Below, piece by piece: positions 1 through 64,000 of a DNA stretch of 64,000 nucleotides. The stretch is from Isurus oxyrinchus (Eukaryota): the NCBI GenBank assembly GCA_026770705.1, contig JANJGN010000018.1, positions 78,306,001 through 78,370,000 of the forward strand. Reading direction: 5' to 3'. Positions within the stretch are counted from its first letter, which is position 1. Every line of letters begins with the position of its first letter. The notes under the pieces were generated by a model that saw only the letters and a program-made list of their open reading frames with translations, had not been told where the DNA came from and did not search any database. The translations under genes were made by a program, and so were the position numbers.

Positions 1-779
1 TATTGTTAGAGAGGTTTAGTTCGGATAAAAACAAAAAACTGCGGATGCTGAAAATCCAAAACAAAAACAGAATTACCTGGAAAAACTCAGCAGGTCTGGC
101 AGCATCGGCAGAGAAGAAAAAAGTTGATGCTTAGAGTCCTCGTGACCCTTCAGCAGAACATGGCTACAACATATGGCTAGAAAGTTCTGCTGAAGGGTCA
201 TGAAGACTCAAAACGTCAACTCTTTTCTTCTCTGCCAATGCTGCCAGACCTGCTGAGTTTTTCCAGGTAATTCTGTTTTTGTTTTAGGTTAGTTCGGAGG
301 TTGTTGATACAATGAGGATTAACATTCAATGGGGCTGGTAGGTATAACTTTTAGCAGTTTTCGGGTGTGTAGAGCAGAGGCAATGTAAGATCAAAAGGCA
401 GCTGCAAGCCTCCAACTGGCTCCAGAGAAATCAAAGTGAAAGGAATCTCATTTTGAATTCGTAAGGTGAAAATGCTTTGTCTGATGTTTGGTTAAGTCTA
501 TGGGTTGCTGTTGCCTTAATGGAGATTAGTTTGGGAATTTGTTAAAAGTTATGATAGTAGTAATTTCTAGCCATATGTTGTAACCATATTTTAAACTGTG
601 TAAATTAATAAAATGTTTCATTTAGTTTAATGTAAAACCTCAAGACCTGGTGGTCTGATACCCGAATTTAGAGTTGCAACTTAAACGTAACACTTAAAGT
701 TATAGGTTATGACAGTTGTTTAAAGTTTCCCTTTGGGATTTTTAAATAACTCTGTTTTACCAACGTATCGGTCATAACA
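1..779 (+). mobile_element. LTR (3' part; runs off window start), same family as 37101-37807
   Basis: 300-779 aligns by eye with 37360-37807 (gcaatgtaagatcaaaag..., ttgctgttgccttaatggagattagtttgggaatttgttaaaagtt, aattaataaaatgtttcatttag). Contains AATAAA and ends in ...cataaca. Confidence 0.7.
26..286. mobile_element. Penelope-like element terminus inserted as an inverted (hairpin) pair
   Basis: ~56-160 is the reverse complement of ~184-286, with a ~23-nt spacer. Same terminal sequence as the Penelope copies at 33180-33317 and 40274-40410. Flanked by a near-perfect duplication gtttagttcgga (14-25) / ggttagttcgga (287-298). Confidence 0.85.
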
Positions 780-1386
780 TAGGTCTAATACCACCTAGCA
801 CCTTTCCTAGCACCTTTTCCCTGGTGATTGTGTTTGTTTTAAGTTGATCCCCCTCTATCAACTCTTATTATCAAGTATCTTTGGGAATTTTCTAAGTGTT
901 CTACTATGAAGACAGACACAAAATACCTGTTTAATGCCTCTGCCATTTCTATGTTTTCCATTATCAATTGCCCATACTCACAATCTAGAGGATCAACACT
1001 AGTTTAGTTACTCTTTTCCTATTTAAATACTTGTAGAGACTCTTACTATCTGTTTTTATATTACTAGCTAGCTTTCTCTCAAACTCTTCTTTCTGCCTCT
1101 TTATTATCTTTTCCGTCATTCTTTGCTGATCCTTAAAATCTGTCCAATCCTCTGACCTACCACTAATCTTTGCAGATTTGTACATTGTTTCTTTCAATCT
1201 TATAGTACCTTTAACTTCCTTATTTAGCCACAAATTATGCATCTTTCTCAAACAGCCTTTTTTTCTCATTAGGATAAACCTTTGCTGAGAGTTATGAAAT
1301 ATCTCCTTAAAAATTTGATGCTGCAACTCCACAATCCTACCATTTAACCTAGTTTCCCAGTTCACCTTAGTCAGCTCTGCCTTCAC
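780..1386 (-). mobile_element. CR1 LINE ORF2 fragment (decayed)
   Basis: ORF 985..1467 contains KLASNIKTDSKSLYKYLNRKR, the CR1 ORF2 linker motif. Confidence 0.85.
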
Positions 1387-2621
1387 AAGAACATAAGAAC
1401 ATAAGAAATAGGAGCAGGAATAGGCCATTCGGCCCTTCAAACCCGCGCCGCCATTCAATGAGATCATGGCTGATCTTCTACTGCAACACCATTCTCTTGC
1501 ACTATCCCTGTATCCCTTGATGTTTTAATATGTAGAAATCTATTGATCACAGTCTTGAACATACTCAACAACTGAATCTCCACAGCCCTCTGGGGCAGAG
1601 AATTCCAAAAATTCACCACCCTGAGTGGAAAATTCCTCCTCATCTCAGTCATAATAGGCGTTATTCCTGAGACCCTTATTCTGAGACAGTGGCCTCTGAT
1701 TCTCCTCCACCCCACCCCCCACCACCACCAGGGGAAGCCCTGTCGAGCCCTGTAATCATTTTATATGTTTGAATAAGATCACCTCTCATTCTTCTAAACT
1801 CCAGAGAATAAAGGGTCAGTTTATTTCATCTTTCCTCATAGGACAATCCCTCCATCCCAAGAATTAATTTAGTGAACCTTTGTTGCACTCCCTCTTTGGC
1901 AAGTATATCTTTCCTTAGGTAAGGAGACCAAAATTGTACACAATACTCCAGGTGCAGTGCCACCAAGGCTCTGTGTCATTGCAGTGAGACATGTTTACTC
2001 CTATACTCAAATCCTCTTGTGATAAAGGCCAACTAAGGCCTTCAAATTGCTTGCTGTACCTGCATGCTAGTTTTCAATGAATCATGATCAAGGACACCCA
2101 AGTCCTTTTCACGTTCAACACCTCCCAGCCTCTCACTCTTTAAGAAATGCTCCATATTTCTGTTTTTCCTACCAAAGTGGATGATCTCAGATTTCTCCAC
2201 ATTGTATTCCATCTGCCAAATTTTTGCCCACTCACTCAGCCTCTCCAAATGCCTTTGAGTGTCTTTGCATCCTCCTTACAACTCACACTTCCACCTTATT
2301 TTGTGTCATTTGCAAACTTGATATAGATTGTGAATAGCTGGGGCCCAACCCCTGATCCTTGCGGTACCCCACTAGACACAGCCTGCAAACCTGAAAATTA
2401 CCTATTTATTTCTACTCTCTGTTTTCTGTCCATTGACCATTTCTCAAACCATGCTAGTATATTGCTTCCAATCCCATACGCTTTAATTTTATTTACTAAC
2501 TTCTTGTATGGGACCTAATCAAAGGCTTTCTGAGAATCTAAATATACCGCATCCATCGGTTCCCCCTTATCTGCTCTGCTAGTTACATCTTAAGAAAACT
2601 CCAACAGGTTTGTTAAACATG

Positions 2622-3314
2622 GGCCTGAATTTCACACTTGGCGTGCACACCAAGTTGGCGGGCCCGAAAGTGGAAGTGAAATGTGCTTCCGCCCATGATG
2701 CGGCCACTGAACGCAATTTCACATGGGCTGTAAATTAACGGCTAGTCAGCGTGAAACACGTGATGAGAAAGCCTCAGTGCTACCAAGGTGGGTGGGAAGA
2801 GGGCAGGTGCTGACAATAGTGAGGGTGCAGGTGGGCACTTCTAGCGAGCTCCCTGAAGGAGCTGCTGTGGAGCTGCCTCAGGGAGCTGCATACCTATACA
2901 GATTAACTCACAAGAAAAAAAGCAACAAGCTGTATCTATGCAACACATTCAAGCATCTGACAGCAGAACTGAAAAAAATATCAGTCACCAGAAATCATTT
3001 TTCATTATATTTCACCCCAGAAATTTCATCCCGCCCTTGGATGAGGTTTCATTAAAAACAGTTTGCCTGCCTGTCCGTGCGACGAATGCAAAATCGCACG
3101 GGCAGCGTAAAATTGTGGACAATCGGTTTTTTAATGGCCTTAATTGGCCCTTTAACTGTCGGCAGGTGCGGCTCAGACTTCTGCATGCGCCTGCCAACCT
3201 CAATAGTGCTCGTATACATGATGACGTCAGGGCACGCACCCGACATCATTTTGCGCAATTTCATGTGCGTTCGGGTCAGGCACGCGCCCTCCTGATCAAC
3301 GTAAAATTCTGGCC
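2622..3314. mobile_element. Non-autonomous PIF/Harbinger MITE (~690 bp)
   Basis: TIRs GGCCTGAATTTCAC / revcomp GGCCAGAATTTTAC. 3-bp TSD ATG (2619-2621, 3315-3317) splits the CR1 sequence aaacATGatttccc. The TIR resembles the ends at 33912 and 46524. Confidence 0.85.
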
Positions 3315-4225
3315 ATGATTTCCCTTTCATAAACCCATGTTGACTCTGCCCAACCCTACCATTATTTTCTAAATGTCCTGTCATCACATCCTTTATCATA
3401 GATTCTAGCACTTTCTGTACTATTGATGTTAGTCTAGCAGGTCTGTAGTTCCTCATTTTCGCTCTCCCTCCTTTCTTAAATAGTGGGGTTACATTTGGCA
3501 CCTTCCAGTCTGCAGGAACCATTCCAGAGTCTATAGAATTTTGAAAGATGACCACCAATGCACCTACTATCTCTGCAGCCACCTCTTTCAACACTTTGAG
3601 TTGTAGATCATCAGGCCCAAGGGGTTTATCTCCTTTAAGTCCCACTAATTTCTCTAGTGGGAATATATTCTTTTACTAATATTAATATCTTGCAGTTCCT
3701 CATTTACACTTGTCCCTTGATTCTCCGTTATTTCTGGGATGTTTTTAGTGTTTTCCTCCATGAAGACAGACATAAAGTATTTATTTAGTTTCTCTGCCAT
3801 TTGCTCATTCCCCATTATAAATTGTTCTGACTCAATTGTAATGGACCCACATTTGTTTTCGCCAATCTTTTCCTTTTCACATACCTGGATAAGCTTTTAC
3901 TGTCCGTTTTACATTTTTTGCTAGGTTACTCTCATATTCTATTTTCCCTTTCTTAATCATTTTCTTGGTCCTCCTTTGCAGAATTCTAAAATGCCCCCAG
4001 TTCTCAGGTTTACCATTATTTGGCAACTTTATACACCTCTTCCTTTGATCTAATATAATCCTTGATTTATTTTATTAGCCACAATTGGGACACTTTCCTT
4101 GATGGGTTTTTGTGCACTAAAGGAATGTATTTTTGTTGTAAACTATGTATTAGTTTTTTAAATATTAGCCACTGTCTGTCTACGAACAGACCATTTAATG
4201 TAGTTCCCAATCTGCCATAGCCAAT

Positions 4226-7200
4226 ATGAAACGGGCGGCAGGAACTTCAGTTTGAAAATGGCACGGAAAGCAGGAGAGACTTCAGCTTAAAAAGAATGCG
4301 GAGAGCAGGACGGGGACCTCGGTTTTAAAACGATGCAGAGAGTGGCAGGAACTTCAGTTTGAAAAGGACGTGGAGAGTGGCGGGGACTTCGGTTTAACTT
4401 CAGGAGAGAAAGGTTAAAACAGTGAGACTTCGGGACAGAGAGGTTAAAGCAGTGAGACTTCGGGACAGAGAGGTTAAAGCAGTGAGACTTCGGGACAGAG
4501 AGGTTAAAGCAGTGAGACTTTGGGACAGAGAGGTTAAAGCAGTGAGACTTTGGGACAGAGAGGTTAAAACAGCGAGACTTCAGGAGAGAGAGACGTTAAA
4601 ACAGTGTGACTCAAGTAGGAGTAAGGATAAAATAAAAGCAAGGGTCCATATTCTATGTATTTAAGATATTTTTGGAGAGCTCAGGCCCATGATTTGCATA
4701 TCCTGCGCTATGTGGGAAATCCTAGGCGCTGCTGGCAGTCTGGATGACCATGTGCGCAAGAGGTGCCATCAACTGAAGCAGCTCCACCTCTGAGCTTTGG
4801 AGCTTCAATGGCAGCTGGGGGCACTACGGTGCAGTCACAAGGCTGAGAGGTTTGTGGATAGCACGTTTCAGGATGTGGTCACCCTGCAGCTTAAGGAAGT
4901 GCCAGCAGAGAGGGAATGGGTGACCGCCAGACAGAAGAAGGGGACCTGGCAGGTAGTGAGGGAATCCCCTGAGTGCACCTCACGCGCAAACCATTTTTCA
5001 GCCTTGGAAAATAGTGAGAGTGATGGTTCCTCTGTAGAGGCCAATCAGACCCAAGGTCATGGCACTATGTGTGGCCCAGCTGCTCAAGATGGGGGGAAGA
5101 AGTGTGAAAGGGCAATAGTGGTAAGGGATTCATTAGTGAGACAGACTGTTCTGTGGCTGTAGACGTGACTCTAGGATGGTATGTTGCCTCCTGGGTGCCA
5201 GGGTCAAGGAAGTCAAGGATTGTTTGCAGGGCATTTTGAAGGTGAAGGGTGAACAGCCAGAGGTCATGGTCCATGTTGGGAGCAATGGCATAGGAATAAA
5301 GAGAAATGCGGTCCTGCAAGCAGAGTTTAGGGAGTTAGGTAGGAAATTGAGAAGCAGGACTTCAAAGGTTGTAATCTCTGGATTACTCCCGCTGCCACGC
5401 AGTAGTGAGTATAGGAACAGAAGGATAAAGCAGATGAATGCACAGCTTTAAAGATGGTACAGGAGGGAGGGCTTTAGATTTCTGGGGCATTGGGACCATT
5501 TCTGGGGGAGGTGGGACCTGTACAAGTTGGATGGTTTACATCTGACCAGGAACGGGACCAACATCCTTGTGGGGAGATTTGCTAATGTTGTTGGGGCGAA
5601 TTTAAACTAAATTGGCGGGGAGGGTGGGATCCTGTAAAGTAGTTCAGAGGGGAGAGAAGCTGAGATGGAACTAGAAGTTAAAAACTCTAATAAGTGAGTC
5701 TGGAGGGTAGAGGAAATACAGGCTAGATAAGAAAGAAGTGAGTTTAGCCAGGCTAAATGGAATATATTTTAATGCAAGGAACCTGAGGAATAAGACAGAT
5801 GAGCTGAGGGCACAAATAGGCACATGAGAGAATGATATCATGACTATGACCAGGACTTGGCTAAAAGAAGGGCAGGATTGGCAGCTCAACATTTCTTATT
5901 ATAGGGTAATCAGATGAGATAGAGAAGGAGATAAAAGAGGAGGTGGGGTTTACAATATTGATCAAGGAATTAATTATAGCAGTGAGGAGGGATGAAATCT
6001 TGGAAGGATCATCAAATGAGGCCATGTGGGTAGAAGTAAAAAACACAAAAGAGGCAAACACACTGTTTGTGTGTACTATATGCCCCCCAAACAGTCAGGG
6101 AGAGATAGAGGATCAAATATGCAATCAAATTTCAGAGAAGTGTAAGAATAATAAGTCAGTAAAAGTAGGGGATTTTAACTACACAAATATTAACTGGGAC
6201 AGTTTAGTGTACAAGGTAGGGAGGGAGGAAAATTCTCAAGTTGCATCCAGGAGAACTTTTTTAGCTAGGACGCAGAAAGCCCAACAAGGGAGGGGGCAGT
6301 TCTGGACCTAATATTTGGTAATGAGCCCAGGCAAGTGGAAGGCATATCAGTAGGGGAGCAATTTGGAAATAGTGTCCATAACTTAGGTAGATTTAGGATA
6401 GCTATGGAAAAAGAGTAGGTTGGGCCAGGAATAAAAGTTCTGAAGTTGGGAAAGGCTAATTTCACTAAGATGAGATACAGTTTGCCTCAAGTGACTGGGA
6501 GCAGCTACTTGCAGATAAAACTGTCACAGCAGTAGGAGGCATCCAAGGAGGTAATAGCAAGGTACAGAGCAAATATGTTCCTGTAAAGACAAAGAGGTGG
6601 ACCAAGTATGGAGAGCACCAGATGTCAAGGGACATAAAGGTTAGGATTAAGAAAAAAAGAGAAACTTATGGCAGGTACCAAGGGCTCAACACAGCAGAGT
6701 CTCTAGAGGAGTATAAAAAGTGCAGGGAGGATCTTAAAAAGGAAATTAGGAAAGCTAAGAGAGTGCATGAGAAAGCATTGGTGGGTAGAATAAAGGAAAA
6801 TCCAAAGGGGCTTCTATAATATATAAAGAGCAAGAAAATAACTAGGGATAGCGTAAGGCCAATTAGGGACCATAGAGGTAATCTGTGTGTGGACCTGGAA
6901 GACATGGGTACAGTCCTCAATGAATACTTTGCTTCGGTCTTCACAATGGCAAAGGACGAGGCAGGTATAGACATCAGGGTGGAGGACTGTGAAATACTAG
7001 AGGAAAATAACATAGAGAGAGGATGTACTAGGAGGTTTAGTGGCCTTAAAAGTGGATAAATCCACAGGCCCTGGTGAAATGTATCCCTGGTTGTTGAGGA
7101 AGGCAAGGGAGGAGATATCAGGGGCCCTGGCAGTAACATTCAAATTCTCTCTGGCCACAGGTGAGGAACCAGAGGACTGAAGGACTGCTAACATTGTCCC

Positions 7201-8602
7201 ATTATTAAAAAAGGAAGGGATAGACCAGGAAATTACAGTCCAGTCAGTCTAACCTCGGTGGTGGGGAAGTTACTAGAAAGAATTCTGAGAGACAGAATAT
7301 AACTGCACTTGGAGAGACACAGATTAATCAGGGATAGTCAGCATGGATTTGTTGAGGGAAGGTAATGTTTGACAAATTTGATCGAATTTTTGAGGAGGTA
7401 ACCAGGAGTATTGATGAGGGTAATGCACTTGAAGTGGTCTACATGGACTTTAGCAAGGTTTTTGATAAGGTGTGTCATGGCAGACTGGTCAAGAAAGTAA
7501 GAGCGCATGAGATCCTGGACAAAGTGGCATGTTGGACCCAAAATTGGCTGAGGGGCAGGAAGCAGAGGATGATAGTAAAGGGATGATTCTGTGACTGGAA
7601 GTCTGTTTCCAGTGGGGTTCCACAGATCCCAGTGCTGGGGCCCTTGCTGTTTATGGTGTACATAAATGATTTGGGCTTAAATGCGAGGAGTATGATCAAG
7701 AAGCTCATGGATGACATGAAAATTGGTAGGGTGGTAAATAGTGAAGAGGATCGCCGAAAACTGTAGGAGGATGTCAATGGACTGGTCAAGTGGGCAGAGC
7801 AGTGGCAAATAGAATTCAACCTGGAAAAGTGTGAGGTAATGCTATTGAGGAGCGCTAACAAGGCAAGGGATTACACTATGAATGGTATGACCCTGGAAAG
7901 TACTGAAAATCAGAGGGACCTTGATGTGCATATCCGCAGATCTCTGAAGGTAGCAGGTCAGATAGATAAGTTAGTTAAGAAGGCATATGAAATACTTGCC
8001 TTTATTAGCTGAGGCATAGAATACAAGAGCAGGGAGGTTAAGCTGGAACTGTATAAAATGCTGGTTAGGCCACAACTGGAGTACTGAGTGCAGTTCTTGT
8101 CACCACATTATAGAAAGGATGTGATTGCACTGGAGAGGGTGCAAAGGAGATTTACCAGAGTGCTGCCTAGGGTCTGAGCTATGAGGAAAGATTGGATAGC
8201 TTGGGGTTGTTTTCCTTAGAGCAGCAAAGTTTGAGAGGGGATCTGATAGAGGTGCATAAGACTATGAGGGGCATGGATAAGATGGATAGGAAGGCACTTT
8301 TTCCTTAGTAGAGGGGTCAATAACCTGGGGGCATAGATTTATGGTAAGAGATAGAAGGAAAAGAGGGGAGTTGAGGAGAATTTTTTTCACCAACAGGGTG
8401 GTGTGAGTCTGGAACTCACTGACTGAAAGGGTGGTTGAGTCAGAAACTCTCGTAACATTTAAGAAGTATTTAGATATTCATTTGCCTCCAGGGCTATGGT
8501 ACAAGTGCTGGAAAATGAGATTAGTGTAGTCAGATCTTTGTTGACTGGCACAGACACCATGGGTCAAATGACCTCATATGCTGTAAATGTCTAAGAGTCT
8601 AT
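4226..8602 (+). mobile_element. Near full-length CR1 LINE (5'UTR, ORF1 with zinc finger + SGNH esterase, ORF2 APE-RT, tail), decayed
   Basis: ORF1 pieces CxxC (~4695), VVRDSLVR, CCLLGARV, VHVGSN, DGLHL. ORF2 pieces VGDFNYTNINW, VVYMDFSKVFDKVCH, GVPQ. Tail ...gtctaagagtctat. Many stops and frameshifts. Confidence 0.93.
4398..4606 (+). repeat. 30-bp tandem repeat (~6-7 units) in CR1 5'UTR
   Basis: Unit agtgagacttcgggacagagaggttaaagc repeated. Looser ~40-bp ggaacttcagtttgaaaa units lie upstream (4226-4400). Confidence 0.95.
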
Positions 8603-9170
8603 AATTTGCCTCTCATACCTTCATAGTTTCCTTTGTTTAGATTTAAGACCCTAGTGTCTGACTGAACTACATCATTTTCAAAGTAATATAAAATTCTATC
8701 ATATTATAGTCTCTCTTTCCTAAAGGCTCCTTTACTCCTAGATATTAATTAGCCCTTTTATATTGCACAATACCAGAGCTAAAATAGCCTGTTCCCTACT
8801 TGGTTCCTCTACATACTGCCCTAGAAAACTTTCTTGCATGCATTCCAAGATTCGACCTCCACAACATTAGTACTAATTAGGTTGACCCAGTCTATATGTA
8901 GATTGAAATCCCGCATGATTACTGTATTACCTTTGCTGCACGCACCTCTAATTCCCTGATTTATACTGTGATTTACATTACCACTGCTGTTTGAGGGCCT
9001 ATAAATAACTTCCACCAGTGTTTTCTGTACCTTGCTGTTTCTTAATTCCACTCGACTGATACTACATTTTGAACTTTAGGATTAAGGTCATCCCTCACTA
9101 CAGTACTAATGCCCTCTTTAATTAACAGAGCTACCCCATCACCTTTTCCTAGCTTCCTGTCCTTCCTAAA

Positions 9171-12100
9171 TCTCAATCAGAGTCGGTGCTTTATTGACAC
9201 CTGTTGTTGTATGAGGGGTGGTTATATACTGGAAAAGAATACATGCTAATTTTGTCGCTATAGAATCTCCAGACAACTTCTTCATAACAGATTTGAATAT
9301 CTGAACTGCTCTCTCGGCCAGTCCATTTGAAGAAGGGTGGTATGCTGAAGTTCTCACATGAGTAATACCGCTGAGGCTGATAAATTGGTGAAATTCAGCA
9401 CTCTTAAATACTGCTCCATTGTATGATACGACCACTTCAGGTAGTCCGTTGATTGTGAAACTTGTAGCTTGTCCATTGTAGCAGAAGGTGTCAGCAAGCT
9501 CATGTCATAAATGGCCATCCATTTTGAATGTGCATCGACGATAAATAGAAACATTGTTCCATTAAAAAGTCCCACGTAGTCGATGTGTGCTCACACCCAC
9601 GGCCTTTCTGGCCACTCCCAGGGGTATAACAGAGCTGTTAGAGGTAATTTTTGTGCTTGCTGACACTGCTTACAACTTCTCACTAAGTTTTCTATTTCTC
9701 CATCCATTCCAGGCCACCGTAAACAGCTGCACGTTATAGCCTTCATTTTGGAAATTCTGGGATGTGCACTGTGAAGTTCAGATAACAATGTCCTTTTGGA
9801 GGAACAATCTCTCGTTCTCCCCACAATAAGATACCTCCCTGGCTGCTTATAACGTAACTTCTCTGGAAATACAGTTTCATTTCATCAGATTCTTGTTTTT
9901 GTAACCAACCATGAAGAACTTGATCTCACACTTTGGATAAGACTGGGTCTTGATCTGCCAATCTCTAATCTGTCTGGCACATATTGGCGAAGAATCCAGG
10001 AAGTTCAATAATAAAACAAATTCTTGAGGAATTGGAACATCCTCATCTTTTACTTGCATGGGCAAACAACTGAGTGCATCTGCTTTTGCAGTTTGACTTC
10101 CGGGTCTATGAATGAAAGTATATTCATACACTGCCAAGATCAATGCCCATCTTTGTACTCTTGCTCAGGCTATAGGGGGTATTGACTTGTCTTCGCTGAA
10201 TAAACCCAATAATGGCTTGTGGTCCAATATGATTGTAAAATGATGACCATGTACATATTGGTGAAACTTCTTAACACCAAAAATGATTTATAAACCTTCT
10301 TTTTCTATTTGAGAATACCCTTTTTCTGCAGTACTGAGTGTTCTCAATACATACCCTATAGGTTGTTCTGATTCATCATCCATTCGATGGGAAAGCATTG
10401 CTCCCAGTCCATAGGGAGATGCGTCATACGTTAATATCAACTCTTTTTGGGTAAAAATATACTAGAAGGGCAGATAATTGCAACAACTGTTTCACTTTTG
10501 TGAAAGCTTCTTCCCGTGGTGTTTGCCAAGACCATTGCTGGTTTTTCTTAGGCAAGTAATACAGGGGTGCCAGGTCCATCGACAAATGAGGCAAGAAACA
10601 TCCATAGTAATTGATCATTCCTAAGAATGATTTCAGTTCAGATGTATTCTTTGGCACTGGTTCTTCACCAATGACTTTCACATTTTTGTCAACTGGGTGT
10701 AGGCCTTGTGAACCTACCTTGTGATTTAGGTAAGTTGCCTCTTTCACTTGAAATATGCACTTTTCTTTTTTCAAACTCACTCCAACCTGCAACAGCATTT
10801 TAAAACTTCTTCCAAGTTCATCAAATATTCCTTTTCAGTGAGTCCAGTCACGAGAACATAATCCAAATAAACTACAATATGGGGCAGTCCCTGTAGTAAA
10901 CTTTCCATGGTTCTTTGGAATATGGCTCAAGCTGAAGATACGCTAAAAGGTAAATGGATGTATTGGTACAATCCTTTATGTGTATTAATAGTGACAAACT
11001 TCTGGGAGGCCTTCTCTAATTCCAATTGTTGATAGGCATGACTCATATCAAGCTTCATGTAGGCACTTTCACCCGCCAGTTTAGCGTATAAATCTTCAAT
11101 TTTTGGTATGAGGTGTCTGTCCAACTTGGCCACTTTAATGACTGTTAATTTGTAGTCTCCACAAATTCGAATGCTTCAGTCAGGCTTGAGAACTGGTACA
11201 ATTGGTGCTGCTCACTCTGAAAACTGCAATCGTTGTATCACTCCCAGTTTTTCTAATCTGTCCAGTTCGGCGTCTACCTTTTCCAGTGTTGCATAAGGTC
11301 TTGCCTTCATGAATCTGGGTGTTGCATCTGAATCTACATGAATTTTTGCTCGTAGCCCCTCAATCTTTCCAAGTTCGTCCTTGAAAACTGAGGCATATTT
11401 TTGTAGTAGCTCTGATAACCCATTAGTTCTCAGATGGAAGATTTCAGTCCATTCCAATTTAGTTTCTTTCAGTCAGCTTCATCCGAGGAGATTAGGTCCC
11501 TCGCCTACTACCACTATTAAGGGCAATTTCACTGTTTGACCTCTGTAGTGTACTGTGACTTTACATAGAAACATAGAAACTAGGAGCAGGAGTAGGCCAT
11601 TTGGCCCTTCGAGCCTGCTCTGCCATTCATTATGATCATGGCTGATCATCCAACTCAATAGCCTGCTCCCGCTTTCTCCCCATACCCTTTGATTCCTTTT
11701 GCCCCAAGAGCTATATCTAACTCCTTCTTGAAAACATACAATGTTTTGGTCTCAACTACTTTCTGTGTTAATGAATTCCACAGGCTCACCACTCTCTGGG
11801 TGACATATGTCCTTGACTTGTATGTCTTCTCTCATGTAAGTTTTCAATTTGGCATCAGTTTCTTCCAAATTTAGTTGATGTTCCCCATGATTCAGGTATT
11901 TAAAAGTATGCTCACCTATCACCGTAGTAGCTGCCCCAGTATCCACCTCCATTTCGATAGGCCTCTCACTCACTCCCGTGGTTACATAGATAGGTTCTGT
12001 TCTTCCTACCTTTAAATTATATAACAAATAAATATCAGAATCGATTACTTCAAGCTTTTCAACGCTGTTAATCTCATTGGGTTTTTGCTTTTGTTTGAAA

Positions 12101-13341
12101 GTCTGCCTGATTCTAGCTTTACAATGATTCATGAGGTGTCCATTTCCATGACAGAAAAAATATTCGATCCTTTTAAACTGTGATTCATTACAAGGTTGTT
12201 TGCTTCCATTTATGCTACCATAATGCCATGTTTTTGCTGCTAAGTTATCTGTTTTAATTTGTCTGCTAGTGATGGCTGCTTCCAGCTTTTGAGTAAAGAT
12301 TTGCACTTTTGCGCTCTTTTTGGCTGAGGCTCCCTATCCAACATAGAGGGTGGCACCATTTTGCACTCCCTGTATGGCTTTCAAGTCTCACACTGCACCC
12401 TCCCTTGCCAGAGCGATTTCCAATGCCTTCTGAAAACCTAGTTTTGTTTCAGACAGTAATCTCTTCTGAATCGCATCTTTATTTATACCGCACACCAAAC
12501 AATCTCTAAGCATATCATTGATAGATGTACCAAACTCACAAAATATTCAGTTAATTGTTTCAGCCTTGCCACATCACAAGCAATTGTCTCCCCCACGGCT
12601 CTCTTCTTAGAGTTAAATTTGCATCATCACCAACGACTTGGGCTGGTAATGATTCTTTAAGTCATCATTAAGTCATCAAAACATTTCAAATCTGGAGCAC
12701 TAGGTGCCAACAAATTTCCAATTAATCCAAATGTCTTCCTCCCACATGTGGATAAGAGGATTGTGCGGCACTTCTCCTCTCCCGCAATGTTGTTCGCCTG
12801 GAAGAAGAACGTGAGACGTTCAACATAATGAAACCAATCGTCCTGGGTTGAATCAAAAGGCTCCATTCTTCCAAATTGTGGCATGTTTTGAGGGGATTTT
12901 TCTTTACTTACAACTGCCGTGTGAGGTACAGCCTGATTTTGGTTCTCCTGATTTCCTTTGTTCTTTCTTACTTTTTACCAAGCGTTTTCACGTCTTTTCT
13001 TGCTTTTTACTCTCGTTGCCAGTTTGTTGGATCCAGTGCCCTGGTTTGTTGGGGCTAAAGGATCCAGGTTGCACGCTTGTTTTGGGGTGACCGAGTTGGT
13101 ACCAAGACAGAAAGGGCAGTAGATTGTGCTTAGAAGAAACACATTCTGTTTATTTACAAAAGGAATTTAGCAGCTACACTTGTGTGCTTACAACTCAAAA
13201 CATTTCTTTACTCTTCAGATTCTAACTCAAGACTACTGACTATAGAGGTAGCCCGCGCTACTCTGCTATTGGGTGTCAAGATCATGTGATCTTACATTAC
13301 AACACTTGTCTTAAAGGTATATTACACATCAGATTATTGCA
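9171..13341 (-). mobile_element. Gypsy (Mag/K02A2.6-like) LTR retrotransposon, 5' LTR + gag-pol, 3'-truncated
   Basis: 5' LTR 13025-13341; PBS TGGCAACGAGA (13021-13011). Gag MPQFGRMEPFD..WFHYVERL; protease MEVDTGA; RT LDMSHAYQQL/INTHKGLYQY; integrase ELHSAHP..CKQC, VDAHSKW, YHPSSNGLAER. Frameshifted. Confidence 0.93.
11563..11803 (-). mobile_element. 5'-truncated CR1 3' end inserted in the Gypsy element
   Basis: acatagaaacatagaaactaggagcaggagtaggccatt tail followed by CR1 3' ORF2 sequence; interrupts the protease/RT region. Confidence 0.85.
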
Positions 13342-14235
13342 GTACTGCTCTAAGAAATTGTCCTGAAAACACTCTATGAACTCATTTTCAGGGCTACCTT
13401 TGCCAATTTGATTTACCCAATCTACATGTAAGATTAAAGTAACCTATGATTATTGCTGTACCTTTCTTTTACACCCCATTTATTTCTTCCTGCAAGCTCT
13501 ATCCTATGGTGTAACCACTGTTAGGGACCCTATAAGCTACTTCCAGAAGTGACCTCTTACCTTCACTATTTTTTTTCTCTACCCAAACTGATTCTACATC
13601 TTGCTCTTTCAAGCTAAGGTTATCTTTCAGTACTGACCTTGTCATCTTTAAGTAACAGAACAATCCCACCCCTTTTCCAAGCCTCCTGTCTTTTTGAAAT
13701 GTCAAATATGCTTCAATATTCTGGTCCCAGCTTTGGTCCCCTTTCAGCTACATCTCTGTAATGCCAATCAGGTCATACAAATTTATTTCTATCTGTGCTA
13801 CTAATTCATCCTTTTTGTTACAAATGCTGTGTGAATTCAGATACAGGGCCATAAACACTTTTTTTTCACCAAGTTTGCAATCTCAGGCCTTATTTGCTGG
13901 TGCACTCTTAGATTGTGTGTTCTATCCCTTCCTGTCACACTAAGGTACTCATTACCCAAATTGCTGCCATGTTTATTGTTTCCCTTTACTTTACAATCTC
14001 TCTTCTCACATGATCCCTTCCCTCCACTATTTGGTTTAAAGCTCTCTCTACAACCCTAGTTATATGATTCACCAGAACAGTAGTCCCAGCCTGGTCCATG
14101 TGTAGACTGTCTCAATGGTACAGTTCCCACTTTTCCCAGTACTGGTACCAGTGCTCCATGAATTGAAACCCATTTCTCCTACACCAATCTTTGAGCCATG
14201 TATTCATCTCTCTCATCTTATTTACCTTATGCCAA
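13342..14235 (-). mobile_element. CR1 fragment (end of ORF1 + endonuclease start)
   Basis: ORFs with KDRRLGKGVG..ESVWVE..AYRVPNS and EMNTWLKDWCRRNGFQFMEHWYQYW. Confidence 0.85.
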
Positions 14236-15366
14236 CCAGCCCCCAACTCAACCTGACTCAGCTGTCTCTCCCACTTCCACCACCACCCCCTCTTGACCCA
14301 ACCAACTACGTCCCCTAACCCGACTCTCTGTCCCACCACCACTACCCCAACTGACCCAGCTACTCCCCTGACCTGAGCTGATTCTCTGCCCCACCGCCAA
14401 CCCCCCACAACCAAATCTGCCCCAACTCTCTCTCCCAGTACCACTTCTCAGCTCAACCGTTCACTCACACTCACCTATTTACTCACTCACTCACCCACTC
14501 ACTCATTCACCCACCTATGCATGCACTGATCTGATAGTTCATGTTGTTAGAATTTTTGGAATAGTGGTTAACATGGTTTTTTTTTGGATGCATTCAGAAT
14601 TTCCATGCAATCTATAACCAAAATGATTATCTCATTGTCAAATTATAACATTGGGAAATTCAGTTATACCATTTTTTAGCATGGAGAAATCAAATGGATT
14701 GAAATCACACTTGTACTGTTATTAGCAAATGCCTTTACACACTTGTGAAATTCCTTTGTCAGCAATTTTAACAATGGCATTATACATTTTCAAATGGCTG
14801 ATAACTCAAAAGCCATGTAATCTGCAAGCATATTAAATCCTCTTCTGCACTCTGGAAAAAAACAAGCATCAAAATCAATGATAGTTAACACATTAACATG
14901 CACTAGAATTTGAAATCACTTGAATAATTGCCGGTTGTTAATGATAAAACACTCCTAAATTACAGCATACTTTGCCAATTGAGATCTCACATGAATCAAG
15001 GCACTTGAATCTATATACTTGCTTGAAGTGATATTTTTGAATGCAGTTTACTACATTCTAATGAAGAGAATAAAACAAAGATATTCCGCAGTGAAGAGGA
15101 GAAGCTTTTATTAATTTACTGCAGATGATATTTTGCTGCCATCTTTGACTTACACAACATACAAACCATGAAGGGAGCACAAGAGCTTTCTACTGCTTGG
15201 ACACTGGTGAAAGCTTTTACTCATCTTTGGTCCAGAGAATAGAGAAAGAAAATATTGCCAGGTACTGACAATGGAGAACCGTCACCTTAAAATTGGATGT
15301 TGCCTTTTTAAAATCTTCACTCTAAATAGATGTGTGAAATGATAGGAGTAGATTAACATAAATGGT

Positions 15367-15506
15367 TCAGAGTTGTCCAGTGATATCTCTGAATTTGGTT
15401 CTCAATTTGTTGAGCTGAATTCTGCAACTTCAATCTTCTTTTCTGCTTCTTCTACCTCTTGTTGGAGGTTCAAGTGCTTGATCATGTTTGTATTGACCTG
15501 CTTTAC
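15367..15506 (-). pseudogene. MYH pseudo-exon, C-terminal rod exon
   Basis: Translates (one 1-nt deletion) to KQVNTNMIKHLNLQQEVEEAEKKIEVAE/QLNKLRTKFRDITGQL*. This matches the myosin tail consensus [40 protein letters not shown]. Confidence 0.85.
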
Positions 15507-15755
15507 TTATTAACAAAGAAAAACATTTACTTTCAATTTCAGAATTGTGCTCACTAAATTTGAGCAAGCACTTAGGATCCAAAGTCATGCCACGGGATTA
15601 TTGTGTACAATTTAATATACTTACCCAACATCCTTTACCTGCTTTTCTCATTTGAACTCATTTAAATAAATTTGTTAATCCTGCTAGGACACTAGAGGAA
15701 GGAATGTCCTGGAAATATTATGCATTTGCATGCTGATGTCCCAAGCTGTAATAAA

Positions 15756-18700
15756 GGGTGGAATCATCCCAGATTTGCACTTAGTGTGGTGGGGGGTGGA
15801 TAAAACAACGTTTTACCCACCGGCCACAGTGGCGGCTTTTCACGCTGTATTGTTCCAGTCTTGCCACATTAGTTATGCATTCCCAGGAAACACGCCATTC
15901 CCATGGTAGGCGGGCTGTCATTCGCCCGCCACACCATCACCTCGCCGCTTCATCATGCCAGGCACCATGTTTAAAGTGCAGCCGCGCACACACCTCTCAG
16001 CGCTTCCAGCTCACAATTCCTACAAAGAAGACATGGCCCCAAAAGGCAAGGTGACTGCAGCCCCCAGGATCAATGATGTGTCTCTTGAATGCATTTTGGA
16101 TGCAGTGGAGACTTGCCCTGATGTCCTCTACCCCCGCTGTGATTTGTTCCTGTGCTGACAGTGAGGTCGGCGGGACTCTACCAAGCGAGGATCCAGCAGT
16201 GCAACATCCATTAGATAAGTACGCTGTGTTTCACAGGCCACTACCATACACAAATTATCTCCCCTTGCTTCCACAGGTACATCTGGGAACCTGCAAATGG
16301 AGTCCGTGACCCAGGGCCTCCAATCAAGCCCCGAGGGAAGCTCAGAAGAGAAATCTGTTGAAAACCTCCCTAAAGACCCATCACGTGCTCACCCATGCCC
16401 TCCACCAGCGCAAAGACACACGACTCAGTGGGACATAGCTTTAGAGTAGCCTTGGGATTAAAATCTGGTGAGCACATCGCACTTTCTGATCCACAGCAGG
16501 CAGCAGCAGAGACTTCCCAGGTGTCTGGCACTCGAAGGACTGCTGGAGGCCAGAACGTTGCTGAGTCCTAGTCAGATGACGAGTCTCTGGACTCAGTCAT
16601 GTCACAGTTGTTGGAGCTGAAAAGGCAAGCTGGGGAACAACAGGAAGGGATGTCTGCTGCACTCCACAGATTGCAAGGCATGATGGAGGAGTCCGTCTGC
16701 CTTCAGGCTGAGGTGATTGCGCTGGCATGCCAAAACCCCGAGGTCAACACTGGTAGCATGGCAGCCGTCATGGAGACCTTAGTCCAGGATGTCACTCCTG
16801 CACTGCTGCGCAGGCTGAACTTTGTCGCCGACGACATAGTTGGCCTCCAACAGTCTGTACACAAGAGGAGTGTGGGGCAGCCTGATCTCACTCCAGCTAT
16901 CCCTTCTCCTCAAGGAGTCAGCCTGGGGCCCTTGGGCACCCATAGGGAGGAGGATCAGCAGGTGCACCCCCTGGGGCCATCCCATCCACCCAGGTGACTT
17001 TGGGAATGTCCAGTCCATTCGGATCCCCTCTTCCTTTGACCTCAGCAGCTCCAGCTCCACAGGTTGAGGAGGGTGCCATTGCCACACAGCAGGACCCCGA
17101 AAGCAGGCCAGGGCCCTCCAGGTCTCAACCTTTCAGAGGATGCCCACCAAGGTCATCATAGACAGGGTGTAGCAGTCAGCTGGCTGCCTCCACCTCCACT
17201 TGTCATTGCTGCCAGAATGTTATGCGCAGGCATCACAGAGTTCCGTCATTCTCTCTGTGTGCTCTCAGCTCCTTCAACGTGGGGCTGGCCCCCACCTCTT
17301 CAGCACCTGTGATCAATGACGCTGTGCTCCTGAAGGGGTCAGGTGCAGAAGGCAGACAAAGGATCAGATGCTTTTAAAGTTTCATGGCTGTGTCTCTATG
17401 ATATGACCCTGATCACAGAGTACACGTGAGCTGCCATTGGCCAGACAGGAGTCAGACATTCACGGAGGCCATGTGAAGATATTTGGAGTGTCCTTACTGC
17501 ATGTTGTCATCATCCTCCTGAAATTGAGCGACTATTAGGACCCCCACTGCATCTCCATGACAAGAGCATTATCACAGAGGGTATTCACGCTGCCATAACC
17601 AGACTGGAATGAAAAGTTCATCGACGCAATGGGAGAATCTTATGATGTCTCCTCACTGCATGTCGTCATCTTCCTCCACAAATCTAGCAACTATGAGGGC
17701 CTCCCGAGCATGCCTGCTCGTCTGGACAGTGCAAGGGTCTCATTCACGTCACCATCGCCTTCGAGGATCTCCTCACTCTCATCATCGTAGACACCCTCCT
17801 CATCAGAGGAGACCTCCAGCTTCTCCATCTCGTCCTCAGCCAGCTCCTCTCCCCATTGCAGCACCAATTTGTAAAGGGTGCAGCAGGCGATGACAATGCC
17901 TGACACCCTCTATGGATTATATTGCAGGGCTCCACCAGACCAATCCAGGCACCGGAATCTTATTTTCAGCATCCAGATGGTTTGCTCCACCAAGTTGCGA
18001 GTTGCAGCATGAGCCTCATTATACCTTCATTCTGCTGCAGTCTGATTCCGCTTCACGGGTGTCATCAGCCTCGTCCTCTGCGGGTAGCCCTTTTCCCTGA
18101 GGAGCCTAAACTGCAGCCTCTGTGGACCCTGGAAGGCATCAGGGATCTGTGACCAACTGAGAATGTAGAATTGTGCACACTCCCTAGAAACTGTAGGATG
18201 TGTTTCTGGTGGTCACACACCAACTGCACAATCAGAGAATGGAAGCCATTGTAGTTGATGTAGTAACCGTGCGTTGTGACAGAGATCTGAGCACCACATG
18301 AGTGCAATCGATGGCACCCCACACCTGTGGGAAACCTGAGATCTGGTCAAATCCAATCGCTCTTGCATCCTGGCTTTCCTGGTACCAGGTGAAATGCACA
18401 AAGTCGTTTGCTCTCACAAAGATGGCATCTGTGACCTCATGGATGCATTTGTTGGTGGAGGCTTGTGATATCCCACAGAGGACACCTGTGGAGCCCTGAA
18501 AGGAGCCACTGATGTAAAAATTGACCGTCACTGTCACTTTCACAGCCACTGGCTGTGGGTGTCTTCCATGTCCCCGCGGTGCCAAATCCTGCAGTAGCTG
18601 GCAGATATGAGCGACCAGTTCCCTAGACATGCGCAGTCTCCAGCAACACTGGTACCCGGTTATCTGCAGGAATGAAAAGCGTTGTCCATGGAGCCTGGGT

Positions 18701-19964
18701 CTAGCTAGGCACTGACAAACCACGGCTCGCTGTGGCTCTTCGGAGGTGTATGTGGGACCCCCAGCTGCCCCTTCTTCCAGGTGGTGCTGCTCTTCCCTCT
18801 GCACAACCAGGTGCCTCAGTCACTTACTTCTTCATTGTCTCTGCTCTCTGTAAGCCACGAGTATACAGTTAGTTCACCAGGCTCCATGATCCTGATGTAC
18901 TCCTCCTGCAGGATGAATGAGAGAGATGCGTGGGTTAGCTTGGGTGTACTAAGAACCTCTCTTCATTAAGTTTAAAGGCCCCTTAATGTATCCTGGAGAG
19001 TGCTGGTCACCACTTGGATGGCTGCCCAAAACCCCACCTTCCTCCTCCCCACTTCGCCTGACTGATTAGTGGCAGCTTTGCCCATTGGACTACATGCTGT
19101 GCTCTCAGCTCAGGCGCAAGCATTCTCCTAACACACACTGGAAGGCTGCCCTGTTAGCTTGAACCATTGGGGAGACTGATCCAAGCCGGGATGATGACAT
19201 TGGAAGGGGCTGTGAGCACCTCCACTAGTGACTGCTCCAAGGCAGCTTTAGCAAGGTGATTGTACAATGTGCCCAGTTGTCCAATTGTTCTGCAGTCCAT
19301 TAAATTGCTCATTAGTTTGCAGCCTGTGCCCGAGGGGTGAAAAGCTCTGGAGCACTTGGTGGCACTTTGATACATCTGCGTTGCTCGAGTGGGCAGATAA
19401 GCTAGAGACCCAACTCCAATCATATCAATGTGGCTGCACCTGAAATGTCTCAACTGCAGGGGAATTTCATGTTATACAAGGTTTCCCTAATGCGTGGCCA
19501 CTTGCCTCACTCAGCCCCACACCCTGCACATGCTTGTGTGCGACCTTCAACTGCAGGGCAGCTTCCACCACCACCCCCCCAGAAAGTCGCCCCAACCTTC
19601 AAGTCCAGCAGGCATCCTTTGCTAATGCTCCGCAACTGTGTATTCACCTCTGAGTTCCCCTCAAAGTGCAGCCCGCCAAGTGCACGCCTTTTATATGCTG
19701 TTGTGAAATGCGTAATCGGGGTGGACGATCCAGCGGTGGGGGAAATGAATCTGGCAGTCTAGCCTTATAATGATATGCAGATTTATTACAATAAGGTTCC
19801 CGACATCCGACAGGCAGGAAACACAGCCCACCATCAATGGGCTGAACGGATGATCGCAAACTGGTTTCACAGCATCGTTAAACTGGTTTTTGGCCTTCTT
19901 GCCAAATTGCCCACTCATGCCAACTGAACAAGCCTGATGCCAGTGGGCAGGGACAATTCTGCCC
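15756..19964. mobile_element. Full-length PIF/Harbinger DNA transposon (Myb/SANT gene +, DDE transposase -), decayed
   Basis: TIRs GGGTGGAATCATCCC / revcomp GGGCAGAATTGTCCC, 3-bp TSD AAA. Plus-strand MAPKGK..APRIND..LECILDAVE..DVLYP from 16033. Minus-strand HARBI1-like transposase. Confidence 0.9.
17670..18890 (-). pseudogene. Harbinger (HARBI1-like) transposase, frameshifted
   Basis: ORF 18232..18804 has RLRMSRELV, SGSFQ..GISQ, SGFPQVWGAIDCTHV. Downstream pieces YINYNGFHSLIVQLVCDH and IVIACCTLYKL. Confidence 0.9.
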
Positions 19965-20080
19965 AAAGTTTTCAGATTTAATGCAAGTGAATCTTTAATT
20001 TTACACTTCTGACAGGAAGTCTTGCTCATTGGAATGCGTGCTCAGAGTTTAGTTATGCACTGCCATATTTCTAAATATTT

Positions 20081-21430
20081 AGAACATAGAACATAAGAAA
20101 TAGGAACAGGAGTAGACCATTTGGCCCCTCAAGCCTGATCCGCCATTCAATAAGATCATGGCTGATCTTTTTGTGTTTCGATTTCCACATTCCCATTTAA
20201 CCCCGATAACCTTTGATTCCCTTGCCGAAAAAGAATCTATCTACCTCTGCCTTAAAATTATTCAATGACCCCACCTTCACTGCCTTCTGAGGAAGAGAAT
20301 TCCAAAGTCGCACAATCCTCTGACAGAAAAAATTTCTCTTTGTCTCTGTTCTAAAAGGGCGAACCCTAATTTTGTAACAGTGCCTCCTAGTTCTGGACTC
20401 ACTCACAAGAGGAAACATCCTTTCAATGTCCACCTTGTCAAGGTCGTTCAGGATCTTGTATACTTCAATCAAGTCACCCCTCACTCTTCTAAACGTCAGT
20501 AGAAACAAGCCCAGTCTGTCCAACCTTTCCTCATAGGACAAGCCACTCATTCCAGGTAGCAATCTAGTAAACCTCCTCTGAACCATCCCCAATGCATTTA
20601 CATCCTTCCTTAAATAAGGAGACCAAAACTGCACACACAGTATTCGAAGTGCAGTCTCACCAATGCACTGTATAATTGAAGCATAACGGACATTTCAAGT
20701 CCGTATGGCTCTTCTTCAGGGGTTCTGAGTTGCAGACTCAGAAGAAGGGTCATACAGACTTGAAACATCAACTCTGTTTCTCCATCCACAGATGCTGTCA
20801 GACCTGCTGATTTTTTTCCAGCATTTCTGTTTTTGTTTCAGATTTCCAGCATCTGTACTATTTTGCTGTTGTCCTTACTGTTATGTTCATTCCCTCTTGT
20901 AATAAAGGATAGCATTCCATTAGCCTTCTTAATTACTTGCTGTACCTGCACACTAACTTTTTGTGACGCATGTACTAGAACATCTAGATCCCTCTGCACC
21001 TCAGAATTATGCAGCTGTTCTCCACTTAAGTAATACTCTGCTTTTTTGTTCTTCCTGCCAAAGTGAACAACTTCACATTTTCCTACATTAAACTCCATTT
21101 GCCAGATCTTTGCCCACTCACTCAACCTATCTATATCCATCTGCAACTTCCTCACGTCCTCTTCACAACATACTTTCCTACCTATCTTTGTGTCATCTGA
21201 AAATTTAGGTACTATGTCTTCGCTGCCCTCATCCAATTTATTGATGTAAGCCATAAAAAGTTGAGGCCCTAGCATAGACTGCTGTGGAACGCCACTTGTC
21301 ACATCTTGGCTATCCAAAAAACACCCAATTATGCATACTCTCTGCTTTCTGCCAGCCAGCCAATCTTCTATCCATGCTAATATATTACCCCTACACCATG
21401 TGCTTTTGTTTTCCGTAATAACTTTTGATA
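20081..21430 (-). mobile_element. CR1 3' fragment (RT + tail), interrupted by a Penelope terminus
   Basis: agaacataagaacataagaaatagg tail. ORFs SGVPQQSMLGPQLF..KFSDDTK and QFWSPYLRKD..QRRFTR. Confidence 0.9.
20688..20868. mobile_element. Terminus of a second, older Penelope-like family with inverted hammerhead motif
   Basis: Plus cagaagaagggtcatacagacttgaaacatcaac and inverted ctgaagaagagccatacggacttgaaatgtc, followed by gatgctgtcagacctgctga...ttccagcatctg. Splits CR1 at gcataac|gtccttac. Confidence 0.75.
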
Positions 21431-22792
21431 ACCTTTCTAATTAGTTGTCAGAAAACAGTGCACAGAACCTTCCAGAAATTCCAATACGTTTTCCTGTTGA
21501 GAAGATTTGCTAATCTATATTCCAGATTGTATAAGGCATTGGCGCCCACTAGCTAGAATCTGCCTTCAGTGTGTGAAGTATCTGAATTCTCTGTGTAACA
21601 TACCATTTATTGATTATTACTGTTCCACTACTAATCCATCTAAATGCCAAATCTGTTAAAGTGCATTGAAAGAGAAAATTAAAGCAACTCGAAGGGTGAA
21701 CAAGACAGAGTGAGAGGGTGGTAGGTGGTTAAACAGCTGCAACTTTTAAATTTTCTCTCCCTCCCCAATAAAAACAGAATAGTTTCTTCTACTGGCTCAT
21801 TGCTCATTGCTCAAAACTTCGTTGCAAATAGGGGTCTGCATATAAATCAGGGACCAGGATCAAAAACTGAGATTCAATTCACACATCCTTCACTGTGCCC
21901 ACTGTGATACCTTCCTTTGGCACTTAATCATCTTAACATCTTCTTTTCCAGCACCTCAATCACCCTGAACCAATCCATTCAGGTCTTTTATTCCCTCCCT
22001 CACCTGCTGTGAATCACCTGCCTGGCTACCAGCCAACCTCTAACTCTGCCTTGTTCTTCAAAATGCCTGAGCTCACTCCAATAAGTCTTTACCAATCTTG
22101 ACTTCATCTCAGAAGAAACCCTTGACATCCTGCACCTGAAAGAAACCTAGCTCACAAATGGTAACTCATTACCCTCATCAGCACTCAGAGTACAGCTTCA
22201 GAAGCACAGGAGGTGAAAATTTATCTTTATTTACGATTAACTCATTTTAACCTTAAAATTAAACTGATCTAAATCAAATTTCTTTCCAACATCTCATAAT
22301 GCGGAAACACCATTAATCTCCACAATGCAGGAGAATGCAGATTTAATATTAAAATCAGTTGGATCCCTTAGACTAATTTCTGTTTCAAGACTGGCTGTGT
22401 ACATGGGGATACAGATAGCTGCTAATGCTGACAATGTGTGGATATAAGGGCCCAGATCGTCCCAGCAGGGGCAATTTTCATCAGATTGCGCTGTGTTTGA
22501 AAATTCCCACAATTCAGCGTTGCTGAGCATTTCTCCCAGGGTCTTTCGAGCCCAGCTTTCACAGAAATGTGCAGCGCAAGGTCCATTGGGGAACACAGTT
22601 GGAATGGGGTAGTCAGGGGAATACAGGACACGCCCCCTTTATCCAGCACTAGCTGCCATATGGTAAGTTTAAACGTTTAAACAATTTGAATGTTAGTGAA
22701 TGGATGTTAGTGACTGGGTGAGTGGAGGAATGGGTGATTGAGTGAATAGGTAAGTGGGTGAGGGGTTAAGTGGGTAAGGGGTAGGTGTGTGA

Positions 22793-23151
22793 TAAAAACA
22801 AAAAAACTGCGGATGCTGGAAATCCAAAACAAAAACAGAATTACCTGGAAAAACTCAGCAGGTCTGGCAGCATCGGCGGAGAAGAAAAGAGTTGACGTTT
22901 CGAGTCCTCATGACCCTTGGACAGAACTTGAGTTCGAGTCCAAGAAAGAGTTGAAATATAAGCTGGTTTAAGGTGTGTGTGTGGGGGGCAGAGAGATAGA
23001 GAGAGAGAGAGGTTGGGGGGGGTGGGGGTGTGTGGTTGTGTGGACAAACAAGCAGTAATAGCACTGAGAAAGGAGATATGGCTGTGAAAGCGGGTTTTAG
23101 TAAACACCTTGTACAATAGAACACATAGGTGTTAAAGTTAAAGTTGGTGAT
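22793..23151 (-). mobile_element. Penelope-like element terminal (pLTR) fragment
   Basis: Near-identical to 40274-40600 and to the reverse complement of 32995-33310. Confidence 0.9.
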
Positions 23152-24144
23152 AGTTGGGTCAGCAAGGGTAGTCGAGTTGGTTTGGGGGTGGATAGTCAAG
23201 TAAGGTCGGGCCAAGGGTTTGGTAGTCAAGTCAGAGGATAGTCAGGTTAAGGGAGTGATTTAGTGGGGGCTGAGGGGTGTCAGTTGTATAGTTACCCAGG
23301 TCTTAGACTATTTTCTAAACTGTTTAACATTTCGTGGGAACTACCCAAGTAAGTAATGTGGAACTGCCTGAATTCTCTGACTCTGACTCAGGGTCGGAGA
23401 CATTCGTGGAGGGTCCCAGGGAGCAAGGGAATTGCCCATCGGAAGTTGAAACTTCCCAGGCAATTCCCATGGAGATCTGTGCATCAGGACTTCCACAGGA
23501 TCCCAATACACATCTTCAGTCATACGTCAGGTCTCCAACAATTCACAGACCGGAAGATTTAGCCCGGGGTTTTAGTAGAAATCAAATGTAGATAGAACGT
23601 ATTTCTTAGTTGGCTCCTTACACTGGGTAAATAGACCGCCTAGTCTAACCTAATAGAGACAGATACAATGAGGCATTCAAAAGAAATTGGATAGGCACTT
23701 GAAGAGAACAAATTGCAGGACTATGGGGAAAGGACAGGGATTGGAACTAGATGAGTTGCTCTTGCAGAGAGCCAACATAGGTATGACAGACTGAGTGGCT
23801 TCCTTCTATGCTGTAACCATTCTATGAATCTATGGTGTGACTTGGAATCATAATTTGGCACAGGAAGAGGCCATTCAGTTTAGGCTAGCTCTCTGAAAGA
23901 GCTATCCAACAGTCCCTTTCCCCTGCCCTTTTCCCAGATCCATAGTGATTTTTATTTTTCAAATATATATCCAGTTGCCTTTTAAAAGTTATTCAGCTTA
24001 AGGTTTTGAAGGATATAGAGTATGGTTCTTTATGCATGACTTCTTCAGAATTAGCCATCTAAGAGAGGATTAAGAATTAGAAGTTATTTTGGTGATGCAC
24101 CAATATACATGCACAATGGATGGATTATAAAAATATTTTTAAAA

Positions 24145-27100
24145 AATGGAATATGAGAATAAACTAGCCAGAAATATAAAAACAGATTGTAAGAGCTTTT
24201 ATAAGGATATAAAATGGAAGGGAGAAGCTAAAGTAAACGTTGGTCCCTTAGAAGCAGAGACAGGAGAAATGATCGTGGGGAATGAGGAAATGGCAGAGGC
24301 ATTGAACAAATGTTTTGTGTCTTCACAGTAGAAAATGCTAGTTCCACACCAAAATAGACAATAACCTAGGGGCTAAAAAGAGTGAGGAAATGAAGAAAAT
24401 TAATATCCGCAGAGATAAAGCATTGGAGAAACTTATGGGACTAAAATCCAACAAACCCTACGCCTCAGGATACTAAAAGAGATAACTGCAGAGATAGTGA
24501 ATATGCTAGCTATGATTTTCCAAAATTCCTTAGATTCACAAATGATACCACTAGATTGAAAGTTGGCAAATGTTACGTCACTTTTCAAGAAAGGAGGGAG
24601 AGAGAAAGCAGTGAGCTACAGGCTAGTTAGCCTACCCTCAGTTGTTGGGAAAATGCTGGAGTCTATTATTAAGGAAGTCTTAACAATGCATTTAGAAAAG
24701 CATAATAAGATCAGAACAAATCAACATGGTTTTACTAAAAGGAAATTCTGTTTGACAAATTGTTGGATCCTGGTTACCAGTTTGTTGGGTCCTATGGATT
24801 CAGGTTGCATGCTTGTTTTGAGATGGCCAAGGTGGTACAATAGACAGAGTTGACCAGCAGACAATTCTTAGGTGGTATTTATTTACAAAGGTTATTCAGC
24901 AGCTACACTTATGTGCTTTCAACTCAAAACTTGTCTCCATACTTCTCCTTACTAACTCAGGCTACTGACTACAGAGGTAGCCCGCACTACTCCTCTACTG
25001 GTTACATAAGATTGTGTAATCTTCCTTTATAGCATCCTTCTTAAAGGTATACTACATAGAACCATAATTACCAAATCCCTCCTCCTTTACTTAGAAACAT
25101 ATTTTATGTTTATAAGTACAATTTTCTCCAAATAGCAAATCACTTACACAGATAAGTAATTTACAAAGTCAGTCTTTCTGGGGGTTTCCTTATGCGTGCA
25201 GAAAATCTCAGCTCTACAACTTCAGATGTTTTGTCAGGAACCTCCTTTCCTGGAGTTGTCTGAACATCAGGTGGGTACCTGCAAATCTGCTTCTTCAACT
25301 CTTCCGTATACAGCAGACACATCTGACACATCTGGACTAGGTTGAGTTCTCTTAGCAGGAAACGTTGACTCGGTCATGAACAGTGGTAGAATAATTTCTT
25401 GGGGATTTGTTTCTTTCTTCCTTAGATGATCCACATGTCTCCATATGATTCAGCCTTCCACCTTCACGTGGTAAGATAGAGGTCCAGTCACTGCACTTAT
25501 TTCACCCGGTGTCCACTTTGGTCCTTCTCCAAAGTTCTTCACATTAACTGTCTCTCCCACAGCAAACTTCCTGTCATGACTATGCCAGTTGTGTCTAGTT
25601 TTCTGATTTCCCTAACTCCTTTCCACCTTCCACTCTAAATTCAGCATTATTAAGCTCAATCTTGTCCTGAGGCGGCATTTCATTAATAATTCCGCAGGTG
25701 TGATACCTGTTGTTGTATGAGGGGTTGTCCTATAGTGTAAAAGAAAGCAAGCTAGCATGATTGCTATGGAATCTCAAGTTAATTTCTTCATGCCAGCTTT
25801 GAATTTTTGAACCACCCTATTGGCCAGTCCATTTGAGGAAGGGTGGCAGGTGACGTTTTTACATAAGTGATACCGTTGAGGCTGATAAATTGCTGAAATT
25901 CAGAACTCATAAATGTCATGCCATTATCAAAAATGACCACTTCTGGTAGTCCATGAAAGGCAAAACTTTGACATAGCTTCTCAATTGTAGCAGAAGACTT
26001 TGGTGACTTCACCTCATATGTATCCATCCATTTTTAGTGGGCATCAACAATAAGCAGAAAACTGTTCCCATGAAAGTTCCCACATAGTCAATGTGTAATT
26101 GTACCCATGCCCTTCCTGGCCACTCCCAAGGGTGTAACAGAGCTGTTGAAGGTAACTTTTGCAATTGCTGACACTGCACACAATTCTTCACTAAGCTCCC
26201 TATTTCTCCATCCATCCTAGGCCACCATAGATAGCTGCGTGCTATGGTCTTCATTCAGGAAATTCCTGGTTGGGCACTATGTAGTTCAATCAACAATGGC
26301 TTTCTTCCTTTTGAAGGAACAATCGCTCATGCTCCCCACAATAAGTTACCATCCTGACTGGTTATTTCATATGTTCTGTTAAAGTGCGGTTTCATTTCAT
26401 CAGATACAGGCTCTTGTGATCAACCATGAAGCACTTGTTCACATACTTTAGATAAGACTGGGTCTCGACTTGTGCAGTCTATGATCTGTCTAGCACATAC
26501 CAGAGATGAATCTAAGAAATTCAACAACAAAACTAGTTCTTGTGGAACTGGGACATCCTCATCTTTTCCTCATAAGGGCAAATGACTCAATTCATCAGCG
26601 TTTGCAATTTGATTTCCAGGGCTATGGATGAAAGTATACTTGTATGCTGCCAGGATCAATGCCCATTGTTGTATTCTTGCTGAGGCTACGGGTGGTATAG
26701 CCTTGTCCTCGCTGAACAATCCCAGCAATGGCTTGTGGTCTGAAACGATAGTAAAATGACAGCCATGTACATACTGGTGAAATTTCTTGATACCAAAGAT
26801 GACTGACAGGCCCTCTTTTTCTATCTATGGGAATTCCTTTTACTCTGTGGTGAGCATTCTTGACACATACCCTATAGGCTGTTCCATGCCATCGTCCATC
26901 CAATGGGAGAGCACAGCTCTCACTCCATAGGGGATGTGTCACATGCCAACATCAGTTCTTTCCTCTGGTCATAGTGTTGGGCGAATGCAACAATTTTTTA
27001 CCCTTTATGAAAGCTTCTTTCTATGGTGTATCCCAAGAGCAACACTGGCTCTTCTTGAATAGATAATGCAGGGGGGCCAGTTCTGTAGACAAATTGGGAA

Positions 27101-29832
27101 AGAAATGTCCATAATAATTGATCATTCCTAGGAATGATTTGAGCTTGGAGGTGTTCTTTGGCGCAAGTGCCTCTCTTATGGCTCTCACATATTTCTCAGC
27201 TGAATGGAGGCCCTGTGAATATACCTGGTGACCCAAATAGATGACCTCCCTCACTTGAAACATGCACTCTTCTTTTTTAAACACACTCCAGCCTGCAAGA
27301 AATGTTTTAGGACTTCTAAGTTCACCAAATGCTCCTTTTCAGTGAGTCCTATCAGCAGGACATCACCTAAATAAACTATAACATGGCGCAATCCCTGCAA
27401 TAAACTCTCCACTGTTCTTTGGAAGATGGCACAAGCTGAGGAGAAGCCGAAAGGCAAACGGGTAAGTGGTACAACCCTTTGTGTGTATTAATTGTGACAA
27501 ATTCCAGGAGGCATTCTCTAACACTAAATTTTGATAAGCATGACTCATATCAAGCTCCTTGTAGGTGGTTCCACCTGCCAGCTTAGCATATAGGTCTTCA
27601 ATTTTTGATATGGGGTGCCTGTCCAGCTTAGCCACTTTATTAACTGTCAATTTATAGTCTCCACATCCGCTTTAGTTGGGTTTAAGTACGGGGACTATTG
27701 GTGCTGCCCATTCTGAGAACTGCACAGGCTGTATAATACCCTGTTTCTCTAATCTGTCCAGTTCAGTGTTGAACTTTTCCCACATTGCATAAGGTACTGG
27801 TCTTGCATTCATGAATCAGAGTCTTGCCTCTGGATCCACATGAATTCTTGCTTGCAGCCCTTGGATCTTCCCAAGTTTGTCCTTGAAGACTGAGGCATAT
27901 TTTTATAGTAGGTCTGGTAATCCACTTGCTCTCGGCTGGAAAATTTCAGCCCATTCTAACTTAATCTCCTTTAGCCAGTTTTGTCCAAGGAAACTTGGCC
28001 TCTTGCCTGCTACTACCATCAAGGGTAGTTTTACTGATTGGCTTCTGTAATGGACAGTAACTCCGCTAATGCCTTTGATTTGGATGTCTTCACCAGTGTA
28101 TGTTTTTAATTTGGCATCAGTTTCTTCCAAATTTAATTTATATTCACCATAATTCAGATAATTGAAGGTGTGTTCACCAATCACTGTAGTGAAAGCTCCT
28201 GTGTCCACTTCCCTTCTAATAGGTCTGCCATTTACCTTCACTGTTACATATATTGGTTCTGTCTTTCCAAGCTTCAAATTAAATAGTGAATAAATATCTG
28301 AATTTGTTGCTTCAGACTCTCCTACACTGTAGATCTCCTGGATTTTTTTCTTTTATTCGAAAGTCGGCCTGATTCTTTCCTTCCACTGTCTCATTAGGTG
28401 CCTGTTCGATGATAATAAAAACATTTGATTTTTTTAAACTGCCAGTCATTACAAGTTTGCCTGTTTCCACTTCTGTTGCAATTATTCCTTATTTTCGCAG
28501 CTAAGTCATTTCTTTTTATTAGTCTGCCTGTGGTGGCTGTTTTCTGCTTCTCGGCAGAGTCTTGCATTTTTGCACCCTTTTTGGCTGGGGCTTCCCACCT
28601 AACATGGAGGATGGTGTCATTTTTCACTCCTTGTATGGCTTTCAATCCCTTACTGTGCTTTCATGGCCAGTGCTATCTTTAGCGCCTTCTTAAAATCCAA
28701 ATTTATTTCAGACAGTAATCTCTTCTGAATCATGTCTTCATTCACACCACACACTAAACAATTTCTGAGTATGTCATTTAAAGATATGCCAAACTCACAA
28801 TGTTCTGTTAACTGTTTCAAACTTGCCACATAACAAGCAACTGTCTCCCTCAGGATTCTATTTCTTGAGTTAAATTTGGAACATCGCGTCATTGCTGAGG
28901 GCTTTGGCTGGTAATAACTCTTTTTGAGGTCCACCAAGTCATCAAAACCTTTTGAATCGGGGGCATTGGGTGCTGTCAAACTTCAAGTCAAGCCATAGGC
29001 TTTACTCTCATATGTAGATAAGAAGATCGCTCGCCTCTTCTCTTCCCCTGTAATGTTGTTTGCTTGGAAAAAGAACATGAGCCATTCAACATAATGTGAG
29101 CAATCACCTGTGGCTGGGTGAAAGAATCAATTCTTCCAAATTGCGGCATTCTGTGAGGGGATTGCTTCAATGATTAGGATAGAAATTCTACTTACAATTA
29201 CCATGCGAGGTATAGCCTGATTTTATTTCTCTTGATCTCTTTCATTAACTTGTTTTGTTCTTGAAGCTAATTTATTGTATCTTCATTTTTTCCTTGTTGC
29301 CAGTTTGTTGGGACTTATGGATCCAGGTTGCACGCTTGTTTTGGGATGGACGAGTTGGTATGATAGACAGAGTTAACCAGCAGACCGTTCTTAGATGGAA
29401 CACATTCTGTTTATTCACAAACATACTCAGCAGCTACACTTGTGTGCTTCCAACTCAAACCCTGTCTCCATACTTCTCCTTACTAACTCAGACTACTGAC
29501 TACAGAGGTAGCATGTACTACTCCTCTATTGGTTACATAGGATCATGTGAACTTCTTTTATAACATCCTTCTTAAAGGCATACTACAAAATTACATAAAA
29601 CCATAATTACCACACAAATGTATTTGTTTTTTGAGGCTGAAGGAGAACCAGTAGATATTTGATACCTGGGTTTCCAAAAGGCATTCAGTGAGGTGCCACA
29701 CAAAAGGTTAATAGGCAAGATAAGGGCTCATGGAGTTGGGGATCGTATATTAGCATGGATAGAGGATTGGTTAATGGATAGCAGGCTCAATGGATCGTGT
29801 GGTCTACTCCTGCTCCTATTTCTTATGTTCTT
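24145..29832 (+). mobile_element. CR1 ORF2 fragment split by the Gypsy element
   Basis: YENKLARNIKTDCKSFYK and ANVTSLFKKG..NQHGF..CLTN before 24761. Continues after 29619 to a tttcttatgttc tail. Confidence 0.85.
24761..29614 (-). mobile_element. Complete Gypsy (Mag-like) LTR retrotransposon, decayed
   Basis: LTRs 24761-25075 and 29306-29614. 5-bp TSD CAAAT (24756-24760, 29615-29619). PPT revcomp of tccctcctccttt (~25076); PBS TGGCAACAAG. Gag, protease (EVDTGA), RT and integrase fragments. Confidence 0.95.
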
Positions 29833-30619
29833 TTTTCTTGAGTCAAAATCAATAACAGTTTAGAGAGATTGACAGAAATGAAAATGTTATAAATTATTGA
29901 TGCCTTCTTGAAACTCAGCCATACAAGTTCACAATTTTAGACACTTGCCATGTCCAACATAGAGGTCTGTCAGCTATTTAAAATAATTTTAAAGTTAATT
30001 ATGCTGGTAAAGCACATTGTAAAGGTTTGAACTGTTTCTGTGATATCCAGATTTCATTCACAGATACAGCAATTTACTGATGACACAAAAATGTAAATCA
30101 GCAGTTCTGTCCAGCAGAGAGATTAAATTTTAAACATTTGCAATAAAATGACTTTTTGTTTTTAGAAAATCTGGCAAGTTAAAATCTGGCAAGTTATAGA
30201 AAAAAGTGTATAAATATAGCAATTTGAAGGTAATTCTTCCAATAACATGTTTAATTGATGATTTTCCAATTATCTTTATTAAAATTTATGAAATTTCTTA
30301 ACTTCACTCAAGGCATGTTGGCCTTTATTGCAAGGGGATTGGAGTACAAGAATAAAGAATTCTTGTTACAGTTGTGCAGAGTTTTGGTGAGACCACATGT
30401 GGAGTATTGTGTGAAGTTTTGGTCTCCGCATGTAAGAAATGATATACACGGAGGCAGTTTCTGGCCCTGGAGACCTTACTCAAGAGTTTTCTGAAATTTC
30501 AATCTGTAATAAGTTTTCAATTGGACAAAAAAAAATAACTTTATGCTAAGTTTTTACTTCCATGGGTACTATTCTATTGGTAAATTTGAAAACACTATAC
30601 GAAAGAACCGTTAAAGTCA

Positions 30620-30890
30620 TTGGCCAGGATTTATGCTTTATGATGATAATTGAGGAATAAGTATAGACCAGGATACATGTTCTTCAAAATAGTGCCATGT
30701 CATCCTTTACATCCAGAGCGCAGTTAGGGCCTCGGTTTAATATCTAATCCAAAAGATGCCATCTCTTACAGTGCAGTATTCCCTCAGTGCTGCACTGGAG
30801 TGTCAGTCTTGATTTTTGTCTGGAACAGTGACCTACAATCTTCTGACTCAGGGGTCTAAGTGCCAGCAACTGAACCATGTCTGTCATGGC
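30620..30890 (-). mobile_element. Old SINE with Deu-domain-like core
   Basis: aatagtgccatg...gggcctcggtttaa..catctcttacagtgcagtattccctcagtgctgcactggagtgtcag resembles the DeuSINE (AmnSINE/SacSINE) core as remembered. Confidence 0.6.
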
Positions 30891-31453
30891 CAAGCATTAT
30901 AATTCACAATATTAATCTACCGCCTCTGAATAACTCAATTTTAAATGGCTGAGAATGACTTTCAATACATACACAAATCCATTTTCTAGTTAGGTGGGGG
31001 TACAATAGTCAGTTCCTTAGTAAATTAGAAAAAAAATCATTCAAAGCCTTTCAAAATGGACCTATTAGTGCCCTTACACCCAATAGCAGCTTAATATTTA
31101 GAACCACCACACCCCCAACCTGCCAACCCACCTTACATAAGGCCGACAAATGAATGCAATTAGTGGAAACTCGCACAGATTATTAATTCACCCAGCAGAC
31201 ATGGTATGTTTCTATTGCAATATTTTTGAACTAATGTAAAAGATCGTGGAAACTCAAGTTGTGCTGAATGTATCTTGTCCTTAACGTTCTGCAATCTGTT
31301 GTGCTAGTTAAGCTAATATTGGGGAAAGTGTGCTGAAAAAGCCAGCATAATTGAGCAGAATCTCCAGACTGTAATATTTGTTTCAGTATTGCAACTGTCA
31401 TTACAGGGGTACTCTCTTTAAGAAAAAATGCTCAGCAAACTAATTTTGTTTGG

Positions 31454-33317
31454 AATTACCTGGAAAAACTCAGCAGGTCTGGCAGCATCGGCGGGGAAGA
31501 AAAGTGTTGACGTTTCGAGTCCTCATGACCCTTCGACAGAACTTGAGTTCGAGTCCAAGAAAAAGTTGAAATATAAGCTGGTTTAAGGTGTGTGTGTGGG
31601 GGGCGGAGAGATAGAGAGAGAGAGAGGTGGTTGTATGGACAAACAAGCTCGAAACGTCAACTCTTTTCTTCTCCGCCGATGCTGCCAGACCTGCTGAGTT
31701 TTTCCAGGTAATTCTGTTTTTGTTTTGGATTTCCAGCATCCGCAGTTTTTTTGTTTTATCTCAGTGATAGAAGCAGATCATCAAAAGATGTCAACAACAA
31801 TGGTACAATAGAACACATAGGTGTTAAAGTTAAAGTTGGTGATATTATCTAAACGAATGTGCTAATTAAGAATGGATGGTAGGGCGCTCAAGGTATAGCT
31901 CTAATGGGGGTGGGGAGAGCATAAAAGATTTTAAAATATTTAAAAATAATGGAAATAGGTGGGAAAAGAAAAATCTATATAATTTATTGGAAAAAAAAGG
32001 GGGAAACAGAAATGGGGTGGGGATGGGGGAGGGAGCTCACGACCTAAAGTTGTTGAATTCAATATTCAGTCCAGAAGGCTGTAAGGTGCCTAGTCGGAAG
32101 ATGAGGTGTTGTTCCTCCAGTTTGCATTGGGCTTCACTGGAACAATGCAGCAAGCCAAGGACAGACATGTGGGCAAGAGAGCAGGGTGGAGTGTTAAAAT
32201 GGCAAGCGACAGGGAGGTTTGGGTCATTCTTGCGGACAGACCGCAGGTGTTCTGCAAAGCGGTCGCCCAGTTTACGTTTGAACCAAACACATCTTCCCTT
32301 CACCCCCCTTATCGGCATTCCGTAGGTATCGCTCCCTCCGGGACACCCTGGTCCACTCCTCCATCACCCCCTACTCCTCAACCCCCTCCTATGGCACCAC
32401 CCCATGCCCACGCAAAAGATGTAACACCTGCCCCTTCATTTCCTCTCTCCTCACCATCCAAGGGCCCAAACACTCCTTTCAAGTGAAGCAGCATTTCACT
32501 TGCATTTCCCCCAACTTAGTCTACTGCATTCGTTGCTCCCAATGTGGTCTCCTCTACATTGGAGAGACCAAACGTAAACTGGGTGACCGCTTTGCAGAAC
32601 ACCTGCGGTCTGTCCGCAAGAATGACCCAAACCTCCCTGTCGCTTGCCATTTTAACACTCCACCCTGCTCTCCTGCCCACATGTCTTGCTGCATTGTTCC
32701 AGTGAAGCCCAACGCAAACTGGAGGAACATCTTATCTTCCGACTAGGCACCTTACAGCCTTCCGGACTGAATATTGAATTCAACAACTTTAGGTCGTGAG
32801 CTCCCTCCCCCATCCCCACCCCATTTCTGTTTCCCCCTTTTTTTTTCCAATAAATTATATAGATTTTTCTTTTCCCACCTATTTCCATTATTTTTAAATA
32901 TTTTAAAATCTTTTATGCTCTCCCCACCCCCATTAGAGCTATACCTTGAGTGCCCTACCATCCATTCTTAATTAGCACATTCGTTTAGATAATATCACCA
33001 ACTTTAACTTTAACACCTATGTGTTCTATTGTACCATTGTTGTTGACATCTTTTGATGATCTGCTTCTATCACTGCTTGTTTGTCCATACAACCACCTCT
33101 CTCTCTCTCTATCTCTCCGCCCCCCACACACACACCTTAAACCAGCTTATATTTCAACTTTTTCTTGGACTCGAACTCAAGTTCTGTCGAAGGGTCATGA
33201 GGACTCGAAACGTCAACTCTTTTCTTCCCCGCCGATGCTGCCAGACCTGCTGAGTTTTTCCAGGTAATTCTGTTTTTGTTTTGGATTTCCAGCATCCGCA
33301 GTTTTTTTGTTTTGTTT
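31454..33317. mobile_element. Penelope-like element: 3' part (+, 32281-33317) with long inverted copy (31454-32280)
   Basis: GIY-YIG endonuclease NLVYCIRCSQCGLLYIGETKRKLGDRFAEH...LGTLQPSGLN on both strands. 13-bp TSD taattttgtttgg (31441-31453, 33318-33330). Confidence 0.93.
33180..33218 (+). ncRNA. Minimal type I hammerhead ribozyme motif (variant core CUGUCGA) in Penelope terminus
   Basis: AGUU-CUGUCGA-A-GGGUC-augag-GACUC-GAAA-CG-UC-AACU. Stem I AGUU/AACU, stem II GGGUC/GACUC, palindromic ACGU mini stem III, GUC cleavage triplet. Confidence 0.75.
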
Positions 33318-33911
33318 TAATTTTGTTTGGGCTGAGCAGTAGCAACACCATTTTGTGTGCATTCAAACTGAAGAAGCTCTCCTCACAATGACGCATGCAG
33401 AGTTCTGTTTGAATTCAACACGTTCGTTGTCTCCATGATTATTCCTGCATTTTCTCACGTGCTGAATGCAGAAGCATTCAAGCAGAATTTTACCCATGAA
33501 TGACAGAAAGATCACTTCCAAATTAAGCTCCCTCTGCTGGACCATATGGAACTGCAAAATACTGTATCAAAGATGAACAGATTCAGAAGTTGGATGACGT
33601 TAACACACAACCTATTCAATTGTGATCTTTTGATTTGCTGCTGAGAGGTGGACAATGCTTAAGGCAATGTTTACTGTCCATTTACAGCTTTCCCCAAGGC
33701 ATTAAAAACCAATCACATTATGTGAGATTGGAGTCAGATGTAATTCGGCTGGATAATGGTGACAGGCTCCCTACCCGAAGGACATTAGTTAACCAGTTGG
33801 ATTTTTACACTACTGACAGCTTTTGTTGCAATTTCATCTACTCGTAATCCACAAATTCCCATGTTTATTGAATTAAATTTCCTGTCTTGCCATGCTGGAT
33901 TAGAACTCATG

Positions 33912-36460
33912 GGTCAGAATTTTACATTCGGTGTGCGGTCTCAGTGGGAGAGGGCAGGGGCGGGCAGGAAGCCGACCCACACCCGCGATCGGCTCCGCAC
34001 CGCACGGGTGGGCCAACTAAGGCCCACCCAATGTAAGACACGACAGCGGGAACAGCAAGAAGGGGCATGTGGGGGCGGGAGCTCAATGTCCGCTGGGTCA
34101 AATGGCGACCCAGCGGCTGTTTCAAAAGTGGCTGTGGCAGCCATGGGAAGGCTGTCAGTGAAGCAGACGCACCTCATCCTGGAGCTCATTACTGGTGAAC
34201 ACGCGGGAGGGCAGGTCGGGAGTGGGAAGGGATGGGCAGTCGGTCCCGTGTTTTTCTGATGAGTGTCTCGCTGCCCTCCTGGAGGAGGTGGCAGCATGGA
34301 AAGAGATCCTTGTCCCCCCCACCCCCCCCACCTCACCAAATATGCCTGGTAGGAGGTGGCATCCAGGGTGAGCTCCCATGATGTGGTGATCTCCTGCGAT
34401 CAGGAAGGGTGAGTACTGTGTTTGCATCGGTCACATAGCACTGCAGTTAGGAGCTGGCCCCCACCACTCCCCCAACCCCGCTTAGACCTCAGAGGTCTTA
34501 GAGTGTGAGTGGCAAATGTCAATGAGGCAGCATCTGGGCAAGGGGATGAGCCCTGGCTCTTGGACTGAGTGTCTTGCAGCTCCAGGGTCACGAATTGGCT
34601 GAGCCCTGCGAGGTGTCCCTCAGGTGGGGTTGACCAGGCTGCAATGGCACTGCAGGTAGAGAGTGGATGAATCAATGCTCCTCTGTCCTTTCAGGAGAAG
34701 ACAGCCCACAATAATGTAGAGAGATTGCGGACTGGTGGAGGACCGGCCTGCTTATTTGTCCTAACTCGATACGAGCAGGAGGTCCTGGAGCTGGAGAGGC
34801 GCCATGCGCTTAGGTCAACCAGCTGTAGTGAGGTTGGGGTGCTACAGTGCAGTGCACTGAGGTCAGAATGTCTGTAAAAGCAACCATTCCCCTGTAGTCT
34901 CTATATTGATGTGAGCCTTGAACGTGGAGTCCCCATTGATAATGGAAAGATGAGGGCAGCCTGATCTGGGTGCCAGGCAAGCAGAGTAACAGTGTAATGA
35001 CTTCAACCAATGATATGTCCTTGTTATTCCTTTCAGGCTCACCAGCAGCCCATCGGGGTAAGGAGCCTGAAGGCCCACCACTGACCCCAGAGGACAGCAA
35101 CCATGGAAACACACCTGCATCACACCCTCTCTGCCAAGCAGGCACCAGCGCAGATACCAGCACCTTGGTGGGCTTTAGATCGGCGGATAGTATCTCAGTC
35201 ACAGCGGTGAGGGCACTTCACACTTGCTTGAGGTGCAGGTGGAGGCAGAGAGTGTCCAGTGTGCCAGCAGTTGAAGGACCGCTGGGGACCAGGAACATGC
35301 TCAGCCGGTGGCTGATGATGTGCCCCTGGAGTCGTCCCTGAGGCAGCAGATGCTGGAAGTCCAGCAGGGTGTGCGGGAGGATCTGGTGGAGAAATATGAG
35401 GGAATGCTGCCATGGTCTCCGTTGTGGAGGAGTCCTTGCGGAGCATAAGCAATGCAATGATCCTCATGGCAGAGCACAATGCCTCCTCCCTGGAGAGAGT
35501 GGCGACTCTCATGGAGAGGTTCCTCCAGGAGCTGAATCAGGGGTTCCTGGGGATGCGCTCGGACCTGCAAGCTCTCACATTGGCAATGACCTCAGGTGGC
35601 CACTGTCAGTGTGGGAGATGGATTGGGCACCCAGTAACTCAGCTTGGTGCCCGTCCATCAATGGTGAGCAGGGAGGTCCAAAGCAACCTTACATTGGTGC
35701 ACGAGCTGCTTGTTGTCTCTGCGGGCGCCTCTCAGAATGAGGGTAGCGGCTCCTCCGCCTCCCCTGTCAGTGACCATGGCATCTGATGAGGCTGCGGTGA
35801 CTGGGGAGATGCCAGCTGTGGCACTGGCTGCTTCCTCCCAGGTGGAGCCAGCATAGGCTCCATAGGCCAGAAGAAACCTGCCAAGGTCATCAAGGTCAAC
35901 AGGATAGCAGAGTGAGCAGGCTGTCTCCAATGCCGGTGCCAGTGAGGGTTGAGCACCTGGATGTAGCACCCGCAAGTGAAAACTTAAAACATCTTAAGCA
36001 CAACACAGGCTTATACTGGTGATATTTTTTCCTCTACTTTTATGTTAGATGTTATTTGGTGTGATGGATAACACCTATCAATTTCATTTGTATTATATAT
36101 GCCAGGCACAAAGCATTAAATGTGTTTCTGTTCAACAAGCCGCTGGGTGCTTCATTAGTTCTGCAGGTGCAGGGTAACACATAATGTTACGAGTGACGTG
36201 TTTGTCATTGAGTTTTATTGAAACGGCACACAGTGTATGTTGTTCACCAAGCAAATGTTCCTGTCAGGTATCGAGTGTGGAGCCTGCAGCCCCGGCATGT
36301 GGTGGGGGTTCTTATTTGGTAGGCTAGCTGAAGGGCGTTGGATCAAAGTATCCCGGGTGTCCCTGCCTCCCTGGAGGCTGCCCAGGTCAGAATTCTCCTG
36401 ACCGTGCTCGTCCTCTGACTCATTACTGGACTCAACAGAGTTTGACAATGATAGAAAATG
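33912..36460 (+). mobile_element. Partial Harbinger transposon (left TIR, Myb/SANT gene, transposase C-terminus)
   Basis: Starts GGTCAGAATTTTAC after ATG. GC-rich coding remnants (e.g. MVSVVEESLRSISNAM..LERVATLMERF). Minus-strand acidic transposase end ..GRDTRDTLIQR. No right TIR found. Confidence 0.7.
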
Positions 36461-36479
36461 AGTGATAACAATTCCACTG

Positions 36480-36870
36480 CCTGTTGTGAGTCCCACCTGA
36501 TTTTCCTTTCTTTCCATCGCCTCTAGCCATCATTGACTCTGTCAAAATCTTTGTTTCTCCATTTTAGCAATATTACCACATCAAGTGTTCCTTTGACCTT
36601 CTTGGTCTTGTTCTTCCTGAGCTGTAATGAGGCCTAATCTATTTCTAGCCCACAACCTCGCACAATCTCCTAATCAAAGTCAGTTTTGCTTCAAAATTCT
36701 AAAACAGACACTTTATTCAGTCTTTCCTTCCAGCTACCTTTCCTTCCAGCTAAACTTTTAAGCTTAACATTTGCGTCAGGCGATTGCTAATCTTATCTTT
36801 TTTTCAACCATGATGGTTTCCTGTGCTGAGCAACTTGCCTCCTCGCCTTGATTGAACGTTGCTTATCTTT
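36480..36870 (-). pseudogene. MYH pseudo-exons, S2 rod region
   Basis: QETIM..gataag (cf. QESIMDLENDK), NFE.., LQLRK, IAKMEKQR..LEAMER (cf. [24 protein letters not shown]) in the correct order. Confidence 0.65.
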
Positions 36871-37100
36871 GAGAAAATATTTAGAATTGCTAAACCACAT
36901 ACTTACATCTCTGTCACTTGCCAATGCCAGACTTACCTCTTTGACCAAGATTTTGGCTTTGGGCCCTTCTAGTTTGCCAATGTGGCTGGTGTTAAATTTA
37001 GCTTGATAACGTTCCTGTGAAGTGCCTCAGGAATAGTATATTAAAGGTTTTACTACATCAAAGACACCTCACAAATGCAAGTTGTTATTGTTATTTCCTA

Positions 37101-37807
37101 TATCATGAAGCTATTAATGTATATAATATTATTGGAAAATATTTTTCTTTTAAAACAGAGGTTTAGTCTGTGGGTGTGTCTAACTGGATTGAAGCCAGCT
37201 AGTCTGTGTACTAGTTTTGAAATGTAAGAGAGATAGCTTGTATTTGCATTTTTTGAATAGAGCAAGAAGTGGGGTGAATTATGGCACCTAGCGAACAGAG
37301 ACCAAGCAAAATGTTTATATTGCTAATAAAATTGGTACGAATGGTTTTATTGTCAGAAGAGGCTGGTGATACAATGAGAATTTACATTCAATGAGCAGTT
37401 TTCGGGTGTGCAGAGGAGAGGCAATGTAAGATCAAAAGACATCTATAAGCCTCCAACTGGCTCCACAGGAACCAAAATGAAAGGAACCTCATTTTGAATT
37501 CATAAGGTGAAAATGCTTTATCTGTTGTCTGGTTAAGTCTATGAGTTGCTGTTGCCTTAATGGAGATTAGTTTGGGAATTTGTTAAAAGTTATTTGTAGC
37601 CATGTGTATATATTTAACTTGTGTAAATTAATAAAATGTTTCATTTAGCTTAATATAAAACATCTCAAGAATTGATAGTATTATTCCTGAATTTAGAGCT
37701 GCATCTCAAACATAACACTCAAAATTATAGTTTATGACAGCTGGTTAAAGTTTCCCTCTGGGATGTTTTTAAAGTAACTCAGCTTTGCCAACTGCTCGGA
37801 CATAACA
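37101..37807 (+). mobile_element. Solo LTR
   Basis: Begins tatcatgaagctat (cf. tgtcatgaaactat at the start of the 63372 LTR) and ends cataaca. Contains AATAAA; homologous to 1-779. TSD not clear. Confidence 0.65.
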
Positions 37808-38188
37808 CCCTGTAACTTCCAGGAAGCTGAGAATTAGTCAAGCTGACATTGTTCACATGACATGTGACATGTAAAAACATTCTTTTAAACAAGGGAAAGC
37901 AAGAAAAATATCTAACAATATTTAGCTTGGTCAAAGGGCTATTGTACGAAATAAAGCATAAGACAGAGGGTATGAGCCAGTAATGTTTCATGATAAGCCA
38001 TGTGTCTGCATTCTGCTCCTTTCCCAACAGCAAAGTACAAACTTTATGCTAATAAGGCTGAGAATAGGGTGCAACTTGTGAAAGCGCTGCAAGGGTGATT
38101 AGCAGAAAAGATCCATTTGAAAGTAGCCCTATGTAGTCTTGAATGTTAGCCTCCAAGACAGGTGCTCCTCACAAGTATAATAAAAAGG

Positions 38189-38297
38189 TAAAAACAAAAA
38201 ACTGCGGATGCTGGAAATCCAAAACAAAAATAGAATTACCTGGAAAAACTCAGCAGGTCCGGCAGCATCGGCGGAGAAGAAAAGAGTTGACGTTTCA
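38189..38297 (-). mobile_element. Short Penelope terminal fragment
   Basis: taaaaacaaaaaactgcggatgctggaaatcc...gagttgacgtttc, the same as the other copies. Confidence 0.85.
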
Positions 38298-39613
38298 AGT
38301 AATTCAGTTTGCAGAGGGGCTGGTGTGAGGTCAGGAAATCTGGAAGAATGGGTTTCCCGAATGTCCCGTAGAATTTTACTGCAGGATTCCTGCCTCAGAC
38401 AGCCAGACTGAGGGGGATTGGTAGATTCGCCGACAGTTTAAATTTAGCTCTTCTCACCTCCTTTCAGCTGTCAGTTTTCCTGAGACCCGGGAAGCCTGAT
38501 GGCCTGTAGTTAAAAATAGAAACACTGTTAAAATGAAGATGTGCAGCCTAATTATAATATTTAAATGACCATCTCCTTCCCCTTAGTGGATTGGTCACCT
38601 GTCCCATCATAGAGCCATAGATATTTGAAGCACAGAAGGATGCCATCATGTCACTGCTGGTTTCTTGAAAGAGTAATTGTGCTCATTCCCAACACCCCCA
38701 CTTTCTGCCTGTAACCCTCTAAGTTTTTCATTCTTAAGCATCTGTCTAAGCCCCATTTAAAAATATTTATGGAATCAGATTGCATAAATCACCTTTTCAG
38801 GTCGTGCGATCCAGAGCCTGATGATTATGTGCCATTTTTTCGAAGAACAGGCAAGAATTCATATTATCTATGCAATACAGACGTATAGCACATCAACAGG
38901 CCTTGTCAAATGTGTTCAGAATTTTGAAATTGCAGATCTAATTTTCAGATGGAGAATGCTCTGTGAATAGGCATATTCAAATAAGTTGCTTACTTTCTTG
39001 CAAAATATCGTGAAAATATGTCTCTGTGCTTTATTCAGGGTCAACAGAATCAGGAGTAACATCCATGAGAGATCCCGATGCATCTTAGAAGTGTAAAAGT
39101 CCACGTTCATATAATCAGTGACTGACTTGAGGACCCCCACTGGATGCAGTAATACATCAATGGGCAACAATAACTTAAGTTGGCAATATCATGTTATGCC
39201 TCTGGTCAGACTGGCTGAAAATTTTTGAAAGCATGAAGACCAAGACAGACTGAACACAGGCATTTCTGTTATTGCTGGGAAATCTGAGCCACGAGTACAT
39301 AGAAAATAGGGTCAGAAGAAGGTGCTCGGAAGGAAAAATACACATACCAGTCCTTCCAATATTTTGAAATTAACAAGTAGGGGATGGCTGAGAACTTCAG
39401 CCGCAGATTATCACTGGTTTACAGGAAAAGGATGGGATAGCATCATACAAATTTGATGTCTGCACACACAGAGGGGAATTGTCCCAATTTGCACTGTGTG
39501 GTAGTGGGCGTGAAAAATGACATTTAACCTGTTGGCCGCAATGGTAGGTTTTCATGCCACAATGTCCTCTTCCCTCCTCATAAGTTTTGCAGTCACGGGA
39601 AACACCGGCAGCT

Positions 39614-39975
39614 GGCGTGGAGATGGTAGTGTAGTGGTAGCATCACCTAGCAATCCAGGGGCCCAGGCTAATGCTCTCGGGGCTGAGTTCAAATCTCACC
39701 ATGGCAGCTGATGGAATTTAAACTCAGTTAAAAAATTTGTCTCAGTAATGGTGACCATGAAACTGTCATTGATTGTTGGAAAAACCCATCTGGTTCACTA
39801 ATACCCTTTAGGGAAGGAAATCTTCCATCCTTACCTGGTCTATCCTACCTATGACTCCAGACCTGTAGCAATGTGGTTGACTCTTAACTGCCCTCTGAAA
39901 TGGGGCAATTAGGGATGGGCAACAAATGCTGGCCTAGCCAGTGACATCGACATCCCATGAATGAATACATTTTTT
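39614..39975 (+). mobile_element. tRNA-derived SINE with L2-like tail
   Basis: A-box-like tggtagtgtagtgg, B-box-like gagttcaaatc, tail catcccatgaatgaat. Second copy inverted at 43645-44007. Confidence 0.75.
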
Positions 39976-40273
39976 AAAAGCGTCTGATTTGCCCACCACA
40001 CATTTGCCTCATCACTTCCTCACTCTGAGTGCTATATTTAAACTGCAGCTGCAAGATCAGTTCTCAATGCTTGAAGCCCAGGATTGCTTCAGTGAAGACA
40101 TGGCCCCAAAAGTCAAGAAGAGTGCAGCCTCCCGATTCAGTGACACATCCCTGGGACGCCTTCTGGCTGCAGGAGGCCCATCAGTCTCACCATTCTGGCT
40201 TGGGTGGTAATGGCAGAGATGGTCAGTGCCAACACTGCACACAAGAGGTCAGTCATCCAGTGCAGAAAGGGGG

Positions 40274-41790
40274 TAAAAACAAAAAAACTGCAAATGCTGG
40301 AAATCCAAAACAAAAACAGAATTACCTGGAAAAACTCAGCAGGTCTGGCAGCATCGGCGGAGAAGAAAAGAGTTGACGTTTCGAGTCTTCATGACCCTTC
40401 GACAGAACTTGAGTTCGAATCCAAGAAAGAGTTGAAATATAAGCTGGTTTAAGGTGTGTGTGTGGGGGGCGGAGAGAGAGAGAGAGAGACAGAGGTGCTT
40501 GTGTAGACAAACAAGCAGTGATAGAAGCAGATCATCAAAAGATGTCAGCGACAATGGTACAATAGAACACATAGGTGTTAAAGTTAAAGTTGGTGATATT
40601 ATCTAAACGAATGTGCTAATTAAGAATGGATGGAAGGGCACTCAAGGTATAGCTCTAGTGGGGTTGTTTTTTTTATATAATGGAAATAGGTGGGAAAAGG
40701 ATAATCTTTATAATTTATTGGAAAAAAAAGGAAGGGGGAAACAGAAAGGGGGTGGGGATGGGGGAGGGAGCTCACGACCTAAAGTTGTTGAATTCAATAT
40801 TCAGTCCGGAAGGCTGTAAGGTGCCTAGTCGGAAGATGAGGTGTTGTTCCTCCAGTTTGCGTTGGGCTTCACTGGAACAATGCAGCAAGCCAAGGACAGA
40901 CATGTGGGCAAGAGAGCAGGGTGGAGTGTTAAAATGGCAAGCGACAGGGAGGTTTGGGTCATTCTTGCGGACAGACCGCAGGTGTTCTGCAAAGCGGTCG
41001 CCCAGTTTATGTTTGGTCTCTCCAATGTAGAGGAGACCACATTGGGAGCAACGAATGTAGTAGACTAAGTTGGGGGAAATGCAAGTGAAATGCTGCTTCA
41101 CTTGAAAGGAGTGTTTGGGCCCTTGGATGGTGAGGAGAGAGGAAGTGAAGGGGCAGGTGTTACATCTTTTGCGTGGGCATGGGGTGGTGCCATAGGAGGC
41201 GTTTGAGGAGTAGGGGGTTATGGAGGAGTGGACCAGGGTGTCCCAGAGGGAGCGAACCCTACGGAATGCCGATAAGGGGGGTGAAGGGAAGATGTGTTTG
41301 GTGGTGGTATCATGCTGGAGTTGGCGGAAATGGCGGAGGATGATCCTTTGAATGCGGAGGCTGGTGGGGTGATAAGTGAGGACAAGGGACCCTATCATGT
41401 TTCTGGGAGGGAGGAGAAGGCGTGAGGGCGGATGCGCGGGAGATGGTCCGGACACGGTTGAGGGCCCTGTCAACGACCGTGGTTGGAAAACCTCGGTTAA
41501 GGAAGAAGGAGGACATGTCAGAGGAACTGTTTTTGAAGGTAGCATCATCGGAACAGATGTGACGGAGGCGAAGGAACTGAGAGAATGAGATGGAGTCCTT
41601 ACAGGAAGCGGGGTGTGAGGAACTGTAGTCGAGGTAGCTGTGGGAGTCGGTGGGTTTGTAATGGATATTGGTGGACAGTCTATCGCCAGAGATTGAGACA
41701 GAGAGGTCAAGGAAGGGAAGGGAAGTGTCAGAGATGGACCACGTGAAAATGATGGAGGGGTGGAGATTGGAAGCAAAATTAATAAATTTC
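40274..41790 (-). mobile_element. Young Penelope-like retroelement, 5'-truncated (RT C-terminus + GIY-YIG + pLTR)
   Basis: ORFs 41310..41792 (FINFASNLHPSIIFT..LPFLDL..YKPTDSHSYL) and 40772..41776 (LVLTYHP..YIGETKHKLGDRFAEH) join with one frameshift. Inserted in the Harbinger Myb exon. Confidence 0.93.
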
Positions 41791-43644
41791 ACGTGAAAAT
41801 GAGGGGATGGATGATCTCATCTGTGCCGTCAGGGTAAGGAAACCACCTTATCACTCTAAACTCACACACTCATAAGCTCATCACACATTCACTGGCATCT
41901 CACTCATTGCCAGCTCAAGGAATGTCATCACTCACTCTCCCACATACCCTCACATCTCCAGCTGGCCTCATCTCCTCTGGGGATCCCCTCCTCATCCCGT
42001 CCATGGCTCCACTCAGCACACACGCACACCTGGCATCCTTCCCATTTTGGCCTGGTATGCCCCTTGCTCACACTCTCTCCACCCATCTCTATGCAGGACA
42101 AGATTGCGCACAATCAACAGGACAGGTCTAGGACTGAGGGTGGAGTGCTGGACATCAAGGTCCTCACTCCATTCGAGAGTCACACGTTGGAAATGGCTGG
42201 AGAAGATGTGGCCCATTCCTGCGGTGATGGTGAGGCCGGCGGCAAGCACCCATGTGAGGATCCTGAACCAGATCATGCCTCTGTCAATGCTACTCTGAGT
42301 CCACTGTTCTGTGTAACACAGCAGCCAAGCACTAATAATCTCCACTTCCTCTTCTAGGCACATCTGCCACATCACCCTCAAGCACCCTTGATCCCAACTT
42401 CAGCAAGAGCACCGTGGATGAGGACCCAGAGGGCAGCACTGTTGAAGACCACACCCTCCGCCAGCGCAGTAACATACGCCTCAGTGGGACGTAGACGTAG
42501 AGCAGCCTTGGGATCACAATCTGGTGAGCACAGTACACAACCTGTTCCTCAGCAGACAGAGGCAGAGAGATCCAAGGTCACAGGCACTTGGAGGACTGTT
42601 GGAGGCAAGGAATCTGCTGAGTTCGAGTCAGATGATGAGACTCTAGGCTCAGTCCTCAATCTGTTGCTGGAGCTGCAAAGCTCGGGAATATCAGGAAGGG
42701 ATGTCCGCTGCACACCTAAGGTTGTAAGGGACAATGGAGGAGTCCATCTGCCTTCAGCCTGAGGTGGTAGCACTGGCATGCCAATGCACCAAGGCCAACA
42801 CTAGCAGGATGGTGGCCGCCAGCGAGACCTTGGTCCAGGACATTGATCCTGCACTGTTGTACAGGCTTAACTCCATCACTGATGCCCATAGTTGGCCTCC
42901 AACAGTGTCAACAAAAGAGGGCTGTGGGGCAGCTCAACCTCACACCAGCTTCCCCTTCTTGTCAAGGGGCTGTCGGGCACCTATAGGGAGGAGGACCAGC
43001 AGCTCGACACCCCGGGGCCGTCCACCCAGGTGACTCCATGAATGTCCAGCCGATCCCAATCCACTCGTCCTTTGACCCCAGCAGCTCCAGCTCCACAGGC
43101 CAAGGAGAGTGCAGCTGGCACATAGTAGGACACCTAAAGCAGGCTGGAGCCCTCCAGGTCTCAGCCTTCCAGAGGACACCTGCCAAGGTCATCACAGACA
43201 ACTGGGTAGAGCAGTCAGCAGGCTGCCTCCACCTCCACTGTGGGAAGCACCTTGACGTAGCGACTGGTTAAGAAGATGTAGTTGCAGTTTGGGCATATCA
43301 TTTGTACATAAAGTTCACTGTTGTTAATAAACTCCCAAGAATGTCCCTTGCCTATGGCTCCTTATTATGATGAGCAGTGTTAGTGTCACTCAGATGTGAA
43401 ACCTTGGTTCCCGCACAAGATAAAGACAGTGTCTCAGTCCAGGGCCTCTTCCCTGTGCAGTGCGTAACCTTCAGACCAAAATGATGGTCTGGCTTCACAC
43501 TTACTGGACACATCAGTGATGTCTGCACCTCGATGGTGCTTGTCATTGCTGCCAGAATGTTGTAGGCAGGCATCACAGAGTTCCATCATTCTCTGTGTGC
43601 TCTCAGCGCCTTTGAGATGAGGCTGTCCCCCATCTCTTCAGCAT

Positions 43645-44007
43645 GTTTTTTTTAATTCATTCATTCATGGGATATGGGTGCTGCTGGCTAGGCAAGCATT
43701 TATTGCCCATCCCAAATTGCCTTGTTCAGGGAGCATTTAAGAGTCAATCACATTGTTGTGACTGTGGGAGTCACATGTAGGCCAGGCCAGACAAGAACAG
43801 CAGATTTCCTTCCCTAAAGGGCATTAGTATTTACAACAACCAACAATAGTTTCATGGGCATCATTAGACTTTTAAATCTAGATTTTTATTGTACTCAAAT
43901 TTCATCATCTGCCATGGTGGGAATCTAACCTGGGTCCCCAGAGCATTACCCTGGGTCTCTGGATTACTAGCCCAGTGACAATACCACTACGTCATTGTCT
44001 CCTCCCA
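43645..44007 (-). mobile_element. tRNA-derived SINE (same family as 39614-39975)
   Basis: Reverse complement of the 39614 SINE: attcattcattcatgggat...tactagcccagtgacaataccactac. Confidence 0.75.
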
Positions 44008-46644
44008 TGATGGTCCAGTGATGGTGTAGTCCTGAAGGGAACAGATGCTGAAGGCTGACAAAGGATCAGCTGCATTTAAAATTTCTTGGCTGCGGCTCCA
44101 TGATATGAGACTGATCACAGAGCGCATGCGAGCTACCCTCAGCCAGACTGGAGTCAGACATTTACAGAGGCAATGTAAAGATCTATGGAGTGTCCTCACT
44201 GCATGTCGTCGTCATCCTCCTGGAATCTTGTGACTATTAGGGCCTCTTCTTCATCTCCAAGACTTGAGCTTGAGCACTGAGGGTATGTGCACTGCCATCA
44301 GCCACACAGGAGTCAAATATTTACAGATGCAGGGTGAGGGTGTCAGGACTGTCCGCACTGCAACTCGTCATCATCCTCCATGAATCTTGTGGCGTTGAGG
44401 GCCTCCCGATCACGCCTGCCTCATCTGGCCAGTGCTACGGCCTCATCATTAGCATCCTCACCTTCAAGGACCTCACCACCTTCATCCTCTTCAATGTCCC
44501 CTTCATTGGAGGAGAGATGCAGTTTTCCCATCTCTTCCTCTGCCAGATCCTACCTCCATTGTAGCACCAGATTGTGCAGTGTGCAACAAGCTACAATGAT
44601 GTATGACACCCTCGGTGGACTGTATTGCAGTGCTCCACCGCACCTCTCGAGACATCGGAGCCTCATTTCCTATTGTTTGCTCCACCAAAGTCCAGGTTAC
44701 AGTATGAGCCTCATTATATGGTCTCTCTGCTGCACCCTGAGGCCGCCACATGGGTGTCATCAGCTACATCATCTGTGGGTAGCCCTTGTCCCTGAGGAGC
44801 CATCTCTGCAGCCTCTCTGGAACCTGGAAGATGTCAGGGATCTGAGACCTGCTAAGGATGCAGGAGTCATGTACGCTCCGTGGGTAACGTGCACAGCCTG
44901 TAGGATGCGTTTGTGGTGGTTGCACTCCAGCTGACTATCTAGCATACGGAAGCCTTTGCGGTTGATGTAATTGACTGCTTGTTGCCATGGAGATCTAAGC
45001 ACCACATGAATGCAGTCAATGTCACCCTGCACCTGTGGAAAACCAGAGATCGCTGCAAATCCCAGCACTCTTGCTTTGTGGTTTTCCTGACCCTGGACGA
45101 AATGCACAAAATTCTGTGTCTTCATGAGGATGGTGTCCGTGACCTCCGGAATACACTTGTGCGTGTAGGCTTGTGAAATCTCACACAGGTCACCTGTGGA
45201 GCCCCAGAAGGAGCCACTGACATAAAATTGAGTTCCGTGATCACTTTCATGGACACTGCAGTGGATGCCCTCCATGTGCCCACGGTGCCAAATACTGCAG
45301 CAGGTGGCATACATGACCGACCAGTGTGTAGTGCGCTGACTGGCTGTCCAAAGCCCCACCCACCTCAGCCCCACTCCACTTGACCCATTGACAGCAGCTT
45401 TGCCCACTTGACCACATGCTGTGCTTTCAGCTCAGGTGCAGGCATTCTCCTAACCCGCCCTGCAAGGCTGCATTGTTAGCTTGAACATGAGGGATACTGG
45501 TCCAAACCTTAATAGCCCAGAAGGAAAAAAACAGTTCAGACCAGTATTCTTATTTCCCAGTTTTGACTGTTTTTTCCTCTGGAAAAGACATTGCAAGGAT
45601 CTCTGAGCACCTCCACCAGTGACTGTTCCATGCAAGGCAATTCTACAACTTGCCCAGTTGTCCAATTGTTCTGCTGCCCCCTAAAACGCAACTTGCAGTC
45701 TGTGCTCAAGGGGGGAAAAGTTCTGGAGTATTTGGTGGCACATTTATGGTGTTGCATTGCTTGAGTTAGCAGAAAAGCTTCAGAGGCCCAAATCCAAGTA
45801 TGTCAATGGATCTCCAGTTGAACAGTCTCCGCTGCGGAAGAATGCTGACTTTTGACAAGCTTTTCCAACTGTGTGTCCACTTCCCTCACCATCCACTGCC
45901 AAACCACCACCTCCCCCCTCCCCCCCACCACCCCCCACCACCACCACCACCACCACCCTCCCCCCACTCTCGGCATATACTTATATACTTCCTTTAGGCT
46001 CAGCTGCCTTGCCCCCACCGCCCCCAACCCCCTCCTCCCCGGTCCTACCCACACTGGAGCCCTTGCCCCTGCACTGCATTGAAAGCCAGCGGGGAAAAAG
46101 GAACTAGCCTGTGCTCCCCGCGAATTCGCAATGCCTCTTCCTTGATGTCCTATGGGCGATCCTCAGGAGGGCGCTGCGAGGTTGTGTGCGCTCACCCCCA
46201 AGTTCCCCTTGGAGTTCAGCTCGCCTTTTAAAGGCAGTCGTAAATCACACCGTTCTGAAGTCACACCAAAGTGGGAGGTATATTTGACATGGGGGGGTTG
46301 ACTCCAGGCATGCAGGAATAATGATGAGATGCAAATGCATTAAAATTAAGCTCCCAATGTTGGATGACAGGAAGTGCGGCCCCCCATTGACCCATTGACA
46401 GGTGAAGCGGACTATTGCAAACTGGTTTCACAACGACGTAAAATTGATTTTTGGCCTTCTCGCCATATTGTCCACTCAGGCCCATCATGAGGCCCGCTGC
46501 CAATAAGAGTTAAAAATTCTGGCCATAGGGCGGAATTGTCCTAGGAATCTTCATAAAGTCAAGTTTTGCTTTAATGAAATCAGCAGTAAGTTTTAGACAA
46601 ACTGTACAATTTAACCAGAAACAAACACGGTATACTTAAACAAT

Positions 46645-46720
46645 GCTTGTGTTCAGAAATTTACATTCATGTCTGGAGAGCTCCAGAGAAGAGCTGCATA
46701 ATCTTGTTTCCTGTGCAAGA
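46645..46720 (-). pseudogene. MYH pseudo-exon, converter domain
   Basis: SSSLELSRHECKFLNTS vs consensus LSSLDIDHNQYKFGHTK. Confidence 0.6.
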
Positions 46721-46904
46721 TACTCAACTGCTAAACGTGAAGCATCACCACATCCTGCTCATGTGCCATTTATGGTTGTTCCACTTCATAAGATTAAAGG
46801 ATTAAGTTTTAACCTTCAAAAATGAGCGGGTTCGAATGGGTAAAGACTTAAAATTAAGAATATTTTGATCACGACTGCAATTAAGCTCCAATGCTGCCAC
46901 TTCT

Positions 46905-49900
46905 GGGTTTAACAAGCACTTGGTCTGCATTGGAGTGCTGCTCTGGGCTGCAGTAGAGTGCTTAAGTTGGAGTTTGGTGACTGAGGGAATTTAAGCGTTA
47001 ATTTCTAACTGAAGTCTAGTCTTTCTTTAATTTAGTAATTAACTGAAAGTTGCTGTTTGGATTGGAAGCATTTAGGCCACGTTTAAAACAGGGTTTATAC
47101 AAGCTCTTCTTGCAGCTACATCTAGTTAATTAGATAATTAGCTTAAACAGGTTTTCAGATGCTAGATTCAGAGAGTATACAAACAGGCCATCTTACAGTG
47201 CTGACATTGTCTGCACTGGAGTGCTATTCTGGCCTGTAGTAGAGTGCTTAAGTTGGAGGTTGGTGACTGAGGAAGGTGGTGAGGAGGGAACAAGGTGATC
47301 CTTTGAATACTGTGAGAATGGTCAGGTAAGTATTTATTACTTTTATCGCTTATAGTTTTTAAGGTCTTATTTTGTGGTTCATTGTTTGTACTGGCTATAT
47401 TCTGTAACAGTGAGGAGTAGGGAAGAAGGGCCCTAGAGTAATTGATATTATTTGATATTAAATATCTTCTAAAAGGTTTAATTTAATTTAAAGGGTTAAG
47501 TCATGGCAGGAGAGCTCAAAGCTGTGATGTGCTCCTCCTGCGCTATGTGGGAAGCTGGGAACATTTCTAGTACCCGGGGCCAGCATGTGTGCAGGAAGTG
47601 TCTCCAGCTGCAGCTCCTGGAAGCCTGGGTTTCAGAGCTGGAGTGGTGACTGGGGACACTGTGGAGCATCCGTGAGGTGGAGAGTATGATGGATAGCATG
47701 TATAGAGAGGTGGTCACACCGCAGGCTAAGAGTCCACAGGCAGGAAGGGAATGGGTGACCACCAGGCAGAGCAAGAGGACTCAGCAGGCAGTGCAGGAAT
47801 CACCTGTGGCTAATCCCCTGCAAAACAGATACACTGCTTTGGATACTATTGGGGGATTGGCCTCTCAGGGGAAAGCAGCAACAGCCAAATTTGTTGTACC
47901 ATGGTTAGCTCAGCTGCACAGGGGAGGAGTAAAAAGTGTGGAAATGCAATAGTTATAGGGGATTCAATTGTAAGGGGAATAGATAGGCATTTTTGTGGCT
48001 GCAAACAAAACTCCAGGATGGAATGTTGTCTCCCTGGTGCTAGGGTCAAGGATATCTCAGAGTGGCTACAAGACATTCTGAAGGGGAAGGGTGAACAGCC
48101 AGTGGTTTTGGTACAAATGACATAGGTAAAAAAGGGAGGAGGTCCTTAAAGCAGAATATAGGGAGTTAGGAAGTAAGTTGAAAAGTAGGACCTCAAAGGT
48201 AGTGATCTCAGGATTACTACCAGTGCTACATGCTAGTCAGAGTAGAAATAGCAGGAAGTATCGGATGAGTACATGACTGAAGAGATGGTGTGAGGGGGAG
48301 GGTTTCAGATTCCTGGGACATTGGGACCAGTTCTGGGGAAGGTGGGACCAGTACAAACTGGATAGGTTACACCTGGGCAGGACCAGGACTGATGTCCTAT
48401 GGAGAATATTTGCGAGAGTGGTTGGGGAGGGTTTAAACTGAAATGGCAGGGGGATGGGAACCTATGCAAGGAGTCATAGGTGGGGGAATCAAGGAAAAGA
48501 ACAGAAGACAGAAAGGTAATAAGAAAAATGAAATAGAGATATCAATAGCAAGAATCAAACAGGGCCTCAGTGAAAAATAGTGGGAGTGGGACAAGTGATG
48601 TTAAAAAGACAAGCCTTAAGGCTTTGTGGCTTAACGCAAGGAGCATTCGCAATAAAGTGGATGAATTAACTGTGCGAATCGATGTAAACAGGTATGATAT
48701 AGTTGGGATTATGAAGACATGGCTGCAGGGTGACCAGGGATGGGAACTGAACATCCAGGGGTATTCAGTATTTAGGAAAGACAGACAAAAAGGAAAAGGT
48801 GGTAGAGTTGCATTTCTGGTTAAAGAGGAAATTAATGCAATAGTGAGGAAAGATATTAGCTCTGACGATGTGGAATCTGTATGGGTAGAGCTGAGAGACA
48901 TCAGGGGGCAAAAAAGGTTAGTGGGGATTGTATATAGACTCCCAAACTGTAGTGGTGATGTTGGGAATGGCATTAAACAGGAAATTGGAGGCTCATTTAA
49001 TAAAGGAACATTTGTAATTATGGGTGACTTTAATCTGCATATAGATTGGGCAAATCAAATTAGTAACAACACCGTAGAGGAGGAATTCCTGGAGTGTATA
49101 CGGGATGGTTTTCTGGACCAATAGGTTGAGGAGCCAACTCTAGAACAGCCATCCTAGACAAGGTATTGTGTAATAAGAAAGGAATAATTGGCAATCTAGT
49201 TGTGTGAGGTCACTTGGGGTATGAGTGACCATAATATGATAGAATTCTTCATCAAGATGGAGAATGACGTAGTTGATTCTGAGACTTGGGTCCTGAATCT
49301 TAATAAAGGAAACTACAATGGTATGAGACATGAGATGGCTATGATAGATTGGGAAATGTTACTTAAAGGGATGACAGTGGATAGGCAATGGCAAGTGTTC
49401 AAAGAGGGCATGGGTGAACTGCAACAATTGTTTATTCCTGTCTGGTGCAAAAGTAAAATAGGAGAGGTGACCAAACCATGGTGAACAAGGGAAATTAGAG
49501 ATAGTATTAGATCCAAAGAAGAGGCATACAAATTGGCCAGAAAAAACAACAGACCTGAGGACTGGGAGCACTTCAGGATTCAGCAAGGAGGACCAAGGGA
49601 TTGATTAAGAAGGGGAAAATAGAGTATGAGAGTAAGCTTGGGGGAACATAAAAACTGACTGTAAAAGTTTCTATAGATATGTGAAGAGAAAGATTGGTGA
49701 AGACAAATGTAGGTCCCTTACAGTCAGAAACAGGGGATTTATAATGGGGAACAAAGAAATGGCTGCCCAACTAAATACATACTTTGGTTCTGTCTTCACA
49801 GAGGAGGACACAAATTAAATATCAGAGAAATGTTGGGGAACACCGGATTTAGTGAGAGGGAAGAACTAAAAGAAATCAGTCTTAGTAGGGAAATGGTGAT

Positions 49901-51097
49901 GGAGAAATTGATGGGATTGAAGGCCGATAAATCCCCAGAGTCTGACAATCTATATCCCAGAGTACTTAAGGAAATGGCCCTAGAAATGGTGGATGCATTA
50001 CTAGTCATTTTCTGAGATTCTATATATGCTGGAACAGTTCCTACAGATTGGAGGGTAGCTAACATAACCCCACTACTTAAAAAAGAAGATAGAGAGAGAA
50101 AACAGAATTATAGACCAGTCAGCCTGATGTCTGTAGTGGGGAAAATTCTAGAGTCCATTATAAAAGATTTAATAGCTGAGCATTGGAAAACAATGATATA
50201 ATTGGACAGTCAGCATGGATTTACGAAAGGGAAATCATGCTTGACAAATCTACTGGAATTTTTCGAGGATATAACTAGTAGAGTTGATGAGGGGGAGCCA
50301 GTGGATTTGGTTTATTTGGACTTTCAGAAAGTTTTTGACAAAGCCTCATATAAGAGATGAGCATGTAAAATTAAAGCACATGGGATTTGGGGTGGTGTAC
50401 TGAGATGGATAGAAAACTGGTTGGCAGACAGGAAACAGTAGGAACAAACGGGTCTTTTTCCGAATGGCAGGCAGTGACTAGTGGGGTACTGCAGGGATCA
50501 ATGCTGAGACCCCAGTTATTCACAATATATTAATGATTTAGATGAGGCAACTAAATGTAACATCTCCAGCTTTGCAGATGACACAAAGCTGGGTGGGAGG
50601 GTGAGCTGTGAAGAGGATGCAGAGATGCTTCAGTGTGATTTGGACAAGCTGAGTGAGTGGGCAAATGCATGGCAGATGCAGTATAATGTGGATAAATGTG
50701 AGGTTATCCACTCTGGTAGCAAAAAAAGGAGGGCAGATTATTATCTGAATGGCTATAAATTGCGAGAGGGGAATGTGCAATGAGACCTGGGTGTCCTTGT
50801 TCACCAGTCACTGAAGGTAAGCATGCAGGTGCAGCAGGTGGTAAAGTAGGCAAATGGTATGTTGGCCTTCATAGCCAGAGGATTCAAGTTCAGGAGCAGG
50901 GATGTCTTGCTGAAATTATACAGGGCCTTGGTGAGACCACACTTGGAATATTGTGTGCCGTTTTGGTCTCTTTATCTGAGGAAGGATGTTCTTGCTATAG
51001 AAAGAGTACAGTGAAGGTTTACCAGGCTGATTCCTGGGATGGCAGAACTGACATATGAGGAGAGATTTAGTTGATTAGGATTATATTCGCTGGAGCT
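46905..51097 (+). mobile_element. Near full-length CR1 LINE, 3'-truncated, decayed
   Basis: ORF1 from ATG 47503 (CSSCAMW..HVCRKC; IVIGDSIVRG; CCLPGARV). ORF2 LWLNARSIRNK, IMGDFNLHIDW, SDHNMIEF, FADDTK. Confidence 0.93.
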
Positions 51098-51155
51098 CAG
51101 GTGCTGAGATAGGTCTGGAGATGCACTTCAATTCTCACCAGTGAGGGTATCCAGA

Positions 51156-51215
51156 ATGATAGACGTTTGCTACAGTTTTCTCGTAAGCTACGTGTACAGT
51201 TCTGCAGCAACCTGT
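51156..51215 (-). pseudogene. MYH pseudo-exon, motor domain
   Basis: TG/LQNCTRSLRE/TVANVYH (two small frameshifts, the first in the Trp codon) vs GWLQKNKDPLNETVVGLYQ. Confidence 0.65.
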
Positions 51216-52319
51216 AAAGTACAATGCAAGCAGCTCACAAGTTGTCCAATCTAAAATACTGTGTGTGGTCATGCAGAAATATTTAAAGATATTGTGCATT
51301 CAAAGGAAATGTAATGTTGCTCTTACTAATGTTATCACAGGCAGATGCATCTACAGCAGGTAGATTGGTGAGGAGTAGGTCAATGAAGATTTTCTCTCAT
51401 GTTGGTTCTCTCACCATCTGTCACAGACGTGAATGAATAATGTATTACTGGGTCCTGCTCACATCTGACAAAATTGCTTATTATTCCAGGATTATCCGGA
51501 ACTGCAAAGATAGCCACTGGCTTCCTTTTTCTACTGCAAACTGTCTTCTTACACCCTTGACCCCACCCTCACCTCCAACAGGTATGAGGAGCTCACAAAG
51601 TCACAAAGATCAGCTGTCTCTATCCCTTAACTCTGTTCCCCTAGCCCATCAGGCCAACGCTCCTCAAACGAAATCACTGCTCTTTCCTTTAACTTGTATC
51701 TTTCTCTAGTTTCTCTCGATCCGTCCTACCCTCTCTGAGCTCACCTTGTCCATGAGGCCCACCTGATATTCTCTTAGCTTCCCTTCCTGGCTTTCTTGCT
51801 AGCTGATGCTGTCAAAGGTTCTCTTTCCTTGGCACTGTCCACCTCTCCTTCAAACCTGCTATTATCACCCCTCTCCTCAAAAAAAAACAACCTTTCCACT
51901 CCTGTGCTGTCGCCTCCCAAATCTGTGCCCATCTTTCCCGGAACTGTGTTTGAATCCCTCCAATCAAGTTTCCAAATCTGCCAAAACTTGTTATCAAATT
52001 CACAAATGACATTCTGCGTGATTCCAAACTGCCACAGGCGGCATTATCACACAGATGACCAGGCCTCAGTTTCTGTCTCCTACCAAGAACTACCCACATT
52101 TCTTTACAGAAGTGGGTGCTCCAGATGCCCAAAGAGGAAAACCCCTGCTTGTTGCACATTTCCATTAAAAAAAAATGGCACTGCCCTTTTTCCAATTGCT
52201 GCCATTTCTTCTTCTGTGTCCATCAAAAATGAATTAGCCCCCTCAAATAGCTGCTACAGCTTGTTGCTACTAACCTCCTCCCTCTAACATGTCAGGCTCA
52301 ACCCAAATCAGGAACTCAC

Positions 52320-52461
52320 TATGAATATGTAATGAACCACATCTCAGGATACCAAACGAGAACAGGCCATTGCTGGAATCTTCCTCCAGGGCTGTGTTCC
52401 TGGTGTCCTCATATTTTGGATAGAAAGTTCTAGTGATATCTGGATACAAATTTCAATTTTC
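52320..52461 (-). pseudogene. MYH pseudo-exon leading to switch II (DIAGFE)
   Basis: Bounded by cag| and |gtgagt, 142 nt. NTALEEDSSNGLFSFGIL vs INATLETKQPRQYFIGVL. Confidence 0.6.
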
Positions 52462-52734
52462 CTGCATTTTCACGTTTGCCTAGTTAAAATTGCAGCAATC
52501 ATATGGTAATTATTGGATGAGGAACACTATTCAGCCCATCTTGAAACTTCTATCCAGGGAGATCATAATATAGCATCCAATAATATTTGGATGGGTTGTT
52601 AAACAGTATGGCACCCCAACCCCACCACCCTTGCAGCATTTGTAAGGGATCCAATATCACTACTTGAAGAAGGGCAAGTGAGTTCTTCTGGCTAATGCTT
52701 ATCCTTCAAACAACATCAAAAAAAGCTGATTATC

Positions 52735-53460
52735 ATAGATCATAGAATGCTTAGGGCACAGGAGGTAATTGGCCTGTTTTGTCTGTGCCAGCTCTCTGCA
52801 AGAGCAATGCATCTACTGCCACTCCCCTATCTTTGTTCCAAAGCCCTACAAATTCTTCCTCTTCTGATAATGATCTAATTTTCTTTTGAAAGACACAATG
52901 GAATCTGCCTCTTCCACACTCTTGGACAGTGCACTCCAGATCCTAATGGCATGCTGCATTAAGGAGTTTGTCCTCACCTTAAATCAGTATCCCCTTGCTC
53001 TCAAACCTTCTACCAGTTTTCCCCTCTCTGTCCAGACCCCTCATGATTTTGACTACTTCTATCAAATCTCCTTTCAACCTTTTCTTCCCCAAGGTAACCA
53101 CCCCAGCTTCTCCAGCCTATGTAACTGAAGTTCCTCACCCCTGGACCCACTCTTGTGAATCTTTTCTGCACTCTCTCTAATGCCTTCACATCCTAACTAA
53201 GATGTGATGCCCAGAACTGGTCACACCACTCCAATTGAGGCCGAACCAGCATTTTATACATATCATAACTTCCTTGCTTTTGTACCCTATGACAATATTA
53301 ACGAAGCCCAGGGTCTGGTAGGCTTTATTAACCACCTCTCAACCTTTCCGGTCATTTTCAATGAGTTGTGCACATATACCATCCCCCCCCCAGGTCCCTC
53401 AACTCCTGCCCCCTCTTTAAAATTATACCCTTTGAGCTATATTGCTTCTCTCCATTTTTC
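52735..53460 (-). mobile_element. Old CR1 3' fragment
   Basis: atcatagatcatagaatg tail followed by degenerate CR1 3' ORF2 sequence. Confidence 0.7.
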
Positions 53461-54805
53461 CTACCTATCTGGTCATTTAGCACATACCTGTTAGTCGGCA
53501 ATTTGCACACAGCAAGGTCCCACAATGTTTTGCTATATTACCAATAGCAGCTACACTTCAAAAATACGTCATTAGTTCTGATACACTGATGCCCTGAGAT
53601 TATGAAAAGAGCAATATAAATGTCAATTCTTTTTTACTTTTTATGATTATAAACAATTGCAATGTTGGCCTTTAAATCAACTACACATTTCTGCATCCCA
53701 TTCAGCTTCACTCACCAATAGATTATTAATCAAATGCAAAATGGAGTCAATGGTGTATTATATTTTAATACGCAATCATAGATACAGCTGTAGAAATTGT
53801 AAGCAAAACATAGATTACCTGAATGACCATGCAAGACAAAATTTCCTGATTTTATGCTGCCAGTACAGATGCACATGCATATCTCATAAGTTTCTACACA
53901 TTAACTGTAGTCCACTCAGTTAAACTTAAGTTTAATGGCTGGAATATTTTGTATATTTTCCCCAAATACATTCCATGTGAGGGGTAGGAAGTACAAGCGG
54001 GGGGGCGGGGCGGAAACTAACCTAACAACTGAATAACTAGTTTTTATTTAAAATTTTGATATTTCTGTTAATGGATATTTACTGTTAGTTTTTTCTCTTC
54101 AGAAGTGTTTTTTTTAAGATAGGACATAATTCATTTTGTATGGCAGATTGTGCATGGTCTTTGATTAAGGAATGTGTTAAGGCCACACGACATTTTCACA
54201 TGCTGTACGTTATCTTTGTTGCATTCCGAATCAGCCAATCATGGAGCACTATTATCACTGAAGATGGAGAAGCCCTAGTGGTGAAGGTGGTTCTTTTCTG
54301 GCTGAGGATGAACACGTGACTGAGGCAAATATATATTTTTACAGCAATGGATAATTCAAATGCTTTTTAACCATATTGTATTTCCAAAAGAGCTTCCATT
54401 ACTTTACATGAACTGTGCTCTTTCCTATGTAGGAGATTATGCTTAGCAATTCCAAACAAAATAAAAGTACAATAATAAGTAAAATATTATAGTGATGAAT
54501 AACTTACAACAGCAGCAATGTAGTGGAAATATTCTGTATAATTATTACAAGTTAAACATTTTAAACTCTGACAAAGTCACTCACAATTAGTAAAGTAAAA
54601 ATTCAAAGAAGTTACATATTGGACTGTGCAATGCATTGGTGTACTATCTCTGTTTTTGCTCAACACATCTCTTCACAGCTTAATGAGGTAGTGTTCAAAG
54701 TGGCCACAGAGATAGGCCACAGCCCAGCTCCATGACAGCAATTCTCATTTGAGAAGACACAAAACAGAATCATAAAATAACTACCTTTTTTTAACTGAAG
54801 CCATT

Positions 54806-54981
54806 TTACTCTGCTGAAAAGGCATTTTGATATATAATCAGTGGAGCATGTCTAATAAAACTATAATTAGAATTTGTAAGTTGATTTAAATTTTGATTTG
54901 AGTTCTGACATGTTGAGGCAGTCTCTTCTTTTCTTGATACAGTGCCAACATTAACATAGAGCTGATTGACTTCAGGATTTG
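54806..54981 (-). CDS. IgSF receptor last coding exon, cytoplasmic tail
   Basis: ttttccttcattttag| then ANPEVNQLYVNVGTVSRKEETASTCQNSNQNLNQLTNSNYSFIRHAPLIIYQNAFSAE*. Confidence 0.8.
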
Positions 54982-57900
54982 CTAAAATGAAGGAAAAATT
55001 GTGTAAAAATACAATTCGTATGGTTTAGTTCATTCCATGATTATAAATATATCTAAGGAATATACAGTCACGGAGAAATCAGTATCATTCCCCTGATGAT
55101 GGAAAACAGGTACCAAACTGACTCAAAGTGAATTCTATCATTTTGACACTAGTGTGTGAAGTCTGTCTTCTGTTAGTGAAATCTAGCATTGATAGCAAGA
55201 TTGTCATTCAGTTTTAGTCATTTGAGAAACTACTCAGCTAAGGCATCAAGAAGTTTTTCAAACTCGGTTTTAAATTTGTAGCTGCCTGTCAGTTAATTGC
55301 TTTAAGAAGAGTGATCCAATTATCTGTTTCATTGTACTGAAGACTGTAATGTAAGAAGTCACAAATTAATACTCTACAGTGTATGATTGATTGAATACTG
55401 CTAAGTCACATAAGTCATCTAGTGCTGCTTAACAATGTGTGGATGAAGGATGTGGTCTCACAGAGCTCAATACTTTGGAGGTTTGTGAAGTTATGGATGC
55501 CACATAAGTCACATAAGGCAATATTGAGACAGAATGTCAAAAGCTTCATCGAAGATGATTTTAAGGATTATCTTAAAGGAGGAAAGAGAGGCAGAGAGGT
55601 TAGGGAGGAAATCCCAGAGCTTGAGGTTGAGGCAGCTGAAGGCACGGCTACCTATGGTGTTTTAAAGTATCAGTTTTATGAATTACATGCTCATCAAGGT
55701 GAAGCCAATTTCAGTCTGAAGCACACCTTTGTTATATTACAACATAGGACATGCAGAATAAATCAGGCTGTACACTGCTTATGTTTCAACCCAATGTCAC
55801 ATGAGTACACCCATTGCCACATTGTGACATATTCCAATTCCTACAACAGGCATCCTGTCTACTCTCTGAATGCCAAAGGGCAGTTTCATTATGTGGGACC
55901 ACGTCCAGTTGGAACTGGGTTAAGAATAGTGGTTTAAGGCGTGAAAAGACAGCATTCTAACCCACTACACCCTGTTATCGGTTATACAAGTAAGTTATAC
56001 TGAAAGCTGGCAGTGTAAATGCATCAACTCCATTCAGCCCCGACATGGATCCACCTACTGGAACTTTGATTAAGTTGTGCAAATAGGAATACTGACCCTA
56101 TTTCCACAAATGTCAATTAAAAGCTATTTACAAGCCTCAACCTTGATTTAAAAAGCAAAAATTCTAATAATCTGGATCTTACCTTTTCTTGAACGCTTTA
56201 ATAGTAAATAGACAATGGCAGATACTAGAATTATGCACAGAGAAGAAAGCACCACCCAAATATATACTCTACCTGTAATAAAAAAATAACAAGAAGGCCT
56301 TTGAATTAATGGCTTCATCAATATCAGGTCATCTGATAACCAATATAATAAATTTCTTCCAAAATCAAATACAGTTTACTGTTTTTGTTTATACTGATCC
56401 AGTTAAGAACATGGAAATAACTGTTTGAGAAGCATAAACTGAGATTAAAATTAACAAGCATCAAACAAGATTTCAGAATATACTCTCAGGAAAAACAGCT
56501 AACGCAATGTCAATTAACTCCTGGATAACAAAAGGCTGGATGAAATTTGGTTGGGAACAGGGCTGAGGTTTATGATCGTTGATAAAGTGCTGCCCTTAAG
56601 TCAGTGGGAATTTGAAGCGGGAGTGTCAGGACCAAACCTACGGTAATTCGCAGTTTATGGGGAGAGAAGAAAGCGGTCAGTGATTTGCAAAGAGTGTGAT
56701 TCGAGGCAGGTGAAGCCTTGTAGGACCTGGAAAACCTTTTCACTCTTCAGACTATTTTCTTATTCTTGGGACAGGGTGCCGCACTGACTTCCAGGTTAAG
56801 GTGACAATGGAGTCCTATTATTACAATTAGACCTCAACTTGTGAAAAGTGTGTTCACCCATGTCATGGAATGGGGAGTTCTCCCACTCCCTAATGGGCGT
56901 GGGGTGTTAACATTCCCATATTAGTTGCTTAATTTTTTTTTGGTTGTGGATAAACTTAATTCATTAAAAAAAACCTAACTTGTGGATTTAGCCAAGCCAG
57001 TCAGAGGGAATTGGAGGGCATAGTGGGCAGATTGCTTAGTGTCAATAGTTTGGTAAAAAGGTGTTTGTTATTTCTGTGCTTTTCGTGTTCATGGCCACTA
57101 AAACAAGAAGTTTGAAATATAGGAGATACCAGGTCTCTTATCGAATGTGATTTTTTTTTCTAAATACAAATAAAAAGTGGGAGGATAGAATGAACCCTAA
57201 TAGTACCGAGACTATTTCATTTTTTGGTTAAAAGGAAACAGTGATTTTAAAGTGAAGAAAGGGAAGAAACTGTACAACTGAAATACCTTCATGTCGTTCA
57301 TCAATTGATATGGTTAGTTTCCTAATGATTTGCAACATTGAGTGATTCACATGACATGCGTACACATCCCCGTTCTCCCAGTGAGAGAGGTCAACGTAAC
57401 TTGTTCTGGAATTGCTGTTGTTTGAGGCAGTAGTAATACTGGAATTGATCCACACTGAGCCTTCTTTTCCTTCTTTACTCCACCTCAGTTGGATGTCACC
57501 AGGAAGGAAATTCTCTGCTCTGCAAACCAGTTGTACGCAACAACCGTTTTCAGGTCGGTCAAGGAATTTAACTTCGACCACTGGAGGAGCTTGGGGAAGA
57601 AAATGTGACATGTTTTATTGAATTTTGAAAAAAACAACTTTATATTTTACTTTATTTTCCATCGGGAAAAATCCCATTGTGCATATAGTGATGCTGTTCT
57701 CTCAACTAAATGCTGTACATTGATTCTATAATACACAGGCAAACATATTGGTTATGATGTAGATAATAATCTCAAGAAATTTCTTTGCAAAAATATTTAC
57801 AATTCAAATTAGCTTGAGACCAGAAAAGACAATTGAAATACAAAAGATTTATGTTATCAAGGCTATAATTCATACCTTCTACTGTGAGGCGCGTTTTGTT

Positions 57901-59440
57901 TCCTTGTATTTCTTTTGTAGGTGGTGGTATAGGGAATTCAATTTTACAGTAATAAAAATCTGTATCATTCAACTGGAGATCTTGGATGGTAAAGTGAGTG
58001 ACCATAGCATTGAGCTCCAAAGTAATGTCCACTCGACGATCACACTTAGGACTCCGCTCCAATGTTTGATTGATATAACGTATTCTACATACAGGATTTT
58101 TCCACATACTCCTCCACCAGGAAACAGACATCATTTCTACTTCAGTTCGATTGTACAAGTAGAAGTAAGAGATTTTAGCACTTTGTCCCTTCCCTGCTTT
58201 AAGAACAGCTGGAGTTTGGAAAACTTGGTCTTCACCATGTGTCAAAACTGTTCCCATGAAAAATGAAAATAAATTAACATTGTTGTGAAAAGCTATTTGA
58301 ACATCTATCCGTGAATCTACCTATTTATTTAAAGATGTGGCTCTCATATTAAGATTGAAATGATCATTCTTATTGAGCAAGACATGACACGGGTTCTGCA
58401 GACCAGTATAAGTTGTGTTTATTTTGCTTTTGACCAAAATTTAATTCTAAAAAAGAATGCAATCAAGGTATGAAATCAAGGTAAACAGTACAATCAATTA
58501 AAAGTCTGTCAAGAAAAGCATGTCGCTGTATACTTTAGTTATAGGGAGAGGTTTGTAATATTTGTTTGCAAGACCAAGAGGTTTGTAATATCAATGTGCT
58601 TTGTCACAAGAGGTTTATGATATCGTTGTGTGATTCAATGAGAGTTTAGCGTCTTATCAATTAAATCAGGTAGATTGCGAATGCAGTATTAAGATTGCTG
58701 TCAGCAAAACAACTGGTTAGGATATTTTTCATGTTCCAACATTAGTCAATGCAAAGAACCTTCATGGTCCTGCTCAAATGTCAACAACAATGTGTCTAGT
58801 TGGTCAGTCTATGCCTCTTACTGTCCTAGATGCCCTAGTCACCGATAAAACAAAATTGTAATGATGCACTGCTTATACAGGAGAGTTTAAATAAGTTTAA
58901 TACATGCAAAAGAATGGAAGTGCCTGCTTCAAAAGTTTTGGTCACTCACTACCATGCTAACTGTGGAGATACGTTCACAATGCAGCAAACGTGGCAAGGT
59001 TTAGAACAAAAGTTTTTAAATTTTAATTGATGTTTGGTTAGAATTAGATGAAAAATGTCATTGGCTGTAAGAAATAAGATTGATAAAATTAATACCATTG
59101 CATACTGGTCACAGCTCAGCACATTTGTTTCATGAAACATATACATTCATGACAGATTCCTTTTCAAATAAATTAGATTTCTATGAAGACAATACAGGCT
59201 AATACCTGGTGTTTTCCTGTATGATATTTAAGCCAAGTGAATACTCAACCAAAAAAAAAGAAAATCTGCAAGCCAGGAATGTCAGTGACAGAAAAATGTC
59301 AATCAGTACCAGCAGGGTTTTTAAAAGGTTACAAGACTGTTCTCTCAACTTTGCTAACATTATTAGATTAGAAAAGCATCCTTACCTAAAGTAACAATGA
59401 GGAGAATCCACTTGGTGAAACAATTAGTGAGTGAAGACAT
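54806..59440 (-). CDS. IgSF receptor, leader-V(J)-C1-TM-cytoplasmic tail, 331 aa predicted (join 59440-59386, 58247-57876, 57589-57287, 56272-56183, 54981-54806)
   Basis: All introns GT-AG and phase 1; the joined frame is open (55+372+303+90+176=996 nt). An extra small cytoplasmic exon (e.g. ~55182-55114) cannot be excluded. Confidence 0.88.
56183..56272 (-). CDS. IgSF receptor exon 4, transmembrane
   Basis: GRVYIWVVLSSLCIILVSAIVYLLLKRSRK; ttacag| and |gtaaga. Not in the ORF track. Confidence 0.9.
57287..57589 (-). CDS. IgSF receptor exon 3, C1-set domain
   Basis: APPVVEV..VQLVCRAENFLPGDIQLRWSKEG..WENGDVYACHVNHSML; aag| and |gtattt. Confidence 0.93.
57876..58247 (-). CDS. IgSF receptor exon 2, V-set domain with germline J-like G strand
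   Basis: VFQTP..GQSAKISY..VSWWR..TIQDLQLNDTDFYYCKIEFPIPPPTKEIQGNKTRLTVE; cag| and |gtatga. Confidence 0.93.
59386..59440 (-). CDS. IgSF receptor exon 1, signal peptide
   Basis: gcaaaATG; MSSLTNCFTKWILLIVTL+G|gtaagg. Confidence 0.8.
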
Positions 59441-59916
59441 TTTGCCCAGCGCCAGTTGCATTGACATGTTCTGTTCCGGAACAGGGATGGCAACAGCTCT
59501 GCTACAGTGGGTGGAGAGCATGCAACTGTGTTCTCCTAAAAAGGTGAAGCAGTCCGTTGTGGGTTCTTCTGACAACAGTCTTCCTGTCTGAAATTTGTGG
59601 TGCTTAGTCTTTGACTTTACTTGTATACCAACAATTAAATGACTTATTAAAAAATAATTAGTGCAAAGATGTCTGCCTGTGACAATTCATTACATGTTTC
59701 TGCTAAGACCTGGCAAATCTTTTGCATCTTTCATTAGCTTTTCTGGCACCTCATTTCTACAACAAAAACGATTTCATGTTATTACCTCAGAATAATTGGG
59801 TGTTGAGGTGTTAATTCCTTCCCTTTATTCACGTTTCACAAATTTATAATTAAACTGGATTAGGGCATTTTTTTTGGAGAGTTTCATGCATACTTATTAC
59901 TGTGATGAATATATCA

Positions 59917-60870
59917 GGGGGCTAAATTAAATATTCTCCTAAATTAGCGCCGGGGATTGTTATATGCGATTACGCTGCGTCTGTTCAAGCAGATACAGGC
60001 AGCACACAAAGATCATGCTCCCTGCTCATTTCCATGATTGTGGCATACAGCCCAGCACTAAATGTGCTGCTGAGTAGCTGCACACCTCAGCAGGAGCTCA
60101 AGTTTTTACAAGGCTTGCACCAATGTCCTAACCTGCACTACTCAGAGTCAGCCTGAACATCTTAAAGAGGAGGTGCATTCTGGCTGCAGCAACATTTGGA
60201 CAACTTTTGAAGGCATTCAGGGAGGAGCCAAAATGATGCAACAGAGCATAAAACGTACCCCCAGGTTTTCGGGTGTGGTACTGGAGTTGTTGTTGCAGGA
60301 GGTTGATCAAAGGAGAGAGGTTCTCTTCCATTAAGAGGCCAGGAGACCCTCCAGAGAAGTGCTTGGAAGGTATGAGGAGTAGATGGCTGTACCAATATTC
60401 TGGAGATAGGACACAGTGGCAGTGCCACAAGAAATTTAATGACCTCACACACAAGTGGTCAAAGTCAGTGGATGTATTCTTATGTGACATATCCTTCTAA
60501 CTGCACCATTAGTCTCACACATGATTTCATTCATCAAGCCCTCTTCACTTACCTAGCAACAGTCAATGTCAACCACAACTCAAACTTCACATTTGTATGC
60601 TTCAGCTCACACAGTCTCATATCTCACAGCTTCCACACGCTACCAGCTATTCCACTGTGGCAGGCACATCACCCAAACACATTGTACAACAATTACTGAC
60701 ATACCTCCCTCCCTCTCATAGGACAAGTGGTCTACTCTCCATACAGCCAGTGCAGGTAATGCTCATGTAATCACCCTCTGCAATATGAAGATCAGTGGAG
60801 GCCATATCAGAAGTGGACAGTAGAAGCCTATACACCATTTTTTCACCTCAACCAGCAACATAAGAGCAAT
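59917..60870 (+). mobile_element. Old Harbinger fragment (left end + Myb/SANT exon)
   Basis: ggggctaaatt start; ORF 60273..60500 contains RTQWQCHKKFNDL, a Myb/SANT helix motif. Confidence 0.6.
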
Positions 60871-60919
60871 TAAGAATAAAAACACTTAACTGGAGGAGGA
60901 CTATTTTTCATCGAATTGA

Positions 60920-61850
60920 GGAGGGACTTGGCTTGGATAAATTGTAGTCAAAGATTGGCAGGCAGAAATGTAATGGAACAATGGACAGCGTTTCAAGGGG
61001 AGATGGTTCAGGTACATTCTCGGTACATTCCCGCAAGAGAGGAAGGGAGGATAACCAAAGCCATTGCTCCCTGGACGACAAAGATGTTAGAGAGTAGGAT
61101 GAAGCAGAAGAGAGTGTGTGACAGATGTCAGCTTGATTATATAAGTGAGAATCAGGCTGAATATAAAAAAAATATAAGAAGCAGTGAAGAGGAAATAAAA
61201 GGGGCAAATAGACAAGATGAAAATAGATTGGTGACCAGCAAAGAGGTCCAAAGGTTTTCTATGGTATATTAACAGTAAAGAGTTATCATTGGTTGGCCGA
61301 TTAGGTACCTAAATTGAAATTTATTAGTGAAGGCAGAAGGCATGGCTGAGGTACTGAATGAACACTGAACGGGTGTAAACCAAGGAAGAGGGCTTTGCCA
61401 AAGCTCTGGTAAATGAGGAGCTTGTTGAGAAAAATAAATATGAAGAGGTGCGAGAAAGGCTGGCAATACTTAAAGTAGATAAGGCAGCTGGTCTGGATCA
61501 TTGGGTTGCTAAGGGAAGTAAAAATAGAAATTATGGAGCTGCTGGCCACAATTCAATTCTTCTCAGATGTTATGCTGGTGCCAAAAAATTTGAGGACTGC
61601 AAATATTACACCCTTGTCAAAAAGGGGTGAAGGATAAACCGGGCATTAACATTGCTGGTGGGGAAGTTTGGAGAAATAATAACCTTAGAGAAAATTAACA
61701 GCCACTTGGCAAACATGGACTAACAAAAGAGAGCTAGGACAGGTTTGTTAAGGAAAAATCACACCTGAATAACTTGATTGAGTGTTTGACGTGGGGTAAA
61801 ACAAAGGGTGAATAGAGCAATGTGGGGTTGACGTGATGTGTATAGGCTTT
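60920..61850 (+). mobile_element. Old CR1 ORF2 fragment
   Basis: INCSQRLAGRNVMEQWTAF..YIP..APW; LKVDKAAGLD. Confidence 0.75.
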
Positions 61851-62441
61851 CAATAGGCAACAAGTTGACTCTTAAGACCAAGATACAGGTTTATAAGGCC
61901 TATGTTCTCAGTGCCTTGTTGAACAACTGAAATATGGGCAACTTACAGCTATCAAGAAAAGAAGCTGGAGAACTGGTGGGAGCCCTGCATCACCTCGTTT
62001 CAGGAAAGCCTGCTGCATTAAGTGTCACTCAGGCACTTAACTTAGCAGAGGTGGGCCTTTCCTGGGAACAAGAAGCCCTCAGGCAGAAGTTCTTCCCATC
62101 AAGAACTGCTGATCAATCAGAGGCCAGCAGCTCTTTATTGCTCAACATTGCCACTGGAAAAGTAGTGGCTGCTGCCAGTAATGCACCTACCTGAGACAAG
62201 GCGAGGAACCCAGACCACAGGTGAGCTATGGGAGGGCCCCTTATGAGGTAGGAGATCGGGGGAGGGGTGGGATTGCAGAGAAGGGGTCAGCAGCAAAGGC
62301 AGGGATGTGGCTCTTGGTGAAACCCCACCCTTTCCTGATGCAGTCCCTCAATCAGGACCGAGTGCCTTTGAATGAAGGAATGCCACCTGGAAGCCTTCAA
62401 GCAACTTCGACAGGGTTTTGGGCTTCCCATATTGTGAGTCC

Positions 62442-63372
62442 TGTTATGATGTGGTAGATGATGTGTGCCAGGTGGACCAAATCGACAAGGGAAATTTGGC
62501 AATGCTATCACAATGGTTTTGCAATTTGTATTTATTATGAGAAATTTGGGCACTGATTTCAGAAGTAATTAGTCCACTAACACCTTTAAAGATTTTAAAA
62601 ACTAAATTAAAACATTTATTAACAAAAAAGATTTCAAGAGCATACATAAGATTACAGTTACTTAATATTATAACAAATCACAAAATTCTTTATTAAGCAG
62701 ACTTCCAACAACACACCCCCTTTAAGGCAACAGTCCAAAATAGATTTTAAAATTAAATAGCAAGCCAGCAAGTTTACCACAGCATCCACTCGACAGTAGA
62801 ATTCCAAAGGCTTTTCTCCAACTTTAAGTACTGGACACAGCAGACTTTTGCAAACATGGCTGGAGGCTTTCCAAGGCTGTTTTACACACTCCTTTTAGTT
62901 CTTATATTGCCCCCTAACATAGCTTTTAATTTCTCTTTATACATGTTTCTTTCTCACTAATCTGTAAATTCCATTGTTTTGTATGTTTTTGGAACTTTAC
63001 TTTTCCCATAATATAAAATTCTTTCATGTTGCCAATGTGGTATGTACCTTTTGGGAAAAATAAACATAATAACCTTGCCCTATTTATCTTATTAGTTCTA
63101 AACATCCTACCATCCCTTTGAAACCCAAACAACTCCTTCATTTATCTAAAAATGCAAATTTCCTTCACACCCTATATGCTAAGACCTCATCCAAGTTTAT
63201 TCATTAGTATTTCAGATGCCTTTTACCCCTATTTTTGATCATTTCAAGCTTGCAATCTATCTGAGTCTAATTTAATTAAATCACACAGACAGGACCATCT
63301 ACACTCACACCCACAAACCTACTTTACAATAAATCACAATAAAATTATGAAATTTATTATAGTTTCATGACA
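62442..63372 (-). mobile_element. 3' LTR of Gmr1-like Gypsy element
   Basis: Termini tgttatga...tcatgaca. On the minus strand it is preceded by a purine tract aaggatggagg (63383-63373). Confidence 0.7.
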
Positions 63373-63579
63373 CCTCCATCCTTATGGAAAAATGAACTGT
63401 CATTAAAAGGCTGCTTCATTTTCTCAACCCACCTTACATTACTTACTATACTTACCTATATGCACAAATCATTACATTACCAAGTGCATGCCTTAACATA
63501 ATATATACAAACCATTTGTATCAACAGAGGTCGTTTCAGTCCAGTGTCCGGGTGTTAAATGTCCTGTTTCCTTTGAACT

Positions 63580-64000
63580 TTAAACTTTAGACAATGGATC
63601 TGCAATCAGATTTTCTCATCCAGCCACATATATAATTCGTAAGTTAAATGGTTGCAGTAATAAACTCCACCTGAACAATCCTGCCCTTCAGTCTCGAAAT
63701 TTGTCTAGAAACTTTAAAGGATTGTGGTTTGTATAAACAATTGTTGCTGAAGAATTACTTGCAACATAAATCTCAAAATGCTGCAATGCTAATACCAGAC
63801 CCAGAGTCTCCTTTTCAGTGGTTGAGTATCTTCTCCGATGCACATTCAGTTTTCATGAAAAATACCCTATCGGTTTCTCAATTCCAGTTTCATCTTCCTG
63901 CAACAGTACAACACCAATACCTACATCAGCTGCATCAACTGCCAACTTAAATTGCTTGGCATAATTAGTTACTGCCAAAACTGGTGTCATAGTCAATACA
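63580..64000 (-). mobile_element. Gypsy pol C-terminus (RT end + RNase H), runs off window end
   Basis: Minus strand: MTPVLAV..QVDAADVGIGVVLLQ..KYSTTEKE..RWSLLLQPFNLRIIYVAG*ENLIADPLSKV*. Confidence 0.85.

Follow-up and report, generated by a model that had tools for sequence, protein, structure and literature searches.

Does the DNA between 15.4 and 52.5 kb of this shark locus hold a whole dead sarcomeric myosin heavy chain (MYH) gene, or a fragment of one? In the 64,000-nucleotide stretch analysed here (the window), the initial annotation had described ten myosin-like pieces spread over 37 kb between transposons. The short peptides quoted for them are present in the minus-strand translations at or near the reported sites, and all ten pieces do sit in DNA without repeats inside the window. 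Real myosins for comparison were collected from teleost contigs, followed by 120 proteins (mostly teleost fast types), 150 cluster representatives and 120 relatives of a lungfish protein. A FastTree analysis of 28 rows, in which the relic itself was not placed, comprised the groups fast, MYH6/7-like, MYH15 (two squamates) and MYH7B; the pooled profile held 28 sequences in five sets, with no MYH16 and no shark fast or MYH6/7 type among the references. Intron positions came from teleost genomic loci, except for ten of the 38, most of these within the head's first third, which were entered as background numbers. The exon scan employed 38 exon models with splice bonuses and a codon-level neutral-decay alignment.

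In this codon-level, splice-aware scan a 134-nt segment at 15506–15373 of the minus strand scored 66 bits as a decayed last long rod exon of a sarcomeric MYH (residues 1889–1933 of reference P0401), which we take to be exon 39 by human MYH7 numbering. Across the whole minus strand, the other 37 exon models stayed at or below 26 bits, and none of 1410 control bins attained the score of the relic. The segment 15506–15380 was picked out alike by tblastn, by a frameshift-aware BLOSUM62 aligner and by the codon-level neutral-decay aligner, with tblastn E values against sturgeon slow myosin of 0.001 (BLOSUM62) and 3e-5 (PAM70). Jawed-vertebrate fast, slow, 7B and squamate MYH15 rows gave 51–68 bits; lamprey, nematode, an unnamed distant row and marsupial MYH15 gave 29–35 bits, MYH9/10/11 not being scored by name. 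Judged by sequence, the relic is a C-terminal rod segment of a sarcomeric class II MYH, closer to these than to the other class II rows scored. Pfam returned no myosin family for 18 single-frame translations, which were drawn from six regions and took in seven of the ten claimed sites; as the real relic exon was missed too, this negative carries no information. A PDB sequence search with one frame of the relic exon returned no myosin.

The exon carries a single 1-nt frameshift, visible in the alignment to the family profile as two bases (15419–15418) in place of a full codon, and no in-frame stops. Eighteen of its 44 codons differ from every residue found at more than 5% in the family profile; 16 of these 18 are one base off a family residue, a decay pattern that looks neutral. 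Homology sets in with the exon's first codon, an intron position in 20 junctions of teleost genomic loci, without continuation into the preceding exon. A pyrimidine tract and a weak acceptor (15530–15507, top 2–6% of positions) lie directly upstream; the exon's own acceptor and donor are both degenerate. With its frameshift lesion and retained exon–intron structure, the relic reads as a dead, unprocessed sarcomeric MYH remnant, which would make no myosin and has no evident function. The description of an old, dead and non-processed remnant is thus borne out, given the intron-position start and a frameshift common to a second species (see below). Truncated retrocopies typically look like 3′-end-only fragments in LINE-rich DNA, and the relic resembles them in this regard. 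Still, homology that starts exactly at an intron position, preceded by a pyrimidine tract, its failure to extend into the previous exon, and a candidate last exon 520 nt away behind its own acceptor would be most surprising for a 5′-truncated processed (retro) copy of a myosin mRNA, an origin to which we give hardly any credence.

That probable true last coding exon lies downstream at 14870–14833 (minus strand), outside the coordinates of the initial annotation. Here, an AG at 14853–14852 is followed by phase-0 S-A-E-E-D and by a stop one base out of frame. The acceptor scores 8.1 bits (top 0.009% of positions) and is the strongest in the single-copy DNA around the relic. Across four sequences, 2 of 156 strong acceptors (this one included) are followed by two Glu within the first five codons, and acidic tails end many MYH15, MYH7B and fast proteins of the reference set. 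The assignment as last MYH coding exon, recognised post hoc, is probable. Consequently, what had been called a clear terminal rod exon (15506–15367) keeps its homology but is probably second-last, a likelier last exon starting at 14851. A very weak polyadenylation-like hexamer with one mismatch (14723–14718, minus strand) is seen in the sequence about 110 nt past the candidate stop.

On the other side, a consensus donor at 15624–15619 (top 0.06% of positions) is found 118 nt upstream of the relic acceptor, at the end of a segment (15690–15619, minus strand) that may weakly represent a remnant of the exon before the relic. An equal or better match to that exon precedes 50 of 767 other strong donors, and coeval intact exons scored as low as this piece in none of 150 simulations at a decay of 0.3 and in 2 of 150 at 0.4. 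From the proposed penultimate exon with a gtaagt donor, the donor holds up and the exon stays a weak candidate.

The nine other pieces score 6–14 bits as myosin exons, i.e. chance level, leaving one real piece among the ten. Under strict settings, 16–375 equal matches are expected by chance per 64-kb strand for these sites. The per-bin p values span 0.09–0.77 (strict), 0.07–0.84 (loose) and 0.045–0.84 (very loose). Fisher combination gave p = 0.21–0.23, and 0.12–0.21 against AT-rich unique DNA only; the combined values of 0.12–0.23 were obtained even though the nine sites had been chosen post hoc as the best-looking. Only the 15.4-kb piece aligns significantly. Among the nine, the 36.8-kb piece does best, being equalled by 3 of 223 AT-rich bins when the settings are very loose, and its match requires 15 indels and 4 stops in 89 steps, compared to one and none in 42 for the relic. 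This purine-rich stretch is the top match for seven different protein windows and for reversed sequence as well. An intron-less joint match across 36.9–36.5 kb (41 bits, 19 indels) was rejected as composition. The switch-II piece gave p = 0.04–0.18 across subfamily profiles, and none of the nine pieces was rescued by subfamily-specific profiles. Apart from the relic, all myosin-profile matches of at least 24 bits lie in mobile-element DNA or are equalled by control strands. With five profiles tried, the minus strand yielded no head exon (switch II, relay, converter) above 25 bits, where 40–170 would be expected; the head, neck and mid-rod exons thought to be kept across 37 kb are not recovered.

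The minus strand allows chains of 12–33 collinear “exons”. Permutations of exon order equalled or beat the minus-strand chain in 19–54 of 60 trials (44–79 of 100 in a second run), plus-strand chains outscored it in 14 of 14 settings, and chains with reversed sequence were as good. Several exons jointly above chance in gene order over 37 kb are not observed, and the “exact gene order” previously reported carries no weight as evidence, permuted, plus-strand and reversed chains being equally good. The window shows clearly how AT- and purine-rich spacer DNA can by chance look like a persuasive series of “collinear exons” for a coiled-coil protein.

Could the missing exons have decayed beyond recognition? 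Simulated decay of 0.15–0.25 left 28–29 of 29 real exons at 30 bits or more, and a decay of 0.45 left 18 of 29; these simulations start from a teleost gene near the profile, with exon-splitting transposon insertions outside the model. In the window, the pooled profile found none of the 37 other exons at 30 bits or more. For real exons with a simulated decay of 0.2–0.3, none of 150 runs each gave a score as low as those of the nine claimed pieces. At a decay of 0.2, nematode head exons kept 40–95 bits (nematode rod exons 13–31), and a divergent paralog is thus no explanation for the missing head. Coeval upstream exons are absent from the window, and the remainder of the gene is not detectable there. 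A whole gene over 15.4–52.5 kb, with upstream exons past detection and one exon kept by chance, constraint or gene conversion, would agree with the position of the pieces in unique spacers, with the drop of most simulated exons to about 20–27 bits at a decay of 0.6, and with the 36.8-kb match. Conversely, at a decay of 0.5 the observed score of the relic was reached in 0 of 150 runs and scores as low as those of the other pieces in 0–4 of 150. The permutations hold no collinearity signal, the many lesions and the reversed match weigh against the 36.8-kb piece, and the claimed interval contains only about 10 kb of AT-rich unique DNA. Moreover, there is no sign of constraint, as the relic exon contains one listed difference from a second organism (see below) where about two are expected. 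We consider such a whole-gene fossil highly improbable.

By self-similarity, the interval 15781–52461 is a transposon stack with short unique spacers, made up of CR1-like LINEs and LTR/Gypsy-like, GIY-YIG Penelope-like and Harbinger-like elements. It contains eight of the nine rejected pieces and no detectable myosin exon. Sequence that recurs inside the window makes up about 47% of it. Pfam searches on mobile-element frames (16 window ORFs, of which seven gave a domain, and P0122) identified RVT_1, aspartyl protease, GIY-YIG and endonuclease domains in the stack. Two LTR-retrotransposon-like copies (9195–13326 and 25701–29587) are 72–76% identical and have an aspartyl protease domain. Young GIY-YIG Penelope-like elements at 31453–33313 and 40271–41816 are 92–99% identical, one with an inverted duplication, and short 3′ pieces of this type occur at 23–162 and 22791–23152. 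The GC-rich elements at 16398–19510 and 42454–45889, with a similar block at 33316–35866 (two are 72–80% identical), are presumably Harbinger-like by resemblance; Pfam gave no match for the frames tried, and an inverted-repeat scan of 15600–20200 revealed no clear element ends. Two matches inside repeated mobile DNA were discarded, one with the fast profile at 32445–32305 (30 bits) and one on the plus strand at 38257–38298 (32–34 bits). The latter is an element end mimicking a myosin rod peptide, with copies at 22862–22903, 40343–40384, 31690–31649 and 33246–33205, and its score of up to 34 bits marks the ceiling of chance matches in the window. The stack had been seen as growing inside a freed gene. 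No myosin sequence was detected on its far side, and this view is without evidence because upstream exons are unsupported across the 37 kb.

The relic itself resides in a single-copy island (14310–15780) with high-copy repeats on both sides, defined by a contig depth of ~39 compared to 10^3–10^5 in the flanks (run X2); the same pattern was observed in run X11. The latter run, from another study, is organism B. One contig of organism B spans the 1261 nt of 14519–15779 without a gap, differs at 19 positions and stops at the same repeat edge. It therefore carries the same frameshift, which must predate the species split. Among the 17 of 19 A/B differences that were listed, one falls in the relic exon, where B has the Thr codon of intact shark MYH7B. 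A GTGA-type tetranucleotide repeat is located at the island edge (14468–14518), where contigs break. Run X2 may derive from the source sample, and run X5 does not reach the relic exon. A search with 52250–60000 listed no RNA data set, and run X18, which may be RNA, has no contig on the island; neither result counts as evidence on expression. The A/B divergence over the island amounts to 1.5%, and the simulations place the decay of the relic at ~0.2–0.3 substitutions per site. Assuming constant rates and a profile close to the ancestor, inactivation would be very roughly 25–40 times older than the A/B split.

In summary, we estimate a probability of about 0.6 that the relic, ~1 kb long and unprocessed, represents the 3′ stump of an MYH gene lost long ago and not a 37-kb fossil. 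A sarcomeric MYH gene would have been inactivated long before the two species split, followed by neutral decay of ~0.2–0.3 substitutions per site. Deletion or rearrangement may have taken ~95% of the coding sequence, the other exons probably being deleted or moved away, and transposons would afterwards have boxed in the remaining stump. A small genomic duplication fits the same data: the island may be a short copy of the 3′-terminal part of an MYH gene that is still intact elsewhere (fast cluster, MYH6/7 or MYH7B). This copy would have been inserted long ago, without a whole gene ever having existed here. The presence of only one to three adjacent exons with intron-like spacing is in line with this explanation, as are the best profile scores (fast 60, MYH6/7-like 59.5 and shark MYH7B 59.3 bits, followed by MYH15 and bony MYH7B with 53 bits each), which belong to types with intact genes in sharks according to the available text of PMC6558913. 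Against it, no second copy of the island at 88% likeness or more exists in runs X2 and X11, so any duplication must be ancient, and no donor locus was identified. We regard an inserted duplicate as rather unlikely, albeit worth keeping in mind.

If the relic is a stump, it could mark where an entire sarcomeric paralog once stood that sharks lost early on, either MYH15 or an unnamed copy from a genome duplication; this is an unlikely though far from negligible prospect. An origin from MYH15 is possible and not favoured by sequence, the grouping relying on 44 decayed codons with 53 bits for MYH15 vs 59–60 for fast, slow and shark MYH7B. Human MYH15 sits among Ig-superfamily genes. Two MYH15 rows appear at the bottom of the list of 120 relatives, which consequently cannot establish absence of MYH15 in sharks; all eight chondrichthyan rows in that list are named myosin-7-like. 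Six shark and ray sequences called “myosin-7-like” in NCBI/UniRef (P0314, P0317, P0322, P0334, P0344 and P0348) cluster with MYH7B, not MYH7, i.e. 6 of 6 chondrichthyan rows tested by FastTree. In white shark, MYH7B is located on a record of 150,295,438 bp and the orthologue of the neighbouring Ig gene on another of 118,536,060 bp; assuming conserved synteny, the window is probably not the MYH7B locus. Rfam gave no match in the window, intronic miR-499 included, which is uninformative if the host intron is gone. As it stands, the relic is an unannotated, very old and ordinary pseudogene scrap. If synteny were to identify the site of MYH15 or another lost paralog, the stump would give direct evidence of which sarcomeric myosins the first jawed vertebrates possessed, a repertoire about which little is known from cartilaginous fish. 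It would also pin down the place and approximate time at which cartilaginous fish lost that paralog.

The neighbouring Ig V-C1 receptor gene is arguably of more interest than the myosin relic. It is intact, with five exons on the minus strand (59467–54806): leader (~59467–59387), single-exon V (58251–57874), C1 (~57590–57285), transmembrane segment (~56273–56183) and a cytoplasmic exon (54982–54806) with a Y-V-N-V motif. Relatives were found in white shark (twice), basking shark and elephant shark. Over the V domain, identity is 94% to white shark LOC121290359, 88% to basking shark (LOC144691966) and 47–48% to elephant shark (XP_007894085), from which the window likely belongs to a lamniform shark; the best PDB matches of this domain are CD28/CTLA4. 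CDR3 and tyrosine motifs resemble those of chondrichthyan CD28H (PMC11599192, supplement 4), which in the accessible part of that paper has a single V domain only, in contrast to V plus C1 here. The accessions of the relatives do not appear in the portions of the PMC11599192 supplements at hand, nor in the literature searched. The gene may belong with the non-rearranging VJ-C1 genes of the PRARP/UrIg kind; PRARP is named in the available text of PMC10751288.

Within a partial coverage of the literature, including excerpts of PMC6402096, PMC6558913, PMC12227049, PMC10751288, PMC11599192, PMC4177693 and PMC11050549, no shark MYH pseudogene was reported. Among intact sarcomeric types, the relic scores best with fast skeletal MYH and MYH6/7 and has Glu-Glu at columns 1907–1908 as in fast types, in a comparison with teleost, sturgeon, bird and rodent references only and no shark sequence. 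Shark MYH7B (“myosin-7-like”, e.g. XP_041060234) gives 59–64 bits and is an intact gene, whereas the relic is broken. The text seen of PMC6402096 describes MYH15 as a sarcomeric gene of ancient origin that lies in neither the fast nor the cardiac cluster and is reportedly missing from teleosts. The relic shares with it a Glu at column 1914 but scores lower, against squamate and marsupial references only. Human MYH16 is likewise a dead sarcomeric class II heavy chain with a frameshift and retained intron structure; yet, in the same excerpts, its 42 predicted exons span 68 kb with a single recent lesion, in contrast to the one to three exons and heavy decay of the shark relic. Mouse MYH16, removed by genomic deletion according to that portion of PMC6402096, is nearer to the relic in mechanism than the human gene.

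Follow-up and report, generated by a model that had tools for sequence, protein, structure and literature searches.

The 64-kb window from Isurus oxyrinchus (the whole stretch of 64,000 nucleotides analyzed here) contains a single V-C1 gene and otherwise transposons only. This gene lies on the minus strand at positions 59440-54806 and consists, as read from the sequence, of five exons encoding a leader, a V domain, a C1 domain, a transmembrane (TM) segment and a cytoplasmic tail, with all exon joins in phase 1 and with canonical GT..AG splice sites. Its coding sequence of 996 nt translates to a type I membrane protein of 331 aa. All searches were run exon by exon, and the full-length protein was represented by its great white shark ortholog (LOC121290359, designated P0049); tblastn with this ortholog as a query returned, as the Ig exons of the window, exactly those of the five-exon gene and no further one.

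The coding part of exon 1 (59440, ATG, to 59386; all feature coordinates are on the minus strand) encodes the leader MSSLTNCFTKWILLIVTL, extends one base into the following codon, ends at the donor G/gtaagg and matches residues 1-25 of the great white shark ortholog. Exon 1 with its 5'UTR extends upstream to at least 59595 (RNA-like contigs span 59420-59595), and the start codon at 59440 is uncertain because in-frame ATGs exist upstream in the same exon. The V exon (58247-57876; acceptor aacag/TT, donor GAA G/gtatga, phase 1) comprises a V-set domain together with a J-like G strand. Its F strand, FG loop and G strand, corresponding to the ligand-loop region of CD28 and CTLA-4, occupy 57877-57954 (YYCKIEFPIPPPTKEIQGNKTRLTVE), with a PIPPP loop at 57919-57933 within the F-G region. 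The C1 exon (57589-57287; LVCRAENFLPGDIQLRW ... YACHVNH), phase 1 at both junctions, carries an extra CC directly before the B strand, and the TM exon (56272-56183; (G)RVYIWVVLSSLCIILVSAIVYLLLKRSRK) translates to a membrane span without a charged residue. The tail exon (54981-54806) ends with the stop codon TAA at 54808-54806 and is followed by a 3'UTR extending below 54600.

Three tyrosine motifs of the tail are conserved in the type A alignment (type A being the branch of the family to which this gene belongs, see below): YVNV at 54947-54958, recognized from the sequence, and SNYSFI at 54854-54871 and YQNA at 54821-54832, both recognized from the family alignment. The first of these is a YxN site that reads YVNV, YVNF or YANF in all aligned type A orthologs, and the last is a second YxN site, found as IYENTF in the orthologs. 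Signaling motifs of CD28-family tails are of the YxxM or YxN type, and YVNV and YQNA, both conserved in type A, belong to the latter. The ITIM pattern is S/I/V/L-x-Y-x-x-I/V/L; SNYSFI fits this pattern and corresponds in the alignment to the IYxxLGQ motif at the C-terminus of the paralogous type B proteins.

The gene is intact and expressed, with two of its junctions represented in spliced contigs. Exon-only contigs from two runs contain, exactly as predicted, the C1-TM joint (56272 to 57287) in one run and the TM-tail joint (54981 to 56183) in the other. The V exon is covered by RNA-like contigs 57907-58249 and 57912-58159, the C1 exon by contig 57286-57578, which is joined to the TM exon, and the tail exon by contig 54600-54981. 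The V-C1 joint lies outside contig coverage, with contig 57488-57749 reading from C1 into the V-C1 intron, and this join rests on the identical NCBI ortholog model P0049 and on a cDNA-based Callorhinchus record of the paralog. A pseudogene was considered and rejected given open exons, canonical splice sites, conserved chondrichthyan orthologs and the exon-only contigs covering the gene. The sequence-only reading of this DNA had described an in-frame leader/V/C1/TM/tail gene of non-rearranging type, with V and a J-like strand in one exon and no RSS. The exon structure confirms this description in full, and transcript data confirm the splicing for the C1-TM and TM-tail joints but do not extend to the joint between V and C1.

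The V exon terminates in DTDFYYCKIEFPIPPPTKEIQGNKTRLTVE, which leads directly into the splice donor. V and the J-like strand thus share one exon, with no RSS between them; the heptamer-like CACAGTA in the terminal part of this exon represents the L-T-V codons preceding the donor and does not separate V from J. The J-like strand reads EIQGNKTRLTV, with GNKT at the position of F/W-G-x-G, and departs from the antigen-receptor consensus FGxGTxLxV. Across the family alignment, the G strand of type A contains GNKT (GDTT in Heterodontus), while that of type B contains GxGT within GxGTxLxVEA, which is closer to the J consensus.

The exon matches the Pfam V-set model (1.6e-10), and the proline motif of its FG loop, which in the CD28 family is PPP or P-x-P, follows YxC at the fixed spacing (YYC-KIEFPI-PPP), with IPPP being invariant in the family alignment. 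A phmmer search of the V exon against PDB placed CD28 (1.2e-4) and CTLA-4 (1e-3) at the top, both matches being weak and aligned over the F-G region only (DTDFYYCKIEFPIPPP), and no SIRP V domain occurred among the 60 best PDB matches. An exhaustive V-domain search of 1.84 billion representatives yielded only 34 matches. The top ranks were taken by V-C1 proteins from sharks, rays and chimaera. Among the others were V-C1 proteins from sturgeons, CD28/CTLA4-like proteins with a single V, and models with multiple V domains, whose scores are sums over these domains. Beyond the V-C1 family itself, the next-nearest V domains among these 1.84 billion representatives are those of single-V CD28-family receptors. 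An hhalign comparison of the family with five CD28-family proteins (seven rows; a control V family of non-CD28 type being absent) aligned the whole V domain with a probability of 99.4% and an E value of 1.4e-21. The Isurus V domain has no match to the Pfam ICOS V-set model, and type B passes the cut-off of this model in one sequence only (28.7 vs. 28 bits). In the V tree, type A forms a clade at 99/98, Callorhinchus included, and the V-C1 family is set apart from the CD28-family rows at 92/80, in a tree that has no outgroup from outside the CD28 family.

Overall, the V domain appears to be nearest to the CD28 family, and the interpretation given in the sequence-only reading is largely right, with the corrections described here. 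The earlier proposal of a CD28/CTLA4-like ligand loop holds in that these two proteins are the top PDB matches and in the IPPP motif, although the pairwise similarity is weak (about 1e-4) and limited to the F-G region. Type A V domains have no canonical B-strand cysteine, and both canonical cysteines are absent in Scyliorhinus (family alignment); owing to this loss, their fold or binding mode may differ. AlphaFold2 modeling of the great white shark ortholog from a 12-row alignment gave a poor model (mean pLDDT 57.7), and the Foldseek matches of this model were all generic V-C chains of Fabs and TCRs at low TM-scores, a result left unused for domain classification.

The C exon matches the Pfam C1-set model at 5.1e-12 and contains the FxP...W and YxCxVxH motifs, and its PDB matches are Ig constant domains, SIRP-gamma d3 (6.5e-11) and UrIg2, encoded by one of the non-rearranging shark V-C1-Cn genes UrIg/UrIg2 (PMC12227049; PDB 9dmx). 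The Pfam CD80-like C2-set model gave no match to the C exon of the window at E<=1. Judging by these profiles and motifs, the second domain is a true C1-set of the Ig/UrIg/SIRP type. The sequence-only reading had also inferred an antigen-receptor architecture, which agrees with the C1-set assignment and with UrIg2 as the best match of the family profile but not with the J-like strand, which reads GNKT and not FGxG. The family alignment further shows an odd number of ectodomain cysteines in type A and conservation of the CC before the C1 B strand.

The great white shark ortholog LOC121290359 (331 aa) has the same architecture and is 94-100% identical per exon (V, 116/123; C1, 98/100; TM, 27/29; tail, 57/57). 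Further type A orthologs were found in seven other shark genera and in chimaera, and as the type A lineage spans chimaera and sharks, it is older than the split between them. The paralogous type B is present in sharks, rays and chimaera and has its nearest relatives in sturgeons, whose proteins share the V(IPPP)-C1 layout; no type A was found in either rays or sturgeons, groups that retain type B or its nearest relatives. In Isurus, a paralog is located about 104 kb past the window, with a type B paralog on the same chromosome, and models of both types occur on equal-sized contigs in Carcharodon, Stegostoma and Heptranchias. At least nine chondrichthyans have gene models of the V-C1 gene, and the automatic names given to the family are as diverse as "uncharacterized", "kappa light chain-like", "SIRP-like", "DM beta-like", "tapasin-related" and "class I antigen-like". 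Use of the family alignment as a homolog-search query revealed no members beyond those already found. We found no paper describing the V-C1 branch, and identifiers of the family's genes and proteins were absent from the papers and supplements searched.

These comparisons place the predicted V-C1 receptors in an old family whose members occur in sharks, chimaeras, rays and sturgeons and are present in databases under automatic names only. The gene had been presumed uncharacterized, which is correct with respect to the literature searched but not in the sense of having escaped annotation, as it is already annotated under the label "uncharacterized"; the presumed restriction to cartilaginous fish is contradicted by the sturgeon proteins. 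For annotation, this means that one V-C1 family is now scattered under unrelated names.

In the interpretation that we favor and consider reasonably probable, the locus is the lamnid ortholog of LOC121290359, belongs to type A of this unnamed receptor family, and encodes a co-stimulatory or co-inhibitory leukocyte receptor. Its V domain would engage a B7-like ligand via the proline FG loop, by analogy with CD28 and CTLA-4, and the C1 domain may serve as a rigid membrane-proximal spacer or as a pairing module. Since the TM is uncharged and the tail tyrosines are conserved, the receptor would be expected to signal by itself, with YVNV and YQNA as putative Grb2-binding sites of the YxN type and SNYSFI as an ITIM-like candidate. 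A ligand loop, C1 role and signaling of this kind would together point to a co-stimulatory or co-inhibitory leukocyte receptor as opposed to an antigen receptor.

In another explanation, type A would form part of an antigen-receptor-like complex of two chains, C1-paired with the linked type B in the manner of TCR alpha/beta or CH1/CL and with the extra cysteines forming an interchain bond. C1 domains usually pair, the odd ectodomain cysteine count and the conserved CC before the C1 B strand would suit such a bond, both types map to the same chromosome in several species (about 104 kb apart in Isurus), and the solved structure whose V-C1 part the family profile matches best, UrIg2, is that of a homodimer. 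Nevertheless, each of the two types has its own TM and signaling tail, the C1 domains of SIRP do not pair, and the persistence of type B or its nearest relatives in rays and sturgeons, where no type A was found, implies that type B does not need type A. We regard such a complex as unlikely.

An inhibitory receptor of the SIRP or a paired-receptor family, with its likeness to CD28 reflecting convergence in one loop, appears quite improbable. "SIRP-like" is indeed among the automatic names, SIRP-gamma d3 ranks with the better matches of the C1 exon, and the gene shares with SIRP (V-C1-C1 with an ITIM tail) a VJ-like V followed by C1 and, through SNYSFI, a tail tyrosine motif of ITIM-like pattern. 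However, it has a single C1 exon and not two, its V domain was not SIRP-like in searches (none among the 60 best matches mentioned above), and the likeness to CD28-family profiles covers the whole V domain and not just one loop. It is even harder to see the product as a V-C1-TM ligand of the B7-family type acting on antigen-presenting cells in place of a CD28-type receptor, and to this we assign a very low probability. B7 genes have the same domain order and the same leader/V/C/TM/tail exon plan, in both cases the ectodomain consists of a V and a C domain, each on an exon of its own and joined in phase 1, and type B relatives show sub-threshold or secondary matches to the Pfam CD80-like and butyrophilin C domains. 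Against this, the V domain, which has a PPP loop and a J-like G strand, is of the receptor (CD28) type and nearest to CD28-family receptors, the Ig-type C1-set model outscores the CD80-like C2-set model by far for the C domain, and the tail contains three conserved tyrosine motifs.

A broader and rather doubtful possibility is that the V-C1 family keeps the ancestral architecture of the CD28 group. CD28-type co-receptors would in this case go back to a VJ-C1 gene, non-rearranging and of common stock with UrIg and Ig/TCR, and the members with a single V would have lost the C1 exon. If true, this would connect co-stimulation, in its origin, with the lineage of antigen receptors. The V-C1 family would provide an object for asking whether co-stimulatory and antigen receptors share a VJ-C1 ancestor, as well as which shark B7-like ligands are bound.

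Among known systems, the CD28 family shares several features with the V-C1 receptor and differs from it in others. The 2024 census of this family (Quiniou et al., PMC11599192) comprises nine members (CD28, CTLA4, ICOS, CD28H, CD28HL1-3, CD28X and PD-1), every one of them described with a single V, and leaves the origin of the family open. The V-C1 receptor has the same spacing as CTLA-4 and CD28X (YxC, six residues, PPP, five residues, G-x), shares CKIE with CD28 and IPPP with CD28H-like members, and possesses the C'-D cysteine pair of CD28 and CTLA-4; like members of that family, it is a TM protein of type I whose tail contains YxN motifs. It differs from the CD28 family in the extra membrane-proximal C1 domain, with V-set and C1-set on separate exons, in having neither a stalk cysteine nor a YxxxxT motif in the TM, and, for type A, in the missing canonical B-strand cysteine and a G strand with GNK instead of GxG. 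The G-strand motif of the CD28 family is GxG or NGT, and GxG is absent from some of its described members. A branch combining a CD28-type V with an Ig-type C1 would add a two-domain arm to this family. In UrIg/UrIg2, as in the V-C1 gene, the V exon is germline-joined and precedes a C1-set domain. Among solved structures, the family profile matches UrIg2 best (2e-52), in a single alignment covering V and C1, although the C1 domains contribute most of this score and V aligns only weakly. Unlike the V-C1 gene with its one C1 and its signaling tail, UrIg2 comprises ten Ig domains, and its antigen-receptor-like V has no PPP loop.

The V-C1 gene on the minus strand of the window (54806-59440) encodes an intact and conserved type I membrane protein with a V-C1 ectodomain, and it lies under spliced, exon-only contigs. 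Direct sequence reading places its five coding exons, all on the minus strand, at 59440-59386 (leader, MSSLTNCFTKWILLIVTL plus one base), 58247-57876 (V), 57589-57287 (C1), 56272-56183 (TM) and 54981-54806 (tail, with TAA at its end), giving a CDS of 996 nt (331 aa). All introns are GT...AG and all junctions are in phase 1, the usual arrangement in Ig-superfamily genes. The exact start codon is not fixed, since in-frame ATGs lie upstream in the leader exon. The V exon ends in ...LQLNDTDFYYCKIEFPIPPPTKEIQGNKTRLTVE with the donor site immediately after; the J-like strand is thus germline-joined, and the V exon carries no splitting recombination signal. Both the leader/V/C1/TM/tail layout and the single-exon V plus J-like strand without RSS, as described in the sequence-only reading, are therefore borne out. 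Tblastn with family proteins detected no further Ig exons in the 64-kb window, the remainder of which consists of transposon-derived ORFs.

Four coded sequencing runs (X2, X3, X9 and X13) were compared with window positions 54600-59600. X9 and X13 cover exons and introns evenly, as expected of DNA, and differ by ~2% from the window; the DNA of organism A has 75 differences in 3754 bases (~2%) over this interval. Coverage in X2 and X3 is confined to exons and a high-copy repeat; both runs behave as RNA, their label "RNA?" being a guess, and the X2 contigs (organism B) show zero differences from the window; organism B is probably its source species and is closely related to the great white shark. 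The predicted junctions are reproduced exactly from TM to tail (54981->56183, in X2) and from C1 to TM (56272->57287, in X3); the V-to-C1 junction is bridged by no contig among the runs over 54600-59600. RNA-like contigs also extend over the V exon and exon 1, to at least 59595. One X2 contig (57488-57749, identical to the window) continues from the C1 exon into 160 bases of the V-C1 intron, which could reflect unspliced pre-mRNA, DNA carry-over or intron retention. A shorter form is annotated in the great white shark, where ...NSNSGTS of isoform X2 (P0052, 293 aa) runs straight into RVYIW. This join fits a cryptic donor (A|GTTACG) within the C1 exon, conserved in the window at about 57397-57402; such a form would be missing the C1 F and G strands.

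Homology searches were run exon by exon, with the great white shark ortholog, LOC121290359 isoform X1 (P0049), as a full-length proxy. This protein has 331 aa and the same exon joins as in the window, with identities of 116/123 in V, 98/100 in C1, 27/29 in TM and 57/57 in the tail; that is, 7 of 123 V residues, 2 of 100 in C1 and 0 of 57 in the tail differ. Identity at this level marks the source of the window as a lamnid very close to the great white shark. The V stretch under contig X3 (343 nt) contains six base differences, and five amino-acid differences from P0049 fall within it; the substitutions would be mostly replacements if X3 represents the P0049 allele, in numbers too small for a test. 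Further type A models (the lineage of the window gene) occur in Chiloscyllium, Rhincodon, Stegostoma, Heterodontus, Scyliorhinus and Heptranchias, and a partial one in the chimaera Callorhinchus.

The V exon is recognized by Pfam as V-set (1.6e-10) and the C exon as C1-set (5.1e-12), the latter with the C1 hallmarks LVCxxxxFxPxxIxxxW and YxCxVxH. In PDB, the C exon matches constant domains of Ig heavy and light chains as well as SIRP-gamma d3 and shark UrIg2, a non-rearranging V-C1-Cn protein. Among 177,635 distinct PDB sequences the top V exon matches are CD28 (1.2e-4) and CTLA-4 (about 1e-3), with the alignment confined to the ...LxxxDTDxYxCKIExxxPPP... region. The CD28/CTLA4-like motif comparison proposed earlier is therefore correct, with modest statistical support from this search alone. 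An AlphaFold model was of low quality and unusable.

Exhaustive HMMER searching of 1.84 billion representatives with the V exon returned only 34 matches below 1e-3, which together with follow-up searches define two lineages, type A and a paralogous type B. Type B, distributed over sharks, rays and Callorhinchus, combines the motifs ...SIEIPPP...GxGTxLxVEA with a C1 domain, and its tail terminates in IYxxLGQ; the Callorhinchus member has a cDNA-derived record (NP_001279395 / AFK11223). Models on same-size contigs place both types on one chromosome in Carcharodon, Stegostoma and Heptranchias. Sturgeon (Acipenser, Huso) proteins share the V(IPPP)-C1 layout, and their closest relatives outside sturgeons are type B. 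The next-best single-domain V matches are CD28/CTLA4-like receptors, by motif CD28X-like (EYEDM tail) and CD28HL1-like (EIPPP). Several multi-V proteins score higher, solely by summed domains. Public names are automatic and conflicting (uncharacterized, kappa/lambda light chain-like, SIRP-like, DM beta-like, tapasin-related, class I antigen-like). The suggestion of an uncharacterised cartilaginous-fish receptor is largely right but overstated: neither full-text nor accession searches turned up a publication on the V-C1 family (most subscription journals lie outside their coverage, and absence is not proven), but the gene is already annotated as "uncharacterized" in many species and the family reaches sturgeons.

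Several repeats were observed in the window. A very high-copy repeat occupies 55435-55770 in the TM-tail intron (summed contig depth about 19,000 in X9 vs. about 24 in the flanks), has many loose ends at 55557-55601, is present in the RNA-like runs too, and is overlapped by a 171-aa ORF (55422-55937, plus strand) that is probably transposon-derived. Two minus-strand copies (40772-41776 and 32037-32318) share a common transposon ORF ending in ...GDRFAEHLRSVRKNDPNLPVACHFNTPPCSLAHMSVLGLLHCSSEAQ.KLEEQHLIFRLGTLQPSGLNIEFNNFRS; a Penelope hammerhead had been noted earlier at 33180-33218, and these ORFs may be Penelope-like endonuclease ends. The repeat-like minus-strand segment 33940-34168 shows 44-50% identity to the first ~80 residues of XP_041066805 (P0009), a type B model from the great white shark; the N-terminus of this model is probably transposon sequence included in error.

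Every type A sequence of the family alignment has Y, F or S in place of the canonical B-strand cysteine of V (V exon about 58170-58180), and the F-strand cysteine is retained except in Scyliorhinus (Y). A Cys-Cys before the C1 B strand is present in all type A and in no type B sequences. As a result, the number of cysteines in the type A ectodomain is odd, possibly because of an interchain bond. The TM lacks a charged residue, and the tail contains conserved tyrosines in YVNV, SNYSFI and IY(Q/E)N(A/T)F (the third absent in Heptranchias); in the alignment, SNYSFI lies opposite the IYxxLGQ that ends the type B tail. CD28 and CTLA-4 provide the precedent for ligand-loop and signalling function. 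By analogy, ligand is likely contacted through the proline FG loop, with a B7-like protein as the likely partner. C1 would lift V off the membrane and may have a role in pairing. Self-contained signalling is suggested by the lack of charge in the TM and by the tail tyrosines, with two YxN sites of putative Grb2-binding type and SNYSFI fitting the ITIM pattern.

The top solved-structure match of the family profile is UrIg2 V-C1-C2-C3 (2e-52, one stretch over V and C1), with the score mostly from C1 domains and a weak V alignment; by its sequence matches the family C1 domain is classed as of the Ig/UrIg kind, from which the searches do not separate SIRP-type C1. Profile-profile comparison of the 12-member family alignment with a CD28-family alignment (five proteins in seven rows, two being isoform or near-identical duplicates) gave 99.4% probability and E 1.4e-21 over 118 columns, the whole V domain; this shows V-domain homology rather than exclusive kinship, since no non-CD28 V family served as control. 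In the census of Quiniou et al. (2024, PMC11599192) the CD28 family has nine members, all with one V domain only. In the maximum-likelihood V-domain tree a split with 92/80 support sets the V-C1 proteins apart from the five CD28-family rows. The type A clade (99/98) includes the chimaera sequence and is therefore older than the chimaera vs. shark/ray split; its stem is long, and a long-branch warning applies where it groups with the sturgeon sequences. With CTLA-4 and CD28X the family shares the YxC-x6-PPP-x5-G spacing, and with CD28H-like members the IPPP core. A cysteine pair is conserved across the family in the C' and D region; CD28 and CTLA-4 carry the same pair, which the teleost CD28 row also shows. 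Relative to antigen receptors, the FGxG consensus is absent from the type A J-like strand, whereas type B has GxGTxLxV.
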